NCBI GenBank assembly: GCA_963764165.1
Contig: CAVXRD010000004.1
Location: forward strand, 416,001-480,000
Length of the DNA: 64,000 bases
Reading direction: 5' to 3'
Source: an uncultured Verrucomicrobiae bacterium
GTDB lineage: Bacteria > Verrucomicrobiota > Verrucomicrobiia > Limisphaerales > Palsa-1400
The notes under the pieces were generated by a model, which saw only the letters and a list, made by a program, of their open reading frames with translations, was not told the origin of the DNA and searched no databases. Position 1 is the first letter of the stretch, and each line of letters begins with the position of its first letter. Below are positions 1 to 64,000 of this stretch, in pieces. The translations under genes were made by a program, and so were the position numbers.

Positions 1-321
1 GCCTTGCCACAAGCTGTTCAGCACCGCTGACACTGTGGCCCACTGTTCGCGTTTCTGTTTAAGGGTGTCCGCGCCACTTTTCTTGATCGAATAATATTTC
101 CGCTTGCGGCCCGTTTCGCTCTCGGCCCAGCGCGATTTGATCCAGCCGTTGTCCTCCATGCGATGCAGCACGGGGTATAGCATTCCATCGGTCCATTGGA
201 GATGATCGCCGGAGAGGCGCTTGACTTCTTGAATCAATTCGTATCCATAACTCTCGCCGCGCGAGAGCAGCGACAAAATCAACGGCTCCGTGGAGGCCGC
301 CACCAGTTCCTTTTCGATCAT
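1..321 (-). CDS. PadR family transcriptional regulator (3' end runs off window)
   Basis: Own translation from ATG 321: MIEKELVAASTEPLILSLLSRGESYGYELIQEVKRLSGDHLQWTDGMLYPVLHRME...GRKRKYYSI; PadR motifs YGYE, LYPxLxR, RKYY. Missing from ORF track because no stop in window. Confidence 0.9.
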   Translation of the reverse strand, partial: MIEKELVAASTEPLILSLLSRGESYGYELIQEVKRLSGDHLQWTDGMLYPVLHRMEDNGWIKSRWAESETGRKRKYYSIKKSGADTLKQKREQWATVSAVLNSLWQG

Positions 322-462
322 GCCGCCATAATACATTGCCATGCTATGCATGTCAAGGCTCCGTCGCAATTGCGCATGGCTGCGAATCTGGTAGACTGAA
401 TTCTTGTGATCGCTTGGCCCCCGTTGGCGATCAAATGAAATCAAAAGGCATGTCAATTAAAT

Positions 463-1236
463 ATGGCGGCGCCAGAACCGCATAAATCGTTCGACTCTGA
501 AGGCGGGCCGGTGGAACGGCAGGCCGGCGCCGCGTTCCGGACCACGCATTGGAGCGTGGTTCTTCACGCTGCCGCCACCGAATCTCCTGAAGCCGCGGAG
601 GCGATGTCGCGCCTGTGCTCGGTTTACTGGTATCCGCTTTACGCCTACGTCCGGCGAAAGGGATACAAGCCGGAGGAGGCGCAGGACCTCACCCAGGAAT
701 TCTTTGCGCGTTTGCTGGCGAAGCATTATCTCCGAACGCTTGACCGCCAAAAAGGCAAATTCCGCTCCTTTCTGCTCGCCGCCTTGGAACATTTTCTGGC
801 CAAGGAATGGCGCGATGCCAACCGCCTGAAACGCGGCGGCGACCGAGTCATTCTTTCGCTGGACCAATGCGATGCGGAAAATCGCTACCTTGTCGAAGCG
901 GTTGAAAATGTGACGGCGGAACACATTTACGAGCGCCGCTGGGCGCTGACGCTGCTCAATCAAGCCATGAACCGCCTGCGCGACGAGTTTGCGTCGGCTG
1001 GGCGGCTCGCGCTATTCGAAGCGTTGGAAAGCTCCCTCACCGGCGAGGGCGCGACCTCAACCTACGCCAACATGTGTGCGAAGCTGGATATGACCGAAGG
1101 CGCCATCAAGGTCGCCGTTCACCGGATGCGGGCGCGCTACGGCGAATTGGTGCGGGCGGAAATTGCGGACACGGTTTCGGCCACCGAAGATGTGGATGAC
1201 GAATTGCGCCATCTGCTGGCGACGCTCGCATCGTGA
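463..1236 (+). CDS. ECF-type RNA polymerase sigma-70 factor (kinase-associated type)
   Basis: FRTTHWSVV, YWYPLYAYVRR, AQDLTQEFF, GKFRSFL, sigma4 GAIKVAVHRMR; adjacent to a Ser/Thr kinase. Confidence 0.9.
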   Translation: MAAPEPHKSFDSEGGPVERQAGAAFRTTHWSVVLHAAATESPEAAEAMSRLCSVYWYPLYAYVRRKGYKPEEAQDLTQEFFARLLAKHYLRTLDRQKGKFRSFLLAALEHFLAKEWRDANRLKRGGDRVILSLDQCDAENRYLVEAVENVTAEHIYERRWALTLLNQAMNRLRDEFASAGRLALFEALESSLTGEGATSTYANMCAKLDMTEGAIKVAVHRMRARYGELVRAEIADTVSATEDVDDELRHLLATLAS

Positions 1237-1259
1237 AGGCCGCGATTGAATTAAATTAG

Positions 1260-1284
1260 TGTAACCATCTCGGAAAAAAAGGTC
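1260..1284 (+). promoter_or_regulatory. Candidate ECF promoter TGTAACC-N14-GGTC
   Basis: Same bipartite motif and spacing recur at 4659-4683. Confidence 0.55.
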
Positions 1285-1297
1285 TTGATTGACTGGG

Positions 1298-4200
1298 ATG
1301 TCTGTTAAATCGAACTGCGTTGTCTGCGGCGCGCCGATGCCGCCCGACTCGCCGGGTGGCAACTGTCCGCGCTGCCTGCTTGGGTTGGCCGCCGGGGGAC
1401 TGCCCGCTTCCGCTCTCAATCCGCGTGAGAATTCCCCTGCTCGATTCGGCAGCCAGCCGCCCCGGTTTTTCGGCGATTACGAATTGCTGGGGGAAATCGC
1501 GCGCGGCGGCATGGGCGTCGTTTACCGCGCACGCCAGCTTTCTTTGAATCGGCTTGTCGCGGTAAAAATGATCCTGGACGGTCCGCTGGCCGTGCCCGGA
1601 TTCATCGAGAGATTCCAAATGGAAGCGGAAGCCGCCGCCAAGCTGGGCCACCCCAACATTGTTCCAATCTATGAAATTGGCGAGTACGACGGACGCCACT
1701 TTTTCAGCATGAAACTGTTTGAGGGGGGACACCTGTGCGGCCAGGCCACTCGCTGCCCGCCGCCGGATCAAAAGCAGGGAGCCGCGGCTTGCCATCAGCG
1801 CCAAGTCGAAATAGCGCAACTGCTCCGCATGGTGGCTGAAGGCGTTCATCACGCGCATCAGCGCGGCATTCTTCATCGCGACCTCAAGCCGGCGAATATT
1901 TTGATGGATGACGAAGGCCGCCCGCACGTCGCGGATTTTGGGCTGGCCAAGTTGATGGGCGACAACAGCCTTTTGACCCAGACTGGCGCGCTTTCCGGAA
2001 CGCCCGCCTACATGGCGCCCGAGCAAGCCGCCGGAGAATCAGCCCCCTTGACGACGGCAACGGATATTTACAGCCTTGGCGCCATTCTCTACCAACTCCT
2101 GACTGGGCAGCCACCGTTTCATGCGCCGTCGGCAGTGCAAACACTGCGGCAGGTTGTCGAAAACGAAGCTGTTCCACCGCATCGCGTCAATTCGTCAGTC
2201 GACCAAAGGCTGTCAACCATTTGCCTCAAGTGCCTGCACAAAGAACCGGCGCGGCGATACACGTCGGCGCGGGCGCTGGCGGAAGATTTGCAGCGCTGGC
2301 AAAACGGCGAAACCATCCTCGCCCTGCCTTCCACTGGGACAGAAAATTTTCTGCGCTGGTGCCGCCGCAATCCCGCCATTGCCATTCTCAGTGCGCTGGT
2401 CATTCTTTCGCTGGTAACGGTGGCGGTCGTTTCCACTTCCGAGGCTTTTCACATCAAGCACGCGCGCGACAGCCTCGCGGCGGCGGAGAAGGACGCGAAG
2501 GCAAAACTCTGGGAGAGCCTCCTGGCCCAGGCCCGCGCGGAGCGCTGGAGCGGCCGGCCCGGACAGCGCTTCGACGGACTCGATGCCATCGCCAGCGCAG
2601 CCACGATCCGCAAGTCCACCGCCTTGCGGAACGAGGCCATTGCCTGCCTGAGCCTCACCGATATTCGGCTGCTTCCCAACACGCCTGCAACAAGCAATCG
2701 CGACGAACGCCTTTACGTAGATTGGGCGCATCAGCAGTACGCCTGGTCGGCCGCAGATGGCTCTATCAGCATCCGGCGCTGGGCGGATCGTTCCGAATTG
2801 ATGCGCCTGCCATCGCTTGGGAGGATCGATTTCGTAAAAAGCGTAAGCCCGGACGGACGCTGGCTGAGCGCCTCTTACACAGAAGACAGGGTTTCGATTA
2901 TTGACCTTCAAAAACATGTTGAAACGCTGATGCTCACCAATGCTTCCTTTGTTTCTTTCAGCCCCAGCAGCGCCGAGGCAGTCGTGGATGTCGGTTCGAA
3001 TTCCTTCACCGTCGTCAATCTCGATGGGTCAGGTTCCAGCCATGCTTATCCGCTGCCCAACAACATCGGCAATGCCAACTGGAGCCCCGACGGCGCCAAG
3101 ATCGCTTTTGCAGGAGAAAAATATGTATGCGTCGTTGACGCGAATTCCCACGCTCTTATTCGGAGATTCACTCTGCCAGGCGACTGCATCCAGGCAGTTT
3201 GGAACCCGGATGGACTTCATATTGCCGCCACAGGCAGTGACAAAAAGATCCGAATCCTGGACGCGGCTGACGGCTCGCAATTGCCGCCGCTGGTCGGACA
3301 TCTGGGATCGGTCACGTCCGTGGCCTTTCATCCGGCCGGACACATCCTGGCTTCCACGGGTTGGGACGGTTTAATGCGTTTGTGGGATTGGCGCAGCGGC
3401 AAAGAAATCATTCGAATTCCCGCGGGCTCAGAGGGCATCTTTTTTTCCCCGGACGGACGATTCATCGCGAACACCGGACGGGCTGAGACCATGTTGAATG
3501 TTTTCGAACTGGTCGTAAATGAAACGGTGGTGACGTTGCCGGATTGGCCACGCAACGGGGCGGGCGATGCCGTGCTCTTCGATCCGAAAAACCGGTGGTT
3601 CGCCACCAGCATCGATAACTCCACCACGTTTTGGAATCCACACGACGGTAAACTTCTGGGCCGCGTCGAGAATCTGCCGGCAGCGTGGCTGCAAAACATT
3701 CGCGGCAATCAATCCGTGCTCGCATGGGCCGACGGATTCCATCTGCTCGAACCGGGATTCGACGGGGGCTCGCTCAAACTGGCCGCACCGGCTCGCTTTC
3801 AGATCACGGCTTCCAGCGACGTTAAGAAATGGCTGCCCAACGGATTTGACAGCGACGTGCTCCGACAGGCCACGTCCCGCCTTAGCTGTTCTGCCAGCGG
3901 CAAGACCACCGCGCTGGTGGCGGGCGGCCGTTGTTTTGTCATTGATATGACAAGCAACACTCTCGAAGCCGTCACAGGCTTGCAGGAATTCATGAAGTTC
4001 GTGGCAGTCAGCCCGAACGATCATTGGATTGCCACAGGCGCCTGGAACATGCCAAACACGAAAGTATGGGACGCCGCGACTGGAAAGGAGATGGCGACTC
4101 TGCCGACCGCCAATTCCCCTAATGTCGCCTTCTCCTCTGATGGCCGATGGCTCGTGACCAGCACCGGCCGCGAATATCGTTTTTGGAATGTCAAAGGGTG

Positions 4201-4498
4201 GACTCCCGCCCACCGAATCGTGCGGCCGGACATGGATGATTTGCCGGGGGCCATGGCCTTTTCGTCCGACGGACGGCTGATGGCGCTGACGTATTCGCGG
4301 TCGGTCATCCGGCTGGTGGAACCAGCCACAGGCAATCTCCTGGCGCAATTGGAACCGGTCCCAGCCAACGATATTGTGGGACTCGCCTTTAACGCGGACG
4401 CCAGCGAATTAGCCGTGACGCGGGTGGATGCGCCGCCGCAGATTTGGCACTTGCGCCATCTCCAGGAACAACTCGCCGCGATGTCGCTGGAGTGGTAG
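1298..4498 (+). CDS. Ser/Thr protein kinase with TM helix and WD40 beta-propeller repeats
   Basis: IARGGMGVVY, VAVK, HRDLKPAN, DFG, GTPAYMAPE; hydrophobic segment; GH..WD repeats; N-terminal CxxC..CxxC. Confidence 0.93.
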   Translation: MSVKSNCVVCGAPMPPDSPGGNCPRCLLGLAAGGLPASALNPRENSPARFGSQPPRFFGDYELLGEIARGGMGVVYRARQLSLNRLVAVKMILDGPLAVPGFIERFQMEAEAAAKLGHPNIVPIYEIGEYDGRHFFSMKLFEGGHLCGQATRCPPPDQKQGAAACHQRQVEIAQLLRMVAEGVHHAHQRGILHRDLKPANILMDDEGRPHVADFGLAKLMGDNSLLTQTGALSGTPAYMAPEQAAGESAPLTTATDIYSLGAILYQLLTGQPPFHAPSAVQTLRQVVENEAVPPHRVNSSVDQRLSTICLKCLHKEPARRYTSARALAEDLQRWQNGETILALPSTGTENFLRWCRRNPAIAILSALVILSLVTVAVVSTSEAFHIKHARDSLAAAEKDAKAKLWESLLAQARAERWSGRPGQRFDGLDAIASAATIRKSTALRNEAIACLSLTDIRLLPNTPATSNRDERLYVDWAHQQYAWSAADGSISIRRWADRSELMRLPSLGRIDFVKSVSPDGRWLSASYTEDRVSIIDLQKHVETLMLTNASFVSFSPSSAEAVVDVGSNSFTVVNLDGSGSSHAYPLPNNIGNANWSPDGAKIAFAGEKYVCVVDANSHALIRRFTLPGDCIQAVWNPDGLHIAATGSDKKIRILDAADGSQLPPLVGHLGSVTSVAFHPAGHILASTGWDGLMRLWDWRSGKEIIRIPAGSEGIFFSPDGRFIANTGRAETMLNVFELVVNETVVTLPDWPRNGAGDAVLFDPKNRWFATSIDNSTTFWNPHDGKLLGRVENLPAAWLQNIRGNQSVLAWADGFHLLEPGFDGGSLKLAAPARFQITASSDVKKWLPNGFDSDVLRQATSRLSCSASGKTTALVAGGRCFVIDMTSNTLEAVTGLQEFMKFVAVSPNDHWIATGAWNMPNTKVWDAATGKEMATLPTANSPNVAFSSDGRWLVTSTGREYRFWNVKGWTPAHRIVRPDMDDLPGAMAFSSDGRLMALTYSRSVIRLVEPATGNLLAQLEPVPANDIVGLAFNADASELAVTRVDAPPQIWHLRHLQEQLAAMSLEW

Positions 4499-4540
4499 CG
4501 GAACAATGACAAACCACGTTACGGCGAAGGCCCCCCCGAG

Positions 4541-4614
4541 CCGTCCTATAATTCGCATTATTCCCATTGCTCGCATGAAAATGGAATAATGGGACTGATG
4601 GGAATAATCGGAAA
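4541..4614. repeat. 9-nt periodic CCCAT/ATGGG inverted array (REP-like)
   Basis: ttcgcatta-ttcccattg-ctcgcat ... atggaata-atgggactg-atgggaata; related copy at 18271-18354. Confidence 0.6.
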
Positions 4615-4658
4615 GCTGCAAAGGTCAACGACGATGGCCGTAAACAACCCACTTTTCC

Positions 4659-4683
4659 TGTAACCTTTGGCGCAGGAAGGGTC
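4659..4683 (+). promoter_or_regulatory. Candidate ECF promoter TGTAACC-N14-GGTC
   Basis: Matches 1260-1284; upstream of giant repeat protein. Confidence 0.55.
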
Positions 4684-4753
4684 AGTAACCATCTGACCGA
4701 CCTCTCCCTCAAGGCTCGGACGAGACACTAATCCGCTGAGAAGGAGAAATTGT

Positions 4754-7700
4754 ATGATGAAGGTCGGAAAAGATTCTGCCGCGTTGCGCGCGGGCATGAT
4801 GGGCAGTCTGCTGGCTGGCGGCGTGTCGTTCCACGCCGCAATTTCCTGCAAAAAAGGAGTCCTGACATGGTTGGATTCGTGCCTTATCGCGGCGCAGCGA
4901 ACTCAGACATTCACGAAAGCCATATCCTGGCCGGTGAATTTGGGTGACTGGGCTGGTTGCGTGATTGCGAGTGCTGCGGCAATGTTTTTGATTGCTCTGT
5001 CCTGCGGAAACGCCTCCGCTGCCACACTGTATTGGACAAATCTCAGTGGAGGCGATTGGAGTGGGGCTTCAAATTGGAAGCCCAATCAAGTTCCCGGCGG
5101 AACGGACACCGCGTTCGTTCTCAGCAACGGCACTTACACGATTTCGGTGAATCCTGGGGAACTAGTTTCAGTCAGCAACCTGACGATCGGCGCCAGCAGC
5201 GGGACACAGACCCTCGATATCGCCGGCGGCCTGGTCGTGAATGGCACGTGTGTGGGAAATGCCAATACCGTGATCGAGAATGTCGATAATTATCAGGCCG
5301 ACACCGCAGGCGGATTTTTGAACGGCTCCGGAACCATGACACTGGCGGGAGCGCTGTATTGGGAAGTGCCCCAATATGGAATCCTCTCAGGCCAGGTTAA
5401 TGCAAACATCACCCTTTCCAAAATTTCAACCGCCAACGCGGTCCTGTGCTGTCCGTTCATTTACTCCGGCCCGGTTGGCTTTACGGGCAGCGAATGGGTC
5501 AACACGGGGAGCATGACAATTTGCCTTGGCCCGCTCAATCTGGGGACAGGCACAACTCTCAGCAATGCGCCGGGAGCGACGATTACGCTCACCCTGCTCG
5601 GCAACAACCCCAATCACATTATTCCGACCAACGGCATCGGCGGCAGCGGCACATTCGTCAACAACGGCAAGCTGCTCGTTTCGGACACGAACGGGCAGGA
5701 CTTCATCCAACCCCTTTTTGTCAACAATGGCGAATTAGTGATCACCAATGGCGCCACCCTCGCATTGTACGGAGGTGGCACCAACACGGGCTTTGTGACC
5801 AATTGCTTGAATTGCGCGCTTTTGTGCACCAATGGCGCGTATGAATTCGATCCCGGCTCGATTGTTGATAGTCAAGGCAGCTTCAAAAACTGGGCCACTC
5901 TCCACATTGACGGCACTGTCAAATGCCCAACTTTTACCGACCAGGGGACAACCGAAATAAGCGGACTTTTGCAGGTGACCAACGGATGCATAGTTTATGG
6001 GACTGAAACACTGACCAACTCGGGAAAACTTCAAGCCGGCAACCTCTATATGTCGAGCGCGTTCAACCAAGTGAGTTCGGGGTCCACCGTGTCCGTTTCC
6101 AATGGGCTGACGCTCGGCGGGCGCGCGGTTGCCGTGTTTGACGGAATACTTAACATCGGAGGCACGGCCGCGTTCAATTCGTTTACTACGGCGACACTGG
6201 GCGGCACCGCTTATTTCACAAATTCCGTCGACATCGTCGGCGGCACGGTTACGGCCACCAACTTGGCCAATGTAAGCGTCGGAAATTCCGTCACTTTATC
6301 CTCCGGAAATCTAGCCTTGAACGGCAGCGGGCCGTTCACCGCCGCTTCCTTTATTTTTTCCAACGGCGTTCAGTCTGGCACCCAGCCGCTTCAAGTCAGC
6401 GGGCCGTTGTTTTGGTCTGGGGGGACGCTCGATGGCATTGTGGACTGCGATGGCGGAACAGTGACCGCATCGAACGCGACCATGACTGGCGGGCTGCTCG
6501 TCAACTCGGGAACAATGGGCTGGGCCGCCAATCCAATGAACATGTACAGCGGCGCGGAAATCAGCAATGCGGCTTCTGGAATCATCAACATCACCAATTC
6601 TCAATGGAATAACGATGCGGGTGGAGGATTGCTGGCCAACGGCGGCACGATGAATCTCTGGAACACGGACACAATCAACATCGGGCTAATGAATGCGGGC
6701 ACCATCAATATCAATTCTGGCACGCTGTCAACTTTCGTTGGCACCAACGCCGGGACGATGTCGGTGGCGTCCGGCGCAACTCTCTCCACCGCAAATTCCT
6801 ACACGACATTCTCCTCCACCGGAAGTGCCGCCATCGCGGGACCGGGCACATTGAGCGTGAGTTCCGGCACGCTTAATTCAGCGGGCGCGCTGAGCCTCGC
6901 AGGGGGTGTCAATGGCGTGATTTTGAACGTTAATGGCGGAACGGCCAACTTCAACGGCGGCGCCACCGCCATGCCATCCCAAATCTCGTTCAGTTCAGGA
7001 ACGATGAGCGGCAGCCAACTGTTGTCAGCCAGCGGCCCGTTCAACTGGTCCGGCGGAACGCTTGAAGCGAATGTTGAATGTGTTGGCGGGAACGTGACTG
7101 TGCAGGGCGTCAACTCATATGGCGGTCAAATCGTGAACACCGGCACAATGGGCTGGAGCGCGAATCCGATTTATTGTTACCCGGGAACATTCTTTAGCAA
7201 CTCACCCACCGGCATAATCAATATCACCAATGATAATTTGTATTCCGAAAGCGGCGGAGTTTTTGCCAATGCCGGCCAGATGAATATTTGGTCTTCCAGC
7301 GCCATTGACATTCCCATAACCAACAACGGGGCAATCAACATCAATGGTGGAACGTTCAATTGGAACGGAGGCGGCACCCACTCAGGAACCCTCACCATAG
7401 CTTCAGGCGCAACGTTTCAACCAGCCAGTGGCACGCTCACCTGCGCGCCAGGTTCCACAGTCGCCGGCGCGGGTGCCTTGAGTGTAAGCGGAGCTACAGT
7501 CAATTTTAACGGCGCGCTCAACGTCCAGGGTCCATGGCAATTTCAAAACGGGACTGTCAACTACAACGGGACCACGACCTCCACCGGAAATATTTGCACC
7601 ATCAGCGGAGCCTCCGTCAACGTCAACGGAACGGGAAGCCTGATCCTTGGCGCCGTGAACTTCAGCGGTGGCGGCCTGGCGGGCAGCCAGACCATTACGG

Positions 7701-10700
7701 ACAACGGGCCATTCAATTGGTCGGGGGGCGCATTGAGCGGCATCATACTCTGCAATGGCGGCAATGTGACTGTCCCGGGCCAGAATTCATTCGGCGGCCA
7801 GATTATCAACTCAGGCACAATGGGCTGGAGCCCCAACCCGCTTTACTGCTACTCCGGCACCTTGATCAGCAACACGGCCACCGGCACGCTCAATGTCACA
7901 AATTGCACGATGTACACCGAAGGCCCGAGCACGTTCGCCAATGCCGGCCAGATGAATGTATGGTCCTCCAGCACCATTGACATTTCCCTCAACAACGTTG
8001 GAGCGATGAGTCTGAACGCCTGGACGCTGACTTTGAACGGTGGAACCAATTCCGCGACCATTACAGTTGCCGCGAGCGCGACCCTTGAGCCAAATGCCGG
8101 CACACTCACCTGTGCGTCCGGTTCTGTGGTCAATGGCGCGGGAACCCTTTACGTAAATGGAGGGACGGTCAATTTTAACGGAGCGCTGAACGTGCAAGGA
8201 CCATGGCAATTCCCAGGCGGAACGTCCTATTATAACGGCACGACAACTTCCAGCGGCAATACGATCACGGTCAATGGAGGCACGGTAAGTTTTAGTGGTT
8301 CCGGCAATCTAAGCCCAGGCGTGCTCAACTTGAGCGGCGGGACGCTTGGTGGAGGCCAGACCGTAAATGTCGGCGGGCCTTTCAATTGGTCCGGCGGGCA
8401 GCTCAGCGGAGTTGTCCAATGCAGCGGCGGCAATGTAACCGTCCAGAGCGCCAATTCGTTGGGTGGCCAGATTATCAACACGGGCACGATGGCTTGGAGC
8501 CCCAATCCAATCTATTGCTACACCGGCACGATGTTCAGCAACTCCCCCACCGGCGTCGTTAACGCCACCAATTTCGTATTGTACACCGAAGGCCCCAGCA
8601 CTTTTGCCAACGCGGGGCAAATGAATGTATGGTCGTCCAGCACCATCAACATTGCCCTCACCAACACAGGAAGCCTCAACGTCAATTCCGGCACGCTGAA
8701 CTTGGGCGGAGGTGGCACGAATGCTGGCACGATTGCAATCGCGTCCGGTTCGACATTGCAATCCCCCAGCGCAATGACGTGCCTTTCCAACTCCGCGATC
8801 ATCGGGCCAGGCACTTTGAGCATTACTTCTGGCACATTTAACTCCGCAGGCGCTCTAAGCCAGGCCGGCGGAGTTAATGGAGTCACAGTTGCAATCCCGG
8901 GTGGGACGGCAAACTTTATAGGCAGCTCGACAGCGACGCCCGCGCAAATCCTGTTGAATGGCGGAACACTGGCTGGCAGTGAATTGGTGGCTGCCTCCGG
9001 CCCGTTCAACTGGTCAAGCGGCGCCATGGATGGAATTGTCCAATGCAACGGCGGCAACGTGAATGTGTCGGGCGCCAGCATCAATGGCGGCCAAATCATC
9101 AACACAGGCACGATGGCTTGGACGACGACTCCGCTTTATTCGTACGGCGCCAGCTTGGTCAGCAACTCCCCCAGCGGAGTCATTAATATGACTAACGCCA
9201 CGATCTACAACGAAAGTGGCGGAGCCGTTGCCAACGCCGGCCGGTTGAACGTGTGGTCTTCGAGCTCCATCTATATTCCTCTGACCAACAACGGAACAAC
9301 AAGCGTGAACGCTGGCGCGCTGGCCTTGGTCGGTGGCGGCAGCAATTCTGGGACTGTCTCAATCGCTTCGGGCGCGACGTTTAGTCCGGCCGGCAACACC
9401 TTCACGTCTGACACCGGGTCGTTAATATCTGGCGCGGGCAATCTCAACGTCGGTGGCGGCACGGCGAATTTTAACGGCGTCGTGAACGTTGCCGGCATTT
9501 GGGGTTTTTCAGGCGGCACGGCCAATTACAACGGCACGACATCGTCCAGCGGAATGACAATCAATGTCAACGGCGGCACGGCCAACTTCAACGGCATCGG
9601 CAATTTGAATCCCAGCCTGGTGACGCTGAGCAGCGGGACGCTGGCAGGCAGCCAAAGCATCGCAGACTCTGGACCGTTCAACTGGTCCGGCGGGTCGATG
9701 GATGGGGTCGTGAATTGCAACGGCGGGATCGTCAACATCCAGGGATCGAGTATGAACGGTGGCCAAATAATCAACTCCGGCACAATGGCTTGGAGCCCCA
9801 GTCCGCTTTATTCGTATGGCGCAAACTTGATCAGCAATGCGCCCGCTGGTGTTCTCAACATGACCAATGCCACGATTTACAACCAGAGCGGAGGAACGCT
9901 CGCCAATGCCGGCCAGATGGCCATCTGGTCGTCAAGTTACATTGGCATTTCGTTTACCAATTCCGCCGCTGTAAACATCAGTGCTGGAATTTTGTCGCTC
10001 GGCATCGGCACTAACGCCGGAACGATCGCCATATCGTCTGGCGCGGTTTTGAATTCCAGCAGTCCGTTCACTTGCCTCGCTAACTCCTCGATTGTCGGTC
10101 CCGGCACGCTGAATATCAGCGCGAACACGTTCAATTCCGAAGGGAACCTGAGCCTCGAAGGCGGCGCCAGCGGCGTTATCGTCGACATCACCGGTGGGAC
10201 GGGAAATTTTATCGGCTCCTCGCCTGCGACGCCGTCAGAAATTTTGTTGAGCGGCGGCACGTTGGCCGGCAATCAGCTTCTGTCGGCGAGCGGGCCGTTT
10301 AATTGGTCGGGCGGGAGCCTGAACGGTCTTGTCCAATGCAACGGCGGCAGCCTCACCGCGCAAAGTTCCAGCATCACCAGCGGGCAAATCATTAACACCG
10401 GGACGATGGGTTGGAGCCTCAGCCCGCTTTATTCGTATGGCGCGAGCGTGATCAGCAATGCGCCCACTGGAATGATCAACATGACCAATGCGACGATTTA
10501 TAACGAGAGCGGCGGCGCCTTCAACAACTCAGGCCGGTTGAATGTGTGGTCTTCAAGCACCATGAACATTCCGCTTACGAACAATGGAACGATTAATCTG
10601 GATTCCGGCACGCTGAACTTGAATGGCGGTGAGAGCCTCGCGAATGGCACGCTCGATTTCGGCATCGCCAGTCTCGCGGAATTTGGAAAGCTAAACGTGC

Positions 10701-11131
10701 CTGGAAACGTCGATCTCGCTGGCACGGTTGCGCTAACTTTGAACGGTTACACCCCGCTTATCGGCGATACGTTCAACCTCATCTCCTACGGCTCGGAATC
10801 GGGCGCGTTCGGCACATTTACCACGCCGTCATCGGCAAATTGGCAGGAGGATTACGGCGCGACTGCGTTCTCGGTGCAAGTCAGCAACTTTGCCGCGCCC
10901 ACAAATGTCACACTGTTCGCCGCCCAGAATGCGTTGGGCACAAACGGATTCACCATCCAAGTTTCCGGCCCGGCTGGATCCAATTATCTAGTGCAGGTTT
11001 CAACTAATCTCGCCGGCGTGAATTGGATTGCGGTGACGAATTTCATGAGCACCACGACATTGACCAGCGTCACTGATTCGGAGGCAACGAATGGGTACGT
11101 GAGCCGTTTTTACAGGGCCTCGATCCATTGA
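4754..11131 (+). CDS. Giant secreted Gly/Asn/Ser/Thr-rich beta-strand repeat protein (adhesin/passenger-like); true start probably downstream of 4754
   Basis: Signal-like FLIALSCGNASA-ATLYW; seven long repeats marked by GP(F/L)xWSxG; C-terminal YLVQVSTNL..W..RFYRA domain; no beta-barrel evident. Confidence 0.8.
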   Translation: MMKVGKDSAALRAGMMGSLLAGGVSFHAAISCKKGVLTWLDSCLIAAQRTQTFTKAISWPVNLGDWAGCVIASAAAMFLIALSCGNASAATLYWTNLSGGDWSGASNWKPNQVPGGTDTAFVLSNGTYTISVNPGELVSVSNLTIGASSGTQTLDIAGGLVVNGTCVGNANTVIENVDNYQADTAGGFLNGSGTMTLAGALYWEVPQYGILSGQVNANITLSKISTANAVLCCPFIYSGPVGFTGSEWVNTGSMTICLGPLNLGTGTTLSNAPGATITLTLLGNNPNHIIPTNGIGGSGTFVNNGKLLVSDTNGQDFIQPLFVNNGELVITNGATLALYGGGTNTGFVTNCLNCALLCTNGAYEFDPGSIVDSQGSFKNWATLHIDGTVKCPTFTDQGTTEISGLLQVTNGCIVYGTETLTNSGKLQAGNLYMSSAFNQVSSGSTVSVSNGLTLGGRAVAVFDGILNIGGTAAFNSFTTATLGGTAYFTNSVDIVGGTVTATNLANVSVGNSVTLSSGNLALNGSGPFTAASFIFSNGVQSGTQPLQVSGPLFWSGGTLDGIVDCDGGTVTASNATMTGGLLVNSGTMGWAANPMNMYSGAEISNAASGIINITNSQWNNDAGGGLLANGGTMNLWNTDTINIGLMNAGTININSGTLSTFVGTNAGTMSVASGATLSTANSYTTFSSTGSAAIAGPGTLSVSSGTLNSAGALSLAGGVNGVILNVNGGTANFNGGATAMPSQISFSSGTMSGSQLLSASGPFNWSGGTLEANVECVGGNVTVQGVNSYGGQIVNTGTMGWSANPIYCYPGTFFSNSPTGIINITNDNLYSESGGVFANAGQMNIWSSSAIDIPITNNGAININGGTFNWNGGGTHSGTLTIASGATFQPASGTLTCAPGSTVAGAGALSVSGATVNFNGALNVQGPWQFQNGTVNYNGTTTSTGNICTISGASVNVNGTGSLILGAVNFSGGGLAGSQTITDNGPFNWSGGALSGIILCNGGNVTVPGQNSFGGQIINSGTMGWSPNPLYCYSGTLISNTATGTLNVTNCTMYTEGPSTFANAGQMNVWSSSTIDISLNNVGAMSLNAWTLTLNGGTNSATITVAASATLEPNAGTLTCASGSVVNGAGTLYVNGGTVNFNGALNVQGPWQFPGGTSYYNGTTTSSGNTITVNGGTVSFSGSGNLSPGVLNLSGGTLGGGQTVNVGGPFNWSGGQLSGVVQCSGGNVTVQSANSLGGQIINTGTMAWSPNPIYCYTGTMFSNSPTGVVNATNFVLYTEGPSTFANAGQMNVWSSSTINIALTNTGSLNVNSGTLNLGGGGTNAGTIAIASGSTLQSPSAMTCLSNSAIIGPGTLSITSGTFNSAGALSQAGGVNGVTVAIPGGTANFIGSSTATPAQILLNGGTLAGSELVAASGPFNWSSGAMDGIVQCNGGNVNVSGASINGGQIINTGTMAWTTTPLYSYGASLVSNSPSGVINMTNATIYNESGGAVANAGRLNVWSSSSIYIPLTNNGTTSVNAGALALVGGGSNSGTVSIASGATFSPAGNTFTSDTGSLISGAGNLNVGGGTANFNGVVNVAGIWGFSGGTANYNGTTSSSGMTINVNGGTANFNGIGNLNPSLVTLSSGTLAGSQSIADSGPFNWSGGSMDGVVNCNGGIVNIQGSSMNGGQIINSGTMAWSPSPLYSYGANLISNAPAGVLNMTNATIYNQSGGTLANAGQMAIWSSSYIGISFTNSAAVNISAGILSLGIGTNAGTIAISSGAVLNSSSPFTCLANSSIVGPGTLNISANTFNSEGNLSLEGGASGVIVDITGGTGNFIGSSPATPSEILLSGGTLAGNQLLSASGPFNWSGGSLNGLVQCNGGSLTAQSSSITSGQIINTGTMGWSLSPLYSYGASVISNAPTGMINMTNATIYNESGGAFNNSGRLNVWSSSTMNIPLTNNGTINLDSGTLNLNGGESLANGTLDFGIASLAEFGKLNVPGNVDLAGTVALTLNGYTPLIGDTFNLISYGSESGAFGTFTTPSSANWQEDYGATAFSVQVSNFAAPTNVTLFAAQNALGTNGFTIQVSGPAGSNYLVQVSTNLAGVNWIAVTNFMSTTTLTSVTDSEATNGYVSRFYRASIH

Positions 11132-11155
11132 ATTGCCCGCGAACGCATTTGCAAG

Positions 11156-12715
11156 CTACGGAATCGTGGATCCGTTTCCGTTCTTGTCGTACCAAGTCAG
11201 CTCGTAGCCGTTGGAAGTTTGCTGAAGGGTGTAGTTGCCCGGAGAATCCTCCTCTTTCCAAGGCTGGGATGTGTAGATGTTCGTTTGCAATTGGGCGCCC
11301 AGCTTCGCCCGGGCGTCCGAGTTGAACTGCAATTGTTGACGCGCCCAGGCAGCGTCCAGCGGCGGGCCGTAGCCCATTTTTTGGACGCGAGCGCTTCCCT
11401 CGTTCCACAACAGGTTATAGACAGCCCTTTGAAAAGGGTAGTCCATTAGCGTCTGCTGCGGCACTTCTCGAATGGCGACTTCCGGACGAAACGAACGATA
11501 CAAACCCAGCCAGCAGATGCCTGCGGCTGCTATCGCCACCGCCATTACAAAATTTGACCATCGCCAACGCCCCTTGCCCGATTGTTTCCAGAAACAGAAG
11601 ATCAATGCCCCCGCTAGCATCGGAACGGCTGTGTTGCAGGCGATGGTCAACGCGGCGGCTTCGGTGTAGATTTTTTTCTGAGTTTGGAAGAACGGCCTCC
11701 ACGAAATGTAGGCGTCCTTTTTCATTTGATCGCCCGTCAGCGTGGCGGTGAGTTTTGTCGCCACCTGGCTTTTTGAGACCAATTTTCTCAAATACGGATG
11801 CACAGCCGGGATGCCGCCATAATCACTGTAACTTTGATAGTATCCGTCGGGAAAAATAACCTTCTCGCAGCGCTCGATTTCAAAACTCGGAGCGGAAGCT
11901 TCCGTTTCCCCGAAAACATAAAGATCGAAGCGGCACGGCTTGTTTTCGATGCCGGTTAGGCGAAGCGGATAAACAGGCCGGTCCGTGCTAAATACGAGGG
12001 AGATTGGATGCGCCTTGAACGCGTCCCCGCCTGAAGCGTCTTTGCGAACTTTGCTGGCGACGAAATACCAGCCCTCCGTTGCGTAATCTGAAATGGTTGG
12101 GCCTAGCGCGGAGGGAATTTCAAATCCGTTCCGATGAAGCCAATCGGCCAGCGATTGCCCATTTGAAGGTTTCAAGGTCGCCGTGTCATAGATTCCCACC
12201 GTCTTGCGCTCGAGCACGGCGACTTCCGACAAAGCGTCCCCAAACAAGCCCTGGCTCATTGCGGTGCGGCGGGACGCGGAAGACACCCCAATCAGGACGA
12301 CGGTGGCCACGAAGACGACGAAAAGAATGGCGGCATAACGCCCCCTTCTAACTTCCCAAATGCACAACAAAACAAAGAGCGTGACAAGAATCACGGGCAA
12401 ATAAAATCGCGTGACGGAAAGAACGACATGCGGGGCAAACAGCACTTGCAGCGTCGGAAATAACCCCGGGGTCGCCGCCTCCACTTTCGGCGCGCTCGGC
12501 ACCGGAATAATCCATGCAAAGTTTGTCCCCTCGCCCTCCAGCGATGTATCAATCACCAGCGTTTCGATTCCATTGGTGTAATGAATCAGCGCGCGCTGAT
12601 CGGGAATTTGAACTTTGGCAAATCCAATTGGGGGTATAAAGCAACCATCCGCGAAAAGGCGCGACGGCAAAAGAACGATCGACGCAACCAATGCAATGAG
12701 CCGGATGATTCGCAC
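11156..12715 (-). CDS. DUF2330-like membrane protein
   Basis: Signal peptide then DGCF..QRALI..ETLVI..NFAWIIPVPS, WL..NGF, YFVASK, PVYPLRLT; TM segments. Confidence 0.75.
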   Translation of the reverse strand: MRIIRLIALVASIVLLPSRLFADGCFIPPIGFAKVQIPDQRALIHYTNGIETLVIDTSLEGEGTNFAWIIPVPSAPKVEAATPGLFPTLQVLFAPHVVLSVTRFYLPVILVTLFVLLCIWEVRRGRYAAILFVVFVATVVLIGVSSASRRTAMSQGLFGDALSEVAVLERKTVGIYDTATLKPSNGQSLADWLHRNGFEIPSALGPTISDYATEGWYFVASKVRKDASGGDAFKAHPISLVFSTDRPVYPLRLTGIENKPCRFDLYVFGETEASAPSFEIERCEKVIFPDGYYQSYSDYGGIPAVHPYLRKLVSKSQVATKLTATLTGDQMKKDAYISWRPFFQTQKKIYTEAAALTIACNTAVPMLAGALIFCFWKQSGKGRWRWSNFVMAVAIAAAGICWLGLYRSFRPEVAIREVPQQTLMDYPFQRAVYNLLWNEGSARVQKMGYGPPLDAAWARQQLQFNSDARAKLGAQLQTNIYTSQPWKEEDSPGNYTLQQTSNGYELTWYDKNGNGSTIP

Positions 12716-12804
12716 CTTGTACTTGTGGTAATTGCAAAGATCGTTTCCGTCAAACCATTTTCCTTATGCGAATCAGGTGCGTTGTATTATGATCAATTCC
12801 CAGC

Positions 12805-13176
12805 ATGAACTCCTCGGATTTGTTCGCATCCGCTGATTTTGAGACTTCCGAAATCATTTTCATTGTGGTGGCGGCGATCATTGGCTTGCCAAAGATGTAC
12901 GCTGTTCATTGCTGGCTGGATCGTTGCTGCGTCAGGCTCGCCCGCAAATTCTGTCAAAGGAAGGGCTTGGAAGTCAACCGAACACGACACGGAATGGCGT
13001 TCGACTCACGACGCGTGAAAACGGAGTTCACGATTGTAGAGCTGGATTGCCTCGATGGCAAAGGGCAGAGAAAATTGGTTCGTTTGGTGGTTTGGGTTTT
13101 CGGTGTTAAGTCAGTGCTCTGCCACGAGGATTACCCCACCGATTTCGATGAGAAGTGGCCTGACTCAAAACGTTAG
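12805..13176 (+). CDS. Hypothetical membrane-anchored protein
   Basis: 123-aa ORF with N-terminal hydrophobic helix filling the gap between minus-strand genes. Confidence 0.6.
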   Translation: MNSSDLFASADFETSEIIFIVVAAIIGLPKMYAVHCWLDRCCVRLARKFCQRKGLEVNRTRHGMAFDSRRVKTEFTIVELDCLDGKGQRKLVRLVVWVFGVKSVLCHEDYPTDFDEKWPDSKR

Positions 13177-13277
13177 AGACACAGTTAAATCCGCCTTCGA
13201 GAGGCAATCTCCGATTGCTGCGAGAGCCATGCCTCAACCCGGACGCCCCGGCGAGGCGTCCCAGCCTTCAAGAGCTG

Positions 13278-14480
13278 CTATTGCTGCGGCATCCCGGGAA
13301 TGGCGGGCTCGGCTGGCTTTTCCTCGGCGGCGCCTTCCTTTTTCTCGGTCTTTTCAACCATCAATTGGGCGCGGTCGCGGATGAATGGATCGATGAGCCA
13401 TGTGTTCACCAAATAAGTCCATTTGGAGAATGATTGCTCCTTTTTCAGACGGTCTTCGGCCGCCTTGTTTTTGTCCGCGAATTCCTTGTCCAATTTCGTC
13501 TTTTCCTCGGGCTTCTCGTCCTTCCCGGCTGCCCGCTCCTTCGGAATTTCAGCGGTGACGGAGACGTTCAGGTTGTAGTCATTCTCCGGCGTCTTGTTGC
13601 CGATTTTAAGTGTGTAAGTGAAATGGTCGAATGTCTGAATCGTCACCACCAGCGGTTTGTCGAGTCCGGTTTTCTCCGGCGCGGCGTCGGCTGCAACATC
13701 CACAAAGCTGGGCGCGCCGAGAGAACTCGAAAGCGACGCAACTTTGTTGGAATCGAAAGACTCGCCCGGTTTCAAATCGGCCAAAGTCCAAGAGGCGGAT
13801 TCGCTGGCTCGTGTCACTTTCCAAGAATTCGTCGCGTTGGTGGAAACGAAGGTGACTGTCTCCGGTTTTTCGACTTTGAAGAAATCCTTGTTCAGCCATT
13901 CCGCTGGCTTGGGATCGACTTTGTTCAACGGGTCGGAAATGGTAATCACGGAATTCGGATTGCTTGGCAGCATCACATAGCGTCCGTCCGCAAAACCCTC
14001 GTCGCCGAACGACATGGGCGAGCGGCGCTCGGTTTCCTGCGTGTGTTTTTTGCCGACCAGCAACGATTGCATGATTTTCCCCTGCGCATCCTTGAATTCC
14101 AGAAGAATAGCCGAATCCGCGCCTTTGCCTGGGTCAGCCAAATGCATGCGGGCCAGTTGCGAAGGCGCGATGGGATCGGACTGGATGACCTTCAGGTCGG
14201 CCATTTTTAGAGCGAGGTCTCTGATGTCATCCGTGTTGGCGGGATAGCCGCCACGCTGATCCACCACCCAGCCATTCGTCTTGTTCTCAATGGTCAGTTC
14301 CGTGTCTCCCTTGATGTGGATGGCGGCGACATCACTAATTTGGAAGTTCTTGAGCAATTTCTGGCCTATTTGCGCTTCGGATTGCGTCCATGTTTCGGTA
14401 TGGCGCTTAACCAAAACCAACCCGGCTCCCCCCACGATAACGAGGGCCAGCAGGAGAAGAATTAATTGTTTGCGATTCAT
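13278..14480 (-). CDS. DUF4340-like protein
   Basis: N-terminal TM, GYPA motif, position after GldG-like gene. Confidence 0.75.
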   Translation of the reverse strand: MNRKQLILLLLALVIVGGAGLVLVKRHTETWTQSEAQIGQKLLKNFQISDVAAIHIKGDTELTIENKTNGWVVDQRGGYPANTDDIRDLALKMADLKVIQSDPIAPSQLARMHLADPGKGADSAILLEFKDAQGKIMQSLLVGKKHTQETERRSPMSFGDEGFADGRYVMLPSNPNSVITISDPLNKVDPKPAEWLNKDFFKVEKPETVTFVSTNATNSWKVTRASESASWTLADLKPGESFDSNKVASLSSSLGAPSFVDVAADAAPEKTGLDKPLVVTIQTFDHFTYTLKIGNKTPENDYNLNVSVTAEIPKERAAGKDEKPEEKTKLDKEFADKNKAAEDRLKKEQSFSKWTYLVNTWLIDPFIRDRAQLMVEKTEKKEGAAEEKPAEPAIPGMPQQ

Positions 14481-16378
14481 TTTGCGGCAGTGCGGTTGCG
14501 TTTAAAAATGGCGAGCACGATGCCGGTGAGGGCCACCAGGATCGGCATCGTTGCGATATTGGCGACTTTGGTGTGAAATTCGAGGGCATCGGTTTCGCGG
14601 CGCAAATTCTTTTGCGTCTGGCGAAGATCCTTGTTGGCCTTGGCGACCGTCTCCTGATAATTGGCCAATTCCTTTTGCTGGTCCGGTGACAAGATGAATT
14701 TCGAGTCGCTGCCCTGTTTGGCGGACTGCAATTGGCTGATCTTTTGTTCCGTTTGCTGCTTCTGTTCTTCGATCGCCTTGACCTTTTGCTCCCACTCCTG
14801 GCTGGCTTTGGCCTCCATTTCTTTGACGCGGGTAAAGGGCCGGTTCAAGCTCGCCCGGCTGCGCAAGCTGATCAAATCGTTGTCGCCCGCGAGCAGTTCA
14901 ACAAAGCTCTGCATCAAGTTCAGGTTTCCATTCATGGGCGTAACAAAGCGCCGGCCAGCGAAACTCGAGACTTGCACGCAGGCTTGATCGGCGACGAAAT
15001 CGGTGTCTGCAATAAGGATGACGACCCCGTCGGTCTTGGATTCCTTGAGCGACGCTGAATTCGTGTCGGTCTTGGGCGCTTCCTTGTCGTCCTTGGCCGA
15101 TTTGGGCTCGCCATCGGGAAACGCCGTTTTGAATTTCCCTTCCAATCGCACCGCCATCGCGTATTCCGTGTTGGACGGCTTGAAATCCTTGACGATCTGC
15201 TCTCCGGAAATGCTCGAGGTCATGGCTTCCACCAACTCCGATTGCTTCGTCGAATGGATCAAGACGGTCTCTTTCAATCCGTTGGTCGGCGTTCCGATAA
15301 ATGCGCCAGCGAATGGCAGCACGAGATTGTCGATCTGGCTCATGACGATGTCATCGGTATTGACGCCCTCTTTCGTGACGAGGAGAACCGCTGGCATCGA
15401 GCCGCCGCCGTTGCGCGGGTTTCTGCCAGCGAAAGTCATGTCGACGACGACCTTGTTCATGTCCATGTCCAAGCCCCAAGCTTTGAACAACGTGGGGAGC
15501 GAGGATTGCCCGGAGCTTTCTCCCAGCACTTGCGCCATCTGATCGTGCTTCTGGTCGAAATAGGCGTGCGGATCAACCATGGCCAGCACTTTGCCGCCGC
15601 GAAGGATATATTGGTCGATGGCGTATTGCGCCGTTTCCGTGATGTCGCGTGGATGGTCAACAATAAGAACGGTGACATCGTCATCGATTTTGCTCGCGGT
15701 CATTGGAACTTCGCGCACCGTAAAATCCTGTTTTAATTCGGTGATGAACACCGCAGCCTCCGAGCCTTGCTGCCCCATGCGCTGCATCATCGGATTTGGT
15801 TCGCTGCCAAATACCGGAAGCGCGCTCATCACGCCCACGACCGGCGGCTTTGTGTTGATGACGCGGGCAATTGCGCGGGAGACGTCGTATTCCAGCATCC
15901 GCTCGCGATCCGGCCCCAGCCACGGGCACACGACCTTCTGGTCCAGCATTTTTACGAAAAGCCCGAGATAAACCTTGTCGCCGCCGAGCGGCGAGGTCAG
16001 TTGCCCTTCGACCCCGTCGAGCCGGGCTGAATCTTCCGCATCGGAATCCGGCTGCGGATCGAATTTTTGGAGAATGATTTTGCCGTGCGCGGCCTGCTTG
16101 TATTCATCGAGCAAATCCTCCACATGCTGCGCGTAAGTCTTCAAGGCCGGCGGCATCAAGTTGCCGCTTTGCGTGCAATAAAAACGGATTGTTATGGGCG
16201 ATTCGATCTTGGCAAGAATCCGCCGCGTCCCGGGTGAAAGGGTGAAAGCCTTTTCCTGCGTCAAATCGATCCGCTCCTTGGCCGCGCCGGTGACGACGTA
16301 AAAGGCCAGCAGGATGACGAACATGACGATCACGCCAACCGTCGAGTAAAAATACGTTTCAAGATTCTTATGCTTCAT
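14477..16378 (-). CDS. GldG-family ABC auxiliary component
   Basis: RIDLTQEKAFTLSPGT, LEYDVSRAI, IDQYILRGGK, C-terminal coiled coil and TM. Confidence 0.85.
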   Translation of the reverse strand: MKHKNLETYFYSTVGVIVMFVILLAFYVVTGAAKERIDLTQEKAFTLSPGTRRILAKIESPITIRFYCTQSGNLMPPALKTYAQHVEDLLDEYKQAAHGKIILQKFDPQPDSDAEDSARLDGVEGQLTSPLGGDKVYLGLFVKMLDQKVVCPWLGPDRERMLEYDVSRAIARVINTKPPVVGVMSALPVFGSEPNPMMQRMGQQGSEAAVFITELKQDFTVREVPMTASKIDDDVTVLIVDHPRDITETAQYAIDQYILRGGKVLAMVDPHAYFDQKHDQMAQVLGESSGQSSLPTLFKAWGLDMDMNKVVVDMTFAGRNPRNGGGSMPAVLLVTKEGVNTDDIVMSQIDNLVLPFAGAFIGTPTNGLKETVLIHSTKQSELVEAMTSSISGEQIVKDFKPSNTEYAMAVRLEGKFKTAFPDGEPKSAKDDKEAPKTDTNSASLKESKTDGVVILIADTDFVADQACVQVSSFAGRRFVTPMNGNLNLMQSFVELLAGDNDLISLRSRASLNRPFTRVKEMEAKASQEWEQKVKAIEEQKQQTEQKISQLQSAKQGSDSKFILSPDQQKELANYQETVAKANKDLRQTQKNLRRETDALEFHTKVANIATMPILVALTGIVLAIFKRNRTAAK

Positions 16379-16397
16379 GGCTTCTCAAAAATTCGGT

Positions 16398-17144
16398 TTA
16401 ACCAGCCCGATGACTGCGAATGATGACGCCGGTTGTAAACAAACAAAACCCGATCACGCAGAGGAAATAGACCACGTCCTGGGAATTCAGCACGCCCTTG
16501 GTGAAATACTCAAAATGCGTCAAAAAGCTGAACGCGGAAATCGTATTGACGACCCACGGCCAGTCCAATCGCGCGAACAGATCCGTCACCGGCGGGAATC
16601 CGCACAGCACCAGGATCAAGCAGGCGACCGCTGACAAAATGAAGCTCACCACCTGGTTGCGAGTCATCGCCGAGGTCATGCAACTGATGGCCAGATAGGC
16701 CCCGGCCATCAGAAAACTGCCGACATAACTGGCGAAGATCACGCCGTTGTCGGGCGAGCCGAGATAATTCACGGTAATGACCACCGGGAACGTCAGCACC
16801 AGCGCCAGCAACAGGAACATCCACGAGGCGAGAAATTTTCCGAGGATCGCCTGCCAGGCGGTGATGGGCATTGTCAACAATAGCTCCAGTGTGCCGACCC
16901 GGCGCTCCTCCGCCCACAAGCGCATTCCAACCGCAGGCACCAGGAACAAATACAGCCAGGGATGCCAGACGAAGAACGAATGTTCCAGCGAAGCCTGGCC
17001 GTTCTCAAAAAAGCGGCCAAGCATGAAGGTGAAAAACCCCATCAACAAAAGAAAAATGACGATGAAAACGTAGGCCACTGGCGACGCGAAATACGCAGCC
17101 AGTTCCCGTTTGGTCACGGCTTTGACGATGCTAAGTGAATTCAT
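16398..17144 (-). CDS. ABC-2 permease (GldF-like)
   Basis: RELAAYFASPVAY, MRLWAEERRVGTLELLLT, GKFLA. Confidence 0.9.
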   Translation of the reverse strand: MNSLSIVKAVTKRELAAYFASPVAYVFIVIFLLLMGFFTFMLGRFFENGQASLEHSFFVWHPWLYLFLVPAVGMRLWAEERRVGTLELLLTMPITAWQAILGKFLASWMFLLLALVLTFPVVITVNYLGSPDNGVIFASYVGSFLMAGAYLAISCMTSAMTRNQVVSFILSAVACLILVLCGFPPVTDLFARLDWPWVVNTISAFSFLTHFEYFTKGVLNSQDVVYFLCVIGFCLFTTGVIIRSHRAG

Positions 17145-18100
17145 TTTTTGTCTGCGTTGGCTGTTTCGGGCAAAGTGATGCTGCGGAAGACTTCGTCCAA
17201 CCGGCCTTCTTCGGTGTGAAGTTCCTCGATCTGCCAGCTGGTGGTGGCGGCACGAATACTGCGGGCAAGATCGCCGTTGACTCCGGCGCCTTTTGGATAC
17301 ACGCGGGCCAGCACTTTCCCCTGCTCCTCTTTGACGATGGCGGCGCGCCGGGCATCGGGAATGGCCCCGAGCCTCTCAGTCACTTGAGCGGCGGAAAGGC
17401 CACGCACGGCAACCAGCACCGTGCCCGCAATGTCCGACTTCTGCTTCAATTCCTGCGGCGTGCCGTTGGCCACGATTTGTCCTCGGTCAATGATAATGGC
17501 GCGGGAACAAACAGCCTCGACTTCCTCAAGAATGTGCGTTGAAAAAATAATCGCTTTGCGTTCGCCCATGCGGCGGATCAAACCCCGCACCTCATGCTTT
17601 TGATTCGGGTCCAGGCCGTCCGTCGGTTCGTCAAGAACAAGGACATCCGGGTCATGCAAAATCGACTGGGCGAAACAAGTGCGGTGGCGGTAACCCTTCG
17701 AGAGCGTGTCCACGCTCTGGTAACGAACGCCCTCGAGAAAGCACATTTCAATCGCGCGCCCGATGGCTCGTTTTTTGGAATCGCCGGAAAGCCCGCGCAA
17801 TTCCGCCACGAAACCAAGGAAGCCCTCCACCGTCATATCCGTGTAAGCGGGCGCATTTTCCGGCAGGTAGCCGATCAGCCGCTTGGCGGAAATGGGATTG
17901 TCAACGATGTCGAATCCTCCCACGGAAACGCGCCCTTCGGTCGGCGGGATATAGCCGGTGATCATGCGCATCGTGGTGGATTTTCCGGCGCCGTTGGGCC
18001 CAAGGAACCCGAGAACTTCGCCGCGTTCCACCGTGAAGGAAAGGTGGTTGACGGCCACTTTGGGGCCGAACGCCTTGCTTAAATTTTCAACTTTAATCAT
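17141..18100 (-). CDS. ABC ATP-binding protein (GldA-like)
   Basis: Walker A GPNGAGKST, LSKGYR signature, Walker B LVLDEPT. Confidence 0.95.
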   Translation of the reverse strand: MIKVENLSKAFGPKVAVNHLSFTVERGEVLGFLGPNGAGKSTTMRMITGYIPPTEGRVSVGGFDIVDNPISAKRLIGYLPENAPAYTDMTVEGFLGFVAELRGLSGDSKKRAIGRAIEMCFLEGVRYQSVDTLSKGYRHRTCFAQSILHDPDVLVLDEPTDGLDPNQKHEVRGLIRRMGERKAIIFSTHILEEVEAVCSRAIIIDRGQIVANGTPQELKQKSDIAGTVLVAVRGLSAAQVTERLGAIPDARRAAIVKEEQGKVLARVYPKGAGVNGDLARSIRAATTSWQIEELHTEEGRLDEVFRSITLPETANADKK

Positions 18101-18270
18101 TCGTAAAAACTCCGCTCTGCGAGGAGACCGGGCTTGCGGTTATATAACACTGACTTATTCAACCGCAAGTTTGTTCAAAGGCAACTTTTTGCCTCTATGC
18201 TCGGTTAGACACAATCCAAAAAAAATGTTCAAAAAAAGTCTGAAGGCCAACCTTGGCAAAGCCCGGATCT

Positions 18271-18354
18271 ATCCCATTGGCAGCATAATTCCCATGATTC
18301 CCATTCCTCCCATGAAGATGGGACTGATGGCAATCACGGGAATTATGGGACGGC
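18271..18354. repeat. 9-nt periodic CCCAT/ATGGG inverted array (REP-like)
   Basis: ttcccatga-ttcccattc-ctcccat gaag atgggactg-atggcaatc-acgggaatt-atggg. Confidence 0.6.
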
Positions 18355-18360
18355 TCGCGA

Positions 18361-19548
18361 CTAAGCTGGTTTGGAGACCGTGGCTGGCGTCTGGAAAATC
18401 TCCTTGAAGGCGGCCATGAAGCGCCCCATTTCCTCTGCGTTCCCCACCGAGACGCGCATATAATCGTCCATCGGCGGGAACGGGCGCCCGACCAAAACAC
18501 CGCGATGGCGGAATTCCGGAATGACAGAGCGAATCGGGCGGCGGATGTGAACCATGAAGAAATTCGTTTCCGAAGGAAGGCATTCGTAGCCGAGCCCTGT
18601 CAATTCGGTTGTGGTTTTCTTGCGGAGTTCAAGCGTCATGGATTTCACCTTGGCCTGCGCCTCGGTGTCCTTGATGGCAGCGGCTCCGCCCCATTTGACG
18701 ATGGCATTTATGCTGGCAATCGAGCGCGGGGTCATCCGCTCGATAATCGGCGTGGGGGCAATGGCATATCCCAGCCGCATTCCCGCCAGTCCGACGATCT
18801 TTGAAAACGTCCGGGCAACTAATACCTGACGCCCTTCCTTCACATACGGAATGGAAGTCGCAAATTCCGGATCCTCCACATAATGGAAATAAGCTTCGTC
18901 AATCAAAACTGGCATGTCGGGAGGAATTCCATCGAGCAATTTCTTAATGTCCGTCTTTGAAACGATGCCGCCGGTCGGATTGTTCGGGTTGCAAATGTAA
19001 ACCAGCCCGATCTCGGCGCGCCGCTCGTTGACAGCGGCGATGATGCCCGGAATGTCCTGGCGAAAATCCGGCAGGAGCGGAATTTCGATCGCGTCCGATT
19101 TCACGCCGCGGGCAAATTCGTAGACCATGGAATAGGAAGGACGCGATCCAACCATCTTCTTCCCGCCTTCCAAAAATGTTTCCGCCGAAACATCCAGTAT
19201 TTCTGTCGAACCGGCTCCGAGCAACACATTCTCAGGGCTGACGCCGTGAGATTCCGCGATGGCTTCGACGAGGCCGCCATCTGGATTGCCATAGCGATTG
19301 GCAAATTTCAGCGCGCCTTTCATCGCTTCCATGACGGATTCCGGCGGGCCCCAGGGATTTTCGTTGAAGCAAAGTTTGGCCATCTTGTCGTACTCGGCGA
19401 TGGTCATGGCATGACCGCCAGCGCCCGCCTCAGCTTTGGGCAGCGCCATTAATTCAGACCCCGAACGCAGTCCAAAGTAAGTTGCCGCAAAGGCAAGCCC
19501 GCCCATGAATTTCCGGCGCGAAAAAGAAGATGTGGTTTTAGAGTTCAT
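18361..19548 (-). CDS. HisC-like PLP aminotransferase class I/II with Tat signal peptide
   Basis: MNSKTTSSFSRRKFMGG twin-arginine; NENPWG, CNPNNPTG, DEAY, RTFSKIVGLAGMRLG. Confidence 0.88.
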   Translation of the reverse strand: MNSKTTSSFSRRKFMGGLAFAATYFGLRSGSELMALPKAEAGAGGHAMTIAEYDKMAKLCFNENPWGPPESVMEAMKGALKFANRYGNPDGGLVEAIAESHGVSPENVLLGAGSTEILDVSAETFLEGGKKMVGSRPSYSMVYEFARGVKSDAIEIPLLPDFRQDIPGIIAAVNERRAEIGLVYICNPNNPTGGIVSKTDIKKLLDGIPPDMPVLIDEAYFHYVEDPEFATSIPYVKEGRQVLVARTFSKIVGLAGMRLGYAIAPTPIIERMTPRSIASINAIVKWGGAAAIKDTEAQAKVKSMTLELRKKTTTELTGLGYECLPSETNFFMVHIRRPIRSVIPEFRHRGVLVGRPFPPMDDYMRVSVGNAEEMGRFMAAFKEIFQTPATVSKPA

Positions 19549-19699
19549 AACTTTTTTTGGTAACCGACGACACAAGCACGCGGAGCAAAATAATGATTTC
19601 ACACGGCCATGACAAGGCCAAAAAAGACCACCCATGGACTGTGGGTGTGATTGGACGTGGATGAGGCGTAACTGAAATTGCCGCCGATTTCGCTTTGAA

Positions 19700-19885
19700 C
19701 GGAGTGCGGCTGTGTCGAAGACCAGCCGCAGCAACATTCAAATAACCGAAAGCGAATCTTGTTGCAGCCATCTCCGGAAAGCATGTCAAGACTTCGGAGC
19801 TGCGGCCAGCGAGCCGCGGCGCTCTTTCCAACGCGCCACTTGTTTCGAAGCGGCTGCGGCTGGTCTTCGACACAGCCGCACTCCG
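19700..19885. repeat. REPIN-like element: perfect 33-bp inverted repeat
   Basis: CGGAGTGCGGCTGTGTCGAAGACCAGCCGCAGC at 19700-19732, reverse complement at 19853-19885. Confidence 0.85.
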
Positions 19886-20091
19886 GCGGCGATCGCACTT
19901 GCGCCTCACCCACTTCCAATCGCACCTATCCGCCACGGGGCTTTCCCCGACAAATCGGGCCGTGTATTAGGCACTTGAAAATCCGCTTGCTGTCAGGTAC
20001 TTTTATGGCGGGAGATCAGGAGGGTCACCTGAGCCGCTGTTTGAATTGAAATCGAACCGCGAAGCCTGGAGGGTTTCCCAAGCAACACATT

Positions 20092-23000
20092 ATGGGTTTT
20101 AATTTGCAATCGCGGAGCGGCGTCTGCCGGTCGCTCGGTCGTTTCAAGATTCTCGCCGCGATCGTGTTCTTGTTTTCATTTTATTGGGCGCCCTCGGCGC
20201 AGGCGGAGCTGCAGATTCTTCGTGGCCACGTCCCGAAGCTTGTCGCTTCGGGCCTCAAATCGGTGGGGAGTCTTGATCCTACGAAGCGAATCGAGGTGTT
20301 GATCGGGCTGCCTTTAAGAAACGGCGGCGCGCTGACGAACCTGCTGGCCAGCCTCTATGATCCGTCGAGCGACTCATTCCATAAATTCCTGACTCCCGAG
20401 GAATTCTCGGAAAAATTCAGCCCCACTCCCAGCGATTACGATGCCGTGATTGCTTTCGCGAAAACAAGCGGTCTCACTGTGGCCGAGACTTTTGGAAATC
20501 GGACGCTCCTGCGTGTCAAAGGCACTGCCGCCGACATGGAACGCGTTTTTCACGTGAATCTGCGGCAGTACCCCCACCCCACCGAAAAACGGAATTTCTT
20601 TGCCCCTGATGCAGAGCCATCGGTCGATCTTGATGTCCCGCTGTCCGCGATCACCGGCTTGGATAATTTCGTCATCCCCCACCCGCAAAGTCTTCACCCA
20701 GCCAGGCACGACCCGGCGGTTCCCCTGGGCGGGTCGGCGCCTTCGGGCAACTATTGGGGCAATGATTTTCGCGCGGCTTACGTCCCGGGGACCTCTCTCA
20801 CGGGCGCGGGGCAAAAAATTGGCCTCTTCGAACTGGATGGCTACTACGCCAGTGACATCACAAGTTACGAATCCCATATAACCAGCATTCCCAGCGTGCC
20901 CCTGTCAAACATTTATGTTGACGGTTCAACCGGCAGTGTGGGCGCGGACACCGTCGAAGTTTCCCTGGATATTGAAGTCGCCATCGCGATGGCCCCCGGA
21001 CTTGCGGGCGTCATCGTCTACGAAGGGCCTAACGAGGACAATATTACCGCGCCCAATTCGGTGTTAAACTGCATGGCCACCAACAATGCAGCGAAGCAAC
21101 TAAGCTGTTCGTGGGGATTCAGCATCAACAATTCGACCGTCGCGGCTTTCCAGCAATTTGCCGCGCAGGGCCAGTCGTTTTTTCTTGCTTCGGGCGACAG
21201 CGGATCGTTCACAGGCGCGGCGCAACCGCCATCCGACGATCCTTATATAACGGTTGTCGGCGGCACCACTTTGACGACCAGCGGGCCGGCGGGATCGTGG
21301 GTTTCGGAAAAGGTTTGGAATTGGTACAACAGCGGCACCGGCACCAACGGCAGCACGGGAGGCATCAGCACGACTTACGGGATTCCTTCATGGCAAGCCC
21401 CCGTCAGCATGGCCTCCAACGGCGGATCGGCTACCATGCGAAATATTCCAGACGTCGCGCTCACGGCCGATAACATCTGGGTGATTGAAAACAACGGCAA
21501 AACGGAAGAAGTCGGCGGGACGAGCTGCGCCGCTCCGCTTTGGGCGGGGTTTACCGCCCTGGCGAATCAGCAGGCGGCGGCAAACCTGCGCTCGCCCGTG
21601 GGATTTCTGAACCCCGCCATTTACTCGCTCGGATTGGGCACAAATTACCCTGCGACATTTCACGATATCACGGTTGGCAACAATACAAACGCCGCGGTTC
21701 CGAATAAATTTTTCGCCACCGAGGGATACGATCTTTGCACTGGCTGGGGAACTCCCAAAGGCACTAATTTGATCAATGCGCTCGCCCCGGCCGCAACGGT
21801 TCCCATTATTACAGGCACGGCGGCGCTCCTCTCGGAAAGCTGCACTCCAACCAATGGCGCCATCGATCCAGGTGAAACGGTCACCATCAATCTGGTTTTG
21901 TCAAACAGTTCACCGGTCGCGACGAGCAATCTGGTGGCCACCTTGCAGCCCAGCGAAAACGTGATCGAGCCGTCGGGCACCGCAGCCGTTGGCGCCCTGG
22001 GGCTGGCGGCGGCAAGCCAGGCGTTCCCATTTACGTTCACCGCCGGCGGGACGTGCGGCCAGCCAATCTCACTGGTGTGGCAGCTTCAGGATGGCGCGGC
22101 CAATTTGGGTCTGATCACGAACACATTCAACCTCGGCTTGCTGATTGGCAGTGCCACGCTTTCGCAAAATTTCGATGCGGTTGCCGCCCCTGCCCTTCCC
22201 ACCGGATGGTCATCGACCGTTGTTTCCCAGCAAACGCCATGGGTGACGGTTTCCGGCGCCTACGATACGACGCCGAACTCGGCTTTCGCCAACGACCTGA
22301 CTACGCCAGGGATTTCCTACCTGTATTCTCCCGTAGTCCCGGTGGCTTCAACGAATGCGCAATTAACGTTCCGCCAAAATTTCAATACTGAATATGGCGC
22401 GGCGGTCGTTAATAACCAGGTGGTCTACGATTATTACGACGGAGGCGACCTTCAAATTTCCATCGGCGGGGGCAGTTTTAGGGACATTATCAGCGCCGGC
22501 GGAATGTTTGTCTCAGGCGGTTATACCTCGTCCCTTTATGTCGGCTCGGGCAACCCTATGGGAGGCAGCAATGTGTGGAGCGGAAACTCGGGCGGCTGGA
22601 TCACAACGACTTTGTATCTTCCACCCTCCGCCACCGGGCAAAACGTGCAGTTCCGCTGGGCTTTTGCCACCGACGAGGGAAATTCCATCAGCGTGACCGG
22701 CTGGTACATTGATTCTGTTGCCCTAGCCGACGAATCGTATTCGTGCTGCGGAGACACCGCAAAACTCGCCATCAGCCAATCGTCCAGCCCGCTGCCATTC
22801 ACCGCTGGGCTGACCGGCACTTATGCTATTACAGTGACAAACGCAGGGCCCGATTTGGCCGCGGATGTGGTTATCACAGACACTCTGCCTTCTAACGTAA
22901 CATTCGTCTCGGCCACCGACGGCGGATACTACACGAACGGAATAGTGACATGGCCCGTCGGCGCCCTTTTGAGCGGCACCGCAGCGTCCGTCAGCGTCTC

Positions 23001-23595
23001 CGTTTTGCCGGGAAGCGCGGGCGTCCTAACCAATACCGCTTCCGCCTCGACAGTCACTCCCACGACGTCTGCCATTGCGCCGGTGCAAGAATTCACAACG
23101 GTTGAAATCGCGCTAAGCATCAATTTGCAACCGACCAACGCCGAGACTCTCGCCGGTGGGACAGTGGCATTCCAAGTCGGCGCTGCCGGAAGCTCCCCCC
23201 TGACCTATCAATGGTATTTCGACGCGACAAATCTCATAGACGGTGCCACCAGCGCGCAATTGACGCTAACCAACATCCAGCCTTCCCAAGCCGGAATGTA
23301 TTCAGTGGTTGTCAGCAGCGGAACAAGTTCGCTTGACAGCGCAACCGCATCGCTCAAAGTCCTCACCGCGCCAACGATTCCGCCGGGTGGTCTTAGGGTG
23401 GCGGGCGGCATCGTTTCGCTGCAGGTCAACAGCTACGTTGGCCTGACTTACATGCTGGCATACAAGAATTTCCTAACCGATCCCGCATGGACTCCCATTC
23501 CTTCCTCCGTTGCCGATGGAACAGGAGGAGTTATCACGTTGCAGGATCTGAGTGGAACTAAGAGCCAGCGATTTTATCAAATCGTGGCGTATTAA
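20092..23595 (+). CDS. Secreted S53 (sedolisin/kumamolisin-like) protease with pro-domain, DUF11-like and Ig-like domains
   Basis: EVSLDIE, ASGDSG, GGTSCAAP, GYDLCTGWGTP; TNAGPD..ITDTLP; PLTYQWY; C-terminal RFYQI. Confidence 0.92.
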   Translation: MGFNLQSRSGVCRSLGRFKILAAIVFLFSFYWAPSAQAELQILRGHVPKLVASGLKSVGSLDPTKRIEVLIGLPLRNGGALTNLLASLYDPSSDSFHKFLTPEEFSEKFSPTPSDYDAVIAFAKTSGLTVAETFGNRTLLRVKGTAADMERVFHVNLRQYPHPTEKRNFFAPDAEPSVDLDVPLSAITGLDNFVIPHPQSLHPARHDPAVPLGGSAPSGNYWGNDFRAAYVPGTSLTGAGQKIGLFELDGYYASDITSYESHITSIPSVPLSNIYVDGSTGSVGADTVEVSLDIEVAIAMAPGLAGVIVYEGPNEDNITAPNSVLNCMATNNAAKQLSCSWGFSINNSTVAAFQQFAAQGQSFFLASGDSGSFTGAAQPPSDDPYITVVGGTTLTTSGPAGSWVSEKVWNWYNSGTGTNGSTGGISTTYGIPSWQAPVSMASNGGSATMRNIPDVALTADNIWVIENNGKTEEVGGTSCAAPLWAGFTALANQQAAANLRSPVGFLNPAIYSLGLGTNYPATFHDITVGNNTNAAVPNKFFATEGYDLCTGWGTPKGTNLINALAPAATVPIITGTAALLSESCTPTNGAIDPGETVTINLVLSNSSPVATSNLVATLQPSENVIEPSGTAAVGALGLAAASQAFPFTFTAGGTCGQPISLVWQLQDGAANLGLITNTFNLGLLIGSATLSQNFDAVAAPALPTGWSSTVVSQQTPWVTVSGAYDTTPNSAFANDLTTPGISYLYSPVVPVASTNAQLTFRQNFNTEYGAAVVNNQVVYDYYDGGDLQISIGGGSFRDIISAGGMFVSGGYTSSLYVGSGNPMGGSNVWSGNSGGWITTTLYLPPSATGQNVQFRWAFATDEGNSISVTGWYIDSVALADESYSCCGDTAKLAISQSSSPLPFTAGLTGTYAITVTNAGPDLAADVVITDTLPSNVTFVSATDGGYYTNGIVTWPVGALLSGTAASVSVSVLPGSAGVLTNTASASTVTPTTSAIAPVQEFTTVEIALSINLQPTNAETLAGGTVAFQVGAAGSSPLTYQWYFDATNLIDGATSAQLTLTNIQPSQAGMYSVVVSSGTSSLDSATASLKVLTAPTIPPGGLRVAGGIVSLQVNSYVGLTYMLAYKNFLTDPAWTPIPSSVADGTGGVITLQDLSGTKSQRFYQIVAY

Positions 23596-23659
23596 CCCAC
23601 TCTCGGCAGGGCGGGACTCTCGTGGCCAAGGCAGACGCATCTTGATTTGGATTGCGGAA

Positions 23660-23799
23660 GATGCGGTCGGCGGGGCGCCGACCGCGACACGCGGGGGCGC
23701 GTGTGCTCCCCCGAAAGGGAATTCACGCCACGACCACTCCTATGTCTTGGGAGCGCACGCGCCTCCGCGTGCAGCGGGACGCGCCCCGCGTCCCGCATC
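23660..23799. repeat. Inverted pair of 51-bp double-hairpin REP-like units
   Basis: Units 23660-23710 and 23749-23799 are reverse complements with compensatory stem changes. Confidence 0.8.
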
Positions 23800-23877
23800 A
23801 GACGCTTCTGAAACCAAATGCGTCTCCCGCGCTCTCGTGGACTTGACGGACCGGACGTTTTAAGGAATCCTTAAAAC

Positions 23878-24108
23878 GTGAAAGATTTGGGTACGATGAC
23901 TGTCTCCAAAGTCGGCCAGAGCACACTTCCTAAGTGGTGGCGAGATGCCTCTGGCTTGTCTCGCGGTGGTGTGGTCGAGGTGCGGCCTATGCGCGACGGC
24001 AAAAACAGCATCGTGCTGACCCCCAAGCCCGCCAGACGTCGCGGCGCGGTCGGGCTGCTTCAGCTTTTCGCGAAATGCCCGCTTCCAATCCCGCCGCCGA
24101 ACCGGTGA
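23878..24108 (+). CDS. AbrB/MazE/SpoVT-family DNA-binding protein (antitoxin-like)
   Basis: MTVSKVGQSTLPKWWRDASGL..VEV..IVLTP pattern. Confidence 0.75.
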   Translation: MKDLGTMTVSKVGQSTLPKWWRDASGLSRGGVVEVRPMRDGKNSIVLTPKPARRRGAVGLLQLFAKCPLPIPPPNR

Positions 24109-24685
24109 ACTGCCATTCAACTGAGTTTCCTGATCGACACGGACTTGTGAGCACGCTAGCCCAAGCGGCAATGAGCGGTTCAAAATCGCGGCATCTGCCG
24201 CCTGAAATTGCCTTTCTCACTCTGAGGTTTCACGATTGACCTCCCCTCGTTGCCTCGCTACTCTTTGCTAGGAGAGGTTGTTTATGACTGCGAGGACGCG
24301 AAAACGTTTGTGGATTGCTGTCGGGACGATTGGCGTCTGTGTTCTTCTTTTTGCTTACAAAGAGCGTGATTCTTGCCGTTGCCAAGTGTGTTTTGCGACC
24401 AAAGATGTTTATCAGTGGAGGATCGGCGCTTGGTTTGAGCCCTCTCTTCCCCTCAGTCCGAAGTGGGAACGAGTCGCAGAAACGCATTTTGGACGCGATT
24501 TTCTTCCGACGGACCACACCCACCAGTGGCAGTTTGCCCAAGGTTCGCCCTTTTATTTTGTAGGATTGAAATGGGGCGGCTGTGCCATCGGCCCAGGCCG
24601 GCGCGTGAGCGATCTTTGCCGGGTGTACGAGTCGAGTGAAGACTTTCGGAAATTCATCCACGCCAAGCTGGAGGATGGTTCTCTA

Positions 24686-25508
24686 GGGCCTGTTAACACT
24701 AACGTAACGCCTCCACGATGAGCGCGAGGACGACGAATCCGGAGTACAACGCATCCAATTTGTCGAAGCGACTGAAGACTCGGCGGTAGCTTTTGAGTCG
24801 GCGAAAAAGCCGTTCAATCTCATTGCGGCGTCGGTAAAGGGTTTGGTCATACTCCCACGGATTTAAGCGTCGGGGGTTAGGAGGAACCACTGGAGCGTAG
24901 CCCAATTCCCGCGCCTGTTGCAGAGTCTCGTCCCCTTCATAGGCGCTGTCCATGATGAGTGGAAGCCCTGCCGGAACCGGCCCGCCCGCCTGCAAAAGCT
25001 CGCGTCCTTGCGGCGCGTCCCCCGCCTGGCCGGGGGAAAGCTTGAGCATTAAGGCGCACTGGGCATTCGCGGCAACCAGATGAATTTTGGTGGTGCAACC
25101 GCCTCGGGAGCGCCCGATGGCCTGTGGGCCGTTTTTTTTAGCGCCCCGGTGCCGTCGGGGTGAACCTTGATCGTCGTGCTGTCCAAGCAGACTTGCTCGA
25201 TCCGGATCGCCAGGATTTGCTCCTGCTGGAGCCGGGCGAAGACTCGATCCAGCACGCCCGCTTTGCTCCAGCGGTTCATGCGGGTGTAGATCGTATGCCA
25301 GTTGCCAAAATGTTTTGGCAGGCCGCGCCATTTGCACCCATGCTCCACCACATAGAGCAGGGCGTTGAGAAGTTGCAGATTGGTCATGCTCACGTTGCCG
25401 CGCTGCCGCGGCAGACAATCAGCAACCCGCTGATATTGACTCTCTGTAAGCTCCACCCAGCCATTTTGCCTTGTCGCCTATAAAATGTCAATTAGTGTTA
25501 ACAGGCCC
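24686..25508 (-). mobile_element. IS5-family insertion sequence (IS427-like, 823 bp)
   Basis: Perfect 17-bp TIRs GGGCCTGTTAACACTAA / TTAGTGTTAACAGGCCC flanked by TA on both sides. Confidence 0.92.
24699..25456 (-). CDS. IS5-family transposase in two frames joined at an A8 tract (25132-25139)
   Basis: orfA GCKWRGLP..GNWHTIY..DSTTIKVH; orfB IGRSRGG.TTKIH, MDSAY, RNEIERLFRRLK. Confidence 0.88.
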
Positions 25509-25676
25509 TAACCCAATCGAATTTAATCGCATTAATGGGTATTGCCGACACTCGGGATATGACACCAATAAAGAGCCAATCGACTACGTTATTAGATGCA
25601 TTTTTTCGACAGTAACCATTTCATCTTGCGCGAAGATTCAGACGGCTATCTGGTTTCAATCCAGCACGTTAAAGAG

Positions 25677-25791
25677 TTATCCACAAGGTGCGCATTAGTA
25701 TGTCATGCTTCATACATTGTGCGAAAGTGCGATGTGTGGAAAACTCCGGGGCGATGTCAAACACGTTATCCATCCCACCTCGTTATCCACC
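25677..25791. promoter_or_regulatory. Cluster of DnaA-box-like 9-mers
   Basis: TTATCCACA 25677, TGTGGAAAA 25735, TTATCCATC 25766, TTATCCACC 25783. Confidence 0.35.
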
Positions 25792-27159
25792 GTTCTCCTT
25801 GTAGGGCCACGAATTTGTATAGCGCGACCAAACTAGAAACGCGATGACTCCAATCCCAAGCGCCGCCAACGACCAATTGCGCGGCACCTTGTCCGTCTCC
25901 ACAAACACAAAGCACCACCCCACGAGTGCCACCAGCGCAGGCAGCGGATAAAGCCAGATGCGGAATGGGCGCGGCATGTCCGGCTTCGTCCGGCGCAGCA
26001 GCATGACAGCGCCGATCTGGCCGATGAATTGCACAATGATTCTAAACGCAACCAAAGTGTCGATGAGCGTGCCAAGACTGAAAAAGCTGGCCACCACCGA
26101 CAGCGCGACTATCAGCGTTAGTGAAATATGGGGAAAGTCCTTCGTGGGGTGCAGCCGCGCGAAAATGCGGAAGAATCCGCCATCCCGCGCCGCCGCAAAT
26201 GGCACGCGCGAATAACCCAGCATCAACGTGAAAATGGAACCGACCGCCGTCCAAACAATCAGAATCGAAATGATTTTCGCCGTCGTCGACCCCCAGATTT
26301 TCTCCGCGAACATGGCACCCACAGCCGCGTCCGGCTTGGCCACGATTTCCTTCCACGGCAGCACGCCGATGATCGACAAATTCATTGTCAAATAGATCGC
26401 GGCCACCACCACCAGGCTGATGATGATGGAGCGAGGAATGGTTTTGCCCGGCTGGCGGACTTCCTCGGCGATGTAACAGACATCGTAATATCCCATGTAA
26501 TCGTAGATGCCGATGCTGGTGGCCGCGCCGAGGCCGGACAGGAATCCGAGCGAAAAGTCAAAGGCATGCGGCGGAAATGAAAAGGCCGTCTTGGAATCGA
26601 AATGGGAAACGCCCCCGAAAATGACCGCCAGCACCGTCACCATTGTTCCCGCCCACAGCACGACCGTAAGTTTGCCCACCGACCCAATGCGGCGATAAAG
26701 GAGCCAGAAAAGCAGCCCCGTCAATACGACATTGATGACGTTCATTTGCGCCGCCGTGACGTCTTTGCCAATCAGGTAAGCCAGATATTGCTTGAGGCCG
26801 ATGAAGCCGGTTCCGATCTCCATCGGGCCGCTAATAATCAATTGCCAGATGAACAAAAACGCCATCAACCGCCCCCACTTCTCCCGTCCAAAGCCCTCCC
26901 GCAGCCACGTATAAGTCCCGCCCGCCACCGGCATCGCCGCGCTCAATTCCGACCAAATCAACCCGTCCGGCAAAACGATCAGCAGGCTGGCGATCCAGCC
27001 CAGCATGCATTGGGGGCCGCCGCCATTAATCGTAGCCATCATGGTAGGGATGGTGATGAAAGGCCCAACCCCGATCATTTGAGTGATGTTCAGCGCGGAC
27101 GCCTGCAGCAGCCCAAATTTGCGGACGAGATGGTGTTCGCTTGACGGCGTTTCGCTCAC
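25783..27159 (-). CDS. APC family amino acid permease
   Basis: MIGVGPF, WSELSAAMPVAGGTY, multiple TMs, RPFRIWLYP; start taken as GTG 27159. Confidence 0.9.
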   Translation of the reverse strand: MSETPSSEHHLVRKFGLLQASALNITQMIGVGPFITIPTMMATINGGGPQCMLGWIASLLIVLPDGLIWSELSAAMPVAGGTYTWLREGFGREKWGRLMAFLFIWQLIISGPMEIGTGFIGLKQYLAYLIGKDVTAAQMNVINVVLTGLLFWLLYRRIGSVGKLTVVLWAGTMVTVLAVIFGGVSHFDSKTAFSFPPHAFDFSLGFLSGLGAATSIGIYDYMGYYDVCYIAEEVRQPGKTIPRSIIISLVVVAAIYLTMNLSIIGVLPWKEIVAKPDAAVGAMFAEKIWGSTTAKIISILIVWTAVGSIFTLMLGYSRVPFAAARDGGFFRIFARLHPTKDFPHISLTLIVALSVVASFFSLGTLIDTLVAFRIIVQFIGQIGAVMLLRRTKPDMPRPFRIWLYPLPALVALVGWCFVFVETDKVPRNWSLAALGIGVIAFLVWSRYTNSWPYKENGG

Positions 27160-27227
27160 GGGGCCGAACGATACCGAACGCCCGGCCCGGGTAAAAGGGA
27201 ATATATTGGAAGCCTGCGCGAACGCAG

Positions 27228-27385
27228 CCGTCACAGGCCGTCACACAATCCCATGGCCCGGCCCGGCGGAAAATCACTCCACCGATATAGGACGGGCGGT
27301 TTTGTGACGGCTCTGTGTGAGGGTTTGTGACGGTATTTGTGACGATTTAAGTCGTTGATTGCCAACATTGTGACGGGTGTGACGG
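27228..27385. repeat. TGTGACGG octamer array with IHF consensus site
   Basis: Reverse copies 27228, 27238; forward copies 27303, 27326, 27338 (1 mismatch), 27369, 27378; TAAGTCGTTGATT 27348-27360. Confidence 0.7.
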
Positions 27386-27612
27386 CTTTTTAGGGGGGTG
27401 TATATGCATATGCCTCTCAAATGGCCGTTTCGCTTTCCCTGCAACGGGCACGGTCCGACAAAAACATTGACCCTCATATCACCTAATCTCAGCAAATATC
27501 AGCAAATCGCACCAAATGTCACCAATCTGAAAAAGCGCGGTTCCAGCCGATAATCCCAAATGTTTTGCGATTGACTGATGCGAGCGGGACTGCGGCATGA
27601 TATGGTACGAAT

Positions 27613-28068
27613 ATGAATTTGGAAGAGAAACAACGGCTGCAGGTCGCAGCCTGGATCGAGGAAGGCCTCAAATTGGCCGAGATCCAGAAGCGGTTGGAGA
27701 CGGAATTGGGCCTGCGCATGACTTACCTCGAGGTGCGCCTGCTGGTGGATGACTTGAAATTGAAACCCAAGGATCCCGCGCCTCCCCCCTCCCCTGTGCC
27801 CGCTCCCGGGGAAGTCCCGAAGCCTGAAACCGCCGCCGCAGCGCCGCCGCCGGGACGGGTCTCTGTCTCGGTGGATCAATTGGCGCGTCCTGGCGCTTTG
27901 GTCAGCGGCAAAGTGACTTTCACCGACGGCAAATCCGCCGATTGGGTCCTCGACCAAAGCGGACGGCTGGGCCTTGTGCCCGCTGAAAAAGGCTACAAAC
28001 CGCCCGCAGCCGACGTGCAGGAATTCCAAATCGCCCTGCAGCAGGAATTGCAAAAACTGGGGATGTAA
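27613..28068 (+). CDS. Hypothetical protein (HTH-like N-term, Pro linker, C-terminal domain)
   Basis: 151-aa ORF abutting pgl, globular-looking two-domain sequence. Confidence 0.8.
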   Translation: MNLEEKQRLQVAAWIEEGLKLAEIQKRLETELGLRMTYLEVRLLVDDLKLKPKDPAPPPSPVPAPGEVPKPETAAAAPPPGRVSVSVDQLARPGALVSGKVTFTDGKSADWVLDQSGRLGLVPAEKGYKPPAADVQEFQIALQQELQKLGM

Positions 28069-28788
28069 ATGGCGGCGCCGTTTGAAATTAGGAAGTTCGC
28101 GGACGACAAGGCGCTTTCAGCGGCTGCGGCGCGCGATTGGCTGGAGTTGGTAAAACAGTCCACGGGCCGTTATTCGGTGGCGTTTTCGGGCGGCCGCATT
28201 GCGAAGACTTTTTTCCAGGAAGTTGCCAAATTAGCGGCCGCAAATCCGAACTTGCTGGCGAATGTTCACTATTTCTGGACTGACGAGCGTTGCGTACCAC
28301 CGTCCGACCCCGAAAGCAACTTCCGGCTGGCGAAAGAGAATTTGTTCGACCCGATCGGCGCGCCTGAAGGCAACATTCACCGGCTCAAAGGAGAATTGCC
28401 GCCCGTCGAGGCCGTCTCCGACGCAATTCGCGAGGTGAAGGCCACGCTCCCCTCGCCTCCTTCGGAAATCCCGGCGTTCGACATGATTTTTCTCGGCATG
28501 GGAGAAGACGGCCACATCGCCTCCCTGATGCCCAATGCGAAGGCGTCCGTGCTGGAATGCCGCGAAGTCTTTGTCCACGTCGACAATTCACCCAAGCCGC
28601 CGCCCAATCGTTTGACCATGACGTATCCGGTTCTTGCCAAGGCAAAGAACGTTTGGGCGCTGGTGGCCAGCGCCGGAAAAACCAAGGCTTTGCGTGAATC
28701 AATGTCACCCGGGGGCGGCACGCCTTTTGCCCGCGTTCTCCGCTCCCGCGCCAAAAGTATTGTCTATACGGATTTGAACGAAGGTTGA
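28069..28788 (+). CDS. pgl: 6-phosphogluconolactonase
   Basis: FSGG, DERCVP..SNF, LGMGEDGHIAS, SPKPPPNRLTMT. Confidence 0.92.
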   Translation: MAAPFEIRKFADDKALSAAAARDWLELVKQSTGRYSVAFSGGRIAKTFFQEVAKLAAANPNLLANVHYFWTDERCVPPSDPESNFRLAKENLFDPIGAPEGNIHRLKGELPPVEAVSDAIREVKATLPSPPSEIPAFDMIFLGMGEDGHIASLMPNAKASVLECREVFVHVDNSPKPPPNRLTMTYPVLAKAKNVWALVASAGKTKALRESMSPGGGTPFARVLRSRAKSIVYTDLNEG

Positions 28789-28813
28789 ATTTTGAGCTTC
28801 TTAGCAGGCTCAA

Positions 28814-28890
28814 AATCAACGGCTTAAGTGGGGTGGCCGGAATTCGCGGGAACTTAAATATACCCGCCTTTATACACGCTTTTTGTATAA
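28814..28890. other. Candidate prophage attachment site
   Basis: IHF consensus AATCAACGGCTTA 28814-28826 and TTATACA-N7-TGTATAA 28870-28890 at host/phage boundary. Confidence 0.45.
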
Positions 28891-28911
28891 GCGATCTTTG
28901 CCCTCTGCCCT

Positions 28912-29133
28912 TTATTGCTGGCCGGCTTCGCGGATGATTTTTGTGGCTTCACTGGTTCGGCCAGTGGCGTGGCCGATGGCGTAAATGGACATCGCCAGGA
29001 ATTCGTTTTCCAGATGCACCTCGAGGCCCATTAGCTTTGTGCCCTCGGTTGCTCGCAGGTAGGAGGCGCGGGCGCGGCGCTTGGCTTCTTCCTGGATCGA
29101 AGCGGCGGCCTTCGATTGTTCGTCCGCTGTCAT
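28912..29133 (-). CDS. Phage hypothetical protein
   Basis: Last ORF of leftward gene string. Confidence 0.6.
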   Translation of the reverse strand: MTADEQSKAAASIQEEAKRRARASYLRATEGTKLMGLEVHLENEFLAMSIYAIGHATGRTSEATKIIREAGQQ

Positions 29134-29145
29134 ACTTCAGGCATA

Positions 29146-29628
29146 TTAGCGGACGGGGATTAGGGAGCGCGGCGTCGCGCCGATCGCGGCGTAGAAGAAG
29201 CCTTGCTTGGCCGGCCATGGCACCGGCTCGCGCAATCTGCGGACATTTCCCACGCGCCAGGCGAAGCGGCCGGGACTGAAATCTCCAAACACCTTCGCGG
29301 CGCGACGTTGGGCTTTGGTGAGCTTTTCAACGGGGATGCAATCGACGAGCTCGCAGATCCCGATGATCGCGCCAAAAGGCAAATCGTCGATCGTGACGAT
29401 TCGCGCCGGTCGGCGGTGCAGATTCAACGGCAGGCCCAGGAGCGGGGCGAGGCCGCGCTGATAACAGCGCAGGCCCAAGTAAATTTCCATCTCGCGCTTA
29501 ACGTAGCGTTGCGCGGCGTGGATCAGGAGGGGTCCGCGAAATTTGGTGGACCAGCCGCGGGTCTCGAAGATCTTCGCGCCGGTCACCAGCAAAGAGCCGT
29601 GCGGCTGCCACATGGAAATTGCGCGCAT
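29146..29628 (-). CDS. ASCH domain protein
   Basis: MRAISMWQP..G.K.FETR.W...RGPLLIHA. Confidence 0.88.
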   Translation of the reverse strand: MRAISMWQPHGSLLVTGAKIFETRGWSTKFRGPLLIHAAQRYVKREMEIYLGLRCYQRGLAPLLGLPLNLHRRPARIVTIDDLPFGAIIGICELVDCIPVEKLTKAQRRAAKVFGDFSPGRFAWRVGNVRRLREPVPWPAKQGFFYAAIGATPRSLIPVR

Positions 29629-29631
29629 GTG

Positions 29632-30126
29632 TCAACTCGATTTTTCGGGGAGGAGGAGCGCGGCGCCGCTGGCTTTGACTCGCTGCCATAAGGTTTCTTT
29701 GCCGTCCCAAATGTAGGGGAGGAAAGCTTCGCGGAAATCGGCTTGCTGCAGTTGGATCTTGCTCATCTGGATTTCAACTTCGTTGAGGCAAATTTTCCAG
29801 GCGGTGCGTTTCGCCTGTTCGTCAAATTCGTGGCGCCTCTTTTTCTTCTGGCTCGGATAGGCGGTTTGTGTTCCGTCTGCGGTGAGCTTGTCAGCGCCGA
29901 CGTAATCTTTCCAAAGAGCATCCCGGCAGGCGCGGATATCTGGTGATAGGCGAATCGCGCATTTCACCCCGGCAATTTCAACGTGAAATACCAGCGAGGC
30001 TATTTCGCCTGGTGTCGGGGTGTATTGCTTCGTGATGCCGGAGACGCCGCACTGAATCAAGATTCGCTCGATGGCGGCGATGCTCTGACTCGCCGGGACT
30101 TCGCTGGTGTAGTTTTTAAGGAACAT
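29632..30126 (-). CDS. Phage hypothetical protein
   Basis: KNYTSEVP..SI..IE..L, QA.RTAW, EAFLPY; tightly packed. Confidence 0.75.
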   Translation of the reverse strand: MFLKNYTSEVPASQSIAAIERILIQCGVSGITKQYTPTPGEIASLVFHVEIAGVKCAIRLSPDIRACRDALWKDYVGADKLTADGTQTAYPSQKKKRRHEFDEQAKRTAWKICLNEVEIQMSKIQLQQADFREAFLPYIWDGKETLWQRVKASGAALLLPEKSS

Positions 30127-30130
30127 AATT

Positions 30131-30868
30131 TTAAGCCACGCTGTGCGCGGTGGGTTGGTCGCTGGTGAGGTTTTGCGCGCTTTCGGCGTAGGCGTTGATC
30201 TGGCTGGGTTGATTGGTGAAGGCAGCGCCGACGCTCAGGCCAATCATCATTTTTCCGGCGTCGCGATTTTTATAATTGTGTTCGAGGAAAAATTTGGTGG
30301 CCCACTCGATTTGCTTTGCAGTGAAATTATAGCCCAGCTCTTTCAGGCGCTGAGAAGAACGCTCGAAAGGAATCAGCAGTGAAACAGGTTTGAACACCAG
30401 CGCCTCGGTGGTTGCGCGGACATCATCAAGAGTGATTTGATGGGTCTGCTGTAGTCCAGCGCCCACCGCCATAGCGCGTTCGAGTTCTGCGCGGAGCGAG
30501 GCCATGAAGCTTCCGTCTATAAAATGACGGCGTTCCACGATTGCCCAACCCGGCCGGACAGATTCAGCCCAACGATCCACTTCGGATTGACGGTTGACGT
30601 GGCGAGAACGTTGTCTCTCAAACTCGAGTACGTACTCCCGTACGGTATCGCCTCTTTCGCGGGGGCCTGCCGATGCAACAATGCGATCAACGCGGGCCCA
30701 CCAATCGGCGGGGACGAAATGCGGAACCTTCTCCTCCCTGATTACCGCGTCGGGATAGCCGCTGTTCGGCTGGAAATAATCGAAGCCTGGATGATGTATT
30801 CTTTCGAGCCATCTCCAGACGACCGTGTTCGTGTCGTCGAGCAATACCAAGTGTATGCGGTCAATCAT
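30131..30868 (-). CDS. Phage hypothetical protein
   Basis: Likely start MIDRIHL at ATGA overlap with upstream gene. Confidence 0.65.
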   Translation of the reverse strand: MIDRIHLVLLDDTNTVVWRWLERIHHPGFDYFQPNSGYPDAVIREEKVPHFVPADWWARVDRIVASAGPRERGDTVREYVLEFERQRSRHVNRQSEVDRWAESVRPGWAIVERRHFIDGSFMASLRAELERAMAVGAGLQQTHQITLDDVRATTEALVFKPVSLLIPFERSSQRLKELGYNFTAKQIEWATKFFLEHNYKNRDAGKMMIGLSVGAAFTNQPSQINAYAESAQNLTSDQPTAHSVA

Positions 30869-31183
30869 GGCTGGGGAATGCGGCCGCGCTGGCGGATTAG
30901 TTTTTGGACGACGCCGATTTGCCAGCGTTGTTTCGCCGCCAAACTCATCAGGCCGGAGAGCGGGGCGATTTCTAAATTCATATTGACGTCGAAGGCGAGC
31001 ATTTCGCCGCAGTTGCCGCACAGGCTCAAATCCCCAGGGCGCGGCCGCGCGGCCTTTCCGGTGATGGTGCTGGCGCACTCGGGCCGGTAGCCGCACGTCG
31101 GACACGCGGAAGTCGGCAACGGATTTCCGCTGGCGTCTAGCGAAGCGGTTTCCACGGGGGGGGGATTTTCGATTTGGGTTCAT
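30865..31183 (-). CDS. Small Zn-binding phage protein, frameshifted at G9 tract or starting at GTG 31155
   Basis: CPTCG..CGNCG; ATG 31183 is 1 nt out of frame across G9 at 31156-31164. Confidence 0.6.
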
Positions 31184-31506
31184 GCGCGGGCCATATCGTA
31201 ATTCTCAATCGGCTGTCCGGCGGCCTCGTGCTCGAGGCGTCCGACACGGAGGCAAACAGCACGGTAGATATCGAGCAAGCTCAGCATCGAGTGATAATGC
31301 TTCTCGAAAAATTCCTTGCGCAAATGGTGGTAGCCATACATCTCGCCGGTGACCATGCCATCGACGTATTTTTCTCCACCCCACGTCATTGTGCGCAAGG
31401 TGCGGGCGAGCTGGTCGCGCTCGTTGCGCAGGAACATGAGATTATTCCAGAGCGGGCTGGATTTGCATTTTCGCAATTCTGAATCGTCGTAAAGGGAGTG
31501 GCTCAT
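31180..31506 (-). CDS. Phage hypothetical protein
   Basis: ATGA-coupled ORF. Confidence 0.65.
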   Translation of the reverse strand: MSHSLYDDSELRKCKSSPLWNNLMFLRNERDQLARTLRTMTWGGEKYVDGMVTGEMYGYHHLRKEFFEKHYHSMLSLLDIYRAVCLRVGRLEHEAAGQPIENYDMARA

Positions 31507-31823
31507 AGCGGATCGATGCCGACGTCGACGGCGGTGCGGTACCAGGCGTGGAGGCGGGCGGTGTCGCTGATGGTTTGGATATCGAAGCGCAGGAAGTTCA
31601 TTCGTTCAACGTCCTGGTCGGAGTTGGCATCCCATATCGGACAGTCAATCCAGTGTTGAAAATACTGGCGGAGGATTTCCACCTGCAGCGGATTCATCTC
31701 GCCTCGCTCGCTCAAAAAAAGCATGACCGCCATTTGCATTACGCCGCTCTGTTCGTCTCGCCAGTAATAGGGACCCCCATCAGGGCGGTAAACGGGAAAC
31801 ATGGTAACACGGTGAGCGGTCAT
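31503..31823 (-). CDS. Phage hypothetical protein
   Basis: PYYWRDEQSG..GIDPL; ATGA-coupled. Confidence 0.7.
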   Translation of the reverse strand: MTAHRVTMFPVYRPDGGPYYWRDEQSGVMQMAVMLFLSERGEMNPLQVEILRQYFQHWIDCPIWDANSDQDVERMNFLRFDIQTISDTARLHAWYRTAVDVGIDPL

Positions 31824-32023
31824 GCGGGTTTGGCGACGCTGGTGGACGGGACCACCTCAAAGTGGATATCTGGATGTCTGGCTTGCAGGTCCTGAATCAT
31901 TTTGCCGTGTTCGATTCCAAGCCGGTACGATTCTTCAGGAGACAGGCTAAGCTCGGGATGCGGTATCTCCGCGATGGTTTTCCCATCCACGACCTTCATT
32001 TTCCATTTCAGGCGTCTGTCCAT
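31820..32023 (-). CDS. Phage hypothetical protein
   Basis: Coupled small ORF. Confidence 0.6.
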   Translation of the reverse strand: MDRRLKWKMKVVDGKTIAEIPHPELSLSPEESYRLGIEHGKMIQDLQARHPDIHFEVVPSTSVAKPA

Positions 32024-32024
32024 A

Positions 32025-32627
32025 TCACGCGTGGATGCCTTCCTCGGGCGGTTCGCCTTCGGATTGTTGACTGGCGATGTCGGCTGCGTCGCGGCGGATT
32101 TTTAGGTTGACTGCGCAGGAGGCGGCGAAGAAATCGGCGCAGAAGGAATCGACGGCGCAGACATTTGGCTCTCTGGATTTCTCTTGGCAGCGCGCAGCCA
32201 TGGCTTCGATTCGTTCGACGGGGAGGCTGCTCATCGATGCTTCGTTTATTTTGCCGATGGTTGCCAGCAAATCGACGAGGCCTTTCCAGGGCTGCTTTTC
32301 ATCGATCATGATGGCGATGGCGCCAGGCACCCCTTTTTGCGAGGTGGCGCAGCGGCAGGCGATGCCGCGCTGTCCAAGTTCGGCGCAGGCGAGGATCTTG
32401 GTGAGGTTGGCGCAAAATGCGCCGATGGTATTTTCGCAATTTGGATCGAAGGAGGCGGCTTCCGCGCGGGCGCGGACGGATTCGGCTTCTGCGTCGCTCG
32501 CGCCGGCCAGCCGTTTTTCAATCGTATGGCAAATGCTCTTGAGGATTTTTTGCATGGCAACCCACGGTTCGACAGAACTGATGACGATCGCGTGGGCTGG
32601 GGCGGGGTTTTCGGGTTCGGTGTTCAT
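32025..32627 (-). CDS. Phage hypothetical protein
   Basis: 200-aa ORF in the leftward string. Confidence 0.65.
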   Translation of the reverse strand: MNTEPENPAPAHAIVISSVEPWVAMQKILKSICHTIEKRLAGASDAEAESVRARAEAASFDPNCENTIGAFCANLTKILACAELGQRGIACRCATSQKGVPGAIAIMIDEKQPWKGLVDLLATIGKINEASMSSLPVERIEAMAARCQEKSREPNVCAVDSFCADFFAASCAVNLKIRRDAADIASQQSEGEPPEEGIHA

Positions 32628-32643
32628 AGGCCTTTTGAATTTT

Positions 32644-33051
32644 TTAGGATTTAGGGAAACGGCGAAGAAGCGCTTCGATCAGCCTGGTGCTGCTCGGACG
32701 CGCAAGTTTGCGGATGAGAAGGGCGTCGCGGATGGCCGCGACTTCGTCCCGGGTGAAATTGTCAGACCATGCGTGGCATTTGTCGCAGAGGTTTTTTTCG
32801 ACCCAGCAGCATCCGCCGGCGCAGGCGCGTTCGTTGGTGCAGCCGCAGCCGCGGCATTTCCATTTGGAGGTGTCTTCGCCGAAGGGGTTTTCGATGTCGG
32901 CATTTTCGATGGCGACTTGGTTGCGCGCGGCGTTGAATTGGCGGTGCATTTCTTCTCGGCGCGCGGCGGATGTCGCGTCTGCGCGGACGGGTTGCAGGTT
33001 TCGCGTCCTCGGACGCCTCGGCGAGGCGTCCCTACCTTTTAATGTGCTCAT
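32644..33051 (-). CDS. Phage Cys-rich Zn-finger protein
   Basis: CRGCGCTNERACAGGCCWVEKNLCDKC; ATGA overlap with integrase stop. Confidence 0.7.
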   Translation of the reverse strand: MSTLKGRDASPRRPRTRNLQPVRADATSAARREEMHRQFNAARNQVAIENADIENPFGEDTSKWKCRGCGCTNERACAGGCCWVEKNLCDKCHAWSDNFTRDEVAAIRDALLIRKLARPSSTRLIEALLRRFPKS

Positions 33052-34637
33052 GCGATTTTTTGGTTGGGTAACGTTACTATGTTTGACTGCGAGGGGAGAT
33101 TTAGGACGGTCCACGCGGGGTCGCCTGTTGTCGGGATCCAGGTCATTTTGGGGCCGTCGCCTTGGAGCCAGTTGGTGGGGACGGCGCCGTAGGTTGTGCT
33201 GAGGAGCTGGGGCCCGCCGCGGTGGCCGATCATGATGCTGATCTCGACGTCGCTCTTGCCCCAGCTTCGCCAGGCGGTGACGAAGTAGGCGCGGGCGCCG
33301 TGGCTGGTGAGTTTGCGGCCGAGGTGTTTGCGGCTTGCATGGAGGTTTTTGCCTAGCGTGGCTTTGTTGGCGGGGCTTTTGCCGCTGGTGTTGTAGCCGG
33401 GGAAATACCAGGGGGACTCGGGCCATGCGATTTTGCGCCATTGAAAGAGGGCGTCGAGGAGCTGGCGGAGTTCGGGGGTGATGGCGATGTAGGGGTTGAC
33501 GCCGCCTTTGCAGCGGGACATTTCGATTTGCTTCCAGGCGCCGGTTTGCTTGTCGACGATGATATGCCCGGGCTGGCCGGGGGCGGCGTCGGCGCGGAGG
33601 CGGAGTGCTTCCTGGGTGCGGACTCCGGTGAAGGCTTCAAATAGATATTGCCACCCGCAGACGACGGTGCGGATGTCGCTGGTGAAGAGGCGGCGGGCGA
33701 TTGCGTGGAGCTCTTCGGCGTCGCGGGGCATGAATTCGCGGCAGTGTTTGACGTCGCGGGAGTTGACGTATTTGACGCGCTGGCCGTAGACGGGGTTGTA
33801 TTTGGCGAGGCCGCAGCGGACGGCCCAGGTGAAGGCGTTGGAGAGGGCGCCCAACTCGGAATCTATGGTGGTGTGGCCGGGGCCGCGGATGATTTTGGAG
33901 GCGCGGATCTGCTTCAGGCGGTGGTCGCAGTAGCTGTCCATGGTCTGGAGGTTGACGTTCTCGATGGGCATGTTGTCCCAGTAGCCGAGGAGCATTTCGC
34001 AGGCGCGTTTTTGGGCTTTGCGGGCTTGGATGGGGCGCTGGGCGCGGCGGCGGTCGGGGCAGTTGTCGGCAATGTAGCGGCGAATGATGTCGCCGGTTGT
34101 GGTCAATACTTTTTTGGCGTAGGGATCGGGGGCGGCGCCGACTTTGGATTTGGCGTGGTTGAGCTGGTTTTGGGCGAGGGTTTGCCGGGCGGTTTTTTCG
34201 TGATTTGTCTCAAGGCTGCGGAAGGTGGGTTTTCCGTTGATGCGGGGGCGCTCGTAATACATGCCGGTTTTTACGTAGCGGTAGAGGCCGCCGCCGCAGC
34301 TTTCCCATGTTTTTAGTTTTAGCTCGGGCTGGGCGGTGTCGGCGGCGGGTTGAACACGCTTTTTTTTGTCTCCAAGGTTTCTAAGAGCGAGGAGTGCAGC
34401 ATTTTCACTTCGTATTTCGCCAACTTGGCTTGGCAAAGAAATTCTTCCGCTTCCGCCCTGAACTTGACGCACTTCTTCCGCTCGATCCGGACGGCCACAT
34501 ATATCAGGAGTTGCTCGGCCAGGCAGATCGCCCAAATCAGCCGCATTAAGGTGTCGTATTTCATTTGTGGGATGGGGACAAAGCCGGGACGGCTCTGCCA
34601 CTCTTTCATTGTCAATTATACATTTGTCGGGATGCAT
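33048..34637 (-). CDS. Tyrosine recombinase/integrase (start uncertain)
   Basis: TGVR..E, K, HGAR, GH, TTY catalytic set; N-terminal LYRY..GMYY.R..INGK..RSL.T arm-type segment. Confidence 0.88.
   Translation of the reverse strand: MHPDKCIIDNERVAEPSRLCPHPTNEIRHLNAADLGDLPGRATPDICGRPDRAEEVRQVQGGSGRISLPSQVGEIRSENAALLALRNLGDKKKRVQPAADTAQPELKLKTWESCGGGLYRYVKTGMYYERPRINGKPTFRSLETNHEKTARQTLAQNQLNHAKSKVGAAPDPYAKKVLTTTGDIIRRYIADNCPDRRRAQRPIQARKAQKRACEMLLGYWDNMPIENVNLQTMDSYCDHRLKQIRASKIIRGPGHTTIDSELGALSNAFTWAVRCGLAKYNPVYGQRVKYVNSRDVKHCREFMPRDAEELHAIARRLFTSDIRTVVCGWQYLFEAFTGVRTQEALRLRADAAPGQPGHIIVDKQTGAWKQIEMSRCKGGVNPYIAITPELRQLLDALFQWRKIAWPESPWYFPGYNTSGKSPANKATLGKNLHASRKHLGRKLTSHGARAYFVTAWRSWGKSDVEISIMIGHRGGPQLLSTTYGAVPTNWLQGDGPKMTWIPTTGDPAWTVLNLPSQSNIVTLPNQKIA
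34319..34615 (-). CDS. Small protein with hydrophobic helix overlapping integrase 5' region
   Basis: LMRLIWAICLAEQLLIYVAV followed by amphipathic helix; ends just after A8 tract. Confidence 0.45.
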   Translation of the reverse strand: MTMKEWQSRPGFVPIPQMKYDTLMRLIWAICLAEQLLIYVAVRIERKKCVKFRAEAEEFLCQAKLAKYEVKMLHSSLLETLETKKSVFNPPPTPPSPS

Positions 34638-34669
34638 ATTTTGTTTTGGGTTGAGGGTTAATCTGGAAA

Positions 34670-35026
34670 TCAGGAACGGGGGCCGATTCTTGAAATTATC
34701 AGCTCGCCATGCTCTTGGACGGCATCAACGAGGTTGTCGGTTCGGACGTGGATCGACGGATTGGCGCCGAGCAATTCAGCGGCGCGAAATACTGCGATCA
34801 GCGAATTAACCCACGTCGGCAAATCCGTGTGCGGCTTTCCATCCGGCCAAACAAGGTCTTTGATGCGGTTGCCGCCTTCTGCGGCGTTGGCGGATTGTGT
34901 CGGGCTCTTGCCCCAAGTTAAAACGTGCGAGGTGGATCCGTCCGAACAGACGATGATGATTTCGCTCTGAAAGTGTTCCTCGGCCCATTTCTTGGCGTCT
35001 TCCCAGGGGATTTGTTTTTCGCTCAT
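34670..35026 (-). CDS. Phage hypothetical protein
   Basis: 118-aa ORF, HVLTWGKS..QSANAA.GGN. Confidence 0.7.
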   Translation of the reverse strand: MSEKQIPWEDAKKWAEEHFQSEIIIVCSDGSTSHVLTWGKSPTQSANAAEGGNRIKDLVWPDGKPHTDLPTWVNSLIAVFRAAELLGANPSIHVRTDNLVDAVQEHGELIISRIGPRS

Positions 35027-35199
35027 AAAGGGAAAGTTTTAATCAGGAACGTCCGAACTCAGGAACGGAGGCTGCAATTCTTGCGAGGGCCATCCAGGGG
35101 GCGACGTCTTTGCCGCGGAGGCTGTCAAAGGGTTCCCAGGGCTCCCACGGATGGCGCATGACGTGGCGGGCGTGCAAATCGCGGGCCTGCGCATACATT

Positions 35200-35287
35200 G
35201 CTTTGCGGCTTGGCGTCTTTGCGCCGTTGCGTTGAAGTCCGGACAGGGAACTTAACGCAAAGGCGCAGAGGCGCAGGGACGCAAAGA
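35200..35287. repeat. Periodic inverted repeat (cttTGCG / CGCAaag type), REP-like
   Basis: ctttgcggcttggcgtctttgcgccgttgcgtt ... aacgcaaaggcgcagaggcgcagggacgcaaag. Confidence 0.65.
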
Positions 35288-35360
35288 AGCGGCGAAACCC
35301 AAGAGTTACTTTTTCAATATTGTAGGATTTTTTGGCCATTGTCGGTAAAATTTTTTGTGG

Positions 35361-35681
35361 TTAGAACCAGTGATTGCACCTCGCGCAGTGGAACTTGGAT
35401 GACTTCATGCAGGAGCCGGCAAAGATCAGGATCAGGCCGGTGAAGAAAACGGGTATCAGGCAGATGCCGACAATCAGCAGCGCTTTGGCGGTGCCGGTCA
35501 TTTTATCCGACGGCAGAGAAGTGACGGCGGTGTGGCAACGGGGGCATTGAACGGCGCGGAACGATTGGCCATCGGCGGAAAGGGTGGATCTGCAAACAGG
35601 GCAGGAGCAAAGGCCGTGATACGCCGGGTCGGGCGCCAGCTCGTTGGCGCAGACGGGGCATGTGGTGGCGATGGCTTGCAT
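35361..35681 (-). CDS. LITAF-like Zn-ribbon membrane protein
   Basis: CPVC, CPVC, then CPRC-hydrophobic stretch-HCARC. Confidence 0.65.
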   Translation of the reverse strand: MQAIATTCPVCANELAPDPAYHGLCSCPVCRSTLSADGQSFRAVQCPRCHTAVTSLPSDKMTGTAKALLIVGICLIPVFFTGLILIFAGSCMKSSKFHCARCNHWF

Positions 35682-35685
35682 GCTT

Positions 35686-36099
35686 TTAACACATCCCGGC
35701 CAGGTCGATGATGACGAGGCGCAAGGACTCATTCTCATGGGCGGAGGCGCGGATGGTTTCGACGGCTTTTTCAAACGCGCTGTCCATCTTGTTGGCTACG
35801 TAGGGCGGTGATTTTTCCTCGATGATGATGCCGCCGTGGCGCGGGCCGATCTCGACGAGCTCGCGGCCCTGGGCGGGGAATTCATCTTCGAGATGGGCGA
35901 CGGTCAAATCGTATATGTGCTCGGGTTTATCGAAGGCCTTGATGATGGATTCGACTTGAGGGCGGGACGGGCTTTCGACGCGGCCCAGGGTGATTTGGTT
36001 GAGGGTGGGGCGCGAAATGCCGGTGCGCTCGGCGAGATGGCGGAAGTTCATGCCGACTTCCTCCATGACTGTTTTTAATTTGTTGCCAAAGTAGCCCAT
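35686..36099 (-). CDS. XRE-family HTH repressor (CI-like, no peptidase domain)
   Basis: FGNKLK..MNFRHLAERTGISRPTLNQITLG..P. Confidence 0.82.
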   Translation of the reverse strand: MGYFGNKLKTVMEEVGMNFRHLAERTGISRPTLNQITLGRVESPSRPQVESIIKAFDKPEHIYDLTVAHLEDEFPAQGRELVEIGPRHGGIIIEEKSPPYVANKMDSAFEKAVETIRASAHENESLRLVIIDLAGMC

Positions 36100-36232
36100 C
36101 GCTGGAAATGTTTTTAACCGCACTCCGTTTTGAAGGCAAGAACTATTTGTTAGATTTTATAGACAAAAGAAAATTGCGATTGTGAATAACTTTTTCTTGC
36201 CTTTGTCTGCGTTTTGCATCAAGATGCAAATT
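36100..36232. promoter_or_regulatory. Divergent lysis/lysogeny promoter-operator region
   Basis: AT-rich; inverted AAGGCAAGAA/TTCTTGCCTT gives a TTGCCT -35 on each strand; palindrome TTTGCATC-AA-GATGCAAA 36213-36230. Confidence 0.6.
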
Positions 36233-36430
36233 ATGGATAGTGAATTGAATCCGAAATTGAGAGTGACGAGAATGCTGTTGAACGCGGCCAAATCGATTCG
36301 GCGCGGGAAACAGTTTGCGCTTATCCCGGCGGCGCTGGAGCTGGAAAAGGAGTTTGAGGCGCGCGTCGCTGAACTGGAAGACGAGGGCGGCAAGCCCCGG
36401 CGCGGCAAGAGAGAGCCGATCGCGGCGTAG
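36233..36430 (+). CDS. Small protein in Cro position
   Basis: First rightward ORF divergent from repressor; no clear HTH. Confidence 0.55.
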   Translation: MDSELNPKLRVTRMLLNAAKSIRRGKQFALIPAALELEKEFEARVAELEDEGGKPRRGKREPIAA

Positions 36431-36480
36431 ATTCACCATTCGAAATTCACCCATCACCATTTAACTCCCCCCGCCCCTCC

Positions 36481-36783
36481 ATGAATGCAAACCCGACAAA
36501 AGAATGCCCCGCCAACGGGATAGAAATTTTTGACCGTCCTGCGGACACCAAGCCTAACGAGGCGTTTGGTTCGATGTGCATCTTTGACCGCACGGCGGTC
36601 AATGTCGCGCGGGTGCGCGTGTCTGAGCAGGCGGATCGGAGTTTTGTGGTTTACAAGACTGCCGGGAATCGGACTTCGCGGGTGCCATACCAGCGCCGAG
36701 CGGCGGCGATTGAGTACGCCAAGAAGTGGATCGAGGAGCGCATTGCGCTGGCGATGGCTGAGAGGGAGGAGGTGGCGGCGTGA
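36481..36783 (+). CDS. Phage hypothetical protein
   Basis: Ends EEVAA with GTGA coupling. Confidence 0.7.
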   Translation: MNANPTKECPANGIEIFDRPADTKPNEAFGSMCIFDRTAVNVARVRVSEQADRSFVVYKTAGNRTSRVPYQRRAAAIEYAKKWIEERIALAMAEREEVAA

Positions 36784-37193
36784 GTTCTCAACAGAAGGAC
36801 GCGAAGGTTGCGGCCGGGACGGTTGAAATTCTCATTGAAAATCGCGGGCGCCGGTTTCTCTTCCAATGCAAACAGTTGGTTGAGGGGTTTGCGGTGGATC
36901 CTGTTTTGCCGCGTGAATTTGACTGCACTCCGAACGATGGCCGCACTGATCGGGATTTGGCGTGGTGGGATGTTCCTTTTATTCGGACGACGGAGCGATT
37001 TGGCGCGAACCTGCAATACGGCAGGGATGGCTTTGAGGTGCGCTGCCTGGACGGCGGCGCTTGGGATCGCTCCACTTACTTGGGCTGGGCGGATTCCGTC
37101 GAGAGGGCTGTTGAGATCGCGAAGGCTGGATCGGTTTGGAAAAGAGGCGTGCCGGCTGTTTATCCGGTGGTGGGGACGGGGGTGGCGGCGTGA
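36780..37193 (+). CDS. Phage hypothetical protein
   Basis: VRCLDGGAWDRST motif; coupled both sides. Confidence 0.7.
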   Translation: MSSQQKDAKVAAGTVEILIENRGRRFLFQCKQLVEGFAVDPVLPREFDCTPNDGRTDRDLAWWDVPFIRTTERFGANLQYGRDGFEVRCLDGGAWDRSTYLGWADSVERAVEIAKAGSVWKRGVPAVYPVVGTGVAA

Positions 37194-37444
37194 GCGCGGG
37201 CACAGCAAAGACGGATCGCGACGAGGACGAGGATTTGATCCAGCAATGCATCGAGGCCATCCGCAGCGAACAGACTGCGAGTGTTTCTTTCCTGCAGCGA
37301 CGGATGCGAATGGGCTACACGCGAGCCGCCCGCATCATGGATGAATTGGAATTCCGCGGGATCGTGGGACCGCTGCGCAAAAACTCAAATCTGCGGGATA
37401 TCACGCGGCATAAGCCCCAGACTTCAAAGCCCGTCAGACGATGA
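37190..37444 (+). CDS. Stand-alone FtsK gamma (winged-helix) domain protein
   Basis: DEDLIQQCIEAIRSEQTASVSFLQRRMRMGYTRAARIMDELEFRGIVGP. Confidence 0.88.
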   Translation: MSAGTAKTDRDEDEDLIQQCIEAIRSEQTASVSFLQRRMRMGYTRAARIMDELEFRGIVGPLRKNSNLRDITRHKPQTSKPVRR

Positions 37445-37659
37445 ACGTTGCGCTTCTATTTCAAGATCGCAGCCGGGCAGCATCGCTGTCGTGCCCGCAA
37501 TGCGGCGCTGCCATCTATGCGCCGGATCGCGTCACGCTGCATGACAAATTGATTCTGCATTTGGATCTCTGCCCGAGGTCCATCATAGATGCCAAGGCGC
37601 GGGCGGAGGTGGCTCCCCTGCCCGCGCCTTGCGCTATTTCGGGGGAGGTTGCCACATGA
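37441..37659 (+). CDS. Small Zn-binding phage protein
   Basis: CPQC..H...C; ATGA coupling. Confidence 0.6.
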   Translation: MNVALLFQDRSRAASLSCPQCGAAIYAPDRVTLHDKLILHLDLCPRSIIDAKARAEVAPLPAPCAISGEVAT

Positions 37660-37898
37660 TGGGGCCCGGGAAATACGATTCGGTGGCGAGCGCAGCGCGC
37701 CATATTTGCGTAGCTGAGGGCGTGGTGCTGATTGTCTTCAACGGACTCGCAGGTTCTGGCTTCCAATGCCAGCTTCCACCCAAGCTCGCCGAGGAAATGC
37801 CGAAAATTCTGCGCGAAGTGGCGGAGCAGATTGAGCGTGATTTGCAGCGCGAGGCGGCGATGAACGTAACTGCGCCTCCGCCTGGTGTGACTATTTGA
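37656..37898 (+). CDS. Phage hypothetical protein
   Basis: GPGKYD..GVVLIV.NG..GSGF. Confidence 0.7.
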   Translation: MMGPGKYDSVASAARHICVAEGVVLIVFNGLAGSGFQCQLPPKLAEEMPKILREVAEQIERDLQREAAMNVTAPPPGVTI

Positions 37899-37902
37899 TA
37901 AT

Positions 37903-38400
37903 ATGAAAATCGTTTCTCCATCGCGAATTTCCACGGCTGAACCGGACAGGCTGAAGCCTGCACAACTTGCGCCCGAGGCAAAATTGTCGATCGGGCGGTG
38001 CAAGTATTGCGGGGAGGCGTTTTCGGCGTCGAGCAGGGCGAAACTGGGGGCGGCGATTTCGCTGCATTTGCCGGTGTGCCCGAAGATTGAGCCGATCTTG
38101 CCGCCCGGGTTCATCACGCTGGAGGTGGCGGCGGTGCGGCTGGGGCTTTCGACGGCGACGGTTCGCAGGCGGGCCATCGCGTGGCAGGAGCATTCGGTCT
38201 TCATGTATATCCGAACGAAGATTAATAATTTTGGCCGGGTGTTTTACTGCGAGTCTGATTGCATGGCGTTGTACACGCCGGAGTCCCCGGGAGAGGAAGC
38301 GAACAAGCCGAAGCGCCGGGGCCGCAAACGTGTCTTGTTTACACATTCTCCGCGCGGGCGCGGCGACGCGACTGGCCAGCGGCAATTATCTATCGGGTGA
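37903..38400 (+). CDS. Zn-finger + HTH DNA-binding protein
   Basis: CKYC..H..C then ITLEVAAVRLGLSTATVRR. Confidence 0.65.
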   Translation: MKIVSPSRISTAEPDRLKPAQLAPEAKLSIGRCKYCGEAFSASSRAKLGAAISLHLPVCPKIEPILPPGFITLEVAAVRLGLSTATVRRRAIAWQEHSVFMYIRTKINNFGRVFYCESDCMALYTPESPGEEANKPKRRGRKRVLFTHSPRGRGDATGQRQLSIG

Positions 38401-38401
38401 T

Positions 38402-39127
38402 ATGGCGCTCGATGAAATATCGCACGCTACCGGACGCCTCGGCGAGGCGTCCCTACCTAATTTGGCGGTGCAAACTCGTCTGTCGGGCGAGGCTCATAAA
38501 CCGTCTGAGGCGCGCGTCCTGGGGGGCGCGCGTCTCACTAACTTAAAATCTCCCGCGCTATCGAAGCGCGGGCGGCGAGGCCGCCCCGATCGGACGATGC
38601 CTTCGGGCCGTCCCGAACGGGCGATGCCGGCCGGGCGCAGTGTGGTTGTCACTGCGCCCGGTGTTTCTTTGTCGGTCGATATTTCTCCCGGGAACAGCAG
38701 CCCGGGGGAGAAACGGTGTTGCCATAGAGCATCGTCAAAGAGTGCGGTTGAATCACAGGCCGCAACGCCCGCGCGCCGAATGGAAGCGGCGCGCGGGAAG
38801 CGGTCGGCCCGCACCATTGTGCCGGCGATTCCGGAACAAGCTATTGTTGACGCTATTTTGAAGATGGCTGGCGCGGAGTTAATTTTCGCGCCGCGTTTCA
38901 TTGCGTCCACCTTCGGCCTGCCGGTTGACCAGGTGCGCGTGCATTGCCAACTGCTGGCCCAGGTGGGAAAGCTGGGGCCGACGCCGCGACATGGTGAAAC
39001 GTGGTACCGCAAACCGGTTTTGCGGCAGGCTGAATTGGCGTTGCCGAAGTTGAATTTAATGCAGGCTGCCGGGGGTGACGCTCCGGTTTCGCGGGCTGCG
39101 GTTCGCGATTTCCCGCAAGGGACGTAA
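38402..39127 (+). CDS. Phage hypothetical protein with C-terminal wHTH-like segment
   Basis: IVDAIL..PRFIASTFGLPVDQVRVHCQLLAQVGKL; N-terminal part low complexity. Confidence 0.5.
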   Translation: MALDEISHATGRLGEASLPNLAVQTRLSGEAHKPSEARVLGGARLTNLKSPALSKRGRRGRPDRTMPSGRPERAMPAGRSVVVTAPGVSLSVDISPGNSSPGEKRCCHRASSKSAVESQAATPARRMEAARGKRSARTIVPAIPEQAIVDAILKMAGAELIFAPRFIASTFGLPVDQVRVHCQLLAQVGKLGPTPRHGETWYRKPVLRQAELALPKLNLMQAAGGDAPVSRAAVRDFPQGT

Positions 39128-39193
39128 GTGGATGTCAATGGTTCACACTCCTTAAAAATCTCATCCTGCGCCAATTTGGAAACTCAAAATTAC

Positions 39194-39415
39194 ATGGCTG
39201 TTCTGACGGTGTTTGCGTTCAGGCGCGGGTCAGAGCCGCTGGTGAAGCGGCACGACACGCATGAAATCATCGAGGCCTGCAAATCGCCGAGCGTGGCTGG
39301 CATCATTCGTTTGATCGAAGCGCCTAATGAGATCGAGGCGCGGGCCATTGCAAACAAGCTCGTGCGCGCCGGTGAATTTGAAAAGACTTTCGGACATCCC
39401 GATTACGCGAAATAA
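39194..39415 (+). CDS. Phage hypothetical protein
   Basis: Short ORF, IEAPNEIEAR. Confidence 0.5.
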   Translation: MAVLTVFAFRRGSEPLVKRHDTHEIIEACKSPSVAGIIRLIEAPNEIEARAIANKLVRAGEFEKTFGHPDYAK

Positions 39416-39419
39416 TTTT

Positions 39420-39743
39420 ATGGCGATTCAAATTCAAGAGATCACGGTGACGGCGGCGCGGACGTTCAATCATCCGCACGAGCAGTATTCCAATTTGCGG
39501 CCGGAGGTGACGATCAGGGCCACGCTGGGGCCCGATGATGACGCCACGGCGGCGGTGAAGGCGATGCAGGCGCAGGCGGAGGGTTTGGTCGAGGACCACA
39601 AACGGAACATGCTCCAAAGCATCAACGAGCTTTACGAGATGTCGCAGGAACAGGCGGAGCTGAAGGGCCTGCAAAAGCAGCTCACCGGAGCGCAGGCGCG
39701 GATTGATGAGATTCGCGCGAAACATCCGCAACTGATCGCATGA
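39420..39743 (+). CDS. Phage hypothetical coiled-coil protein
   Basis: ITVTAARTFNHPHEQYSNLRPEVT. Confidence 0.75.
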   Translation: MAIQIQEITVTAARTFNHPHEQYSNLRPEVTIRATLGPDDDATAAVKAMQAQAEGLVEDHKRNMLQSINELYEMSQEQAELKGLQKQLTGAQARIDEIRAKHPQLIA

Positions 39744-40057
39744 TTGACTCCACGATAATTGACGAGCTGCAAAAGAATCTCGCGGCGGCTGAGGTGAATA
39801 TCAGCCGTTCCGCAAAACTCCTGGAGACGCTCAAGCAAATCTCTTCCGGTCCGACGGACCATTACAAGCCGGATTATCTGGCTAAGCTCGCAGAGGTCTT
39901 GAGGATTGCATTTAAGGATCGCACTTTCACTTGGAAGGAAGCTAGACACATCTGGACGGTTCTCGATATCGAGCCCCTGAATTGCGGAAATGCGTTTGAC
40001 GCCTTGTTGAGAGTTAATCAGCTCAAGAGAGTTCCGCTGGGATTTCAAGTCGTTTAA
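39740..40057 (+). CDS. Phage hypothetical protein
   Basis: ATGA-coupled ORF. Confidence 0.65.
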   Translation: MIDSTIIDELQKNLAAAEVNISRSAKLLETLKQISSGPTDHYKPDYLAKLAEVLRIAFKDRTFTWKEARHIWTVLDIEPLNCGNAFDALLRVNQLKRVPLGFQVV

Positions 40058-40411
40058 TTTCCGCATGAAAATGCCTGTCACCCATAAAACGGCCGGAAAG
40101 TCCGGTTCTCAAACGCCGTCGAAATCAAAGGCGGCCAAGTGCGTCCACCGGACGGGGCTTTGGACGATGGAGGTTTTCATCGGACCGGACGGAAAGCGAA
40201 GGAAGGACCATTCGCTGACTCGACAGGTACCGGCACGATCCGACTCCCGAACTTGTGGAGTCTCTCAAGGGCTGCTCCTCACCCGAGCCGATCCTGATCA
40301 TCACACGGCAGGTTGTGCGGCCTGCCCGCCAAAAGGCCGATTACACACAATTGGCGCTGCCTGGCATTGACCCGGCACAGTCACACACACATAAATAGGC
40401 TCACTCACTTC

Positions 40412-41161
40412 ATGAGCCTAAAACACACACAGGAGGAATTGCCGATGTTCGTCCATGGCGCACTGGACGACGCGGGCCTTCCCAAACTCGACTTCCGACT
40501 CTACGGGCACATCCGCCGCCGCGGTGAATGCAAGGAGAGCTTGGAAAACATGGCCAGATATTGTCACACCAACGTTAACAAAGTGCAGGCTGCTTTGGCC
40601 AACTTGCTCGAACGGCACATGATCACGAAGGAGACGCGGATCGGCTATACCGCGATTTATCGCGTTACGCCGCTGAGCGCGTGGGTTTCGGTGCTTGAGC
40701 TACAGCCAAATGGCGCATTGGGGTTAAGCCAATCGGCTGTACCCCCACCGCCAAAGGATACAAGGGGGTTACGCCAATCGGCTGTACAAAGTGCATCCCC
40801 TGAAGTGAATCCTGTAAAGGCATTCCCATTAAGTAATCATGAACATGGGAAGAAATTAGGGGGAGATGCGCTTGCAGCGGCTGGGGATGGGAAGAACCCC
40901 AAGGGCGCGGCGACGCCTGGCCGCAAAACCCCAGCCCAGCTCGAGCTGCTATTCGAAATTGAGAAGGTGATTCCGGACGCGCAGCGCCAAATCTTCCCGC
41001 GCCTGGCTGAGAGCGATCCGGACACGCTGCGCAGGGCGTTCGACGATCTTCGCGAGCGGATGAAGTTCGCGCCGCGAATCAGAAACCCGGGCGGCTATCT
41101 TGTTGACACATTCAAACGGTTTCGCGGGCGGATGCCGGCGAAGAAAGTTGCGAACGTGTGA
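40412..41161 (+). CDS. Phage replication initiator (N-terminal wHTH, internal iterons)
   Basis: FRLYGHI..SLENMARYC..VQAALANLLERHMI; C-terminal IRNPGGYL; internal DNA repeats. Confidence 0.75.
   Translation: MSLKHTQEELPMFVHGALDDAGLPKLDFRLYGHIRRRGECKESLENMARYCHTNVNKVQAALANLLERHMITKETRIGYTAIYRVTPLSAWVSVLELQPNGALGLSQSAVPPPPKDTRGLRQSAVQSASPEVNPVKAFPLSNHEHGKKLGGDALAAAGDGKNPKGAATPGRKTPAQLELLFEIEKVIPDAQRQIFPRLAESDPDTLRRAFDDLRERMKFAPRIRNPGGYLVDTFKRFRGRMPAKKVANV
40700..40787 (+). repeat. Iteron-like repeats (putative phage ori)
   Basis: GCCAA cores at 40705, 40728, 40750, 40773; GGGGTTA(A/C)GCCAATCGGCTGTAC at 40720 and 40765. Confidence 0.7.
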
Positions 41162-41388
41162 GGCCTGGTGAAATAGTCACGATAACCACTCCCAGCGGGT
41201 CTATATACCGGGCGCTGGTTTACGAAACGCGTATCAATCGAACCCGCTTCGATGAAATCGAGGGTGAAATTCGATTAAGGATTTACGCCGGCACGATCAG
41301 CGAAAAGCGGCCGCAGAAGACTCTCGAAGAATCGGTGGCAATCGAGACGGAGGCGGAAATCATCCAGGAGCGGAAACTGTTGCAGTGA
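41158..41388 (+). CDS. Phage hypothetical protein
   Basis: GTGA-coupled ORF. Confidence 0.6.
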   Translation: MRPGEIVTITTPSGSIYRALVYETRINRTRFDEIEGEIRLRIYAGTISEKRPQKTLEESVAIETEAEIIQERKLLQ

Positions 41389-41681
41389 AAGATTTGTTCG
41401 GCAATGAGGTGTTTGATTCGGAGCTTCCGCGCTCACCGGGAGAGAAAAAGAAGCGTGATGGATCGGCGCGAGGTTATAGCGGCAATCCAGGGAGAGGTCC
41501 AGCCGGAGAGAAGTGCGGCACCTGCATATTTGCGATCAATACCTATAAGAGCTTTTACAAATGCCGAAAGGTTGAACACCTGTGGACTCGCGGGAAAAAG
41601 ACCGATATTCGCCTAAGATCGCCCGCGTGCCAATTCTGGGAGGCGAAGCCGAAAACAAAACCTGCAAAGCGAAACCGGTAA
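41385..41681 (+). CDS. Phage Cys-containing hypothetical protein
   Basis: DLFG..PG.GPAGEKCGTC..YKC..TDIRL..PAC. Confidence 0.72.
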   Translation: MKDLFGNEVFDSELPRSPGEKKKRDGSARGYSGNPGRGPAGEKCGTCIFAINTYKSFYKCRKVEHLWTRGKKTDIRLRSPACQFWEAKPKTKPAKRNR

Positions 41682-41742
41682 TTTTGGACTCTCACTGGAA
41701 AAGCGGCGAGGATCGCAATCGGTGGGGGGTTGATTGAGTCAA

Positions 41743-43123
41743 TAATAGATTCCTTGGGGGGTGCGGCTGGCGATGATTATTCCAAGGGCGTTCGATGATG
41801 GAATTAATACGCTTCAATTGCGATGCAACAGGCAACTACAGTTCGCATGCGCTCAGAGAATTCCCCCAGCGCGCCGCCATACACGCGTTTTCTTCGCGGA
41901 GCGTGGGCCGCGCGCGGTGCCGGTCGCTCTCGCTAACGCTCGCCGCAGCGCCTTCCTCTCTCCTGCGGTGCCCCTCTCCGGCGCTGGGACGCTGGTCTTC
42001 GCGCGCCAGAGGAGCCGTCTCTCTTGTCCACGCGAATTTGCAATTTCACGCGCTCAGGTTCGCAAAGCTAATCCGGCGCGCTCAGACCCCGGCACAATGA
42101 AATATTGGCGGCGCTGCGCGCCGTGAACAAATTTGCAATTTTGCAACGCGCGCGAGCCGCCGCCAGGCTCGCTGCTCGCCAAGCGACGGCCCGCGCGCTT
42201 GGGGGTTTTGGCCTGACTGCGCCGAGTTCGCATCGCGTCCGCTCCGTTCCATTTCGCAGGCTGCATTACACTCGGCGACCGCGACACGAAGTCGGCGCAG
42301 ACAGGCTTTTCCCCGGCGCATGTCCATTTTCGCGCAAAGACCGCGGAGCGCGAAAGTCGACACACGCCCCCGAATTCAGACGGACCTATGGGCAAATGGC
42401 AAATTGGCCTGATCGCATTTTACCCTTACGCCCTCGCGATCTGGCCATTTGCCAATTTCCCACACGTCCGTGAAATTTGGATTTTGGGAGAGCGCGCGAA
42501 AGTGGATTCGCTTCGCGGCAGCGTGTCACGCGGAATGCTGGCCGTTCCTTCGCACAACACTTGTTGGCTGTCAGTTTTCTCCCCGCGCCAGGGCACCCGG
42601 CAAGCCACCCTATCGCGGGTCCCCGCCGCCAGGCATGAAGTCGCCGACGCGGCTTCGCAACTCAGCCCGACGCGCTCCAACATGTCCGGGCGGCCCGAAA
42701 ACCGAAGCCAACAAGGAGTTGTGCGAAAGAAGGCCGGTCGCGCCAGCCGTGGATCTGCGCCCCTGATCCACGCACGGCGCGACCTGAGCATTCCGCCCGC
42801 CACGCCGCCGCTCCGCTGGCCTTCGGCCATTAGGCGCGCGCTGGACGGCATCGGCGGCCGAGTCCGCACACTTCGTGGCCGGTGCGACGCGAGCTGCGCG
42901 GCTCGGCAACGTCGCACCGCTCGGCCGCCGATGCCGTCGGGACAAAGGCATTGAAATCGGAAACGCGTTTTCGCGCGCTCGAACGCGAATCGGCGGTCGG
43001 CTACGCCTTAAACCGCAGTCGGCCATCGCATTCCTATATGCGCCATCATGCGCAACAGGGCGCGCCACGGGTGATAATAGGGCGCTATATAGCGCGCCCT
43101 ATTGGCATCCAAGGAATCTATTA
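41743..43123. repeat. 15-bp perfect inverted repeat bracketing a structured, apparently non-coding interval
   Basis: TAATAGATTCCTTGG 41743-41757 and CCAAGGAATCTATTA 43109-43123. Confidence 0.75.
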
Positions 43124-43263
43124 GAACGAACCCCCTGGGCCGGGTTTAAGTGTATGGCCTGTTTTTTCCGTGAGACCCCTATTTTTCCGGTTTCGGATTG
43201 CAGAAAATCCACCAATGAAATGCGGGAAAACGCCAAGTGCCGCAATTTGCGCACGAGGGCGGA

Positions 43264-43860
43264 ATGCGCCGCACCAGGAAATCGAAAGAAAAAACGCCGA
43301 GGCCAAAAACTGTCAAACAAACTCCACCGCCGACAGCACCGGCACCGCCCTCTCCCGTCAATATGGAACCAATTATTGACACGATTTCCGCCCTCGAATT
43401 GGAAGAGATCACCGGCTTGACGGACCGTCGGCATCGGCAGATCGCGGACGAAGGGTATTTCCCGAAGCCTGACCTGGGGAAGTACCGGCGCGACGAGACG
43501 CTCCGAGGAATGTTCCGCTACTACCGCGAGCGCAACGACAAAGACACACTCACGGCTGAACGCGTTTTGCTCACCAAGGAAAAGCGGATCGAGCAAGAAA
43601 GCATTAATGCCGAGCGTTCCGGCCAGCTCGAATCGAAGGAAGCGATCGCGAAAAAGATTTTCGCGCTCGGGGAGGAAATAAAGTCGACGCTCAATTTTCA
43701 ATTGACCGACCGCCTGCCGGCATTGAATGCAGGCCTCGACGCGCCGGCACAGCGCATTAACAACCGCGCTGTGTTTCTGGAAATTCTCAAACGCTTTCAG
43801 GAATTCGCCAAACGGTGGATCGCGCCCGATTCACCAGCCGAGAAAAAGGAAACCGCCTAA
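43264..43860 (+). CDS. Terminase small subunit (Nu1-like); start uncertain
   Basis: wHTH ISALELEEITGLTDRRHRQIADEGYFPK plus coiled coil; abuts TerL. Confidence 0.78.
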   Translation: MRRTRKSKEKTPRPKTVKQTPPPTAPAPPSPVNMEPIIDTISALELEEITGLTDRRHRQIADEGYFPKPDLGKYRRDETLRGMFRYYRERNDKDTLTAERVLLTKEKRIEQESINAERSGQLESKEAIAKKIFALGEEIKSTLNFQLTDRLPALNAGLDAPAQRINNRAVFLEILKRFQEFAKRWIAPDSPAEKKETA

Positions 43861-45779
43861 TGGACGTAATGGCAAAGGCGTTGCACGACGCCTGCGAGCC
43901 GCCCGACATGCGTCCCACGCCTGAGTGGGCGGCGGAGTATTTGGAACTGTCTCCCGGTGGTTACGCCATCCCGGGATTTTTTCACGTTGAGAAATCCCGC
44001 CAGCTCCTCGAGCCGCTGCGCGCACTCGATGACGACCTTACCCGGCGTGTTTCTGTGTGCGCGGCCGTGCAGGGTGCCAAGTCGCTCATCCCGGATGTCT
44101 GGATCCCGCGCGTTCTCAGCGACCGTCCGGGTCCCGCCATGTTTGTAATGCAAACGGAACAGATTGCGAAACAGCACGCGGAGGTCCGGCTCATTCCGAA
44201 CATCTCAGGCTGCAAACCTCTGCAGCGTCTTCTTCCAGACAATCGTCACAAGGCGCGAACCAAGGAGATTATTTTCAAAAATGGTGTCCCTCTCTACATA
44301 TTCGGTCCGGCCATCAGCAACGCGCAGTCGAAGTCCATCCGTTATCTCGCGATCGACGAAGCGTGGCTGATTGCCGCCAACCAACCCGGCCGCATTTTCG
44401 AGTTCCTTAACCGGACCAGCAAATACGACGAGATCGGCAATTCGAAGCAGCTGATCATTTCCCAGGGCGGCGACCTCAAAGTCGATCCGGACGGCAAAAT
44501 TATCGGCGACGATTGGGCCATCATCTGGCATGAAGGCTCGCAGGAACTTTGGACCGTGCCTTGTTTGCACTGCGGATTCTTTTTCGTTCCGCACTTCACG
44601 ATCAACGTCCCCTACCCTGGCGGAAACGCGCCGACCGGCTATGACGACAAGGCGGGGATGAAATGGGACGCCAATGGTGAACAGGTCCGCTACGAATGCC
44701 CGCGCTGCCGTCAGGCTATGATCGATACCGACGCAACCAAGGCGCAATGGAACGATCGCGGCCTCTACACGGCTACCAATCCGGCAGCCCGCAACAATCG
44801 CAGCTTCTGGTGGCCAAAGCTCATATCGGCGAAGTGGGAGCCGCTGGTGCAAAAGTTTTTGAGGGCCATGCAATCAATGAAAAGCGGGCTAATTTTGCCA
44901 CTGAAAGAATTTGTGCAAAAGGATGACGCGGGGTTCTGGGACGAGCGGGCCCACACGACCGCCAACGAGATCGCCATCAGCACGGCTGATTATACGCCCG
45001 ATCCTCTCAAGTCCTGGCCTGACGAAAAATTCCGGTTCATGACGGTGGACTGTCAGGCCAACCTGCTTTTGTTTTTCGTCGTGATTCGCGCCTGGTCGGC
45101 GACTGGCGAGTCGCGCCGACTCTATCGCGGCCACGTCGAATCGTGGGAGGAGGTTCGAAAACTCCAGGAGAAATTCGGCGTGCCTTCCAAGTTCGTTGCG
45201 GTCGACTGTGGCTATGAGGCGACGAAAGTTTTCCGGCAATGCTGCCGGCATGTGGAGGAAGTCAGCGCCCGCGGCTGGACGGCGTTTCGGGAATCCGATT
45301 CCGAATGGTTTATCCATCATTTCAAGGACCGCAAAGAGCGCCGGATTTATTCCGAGGTGGAATTCGCCAACGCCGCGCTGGGTCTCAGCAACCCGGATAT
45401 GGCCAAATGGCTGGCCTCGGTTTCTCCGACCGCGTCAAAACTATACCAGCGCGGCAGCCTGCGCTGCTGGGTGGTCACTTGGTCGCGTCCGAGTGTGTCC
45501 GATGTCCTGGCGGGGCTGCGGGACGGCAAGGGCGCGCCGTTTCTGGCCCCAGCCGCCGACGCCAACGATCCGGAGGAAGCCGCTTATCGCCGCCACATGG
45601 GCAGCGAAATCAAGAAGCCCAAGAAAGACAAGGGCGACAAAGTCGAACGCATGCAGTGGGTGAAAGTTCTCCGCGATAACCATTACTGGTCCTGTGAAAA
45701 AATGCAGGTCGTGTGCGCAACAATTGTGGGTTGCATCAAGGTCGAACTGCCGGATGAGAGTGAAAAACCGGCCGCGTAA
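43860..45779 (+). CDS. Terminase large subunit (lambda GpA-like)
   Basis: PEWA, Walker A-like AAVQGAKS, Walker B IRYLAIDE, CxxC pairs, nuclease TVDCQ, VDCGY, NHYW. Confidence 0.9.
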   Translation: MDVMAKALHDACEPPDMRPTPEWAAEYLELSPGGYAIPGFFHVEKSRQLLEPLRALDDDLTRRVSVCAAVQGAKSLIPDVWIPRVLSDRPGPAMFVMQTEQIAKQHAEVRLIPNISGCKPLQRLLPDNRHKARTKEIIFKNGVPLYIFGPAISNAQSKSIRYLAIDEAWLIAANQPGRIFEFLNRTSKYDEIGNSKQLIISQGGDLKVDPDGKIIGDDWAIIWHEGSQELWTVPCLHCGFFFVPHFTINVPYPGGNAPTGYDDKAGMKWDANGEQVRYECPRCRQAMIDTDATKAQWNDRGLYTATNPAARNNRSFWWPKLISAKWEPLVQKFLRAMQSMKSGLILPLKEFVQKDDAGFWDERAHTTANEIAISTADYTPDPLKSWPDEKFRFMTVDCQANLLLFFVVIRAWSATGESRRLYRGHVESWEEVRKLQEKFGVPSKFVAVDCGYEATKVFRQCCRHVEEVSARGWTAFRESDSEWFIHHFKDRKERRIYSEVEFANAALGLSNPDMAKWLASVSPTASKLYQRGSLRCWVVTWSRPSVSDVLAGLRDGKGAPFLAPAADANDPEEAAYRRHMGSEIKKPKKDKGDKVERMQWVKVLRDNHYWSCEKMQVVCATIVGCIKVELPDESEKPAA

Positions 45780-45947
45780 ATTGCGTGCCGTAACGAAGCG
45801 CGGGCAGAAATGCACCGGGAAATCGCCGATCACGAGGTAAAATTTCCACCGATGCCCGGTCAGGGTTTGCCTGCCGTAACATCGCGATAGGGAATGTGCG
45901 CAATAAGTTTATCGCCCAATTGCTGTCCTTAGTGCATTCTCTTTAAC

Positions 45948-46208
45948 ATGTCTGGACTCCAAACACGTCAGGTTCTCACGTTTCAAGGATACATCCTATT
46001 CACCGGCGACCGTCAGACGCTTCCCATCACGATAAAAGCCTTTGACATGACGGGAGCGGCCGCAAAGCTCGCGCGCATCGTCAGTGACCAGCCAGGGGAA
46101 GCGATCGGGATCCAATTGCGCCAAGTCAAAGAAACTCTGATCGTGCCGGCCAATGGAGCGAGCATAAACCACTGGGGTCGGCGTCGCGGGCCAAACAGCG
46201 GAAGCTAA
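45948..46208 (+). CDS. Phage hypothetical protein
   Basis: 86-aa ORF. Confidence 0.6.
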   Translation: MSGLQTRQVLTFQGYILFTGDRQTLPITIKAFDMTGAAAKLARIVSDQPGEAIGIQLRQVKETLIVPANGASINHWGRRRGPNSGS

Positions 46209-46212
46209 CCGA

Positions 46213-46758
46213 ATGTCGCACACGGACAAAAGCGCGCGGCAAGTTGTCACCAGTTTTCCCCAGCAGGAAATTGCAGCGCCGGACGCCGACATCGACGAGC
46301 GCAACGGATGGACCGACGAGCCGGATCGCGGTAACCCTCTTTCGCGCTTCGAGGAGAATCCATTTGACCGCAACGAACGAGTTTCGCTTTGCGCGGATGA
46401 ACTCGGGTTGCTCTTTCAGTGGCTGCTGTTCGGCGGATCGACCCGGAACCGCTCGCGCAGCGCGCCGGTCAACCAGCGGTTGAAAGACATCTGCAAGAAA
46501 CGCGAGATGAAGAAAATCTTGCGACGGCCGAGCATTATCGGCCATCGGCTGGTTGCCATGCTTTTGCGGTTGCGGCCCGATCTGCTAGACGGACATAGCG
46601 CGGCCTCCGTTTCGCGAAAGATGCGCATCTCCCCGCGCATGATGGCGCTGCACACAATGTCGTTCGGAGAGAATTTCCCACTGGCGTCAAAAACAATTCG
46701 GCGGACCAGCAAGGTTGTGAAAGAGGAAGTGTTGCGGGCCAGACACCGCGCAACTTGA
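46213..46758 (+). CDS. Phage protein with possible C-terminal HTH (candidate late regulator)
   Basis: LRPDLLDGHSAASVSRKMRISPRMMA resembles an HTH; function inferred. Confidence 0.55.
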   Translation: MSHTDKSARQVVTSFPQQEIAAPDADIDERNGWTDEPDRGNPLSRFEENPFDRNERVSLCADELGLLFQWLLFGGSTRNRSRSAPVNQRLKDICKKREMKKILRRPSIIGHRLVAMLLRLRPDLLDGHSAASVSRKMRISPRMMALHTMSFGENFPLASKTIRRTSKVVKEEVLRARHRAT

Positions 46759-46942
46759 AAAAGTATGACGAGGGCGAATTTAGCCGTCACGGAGAGGACG
46801 GTCGGCGATTGTTTGTCTGACCTTCGCCGGAGTTGTTACCGTGGCGCCGGCCGCGTTTCTCTGACCGGCGATACTGGTTTTTTAACCAGCATCCAATAAT
46901 TCGGACACGCTTTCATTTTGTTGTCCGCATTTCTGCGGGCCA

Positions 46943-46970
46943 GCCGCGCCGAAGCTTTAGCGAAGGCGGG
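46943..46970 (+). repeat. 28-bp REP-like element (also 53350-53377 +, 50556-50583 -)
   Basis: GCCGCGCCGAAGCnnnRGCGAAGGCGGG in three copies. Confidence 0.8.
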
Positions 46971-46996
46971 TGCCGTAAGTACGCCCCTCAGTCGAA
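46971..46996 (+). promoter_or_regulatory. TGCCGTAA-N17-20-ATG late-gene motif (representative copy)
   Basis: Copies at 46971, 49807, 53378, 54564, 56756, 59147, 59539, 61760; also 45786, 45872. Confidence 0.75.
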
Positions 46997-47308
46997 ATGA
47001 CTGACGAGCAGGCGGCCACTTTAGCGGGGCAAATCACCCCAATGACCAATCAATTGATTGGCGAGGATCTTCTGCAGGGCATCGAGATTCCGCAATTGCT
47101 TGAATGGCGCCGGATGGCCTGCGAGGAATTGTTCGAAGGCATCATCCAATCTACCAGCGCCGGCGACACCTCGGCCACCCGCTTCGGAAAAGTCGACCCA
47201 AAAACGCGGATCCGCCTCATCAATAAAACCCTCTGGCTCCGCGATCCTGTCGCCTTCCCAATGAACCAGCCGGTGAAGCGCACGCGGCCGTTTTACACGT
47301 TTGGTTGA
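46997..47308 (+). CDS. Head-completion protein (gpW position)
   Basis: Small ORF immediately before portal; IIQSTSAGDTS. Confidence 0.55.
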   Translation: MTDEQAATLAGQITPMTNQLIGEDLLQGIEIPQLLEWRRMACEELFEGIIQSTSAGDTSATRFGKVDPKTRIRLINKTLWLRDPVAFPMNQPVKRTRPFYTFG

Positions 47309-48981
47309 AATCCGCCATGCGCATCAATGACAGGCGATCTAGTCACGGCGGCGACGCAGCGCCGCCCTACCAGGGGAAATTTCCCGACGGATACACCCAG
47401 CTAAAATCGGGCATTGTCGTGCCGACGGTCGAGGCGGCTCAATACAGCCTCTACAACACGCCGCGCAGCTCCGGGCAGTTGGATCAATATCGCCAGCGCT
47501 GGTTTACGACCGGCGATATTCGCAAGCTGGTCACCGATTACGACCGCTGGGAATTGATGTCCTACTCGCGCCAGTTATTCGCAGGCCTCGGTAACATGCA
47601 CGCGGCGATTCTGCAAAAGGCGCATCGTTCTGTCGGCGAGGAATGGCGGGCGCTTTACGCCGGCACGGAAACCGCCTGGGGAGATGAAGTCGAGGAATGG
47701 TTGGAACATGTTTGGTACCCAAATTGCGACATGCGCGGTCCGCCCTACGATTTCGTGACCGACTTAATTCTTTCGTCGATTGCGTGGGACGTGGACGGCG
47801 ACGACGCAATGATTTTGACCGAGGACCCTTCGACACATTTTCCGAAGGTGCAGTTCATTCCGTCGCACCGGATCAACACGCGCATGGCCCGGGGCAGCGC
47901 CGACCAAAAATCGACCAGCGGTTGGTCCAGCGGCGCCACCGTCAGTCAGGGAATTATTTACGATCGCAACATGGCGGTCATTGGCCTGCGCATTCTGGGC
48001 GACGGCGAAACGCAGGATCGAGATGTTCCTCTGACCAGTTGCCAGCTCATGTACGACCCTGAGTGGCAATCACAGAATCGCGGACTTCCCACGCCTTCGT
48101 GTGAAATCATGGGCGCGCTGGATTACCAGGATTTCGATGTTTTTATCAAACGCGGGGTGAAAAAAGCCACGTCGCTGGCATTGATTCGCACCACCGAATC
48201 CGGTCAGGCCGATACGGGCGATGCCTTTATTGCCGACACGCCGATTCAGGACGCGACACCCGGCATCAAGCGCGAACTCATTCGCGGCGGCGAAGATTAT
48301 TATTTGACAGCCAACAAGGGAGAAAAAATCGAGGGCCTCAAATACGAAATGCCGTCGCAGTCCATCGAAGGTTTCATAAAGCGCCTCGAACATCGAATCA
48401 TTCTCGCCTGCGGCTGGTATGCGGAACTGCTCAACCCCAAGGAAGTCGGCGGGGCCAGTGTGCGGCTGATCCAGGACAACGCGCGGGCGACCGTGCGGCA
48501 CCGCCAAAAATCCATTCGCGCCCGCTCGCTGCGCGCCATCCGTTACGCCGTCGCGAAGGCGATGAAGAACGGCTGGATTTCCCGCAATGACGTGGATTGG
48601 TGGAAATTCGATTTCGAGTATCCCGCCTTATTGACGGTGGACGAGGGTCGTGATTCGCGCAGTGATTTGATGATGCTCTCGCTCGGCACTTTGACCGAGA
48701 CGAAGTACCACGCCAAATACGGCGACAACCAAAAACAGGTTGCCCGCCAAAAAGACCAGGAAGTCTCCAACCGAATCAAGCGGGCCAAATCCATTTCAGA
48801 GGAAACCGGCACGGATTGGGAGTGGGTCTATCAGCAGCTCTGGTCGCCGCGAAGCCCGCCCGCCTTGTCGGCCGAGGGCGATTGGGGACCCAACGGTCCG
48901 CCCAAAGGCGACCAGGTTGCGCCCGGTTCCGGAGGAGGCGGCGAAGAGGAAGGCGGCGGAGGCTCAGAAGGAAACCAATGA
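47305..48981 (+). CDS. Portal protein (lambda-type)
   Basis: 558 aa between TerL and S49; DVDGD, KVQFIPSHRI, QNRGLP, GASVR, TVDEGRD. Confidence 0.82.
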   Translation: MKSAMRINDRRSSHGGDAAPPYQGKFPDGYTQLKSGIVVPTVEAAQYSLYNTPRSSGQLDQYRQRWFTTGDIRKLVTDYDRWELMSYSRQLFAGLGNMHAAILQKAHRSVGEEWRALYAGTETAWGDEVEEWLEHVWYPNCDMRGPPYDFVTDLILSSIAWDVDGDDAMILTEDPSTHFPKVQFIPSHRINTRMARGSADQKSTSGWSSGATVSQGIIYDRNMAVIGLRILGDGETQDRDVPLTSCQLMYDPEWQSQNRGLPTPSCEIMGALDYQDFDVFIKRGVKKATSLALIRTTESGQADTGDAFIADTPIQDATPGIKRELIRGGEDYYLTANKGEKIEGLKYEMPSQSIEGFIKRLEHRIILACGWYAELLNPKEVGGASVRLIQDNARATVRHRQKSIRARSLRAIRYAVAKAMKNGWISRNDVDWWKFDFEYPALLTVDEGRDSRSDLMMLSLGTLTETKYHAKYGDNQKQVARQKDQEVSNRIKRAKSISEETGTDWEWVYQQLWSPRSPPALSAEGDWGPNGPPKGDQVAPGSGGGGEEEGGGGSEGNQ

Positions 48982-49796
48982 AGTTCCAACATATTATTGA
49001 CGCGCTTTACCGGCAGCCGCTCGCCATTACGGAAGCGGGATTCCAAACCATCGATGCGCTGGTGCGCCCGATCATTTTTGAGGGCAAGCGGCCGGAGACG
49101 GATTTGTCCGGCTCGCCGATGCCGCAGATGAAGATTGAAAACGGGATCGCCGTCATTCCGATCATCGGCCCGCTCCTGCAGCACGCCTCGCTTTTATCAA
49201 AACAATGCGGGGCGACCTCGTATGATGACATCCGGGAGGATTTGGAAACGGCCGCGAAGTCACGGGTTGACTCGGTTATTATGAACATCAATTCGCCCGG
49301 CGGCCAGGTGATCGGCTGTCTGGAATGCGCCGAGTTCATCAGGGATTTTCAAGAGGAAACGAAGATCCCCGTCTATGCCTTCACCGACACGCAAATGTGC
49401 AGCGCAGCTTATTTTCTCGCCTCGGCGTGCGACACCATTTTCGCCGCGCGCAGCGCCATGATGGGAAGCATCGGCGTCATCGTCGCCTTCATGGATTCCA
49501 GCAAAGCGATGGATCAAGCCGGATTGAAGCCGATGATTTTCACCAGCGGAAAATACAAGGCCACCGGCTCGCCTGGCGTCGCTTTCACACCGGAGCAAAT
49601 CGAATACCTCGAGTCAATGGTGGCGGATGGCTTCGCGCAATTCGCGGATTTCGTCTCCTCGCAGCGCCCTCAGATCTCCCTCGACAACATGCAGGGCCAA
49701 ATCTTCTGGGGCGAGCAGGCGCTGGCAGCCGGGCTGATCGACGACACTGTCAACTCGATTGATGATCTCGGTGAGATTTTCGGATTTTCAGAGTGA
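48978..49796 (+). CDS. S49 family head maturation protease
   Basis: INSPGG, CSAAYFLAS, GSIGV, SGKYK, A..AGLID. Confidence 0.92.
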   Translation: MKFQHIIDALYRQPLAITEAGFQTIDALVRPIIFEGKRPETDLSGSPMPQMKIENGIAVIPIIGPLLQHASLLSKQCGATSYDDIREDLETAAKSRVDSVIMNINSPGGQVIGCLECAEFIRDFQEETKIPVYAFTDTQMCSAAYFLASACDTIFAARSAMMGSIGVIVAFMDSSKAMDQAGLKPMIFTSGKYKATGSPGVAFTPEQIEYLESMVADGFAQFADFVSSQRPQISLDNMQGQIFWGEQALAAGLIDDTVNSIDDLGEIFGFSE

Positions 49797-49831
49797 AAAT
49801 TTCCTGTGCCGTAACTTCGCATCGGGAGCGA

Positions 49832-50347
49832 ATGAAGTTCTCGGAAATCGTTTCGGCGCTGGCGAGCCTCACGGCAAAAATCACGGGCATTGAAGCCAAG
49901 GTCTCTGACCTCTCGGTTAAGGCCACCAATCCCAAGCCCATCTCCGACGAGGAACGCACCGCGTTCAACGCCGAGATCGCCGGCGTCAAAGCATCCGTCA
50001 CTGAACTTCAAAACGGCCTGGTCGCAGCGACCACGGCCATTACCGAGGCCACCACGGCCAACACAAATTTAACGGCGGAAATCGCTTCGCTCAAAACTCA
50101 GCTCACGGACAAGAAAGCCCTGGCCACGGCCGGAGTCGCTGCCGCGGCTGAATTGGCTGCGAGCCAGACCACGCAAGCGGTTTCGCCCAAGACCGATATC
50201 GACCCCTCCGGGAAAACGCCCGAGCAGCTTCTGCAAGCGCAGATGGCCGCGGCGACCAGCCCGAAGGAGAAAACCACCATCGCCCGCAAGCTGCGGGAAT
50301 TGCGAGGAGTTTCGTTTGCCGGCCAGGAAATCAAAGCAACGGCGTAA
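49832..50347 (+). CDS. Scaffold-like coiled-coil protein
   Basis: Ala-rich coiled coil between protease and capsid; ATG 49832 lies 17 nt after the motif. Confidence 0.65.
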   Translation: MKFSEIVSALASLTAKITGIEAKVSDLSVKATNPKPISDEERTAFNAEIAGVKASVTELQNGLVAATTAITEATTANTNLTAEIASLKTQLTDKKALATAGVAAAAELAASQTTQAVSPKTDIDPSGKTPEQLLQAQMAAATSPKEKTTIARKLRELRGVSFAGQEIKATA

Positions 50348-50611
50348 GGGCAACGACGTCTGGCTCGGATCCCAGCGCGAAAAGGAAATCGGCTGGCTGC
50401 AGGCGCGGATGAAGGAGACGCCCGACGGCAAACAAAAGATGCGCCTGGCGCGGGAAGCGCGGTCGCTCCGGCACGGCACGGACATTTTGCGGGGCGGCCG
50501 CGACTACGACTTTAGCTCGGCGCTGCGCGGAGTGCGGCTGCCGGCGGTTCACTGACCCGCCTTCGCCGAAGCTTCGGCGCGGCGAGCAGTAGAGAAGAAA
50601 ATAGAAATTTT

Positions 50612-51565
50612 ATGGCAACATTAAGCGCAGCGGAAATTCTGGCGGACACACTGGACGCCTTCAAAACGGAAGTGCCGATTCTCTCGGCGGTTTCCACCGA
50701 CCTTTCGAGCGCGCGCGCGGTCAAGGGTTCGCAGATCATCGCGCACATTTCGGTTTTGCCGACCGTGCAGGCGTATGACCCGGTGACAGGTTTCGCCAAC
50801 GGCGCCACGGACGCCAGCAACCTCTTGCAGGACGTGCCGGTGACGATGAACTACTTGCCGCACGTCCCGACCGACGTCACTTACCTGGATACGATCGCGT
50901 CGCAAAAGGATTTGTACAAGGAGGCGATTCGCAATTCCACGTACGTCCTAGGAAAGAACGTCGTCGATACGCTGCTTGGTTTCATCAACGGCCCGGGCGG
51001 AAACAATTTTTCCAACAAGTATCTCGCCTCCCTGGCGAATACCACTTTGGACACCGTCGAAGCCGTGAGGTCGCTCTTGAACACGAACCACGCCGCGACT
51101 GTGGGCCGCTTTGGAATCGTCAGCACCGGGTTTGCCCAGGCGCTGCAGGAAGATCAACGCACAATGAGCGCGCTGTTCTACTCGCAGCTCAACGGCGACA
51201 ACGCGCTGCGCCGCTTTCAGCGCATCGGCGGTTTCAGCAACATTTGGGAATACCCGGATATGCCGAACAACGGCATCAATCTGAGCGGCGCGTTTGCCGA
51301 TCGCCGGGCCTTCACCGTGGCCACCCGCATTCCGACGCTGGGCGCTTTCGCCGGCAATCCGCTCAACGCGCCGATGACGGCCGCGTTCGAAGTCGTCGAG
51401 GATCCCGACAGCGGCCTGTCGCTCCTGGGCATCGTGTGGATTACCAACGGCACGTTCAACATGAACATGACGCGCACGTTCCTGTTCGGCATAAGCGCTG
51501 GCAATCAGGGCACTGGCAACGGCCAGAAGACGGACAACGCTTTGGTCTACACGACCACGGCCTAA
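50612..51565 (+). CDS. Major capsid protein
   Basis: 317 aa after scaffold; STDLS...KG..I, RFGIVS, DPDSGLSL; position-based plus HK97-fold-like pattern. Confidence 0.78.
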   Translation: MATLSAAEILADTLDAFKTEVPILSAVSTDLSSARAVKGSQIIAHISVLPTVQAYDPVTGFANGATDASNLLQDVPVTMNYLPHVPTDVTYLDTIASQKDLYKEAIRNSTYVLGKNVVDTLLGFINGPGGNNFSNKYLASLANTTLDTVEAVRSLLNTNHAATVGRFGIVSTGFAQALQEDQRTMSALFYSQLNGDNALRRFQRIGGFSNIWEYPDMPNNGINLSGAFADRRAFTVATRIPTLGAFAGNPLNAPMTAAFEVVEDPDSGLSLLGIVWITNGTFNMNMTRTFLFGISAGNQGTGNGQKTDNALVYTTTA

Positions 51566-51600
51566 CGCGCAGACGGCGCAACGCATCTCGGAAAGCAAAT

Positions 51601-52251
51601 ATGTATATCGCAGTTGGATTTCCAAGCAGCGCCCGTGAAGACGGGGCTGAGGTGCTGTACGCCGGACAAGACAAAGGCGCGATGCTCAAGGCGATTGATG
51701 CCGCGATCGCCTCCAAGAAATTTCAACTGATCGGGAAGCTGCTCAGGCCGCTGTTTCAGAAACACACCATGACGCCCGGCGTGCATGTGATTGTCGATTG
51801 CAGCCCGGCCCACAACGCAGGTTTGAAAGCGCAAAGCGCGGCCCTCGCCTCCGGTGCGACTGCTGAGGAAGCGGCGTCCAAAGGCGCGAGCGTCAAGCTC
51901 GATGCCGCCAAAGCCAACGCCCTCTCGCTTGCCAAGCTCGCGGAGGACGAGCGCGGAAAATTTGCAAATTTGCAACGGGAGTGGCAACGCCAGATCGCGG
52001 CCGCCCCGGGTGACAACCGGCTCAAGGTGCACATCGGCCATTTGGAAACGCGGGCAAAAAATGTCGTGGACTCCGCGATAACGCTGGCGACGGAAGCAGC
52101 CGAACGCGCGACCGCCGCCGAGAAAGATTTAGCAGTCAAACAGAAAGCCGCCGAAGACGCGAAAGCCGCTGCCGAGAAAGCCGCGGCGGAAAAGGCGGAC
52201 GCAGAAAAAGCCCAAGCCGAGGTTGAATCCAAAGGCAAAAAGAAAAAGTAA
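51601..52251 (+). CDS. Phage protein with Ala/Lys-rich coiled coil
   Basis: MYIAVGFP..; AAEKAAAEKA tail. Confidence 0.7.
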   Translation: MYIAVGFPSSAREDGAEVLYAGQDKGAMLKAIDAAIASKKFQLIGKLLRPLFQKHTMTPGVHVIVDCSPAHNAGLKAQSAALASGATAEEAASKGASVKLDAAKANALSLAKLAEDERGKFANLQREWQRQIAAAPGDNRLKVHIGHLETRAKNVVDSAITLATEAAERATAAEKDLAVKQKAAEDAKAAAEKAAAEKADAEKAQAEVESKGKKKK

Positions 52252-52252
52252 T

Positions 52253-52879
52253 ATGAAGTCCATTAAAAATTTTGCAGTGATGATCGTGGTGTTGATCGCC
52301 ATGCTGTTTGCCTCATTGCGCGCGCGCGCGCAAGGCGGCGGCAGCGCCCCGCAGAACCTGGGACCGCAGGGCGCCACGACCGTTGTGCTGGCGACCAATT
52401 ATCCTTTCGCCTCGCTGCCAGCCAGTTCCACCAACACGTTTCCGCAGACTTATACGGTCACGAATATTTATTCGAACGTGTTCTCGATTCCGGTCACCTA
52501 CGTGACAAACATCACCACTAACACGGTGACAGGTTATATTGACCTCACCGGCCAGCTCGATCTGGCGATCCAGACTGGTTTTTCATGCACGAACCCCACC
52601 GACGTTTCGAACGTGGTTTGGAAGCTGATGCCGTCCCTCGACGGGGTCAATGCCGATACGACGAACGCCGCCTGGTGGGTCACAAACACCAGCCCGGGCA
52701 GCAATGGGCTTGTGCAGACGACTGTTTTTTCCAGCGCCCAAAAATCAGGCATTGCCGGATTCTTTGTGGGAGAGGTCATCAACCTGAATACGAACCCAAT
52801 TTTCCCGTTCTTGACCAACGCGACCGGCAGCAATTACCAGTTCATGCAGGTACGCGGAACGAAGCCTGTCCGTTATTGA
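52253..52879 (+). CDS. Thr/Asn-rich beta protein with Sec-type signal peptide
   Basis: MKSIKNFAVMIVVLIAMLFASLRARA-QGG. Confidence 0.75.
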   Translation: MKSIKNFAVMIVVLIAMLFASLRARAQGGGSAPQNLGPQGATTVVLATNYPFASLPASSTNTFPQTYTVTNIYSNVFSIPVTYVTNITTNTVTGYIDLTGQLDLAIQTGFSCTNPTDVSNVVWKLMPSLDGVNADTTNAAWWVTNTSPGSNGLVQTTVFSSAQKSGIAGFFVGEVINLNTNPIFPFLTNATGSNYQFMQVRGTKPVRY

Positions 52880-52880
52880 T

Positions 52881-53276
52881 ATGACGAAAGTAGCCCTTTT
52901 GCAATTGGCCCAGGCGACCGCCGCAACGGTGGTCACCGGGAGCGCGTCCGCCCTGGCGGCGGATCAGGCGATGGTGAATGCCTTCGTCGGCACCGGCAAT
53001 CCGGCGACGGATTATCCCGGGTTCAAGCAGAGTTTCGGCCGCGAGCTGCAAAGCTACCGCCAAGCTGCACAAGCCGACGCAGCGCCCGCGACCGCACCCG
53101 GCGCAGGCCCGAGGACGCAGGCGATCTCGGCTGAAGTCTTCGCCAAATTGCCGCCTGACATGCAGGCTCGATTGGTGGCGGCCAACCCGGCTCTTGCCAA
53201 TGTGGTTGCGGCTGCGCCCGCGCCTGTATCCGCAACGGCTGCGGCTCCAGTTGCATCAGCGCCACCGGCAGCGTAA
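52881..53276 (+). CDS. Ala/Pro-rich phage protein
   Basis: 131-aa ORF before terminator. Confidence 0.65.
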   Translation: MTKVALLQLAQATAATVVTGSASALAADQAMVNAFVGTGNPATDYPGFKQSFGRELQSYRQAAQADAAPATAPGAGPRTQAISAEVFAKLPPDMQARLVAANPALANVVAAAPAPVSATAAAPVASAPPAA

Positions 53277-53301
53277 GATCATTTTTTGTGTGGGGGGAAT
53301 C

Positions 53302-53340
53302 GCGGGCGGCTTCTGTCGGGAGGCCGCCCGCATTTTTTTT
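53302..53340 (+). terminator. Intrinsic terminator after head genes
   Basis: GCGGGCGGCTTC-loop-GAGGCCGCCCGC followed by T8. Confidence 0.85.
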
Positions 53341-53403
53341 CCAACCCTTGCCGCGCCGAAGCGCCAGCGAAGGCGGGTGCCGCAATTCCGCTGCTAGCTC
53401 AGA

Positions 53404-53727
53404 ATGAGCCCACTCGGCAGCATGCACAATCAGGCGCTTCGCGACTTGGAACGTCTCCTTAAAAATCCACAGTTGAAGTGGCTTGGCTTCCCTTATGTTT
53501 GCGCGCCCTCCACGCTCGAGCGCGGGCAGACCATCGGTTTCGGGGGCCGATTGTATGACGTCAAATTGACACTCACCGTGCGGACGGAAGTTATTAAAGG
53601 CGCGGCCAAACCGTTGGAGTCAGGAAAAGTCATCGAGTATGACGATGAACAATACCGCATCGCCGTCGCCAAGACCGCCTCCACCGGCGATCACATTCGC
53701 TTGACACTCATTGATCCCAACCGATGA
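53404..53727 (+). CDS. Head-tail joining protein (gpFII-like)
   Basis: 107-aa beta-rich, G..I.YD...YRI; position. Confidence 0.6.
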   Translation: MSPLGSMHNQALRDLERLLKNPQLKWLGFPYVCAPSTLERGQTIGFGGRLYDVKLTLTVRTEVIKGAAKPLESGKVIEYDDEQYRIAVAKTASTGDHIRLTLIDPNR

Positions 53728-53728
53728 C

Positions 53729-54556
53729 ATGGCCAGCGATATCCAATTCTCGGTCGACATGCAGTCGTTTGGCTCGCAGCTCGCGCGCCTGGCGATGGCA
53801 TCGAGGAGGACGAACAAAGAGGTCCTGATTCAACAGTGCCGGATCATGGCGGTGGATTTAATCAGATCCACCCCGCCGACCGGCAACCGGCCTTTGACCG
53901 AATCTTTTGCCGCCCAAAAGAAAAAAGGCGAAATGTCGGTCGACCGCGATATCACCAGGCTTTTTCAGCCCCTGACGACCATTCGCGCCGTGCTCGATCC
54001 CATGCCGCGGCGCGGCCACTACAAACCGAGCAGGCTCGACTATTTGAAGCATCTCGCGGAACGCGGCCAGTTTCAGGAACTGAGCGAAGCGATGTTTGAT
54101 ATGCAGATTACGGACGAGCGCGTCCCGATCGTCGCCGCCATCACCACGGAAGAGTACCGCGCGGAGTGGATGCTCTTCGCCACGCGCGGGACCGTCAGCG
54201 CAAAGCGGGCCCGCCGCACGCTCGTGTGGGACAGCAGCGCCCTGGCGGTCGTGCGCGAAGAGGTGAAGAAACGCGTCGGCTGGGCCAAAGCCGGCTGGAT
54301 GCCCGCCGCGCGCCACTTGCAGGCGAAACGGCTGCCGGCGTGGATCACCGACAAGAACGCCCCTGGCGGCTTCATTGACGACACCAACGATGCCGACGAG
54401 CCGGCATTCACTTTCATTAACAACGTCAAGTATATTGCATATTTGAACAATGGAAACCGGCTGTTGCTCCGGGTTATTCGCGAACGGCAGCGGGCCATGG
54501 AAATTTCCATTGAGCACGCGCTGGAGCATTACATCGAGGAGTTTAACGCGGCCTGA
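53729..54556 (+). CDS. Neck/tail-completion protein
   Basis: DLIRSTPP..RVGWAKAGW..P.WI..N.V.Y; position. Confidence 0.6.
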   Translation: MASDIQFSVDMQSFGSQLARLAMASRRTNKEVLIQQCRIMAVDLIRSTPPTGNRPLTESFAAQKKKGEMSVDRDITRLFQPLTTIRAVLDPMPRRGHYKPSRLDYLKHLAERGQFQELSEAMFDMQITDERVPIVAAITTEEYRAEWMLFATRGTVSAKRARRTLVWDSSALAVVREEVKKRVGWAKAGWMPAARHLQAKRLPAWITDKNAPGGFIDDTNDADEPAFTFINNVKYIAYLNNGNRLLLRVIRERQRAMEISIEHALEHYIEEFNAA

Positions 54557-54589
54557 CCGCCTCTACCGTAACTCCGGGCCTCGGGCACG

Positions 54590-55627
54590 ATGGCAAAGGC
54601 CCCTTACAGTCCCGAACTGGATACGCTGGAGTTCCGCATCGAGGCGGCGCTGAAAACCTATTTGCTCTCGGTCGGCATCACCGGCAATCCGAACATTTAC
54701 ACCGGTGAAGAGACTGAGGACCGCGAGCTGCCCGCCATCGTTTGTGAATGCCACGGCGGCCCAGAGAATCCTCCCGGAACGAATAATTTTCTTGAGGACG
54801 CCACTGTTTGCATTGTCTCGAATGTTGACGAAACGGAGTCCGACGCGGATCCATTCCCGCCAGCCAGGCGGCTCGTTGAGCAAGTCAAGTATTGGTTGTG
54901 GGATGCTCTTCTCGACAGCAACGCGAATGAGCACTTGCACGAGATATTGACCGCTCAGGTGCCAAACCTTCAGGTGCAAAACCAAATTCAATTTCACGGC
55001 CCGGTCATCGCGATCCACGATCGCAAGATGATCACGGAATTGAAATTCACGATGCAGGCGTATCAGGGCTTCAACGGCGTGGCTGGTCCGGCGCCGGGAT
55101 TTTCGCTCCACACGCTTCTGCCCGTTGCCTGTGGCGTGGCGCAAGGAAGCACGGAATGCCACTGCCCGGCCGGGTCGACGACGATCGGCATTCTGCCAGG
55201 GATCGCCGGGAAAACGTATCAATACACTTTCCTGGTCAGCGGCCTGGTCGAGCTCAAGAGTTACACTGGCGGAACGCAGAGCGGCTTTTTTTACACGGGC
55301 GGTTCCAACGCCAACGATGGCAACGCCAATTCGTACGGACTCGTCGTCACCACGCCCGCTAATGCGCCCAACGTCACCGCCAGCCAAGGCCAGTTTTTCC
55401 TGAACGCGTCCACTGGCGGGGCTGGGAGGTACCAAAACAACGTCGTTCAATACAAAGTGACACTGACAGCTCAGGCGGGACAGGCGATGGTGCTGACCAC
55501 CAATTCATTCGACGGCTTCCAAGCCAGCAACCCCAACGCTCTGACCGTTCCCGGAATCACGTCCCCTGCGCAGCCGTTCAACGGGCAATTTATACGGCTC
55601 GATCTGGTCAACGCGGTGCAGGTGTAG
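54590..55627 (+). CDS. Tail terminator-like protein with extra C-terminal beta domain
   Basis: IYTGE..ELPAIVC N-terminal domain; Gly/Thr/Asn-rich extension. Confidence 0.55.
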   Translation: MAKAPYSPELDTLEFRIEAALKTYLLSVGITGNPNIYTGEETEDRELPAIVCECHGGPENPPGTNNFLEDATVCIVSNVDETESDADPFPPARRLVEQVKYWLWDALLDSNANEHLHEILTAQVPNLQVQNQIQFHGPVIAIHDRKMITELKFTMQAYQGFNGVAGPAPGFSLHTLLPVACGVAQGSTECHCPAGSTTIGILPGIAGKTYQYTFLVSGLVELKSYTGGTQSGFFYTGGSNANDGNANSYGLVVTTPANAPNVTASQGQFFLNASTGGAGRYQNNVVQYKVTLTAQAGQAMVLTTNSFDGFQASNPNALTVPGITSPAQPFNGQFIRLDLVNAVQV

Positions 55628-56501
55628 CCGTTGCGTAACTGAGATCGACGAATTCGAGGTCGGGGTTAAACCACAGCACCGCCTCGCCCACCGTCGACGT
55701 GCATTTCAAAAAGAACTGACAACGGGAAAGTAGGTGCGCCTCAATTAGAACATCCTTGCCGAGGCGGTAGCCATTCAGCGAACGCTTTTGGAACACGTTC
55801 TTGTCCGTCCTGGATCGCACGGAGTTGTAACAAACAATTCGCCCTTCGTAGCGGTGCTTGAACATCTCCAGGTACTGCGCCTGGTCCGTGGCAACGAAAA
55901 TTCTTGCATCTGGATGCGCGGACAGCATCGGATCAATCCGGTCGAAATAATCCTGAGGCTCGATAATCCTCATGGCCCGCGGATTGGCCACGTTGGTGGC
56001 CTTGTCGGTCCCCCGCACATGAACTCCAATCACAAAACGCCCACTCATGTGGCGACCGTGGAACTTGTCAATTTCCTCGCGAATGTGGCTTTTGATTTTG
56101 ACATACTTTTTAATCAGAGCCGCGCCCTTGCTCCTCTGGAGCCGGTACCAGTCTGGATCGTAATCGGCTTTCGCAAAATAAACCCCGTAGGGATAAGGAA
56201 ACACGCTCTCGGGATCTTGGAAGTGGAGATGGTGCAGTTCATCCGCAGTCAGCTCGAACAATTTCCCAGGGACAGCGGCCCGCACATCCTCGTAAGTCAA
56301 CCCGGCCACCGGCTCAAAGTAATAATTCCACATGTTGGAGCCGAAGCGTAAATCATAAAAATCATTGCGACCGCTGCCGGCCCGCTTCCCAAAATAAACC
56401 ACCGGGAAATAGCCGTTTCGCTCGCAAAGAGACAGTTGGTTCAACGCGAAAAGGAGATATCCGAAAAACCCGACATTGTGGCTCTTAAGGGTGATGACCA
56501 T
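55608..56501 (-). CDS. NodZ-like / O-fucosyltransferase family glycosyltransferase (moron)
   Basis: GFFG, NMWNYYFEP, IGVHVRGTDK, IFVATD, LLSRC..STV; start could be upstream (to 56708). Confidence 0.8.
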   Translation of the reverse strand: MVITLKSHNVGFFGYLLFALNQLSLCERNGYFPVVYFGKRAGSGRNDFYDLRFGSNMWNYYFEPVAGLTYEDVRAAVPGKLFELTADELHHLHFQDPESVFPYPYGVYFAKADYDPDWYRLQRSKGAALIKKYVKIKSHIREEIDKFHGRHMSGRFVIGVHVRGTDKATNVANPRAMRIIEPQDYFDRIDPMLSAHPDARIFVATDQAQYLEMFKHRYEGRIVCYNSVRSRTDKNVFQKRSLNGYRLGKDVLIEAHLLSRCQFFLKCTSTVGEAVLWFNPDLEFVDLSYATATPAPR

Positions 56502-56781
56502 GATCGCGTTGAATTCGGCGCAAGCAGCGATGGAAACGGTCCGCAAACTCTCTTCTTTCCGGAAACGCGAGATAGAGCGAACGGTCGAGGGTTTGAGAGA
56601 GTCGATGGCAAAAGACCCCAGGGCAATGCAGTCGGCGACGAAATACCTCCGCATCCAGCCCGCCGCGATGACAACGGCCGGAAGACGATTTTTAAGAAAT
56701 GTCTTCAACGGGTACCAATGATAGCGATCCCTGGCGGCCCTGTCAGGCTTTAATGTGCCGTAACTTCAACCGTAGGGCGAT

Positions 56782-57195
56782 ATGTCGCTCAACGTTTTTG
56801 GCCAGGCAATCGTCCGCGACGCCGCGACGAACATCGATTTTCTTTCCTCGGGGGCGTATTCGTGCGACGACTCGGATTACTCCCAGGACTTCGGCCGCGA
56901 TGATGTCGAAGGAACATCCGGCGCGCTGGCGTCCGTGCTGGTCAAGCGCCTGATCGAGAAACTCACCATCACGGTGACTCCCATGGGCGCCACCTTCGAG
57001 AACGCGCAGTCCCAGGCTGTTCTTCCTACACCTATGCAGGTCGTGACGCTGTCCGAATCGACCATCGCCAATTATAACGGCACCTGGAATTTCATCTCCG
57101 GTGGCAAGATCAAAAGCAAAAAGGCCGGCGTGACAGTCATGACTTACATGCTGGAGCGTTACGATGGCGCGGCCCTGACGCAAGTCACCACCTAA
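56782..57195 (+). CDS. Tail tube protein (putative)
   Basis: 137-aa beta-rich ORF before chaperone and tape measure. Confidence 0.55.
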   Translation: MSLNVFGQAIVRDAATNIDFLSSGAYSCDDSDYSQDFGRDDVEGTSGALASVLVKRLIEKLTITVTPMGATFENAQSQAVLPTPMQVVTLSESTIANYNGTWNFISGGKIKSKKAGVTVMTYMLERYDGAALTQVTT

Positions 57196-57207
57196 GCGCG
57201 GCGGTCC

Positions 57208-57822
57208 ATGAGCCCGCCCGAATATCTCTCCGCTTGCATCCCCGAGCCATTCACGGTCCTGGGAATGAAACTGCGTCCGCTCAGCATCGGCCATATTCTT
57301 TTGATGCAGTGGCAGGGGCTTTCCTACGTCAGCGAGAGGCCCGAGCCGCCAACGATGGACGACTTAATTTCGGGATGCCTGATTTGCTCGATGGGATTCC
57401 GGGAATACAAGGAGTTTTTGGAGCGCCAGGATTTGCGCGAAGAGCTGACCCGGCTTGGGCGCGTCTTTAGCTTTGACGAACTTCCGGAAAAATACGCGCT
57501 GTTTCGGGCCTACCTAGACCAAGGAACCGAATCGCCCGAGGTGGAAATACCCGACAGCATTGCCAGCGGGGTTCTCCTCGGCACGCCCTGGCTGCAGAGC
57601 CTCCGCATCTGCCTGATGAGCAAACTGCACGTCAGCAACGAGGAAACATTTGATTATCCATACCGGATGGCGCTCTGGGATTGCTTCTCGGTCCGTGAAT
57701 CCGAAGGCCGCCTTGTCATCAACACTGGCCAAATGGACACGGCGGCTATGCAGGAAAAAATTGAGGTAATGCAGGCGCTCAATCTGGCGTTTCTGGAACG
57801 GCTGGGAGGAATTCCAAAGTAA
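57208..57822 (+). CDS. Tail assembly chaperone (putative)
   Basis: VLGMKLRPLSIGH..; directly before tape measure. Confidence 0.55.
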   Translation: MSPPEYLSACIPEPFTVLGMKLRPLSIGHILLMQWQGLSYVSERPEPPTMDDLISGCLICSMGFREYKEFLERQDLREELTRLGRVFSFDELPEKYALFRAYLDQGTESPEVEIPDSIASGVLLGTPWLQSLRICLMSKLHVSNEETFDYPYRMALWDCFSVRESEGRLVINTGQMDTAAMQEKIEVMQALNLAFLERLGGIPK

Positions 57823-59154
57823 ATGGGCCTTCACGTCAAAACATCCGTCGACGGCCACGGCTTCGCCGCCGGCCTGAAAAAGATGGAGGAGGACGCCGAG
57901 CATTTCGGCAAAAACCTCTCAGAGAAAATCTCCGGGCATTTCGGAGAAGCAGTCATGGGGGTTATCCCCGGTCTGACTAGCTCCATTGCAGGCGTTTTTG
58001 CGGCGGAAAAAATCAAGGAATCGCTCAAGGAATTTGGCGAGCAGGCCGAACGCATTGAATTTGGCTCCATCCGTCTCAACGTCGATCCAGAAACATTTCA
58101 GCGGCTCGACCGGGTGATGAAAGTCACCGGCGAGACCGCCGAGACGGCCGCGACTGCCTTCGACAAACTGGCTGTGTCCGCCACGAAAATCGAGGACGGC
58201 CGCGACAAGACAGGAGAGCTGCGCCAGGCCTTCGCGGAGCTGGGTGTCACCACGGATGAGCTGGCGAGCAAGGATTACCGCAAAATATTTTTCCAGATCG
58301 CCGAAGGCTTGAAGGATATCGAGCCGAGCAAAGAGCAGATCGCTGCGCTGCGCGAGGTCTTCGGCAAGCAGGGCGATAATTTGCTGCCCGCGTTCAAGCT
58401 TGGTTTTGACAGCGACTACGCCACGGCCGGCGTCCTGGATGAGAAGGAATTGCAGGGCATCAAGGCGGTGAATGATGAATGGCGCAAACAGGGTGCAACC
58501 ACGGCTGGAATGTGGAACACCACGAAACGGGCCGCGCTTGAGGCTGCGTCCGGCCTCGCCCTCATGATCAACCCATTTAGATGGGCACAGAATTTGGGCA
58601 CGCCTGATGAGGACGGATACCACCAAAAATTCATGGCCGAGGAAGCCAAACGCCTCGCCGAGATCACCGCCGAGAAGCGGAAGCAGGCGGCCGCGCAGGA
58701 AGCGCTGCATGAGGCGAATAGGAAATCGGACGAAGCGGATCGCAAGAAAGCCGCCACGATCGACAAGGAGACGGAAGCGCTAAAGGAGCGCAACCGGATC
58801 GCCGCCATGACGCCTGAGGAAAAGCGGCTTTATTTGCTCGATCAAATCCGGCAGATGCAGGGCGAACTGGATTACGGCGCCGGAAACAGCCGGGCGGATG
58901 ACGCGACGTTGCGCAAAAAAATTGCCGAAGCGCAGCATGAAATTTCGCAGCTCGACAAGGTTAAGCCGAAGGCCGTCCACGAACATCTTTCTCATCTAGG
59001 CAACCAGGCCATCGGCGGAATCATGATGGGACACGACCGGCTAAACGAGATGGCCGCGCATACGCGCCGGTCGGCGGAACACCTCGCGAGCATCGACAAG
59101 AAAATGGCCGCGCGGCAGCCGTCCGGCCGCACGCAGCATCACGACCTGCCGTAA
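57823..59154 (+). CDS. Tape measure protein (short, 443 aa)
   Basis: Helical; VDGHGFAAGL, AFAELGV, EVFGKQGDNLLP. Confidence 0.78.
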   Translation: MGLHVKTSVDGHGFAAGLKKMEEDAEHFGKNLSEKISGHFGEAVMGVIPGLTSSIAGVFAAEKIKESLKEFGEQAERIEFGSIRLNVDPETFQRLDRVMKVTGETAETAATAFDKLAVSATKIEDGRDKTGELRQAFAELGVTTDELASKDYRKIFFQIAEGLKDIEPSKEQIAALREVFGKQGDNLLPAFKLGFDSDYATAGVLDEKELQGIKAVNDEWRKQGATTAGMWNTTKRAALEAASGLALMINPFRWAQNLGTPDEDGYHQKFMAEEAKRLAEITAEKRKQAAAQEALHEANRKSDEADRKKAATIDKETEALKERNRIAAMTPEEKRLYLLDQIRQMQGELDYGAGNSRADDATLRKKIAEAQHEISQLDKVKPKAVHEHLSHLGNQAIGGIMMGHDRLNEMAAHTRRSAEHLASIDKKMAARQPSGRTQHHDLP

Positions 59155-59171
59155 TACCGCAGTCATGGTGT

Positions 59172-59546
59172 ATGAATATAACACCTGAACGGATTGCGGA
59201 CGCGATCGCTCGCGGCCTCTGCGCAAGATGTTTGCGCCGCAAACATCGTCCCGGCATGCGAACGTGCAGCTATTGCGGCCATCTGGACGCGGCACACAAA
59301 AAAAGCCACGTCGAGAGACTGAAAAAGAAAGGCGGCTGTTTCCGCTGCGCACGGCCCGCGCTGCCTGGGCGTAAACGTTGCGAGCCATGCACCATATTTC
59401 ACAATGCCTATTGCGTCGCGAAGAGAAAATCATGGAAGGCGGCTGGGCTTTGCACGGGCTGCGGAAAGGGCACGCCTGCCGAGGGCAAGACCAGATGCCA
59501 GCGGTGCATAGACTGCGGCGCGCGCCGCAAGCGGTCGATGCCGTAA
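59172..59546 (+). CDS. Basic CxxC-repeat Zn-finger protein
   Basis: Six CxxC units in three repeats. Confidence 0.7.
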   Translation: MNITPERIADAIARGLCARCLRRKHRPGMRTCSYCGHLDAAHKKSHVERLKKKGGCFRCARPALPGRKRCEPCTIFHNAYCVAKRKSWKAAGLCTGCGKGTPAEGKTRCQRCIDCGARRKRSMP

Positions 59547-59564
59547 GTACGCCCCAGAGTCACA

Positions 59565-60338
59565 ATGGCAGCACAAAGCGAATGGGGCCAGGCCGGCCCA
59601 ATTGAAACGTACGCGGACAGCTCCTACGATCCCATGTCAGGCTGGGAGCAGGAGCAACGCTGGACCGGCTTCCCGGCCGACATCGTCGCCCTCGGCAATT
59701 CATTCATCGCCGCCGGATGGAAAGCCCGCGTCGAAACGACGAACAGCCAATGGAGCCGCCTCATTGTCTCCATCCCCAACAACGGAACCGACGATTACAT
59801 TGATCGGTGGGAATTCAGCATTGGCTTCAAGCAGCAGGATTTGTTTCTCAATATTGGCGTTAACGCCTACCTGCAAAACGCCGGGCTTACCGATGCGCAA
59901 ATCATTGACCTGCGCACCGTGCTCAAACCCTATCTTGATGCGAACACTGGCAACGCAGCCGTGACGGTCGCGCAAGGCGCGGCGTCCGGCGCAATTTACC
60001 AGATGCTGCAGATGGGCCAGGAATTCGTCGAAGTCGCGCAGCCGACGATTTCGCGCAAGCGAACGTACGGATACAACTTCGCTGGCACCATCATGGCGAC
60101 GCGGGTGACGCAGGATGTTTGGAGCACGTCCGCTCTGATCGCCGCCTTCGGAATTCCCTCACAGGTCTCCGCGCAAATTTCGCCCGATCCCAGCGCGCCG
60201 CCGGTCACAAATTTCGCGTTCGGATGGAAGATGCGCAAAAACAATTTGGTGATCATTCCAGCCAAAAACAAAATCGAGGAGCAGCTCGAATGGGAATGGG
60301 ACCAGTGGTCGACCATCGCTTACAATTATATTTCCTGA
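59565..60338 (+). CDS. Tail tip/baseplate protein (putative)
   Basis: Follows tape measure; Trp-rich C-terminus. Confidence 0.55.
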   Translation: MAAQSEWGQAGPIETYADSSYDPMSGWEQEQRWTGFPADIVALGNSFIAAGWKARVETTNSQWSRLIVSIPNNGTDDYIDRWEFSIGFKQQDLFLNIGVNAYLQNAGLTDAQIIDLRTVLKPYLDANTGNAAVTVAQGAASGAIYQMLQMGQEFVEVAQPTISRKRTYGYNFAGTIMATRVTQDVWSTSALIAAFGIPSQVSAQISPDPSAPPVTNFAFGWKMRKNNLVIIPAKNKIEEQLEWEWDQWSTIAYNYIS

Positions 60339-61405
60339 TGAACCTCCCTGAGCCACTTCCAGAGACAGACGATTTCCGCCTCAAAGGTCTTTTCAGTTGG
60401 TGCAACCGCCTTCGCGATTACGCGCAGTCAATAACCCTGATGCGCAGCGCCGACTCCAGGCTTGAGCGCACGCCTGCCGGCACGCTGCTTCGACCGGCGC
60501 GGGATTCAACGCCGCGCGATCTCGGCATTCGCAGCGTCACGAATTGGTATCTGCCTCCGATCACTATCACCGAGACGGATCGCGACGGCTTTTCCAATCC
60601 GCGCCAATTCACCTGGAATGGTTTGATCGCGTTTGGCCCCTGGGTCGGCGGCGCGGCCGCCAACGAAGAAAACATTTACGGAACCGGCGGATACGGCAGC
60701 GACACTTTGTTTGCATTCGATTACGGAGTATCGGGTTTCGTTGACGGAGAAAACACCAGCCCGCCAAGCAATTTTGTGTGGGACATCGATCCAGTTGTCT
60801 GGCCGGGCTTCGCCGATTTCCAGGACGCGGCCGACAACGCGGCCTTCTACCTCGTCGACTTGCCGCCGACCCTTCGCAATCAAATCGTGGGCGGCACATT
60901 CACTCAGCAGGATCAGCGCGAAACAGGACTCACCGAATGGCTGTTTGACTACGCTTACGCTAACGGACAGCCCACCTTGCCCCAGATTTACGACCGCTAC
61001 CCTTTTGATTCTACCAATGGCACATATTACGGCGACGGCGTCGGAAACGGCACCGGCAGCGGAGCGGCTACAGATGATTACACGGCTTATATCGAGCCGA
61101 GCTATTTCCCCGGCTCAACGCTCTACATTGCGAACCCCAACAGACTGCGCACCAGTCGCCGTTACTTTTACCAGGATGCCTATTTCGGGGCGACGATTGA
61201 GCTGAACATGGGATGGGTTGACTTGAACGTGGACGCCCGCCGCTGGATGGCCGCCGGTTTGGTGGAAAACCACATGAGAGTGCAGATCGCTACGAACGGG
61301 TCGGGAGTAATGATCCCACCGCCAAACGCCTCAGTCGGCCTGGACGGCAACCTTTACGTCCCCGTCAACCAGGACTCAAATTACTATCCCGCCAACACGA
61401 TTTAG
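60338..61405 (+). CDS. Tail protein (putative)
   Basis: TGATG coupling; RLERTPAGT..R N-terminus. Confidence 0.6.
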   Translation: MNLPEPLPETDDFRLKGLFSWCNRLRDYAQSITLMRSADSRLERTPAGTLLRPARDSTPRDLGIRSVTNWYLPPITITETDRDGFSNPRQFTWNGLIAFGPWVGGAAANEENIYGTGGYGSDTLFAFDYGVSGFVDGENTSPPSNFVWDIDPVVWPGFADFQDAADNAAFYLVDLPPTLRNQIVGGTFTQQDQRETGLTEWLFDYAYANGQPTLPQIYDRYPFDSTNGTYYGDGVGNGTGSGAATDDYTAYIEPSYFPGSTLYIANPNRLRTSRRYFYQDAYFGATIELNMGWVDLNVDARRWMAAGLVENHMRVQIATNGSGVMIPPPNASVGLDGNLYVPVNQDSNYYPANTI

Positions 61406-61599
61406 CCATAGCCATGCTTCGCCGCCTCGGCGTCCGCGACGCTGGCGAGCCATCCGCTCAGATTGGATTTGCTCTTCTGCGCGGCCTTGACCCAAGCCGA
61501 TTTTTGCCGGGGGCGGACACGCAGCTTCACGATAGCGGTGGATGAATCCTGGCGGTGATTTCCCGGCCAATCGGCTTTTGGGTTGTTAGAATCGTTCAT
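61402..61599 (-). CDS. Ribbon-helix-helix-like small protein
   Basis: IVKLRVRPRQKSAWVKAAQKSKSNLSGWL. Confidence 0.6.
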   Translation of the reverse strand: MNDSNNPKADWPGNHRQDSSTAIVKLRVRPRQKSAWVKAAQKSKSNLSGWLASVADAEAAKHGYG

Positions 61600-61787
61600 T
61601 GCATCTCGCTCATTAACGGAAGTTTCCTGTCAAGAATCTGAATCGCATAGTCCAGCGGGGCAACCCCTTTGAGCTTTGCCGCGCGCCGCAGCCTGGCGGA
61701 AAGGGTTTCCGGAAGTCGCGCCAGGCTAATCTGGCGGGGCTTCGGATCGCATGCATACGTGCCGTAAGTACGCCCCTCAGTCGAACG

Positions 61788-62621
61788 ATGGCGATGCTCA
61801 ATGGAATCATTCTCCGAAGTGACGGGACCGCGCCCAATCCGTGCCAGCGATGGCCGGAAGGCTGCCCCATGCCCGGACCCATCCCGACCTCGCGCGCGGG
61901 CGATCTCAATAACAGCGTGGCGCACAGCCACATTTACTTTCGGCCCATTCAAACTCCGTTCGTCGATATCGGCCAAAACAACGCCATCATCATCGGCGGT
62001 GTCCGCCGCGCGCGCATCGATGCGGAGACGGGGGCTTTCACGATTCAACTTCTCCAGGGGAATTATTCTGTCGCGGTGGGCGCCGAAGTTTTCGAAATCA
62101 ACATCCCGTCCGACGCCGGCACGTTTGAGCTTTCGGCGTGCATCGTCACCGCTATGAATTTCCAACCGCCGGCGTCCAATACTTACCAGGGCAACTTCCC
62201 GTCCACCGCGGATGATTTTGTCCTGCCCGCCAACGCGGTGAATAACCCCGGCGCGCCGGTCGCCACTGGCTGGACGCAAATTGTCCAAGGCCCCGGCAAA
62301 TTCCAAATCGAAGCCAGCGTGATGGTTTACGCGACCAGCCGCGACGGCAACCAGCAGGACAACGAGACGTATACCGCGTATTTGTGGGACTCGACCGACG
62401 CCGTCATTGTCGGCCAAACCGTAACCGTCGACAACATATTCACCGGCACGCAGGGGCAGATCGTTTTGCGCGGCACGGTGAACATCGTGGGAGCAACGCA
62501 AATCCTCCTGGAAGTCTACGCCGCCGGCAACCCCAACACAGCCGACCAAAGCGCCGCCCCGAATTCCGTGGGAACAATCCTCATGGATCAATCCTCAATT
62601 TCCATCACGCGACTGAATTAA
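61788..62621 (+). CDS. Tail fibre-associated protein
   Basis: IYFRP..TP..GAFTIQLLQGNYSV resembles prophage tail fibre N-terminal domain. Confidence 0.6.
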   Translation: MAMLNGIILRSDGTAPNPCQRWPEGCPMPGPIPTSRAGDLNNSVAHSHIYFRPIQTPFVDIGQNNAIIIGGVRRARIDAETGAFTIQLLQGNYSVAVGAEVFEINIPSDAGTFELSACIVTAMNFQPPASNTYQGNFPSTADDFVLPANAVNNPGAPVATGWTQIVQGPGKFQIEASVMVYATSRDGNQQDNETYTAYLWDSTDAVIVGQTVTVDNIFTGTQGQIVLRGTVNIVGATQILLEVYAAGNPNTADQSAAPNSVGTILMDQSSISITRLN

Positions 62622-62625
62622 TTTT

Positions 62626-64000
62626 ATGATTTTCACAGAAGCCAACGAAGGAAACGAAGGGAAAATTGCGAGGAGCGCTTTGCCCAAGTTTCTCCGATTT
62701 ATTTTCCCCCTTTGTGTCCTTTGTTACCTTCTGTTAAATCCCCGGGTCCAGGCCCAGCTCGTCACCAGCCCGACCGGGCGAGCGATCGCCACCATCACCA
62801 ACGGGACCAGCAACCTTGTCCTGACGGCCCAGGGCGGCAGCGCCCCGCCCGTCTGGGCCCCGGCATCGGGCTCCGGAAGCTCGACGACCATCAACGGCCT
62901 GACCGGCGCCGTCAGCGTCATCATCACAAACATCGGCGGGAATTCAGGGATGACAGAAGTCTTGTTGACCAACGGAAACTATTTGCTGATCTCCAATAAT
63001 TGGAGCCAGGTCGCCACGCTCGCGTTGCTTGCGGCCCAGGGAACGGCCGACACAAATTACGCGCTAGCGATCGGCGCAGCGCTGACGAACGCGCTCGCCG
63101 CGCAAGGCGTCTCCGTGACAAATTTCGCGAATGCTGGTCTGGCTGCGCAGGGAGCGGCCGTCACGAATTTTGCCAAAGCAATCGGATCCGCAATCACCAA
63201 CGCGCTCGCCGCGCAAGGAACGGTGCAGACCAATTACACCCTCGCCGTCGGCGCGGCGATTACCAACGCGCTGAATTTTGAAATCGCGGCCGCCGGAGCG
63301 CAAGCCACCAATTACGCCAACGGCATAAGTTCCGCGATTTATGTCTCGCTGGGATCGGCGGGAGCGGCGATTACCAATTTCGTCAACGCCGGTTTGGCGG
63401 CCCAGGGCACGGCCACCACGAACTTTGCCAAGGGCGTCGGAACATCCGTGACCAATGCGCTGGCCACACAAGGAATGGCCAACACGAATTTCGCCAGCGG
63501 CATCGGAACCAGCGTCACCAACGCCATCGCCGCCGGTGGAACGGCCGCGACCAATTACGTTATCGCCTCGCTCGCCGCGCAAGGCACGGCCACCACGAAT
63601 GCGATCAAAGCGGCCACGAATACAATCGCGTCCGGATCGCTGGCCGGCGCGCTCCCCTACTCCGTTTACCCGTCGGGAATTTCAGGAACAGTTCTGTCAA
63701 ACACAGGCAGCGCGGTCGTGTGGGCCGCATCGCCGACCGGCGGTGGAACGGCAGGCATCGGCACGCTCAACGGCGTCGGCACCAACACGTATTTGACAAA
63801 CGCCACGACCAGCGGCGAGACCGCGACAAATCTAGCCATTTCGACCGGCGCGACAAAAACCAACGGGACCGGATCGGCAGGCTTCACCGAAAACATCAAC
63901 CTCGGCCCGAGCGGAATTTATCAAACCGTCGTCTCAGAAAACGCCGTCCACAAATGGAGCGTCCTGCAGACGGGAACGCTTTGGGAAATCCTCGATGGCA
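62626..64000 (+). CDS. Fibre-like protein with signal peptide and 11-residue coiled-coil repeats (runs off window)
   Basis: Own translation, open to window end: ..KFLRFIFPLCVLCYLLLNPRVQA-QLV..; repeats LAAQGTADTNY/ALAIGAALTNA/LAAQGVSVTNF. Confidence 0.8.
   Translation, partial: MIFTEANEGNEGKIARSALPKFLRFIFPLCVLCYLLLNPRVQAQLVTSPTGRAIATITNGTSNLVLTAQGGSAPPVWAPASGSGSSTTINGLTGAVSVIITNIGGNSGMTEVLLTNGNYLLISNNWSQVATLALLAAQGTADTNYALAIGAALTNALAAQGVSVTNFANAGLAAQGAAVTNFAKAIGSAITNALAAQGTVQTNYTLAVGAAITNALNFEIAAAGAQATNYANGISSAIYVSLGSAGAAITNFVNAGLAAQGTATTNFAKGVGTSVTNALATQGMANTNFASGIGTSVTNAIAAGGTAATNYVIASLAAQGTATTNAIKAATNTIASGSLAGALPYSVYPSGISGTVLSNTGSAVVWAASPTGGGTAGIGTLNGVGTNTYLTNATTSGETATNLAISTGATKTNGTGSAGFTENINLGPSGIYQTVVSENAVHKWSVLQTGTLWEILDG

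Follow-up and report, generated by a model that had tools for sequence, protein, structure and literature searches.

The late promoters of phage P1 keep a sigma70 -10 element, and gp55 of phage T4 is a sigma factor which reads a -10 element. As far as the cited accounts describe them, the late promoters of P1 are distributed and number about 11, each carries a short conserved box centred near -22 to which a small phage activator, Lpa, binds, no antiterminator is needed, and a 9-bp inverted repeat and the host protein SspA are involved (PMC3152322, PMC10695390). T4 is described as having a single 8-bp motif which defines many late promoters, with phage-encoded specificity (PMC3152322). The temperate Thermus phage Lalka27a is reported with 16 putative late promoters, mostly leaderless transcripts, a proposed phage factor and no antitermination; the element conserved in these promoters is a -10 of TANNNT type (TAGGGT) which precedes the start by 6 nt (bioRxiv 10.64898/2026.04.20.719267). 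RinA and ArpU are presented as small phage activators which are encoded next to terS and bear a limited resemblance to sigma region 4, and RinA as controlling one promoter, before terS (PMC3152322). The start-associated sequences (SAS) of Cluster K mycobacteriophages are given as lying 3-7 bp from the start, containing AGGAG and marking non-structural genes (PMC3203893). Few phages have had their late-gene control worked out, and a literature search found no such case among phages of Verrucomicrobia.

A short box ahead of late genes

The 64-kb stretch of DNA analysed here (the window) carries a prophage whose late genes and boxes are listed below, the gap being the distance from box to ATG. 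An earlier note on this DNA had placed an 8-bp motif at ten sites, eight of them before late genes. All ten positions and gaps proved correct when the copies were re-located, and all eight genes stood, but the count was too low: two more (43238 and C4:483707) bring it to 10.

35686-36123: CI-like repressor, separate from P0001
43238..43245, + strand: box variant TGCCGCAA, gap 18 to the in-frame ATG 43264 of the small-terminase frame, whose true start could be 43363
43860..45779, + strand: terminase large subunit (gpA type)
45786..45793, + strand: box copy after terL, with a 26-aa ORF at gap 16 and no gene at 17-20 nt; it would drive the 45948/46213 pair
45872..45879, + strand: second box copy after terL, 68 nt ahead of ATG 45948
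45948..46208, + strand: P0002, 86-aa gene of unknown function, conserved in the relatives L009 and L008
46213..46758, + strand: P0001, candidate reader/activator of 181 aa; helical throughout, helix-turn-helix predicted at 130-154
46971..46978, + strand: box, gap 18, ahead of the 103-aa gene preceding portal (gpW-like position)
47317..48981, + strand: lambda-type portal
48978..49796, + strand: S49 head maturation protease
49807..49814, + strand: box, gap 17, ahead of a 171-aa gene in scaffold position, flanked by the protease and capsid genes
50612..51565, + strand: major head protein, without a box of its own
53302..53341, + strand: intrinsic-terminator-like hairpin, 13 pairs and a T-run, 37 nt ahead of the next box; in L009, not in L008
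53378..53385, + strand: box variant TGCCGCAA, gap 18, ahead of the 107-aa gene 53404
54564..54571, + strand: box variant TACCGTAA, gap 18, ahead of gene 54590
56756..56763, + strand: box, gap 18, ahead of the 137-aa gene 56782 (tail-tube position, judged from gene order)
57823..59154, + strand: tape measure protein
59147..59154, + strand: box, gap 17, ahead of the Cys-rich 124-aa gene 59172; the TAA of the box is the tape-measure stop
59539..59546, + strand: box, gap 18, ahead of gene 59565; the TAA of the box is the stop of gene 59172
61760..61767, + strand: box, gap 20, ahead of gene 61788; 27 bp the same as in the 46971 copy
C4:483707, + strand: box beyond the window, gap 17, ahead of a 77-aa gene

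The 8-mer TGCCGTAA occurs eight times in the window, every time on the + strand, and 100 shuffles of the window held 1.23 +/- 1.04 copies each, none reaching 8. The late region (26.3 kb, extending beyond the window end) has nine copies on + and none on -, where the genome rate (281 copies) predicts 0.53. With its variants the consensus is TRCCGYAA-N-T, found 17-20 nt ahead of the ATG in the 10 late genes. It is longer than the 8-mer, position 10 being T in 21/23 sites of the close group of phages. The weak second element before the ATG that the earlier note described is weak indeed, with G at positions 20-21 in 61-65% of those 23 sites. Since the one-mismatch pattern is at chance level (50 vs 42.9), single-base variants count only through position and orthology.

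The genome-wide scan which the note had called for returned the late-region enrichment, and no positional bias at host genes: ahead of the start codons of 5292 de-duplicated long ORFs, TGCCGTAA occurs 0-3 times per position. The note's remark that the motif was not seen before early or host genes holds for position, but the 8-mer is not rare in the host, and the early region has one TRCCGYAA per strand, the forward one being either the copy on the boundary's 43238 side or a match by chance.

The host genes also show what an ordinary promoter looks like in this genome. TTGAC peaks at gap 30-34 before the ATG, with no excess at gap 14-17, and TANNNT peaks at gap 6 (130 vs about 40); the host uses normal leaderless sigma70 promoters. 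Measured against the host TTGAC peak at gap 30-34, the phage box lies 13-14 bp nearer the ATG than sigma70 geometry allows, ending 17-20 nt before the ATG where a housekeeping -35 would lie about 30 nt before the start. A -10, expected as TANNNT about 6-7 nt before the start, is equally missing: TANNNT at 4-9 nt before the ATG was found at 0/23 close-group sites and 0/90 further phage sites (0/113 in total). The earlier view that the box is too compact for a sigma70 -35/-10 promoter is therefore upheld, and its suggestion of leaderless mRNAs is plausible given the sharp spacing window. Gene-by-gene control, which it also proposed, agrees with the 10 boxed late genes and with the copy that stands behind a terminator.

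Going by the accounts cited above, P1 and Lalka27a already show distributed late control, so the kind is not new. The locus resembles P1 in its distributed boxes, here centred 22-23 nt before the ATG and with a core, TRC-N-GYA, that is a short inverted repeat; it differs in having no TANNNT, and the -22 is counted here from the ATG and in P1 from the transcript start. As in T4, one short motif serves many late genes. In Lalka27a the described element is the -10 itself; at this locus TANNNT is lacking, and what is conserved is a box 17-20 nt upstream.

The box in related phages

Comparison of upstream regions with related phages, another check proposed earlier, showed that orthologous genes of close relatives (L002/L009, L060, L062, L063 and L007/L008) still have the box while the flanks have diverged, leaving only an 8-10 bp core conserved. 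L002 has two copies at the same place as the 45786/45872 pair, and L009 has a terminator-like hairpin ahead of the orthologous box, as at 53378; L008 has no terminator there and no TRCNGYAA copies upstream of the reader gene. Among 77 gene calls of the close group, 23 have the box at gap 15-20 and one has TTGAC.

Distant relatives have other boxes, GTTGAC, ACCTGGACA, CTGACGTT or TGTGTCACT, at the same place before late genes. Their 816 gene calls include 73 with TTGAC at gap 14-17, three at gap 18 and none at gaps 12-13; TRCNGYAA is absent from gaps 13-20. In a motif-blind listing of the gene before portal, 23/43 loci have the TTGAC form; the remaining 20/43 lack TTGAC at 14-18 nt, among them several AT-rich loci with an ordinary -10 instead. 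The other forms recur within single genomes: ACCTGGACA four times in G482, at gap 14; (C/G)TGACGTT three times in G661; ATTGTGTCACT twice in G372; and CCACCATGGACGC three times on G037:C84.

GTTGAC boxes stand at this position too, ahead of the same late genes in phages of this family, and on this sequence comparison the box is one allele of an element shared across the family. Because the boxes differ between relatives, it is hard to see one unchanging host reader (rRNA or sigma70 region 4) recognizing them all. Seen alone, the GTTGAC form could be mistaken for a misplaced host -35 element. The switched box is a natural experiment which points to a phage-encoded reader, and it names a candidate from an unnamed protein family; both the switch and the candidate are new.

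P0001 as candidate reader

P0001 is encoded behind two box copies, and its family is found beside the packaging genes of these phages, with homologues after terL or before terS in GTTGAC phages too. Matches to the family occur in 50/401 genomes of the order to which the host belongs. P0001 by itself has no Pfam or PHROG match, and tblastn with P0001 or a distant member gave no match in 50,697 GenBank phage records. In the predicted structure, helices H130-136 and H141-154 have high pLDDT within one helical bundle, and the N-terminus is of low confidence. The two short helices and their turn make a helix-turn-helix, a profile which also matches family members (HTH_10 in 6/27, MarR_2 in one at E 1.9e-6). 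Structural matches to sigma factors cover region 4 only.

The model shows no sign of sigma region 2, and some members are as short as 122-140 aa, so P0001 does not fit a phage-encoded sigma factor of gp55 or ECF type; in contrast to gp55, it has one helix-turn-helix domain. As a small predicted activator by terS it resembles RinA and ArpU as described, but none of their profiles matched the P0001 family alignment A3.

The predicted recognition helix appears to differ between box types. At positions 142-143 (P0001 numbering), 21/22 distant A3 members have one residue pair in common, even though these clades are only 10-24% identical to P0001, and all five members of the window's group carry another pair. 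G372 and G661 have other residues there together with their other boxes. The covariation is imperfect: G213 and G306 have GTTGAC boxes yet different residues, and G482 keeps the common pair despite a different box. It also rests on few events, because the window's group is one clade.

We consider it somewhat probable that TRCCGYAA-N-T is the specificity box of a compact phage late promoter, a DNA site predicted to be bound by P0001. P0001 would then act as an activator rather than a repressor, and host RNA polymerase guided by it would initiate at the late-gene ATGs or a few bases ahead of them. This would yield leaderless or short-leader mRNAs from distributed -22 boxes like those of P1 Lpa, with no visible -10. 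A stretch of weak A/T-then-GG character, 9-13 nt past the box, may serve as a crippled -10/discriminator for host sigma, and the box pair upstream of the P0001 gene would give positive feedback. The P0001 gene itself lies inside the late region, which counts against the model as to its first expression. The earlier interpretation thus keeps its core, a phage-specific late promoter being the best reading, and had overlooked that the box is probably an allele and that a candidate reader lies at 46213-46758.

Competing readings of the box

The box could instead be a late promoter element whose reader is not P0001 but some other phage protein or an alternative sigma of the host, P0001 being a bystander regulator that diverged with its clade. 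We hold this to be unlikely. Besides the imperfect covariation of helix and box, members of the family occur without head genes nearby: a portal match was found in 3/15 regions, and in a second set in 5/22, with any packaging gene in 9/22 (+/-20 kb). Counting against the preferred reading, G590 and G533 have members near lambda-type head genes with none of the known boxes at a fixed distance, and the G037 homologue is on a contig other than the box-bearing one. The host has 63 region-4 matches, most relatives are covered over only about +/-10-20 kb, and TGCCGTAA presumably resembles sigma28 and ECF -10 elements. Against this, the 60 prophage-region proteins include no sigma or RNA polymerase family match (Pfam, PHROGs), neither box is in positional use at host genes, and five different boxes would need five host factors.

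That the box is an mRNA-level translation element, a start-associated sequence in polycistronic late transcripts, is improbable. It would suit the tight spacing to the ATG and the few Shine-Dalgarno (SD) 4-mers (7/90 and 6/23 sites), and the oriented short repeats at fixed distance before the ATG recall the mycobacteriophage SAS precedent (PMC3203893). The SAS described there lie closer to the start and contain AGGAG; the box has none, its 17-20 nt exceed the SD range, and it has no complement to the anti-SD tail, which is canonical while the box varies between phages. One copy follows the terminator-like hairpin, and in L051 the distance to the ATG is variable. The earlier note had allowed for a translational element, and this part is weakened because copies occur without a gene start at 17-20 nt (45786 and 45872; 590 and 703 in L002, with no start codon at a fixed distance; and G037 sites with the ATG 57 nt away or none within 70 nt).

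More doubtful still is that the boxes are stoperator-like repressor or roadblock sites which silence late genes, with P0001 the repressor. All copies are intergenic and in the same orientation, P0001 is a helix-turn-helix protein, and the two copies ahead of its gene would fit negative autoregulation equally well. But no sigma70 promoter underlies the boxes (a promoter scan gave chance level, in line with the missing TANNNT), a separate CI-like repressor is encoded at 35686-36123, and a roadblock requires no fixed distance to the ATG.

Functionless relics of a small mobile repeat or local duplication are very improbable and largely refuted: two copies are identical over 27 bp, exactly as noted earlier (46970-46996 and 61759-61785), a third shares 14 bp, and a REP-like hairpin abuts two copies, but that hairpin (12 matches genome-wide) is missing beside most copies, and the core conserved at orthologous genes of relatives with diverged flanks speaks against the idea.

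If the preferred reading of a late promoter recognized by P0001 is extended, these sites may form a promoter class without a -10 consensus, in which the box, of 5-10 bp, lies a helical turn downstream of where a -35 normally stands, and a single-domain helix-turn-helix protein bound to it alone sets the start at the ATG. Box and recognition helix would have been re-tuned together several times (GTTGAC, TGCCGTAA, ACCTGGACA, CTGACGTT, TGTGTCACT), giving natural orthogonal activator-promoter pairs of <30 bp. We regard this as possible and rather doubtful; should P0001 indeed activate with no -10 element present, transcription would begin by an unusual route, and very short orthogonal promoters could be drawn from it. 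For annotation, the box offers a practical rule by which start codons in these phages can be called.

Box copies in the prophage and its relatives

A lambda-like prophage has most of its length inside the window and runs about 5.5 kb beyond the window end. Besides the genes listed here, terS, terL, portal, S49 protease, capsid and tape measure were recognised in the window.

33048-34637, integrase
35686-36123, CI-like repressor
40313-41161, replication initiator

The earlier note had described a short box (consensus here TRCCGYAA-N-T) before eight late genes, and all ten of its copies and their gaps (nucleotides from box to ATG) were confirmed on re-check. Those genes hold, and two copies had been overlooked: one at 43238, preceding an in-frame ATG of terS, and one beyond the window end at C4:483707 (same contig). 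TRCCGYAA therefore lies 17-20 nt before the ATG of ten late genes. The 27-bp identity noted between two copies is an exact duplication. In the window the exact 8-mer is found 8 times where 1.23 are expected; the 26.3-kb late region has 9 copies on the + strand (0.53 expected) and none on the - strand. The proposed genome-wide scan returned 281 8-mer copies in the 7-Mb genome, with no positional bias before host genes. The box is a real, conserved late-gene element.

An IMG/VR contig (L002/L009) with a 79% identical portal has TGCCGTAA at gaps 17-18 in front of the same genes and, behind terL, two box copies with one inverted copy between. Its stretch L002 590-647, behind terL, pairs a box with an inverted box in facing orientation, 38 nt away. 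L060, L062, L063 and L007/L008 agree, with degenerate forms in L007/L008. In the de-duplicated gene calls of this close group, TRCNGYAA stands at gap 15-20 in 23/77 and TTGAC at 13-22 in 1; 21 of these 23 TRCNGYAA sites have T at box position 10.

The motif discovery suggested for related prophages, done as a de novo k-mer scan, found GTTGAC at the same place in distant relatives. A portal alignment had fetched 89 loci, duplicates included. The 816 gene calls of distant relatives have TTGAC at gap 14-17 in 73, at gaps 12-13 in none and at gap 18 in 3, and TRCNGYAA at gaps 13-20 in none. When the gene before the portal was listed without regard to motif, 23 of 43 loci had TTGAC at 14-18 nt; among the other 20, five listings picked another ATG and several AT-rich ones have an ordinary -10. 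Further sequences occupy the late-box place: G482 has four copies of ACCTGGACA (gap 14, after TGGAC), G661 three of (C/G)TGACGTT and G372 two of ATTGTGTCACT; CCACCATGGACGC is present three times on contig C84 of G037 and once on another contig; and L051 has GGCTGACAA at variable distance. A possible further box, AACGTTCC/TAACGTC, precedes late genes of G533 and G590 at variable distance. Where hosts of relatives are named, 4/6 are Verrucomicrobia assemblies.

A fucosyltransferase gene (NodZ/FUT8-like, 55608-56708, - strand) is inserted antisense among the late genes and is missing there in L002. A 124-aa Cys/Arg-rich protein with repeated CxxC units (59172-59546), inserted behind the tape-measure gene and preceded by a box of its own, has no counterpart in L008 or L009 and no Pfam or PHROG match. 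From 62626 on (L001 626-5695) runs a 1689-aa Thr/Asn/Ala-rich repetitive protein, probably a tail fibre, with no family match. A REP-like hairpin has three prophage copies (46947, 50563-50579, 53354) and 12 matches genome-wide; two of the three abut boxes directly and one precedes the capsid gene.

Probable promoter role of the box

A DNA-level element, rather than a translation signal, is favoured by the copies that have no start codon at the fixed distance (45786, 45872, L002 590 and 703, two G037 sites). The strongest terminator-like hairpin of the late region ends 37 nt before box 53378, so that re-initiation there requires a promoter unless transcription is antiterminated; L009 has an orthologous hairpin before its box, and L008 has none at that site. 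The spacing window is four bases wide with sharp edges. Its resemblance to the range of start sites that host leaderless promoters allow suggests that transcripts start at or just before the ATG, and leaderless late mRNAs are plausible. A promoter role for the box is likely.

The box does not fit a host sigma70 promoter. De-duplicated host genes have their TANNNT maximum 6 nt upstream of the ATG (130 against about 40). For TTGAC the counts at 30-34 nt are 27, 25, 24, 19 and 15, compared with about 7, and at 14-17 nt they stay at background. Ordinary leaderless promoters thus exist in the host, and to be a -35 the phage box would have to lie 13-14 bp farther from the ATG. TANNNT 4-9 nt before the ATG was found at 0/90 TTGAC and 0/23 TRCNGYAA sites, which bears out the earlier view that this is no standard -35/-10 promoter. 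SD 4-mers occur at 7/90 and 6/23. A weak second signal 9-13 nt behind TTGAC reads A, A/T, T, G, G (each 44-56% at best); behind TRCNGYAA, GG stands in the corresponding position. Scanning the late region for promoters gave a chance-level result (7 vs 6.8 expected).

The cro-position rightward early gene has, at 36197-36235, a textbook leaderless sigma70 layout, unlike the late boxes: -35-like hexamer, 17 bp, -10-like hexamer, 7 nt, ATG 36233. In a host element repeated 27 times, probably an insertion-sequence end, GTTGAC precedes the long ORF by 17 nt, the spacing of the phage boxes; one example is on the - strand of C1, near 261516 in that strand's numbering.

The closest likeness in working is phage P1, whose 11 late promoters share a conserved sequence, centred at -22, to which Lpa binds (PMC3152322, PMC10695390). 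The 16 putative, mostly leaderless late promoters of Lalka27a (bioRxiv 2026.04.20.719267) also resemble it. Unlike both, the prophage box lacks a TANNNT element. It does not match a mycobacteriophage SAS (PMC3203893), and the features expected of a complete phage sigma factor are absent as well. Literature searches found no published description of such a late-gene box. What makes it interesting is that the sequence is switched, that the -10 is missing and that a testable candidate reader can be named.

A candidate reader

That candidate is P0001, a 181-aa predicted helix-turn-helix protein (46213-46758), and we lean towards it as reader of the box. Several observations stand against the link. 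As one long-branched clade, the window's group counts once for helix-box covariation. G213 and G306 have GTTGAC boxes but differ from the common residue pair at P0001 positions 142-143 (predicted recognition helix), and G482 combines the pair with another box. In G590 and G533, which carry members of the reader family, none of the known boxes was seen. In G037 the homologue and the box are on separate contigs, and their linkage is putative. The family matches 21/401 genomes of the phylum and 50/401 of the order, and 12/15 and 17/22 fetched regions in two sets have no portal gene; the family is thus not confined to the late-box module.

Two paralogues of the family are adjacent in L021, L023 and L066, and forms with an extra N-terminal HTH occur in L021, L023, L069 and L054. 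The box before the gpW-like gene has an inverted TTGAC a few bases upstream of it in L016, L017, L056, L066 and L072; in 4/5 this inverted copy faces a divergent reader gene, at inconsistent distance to the reader start.
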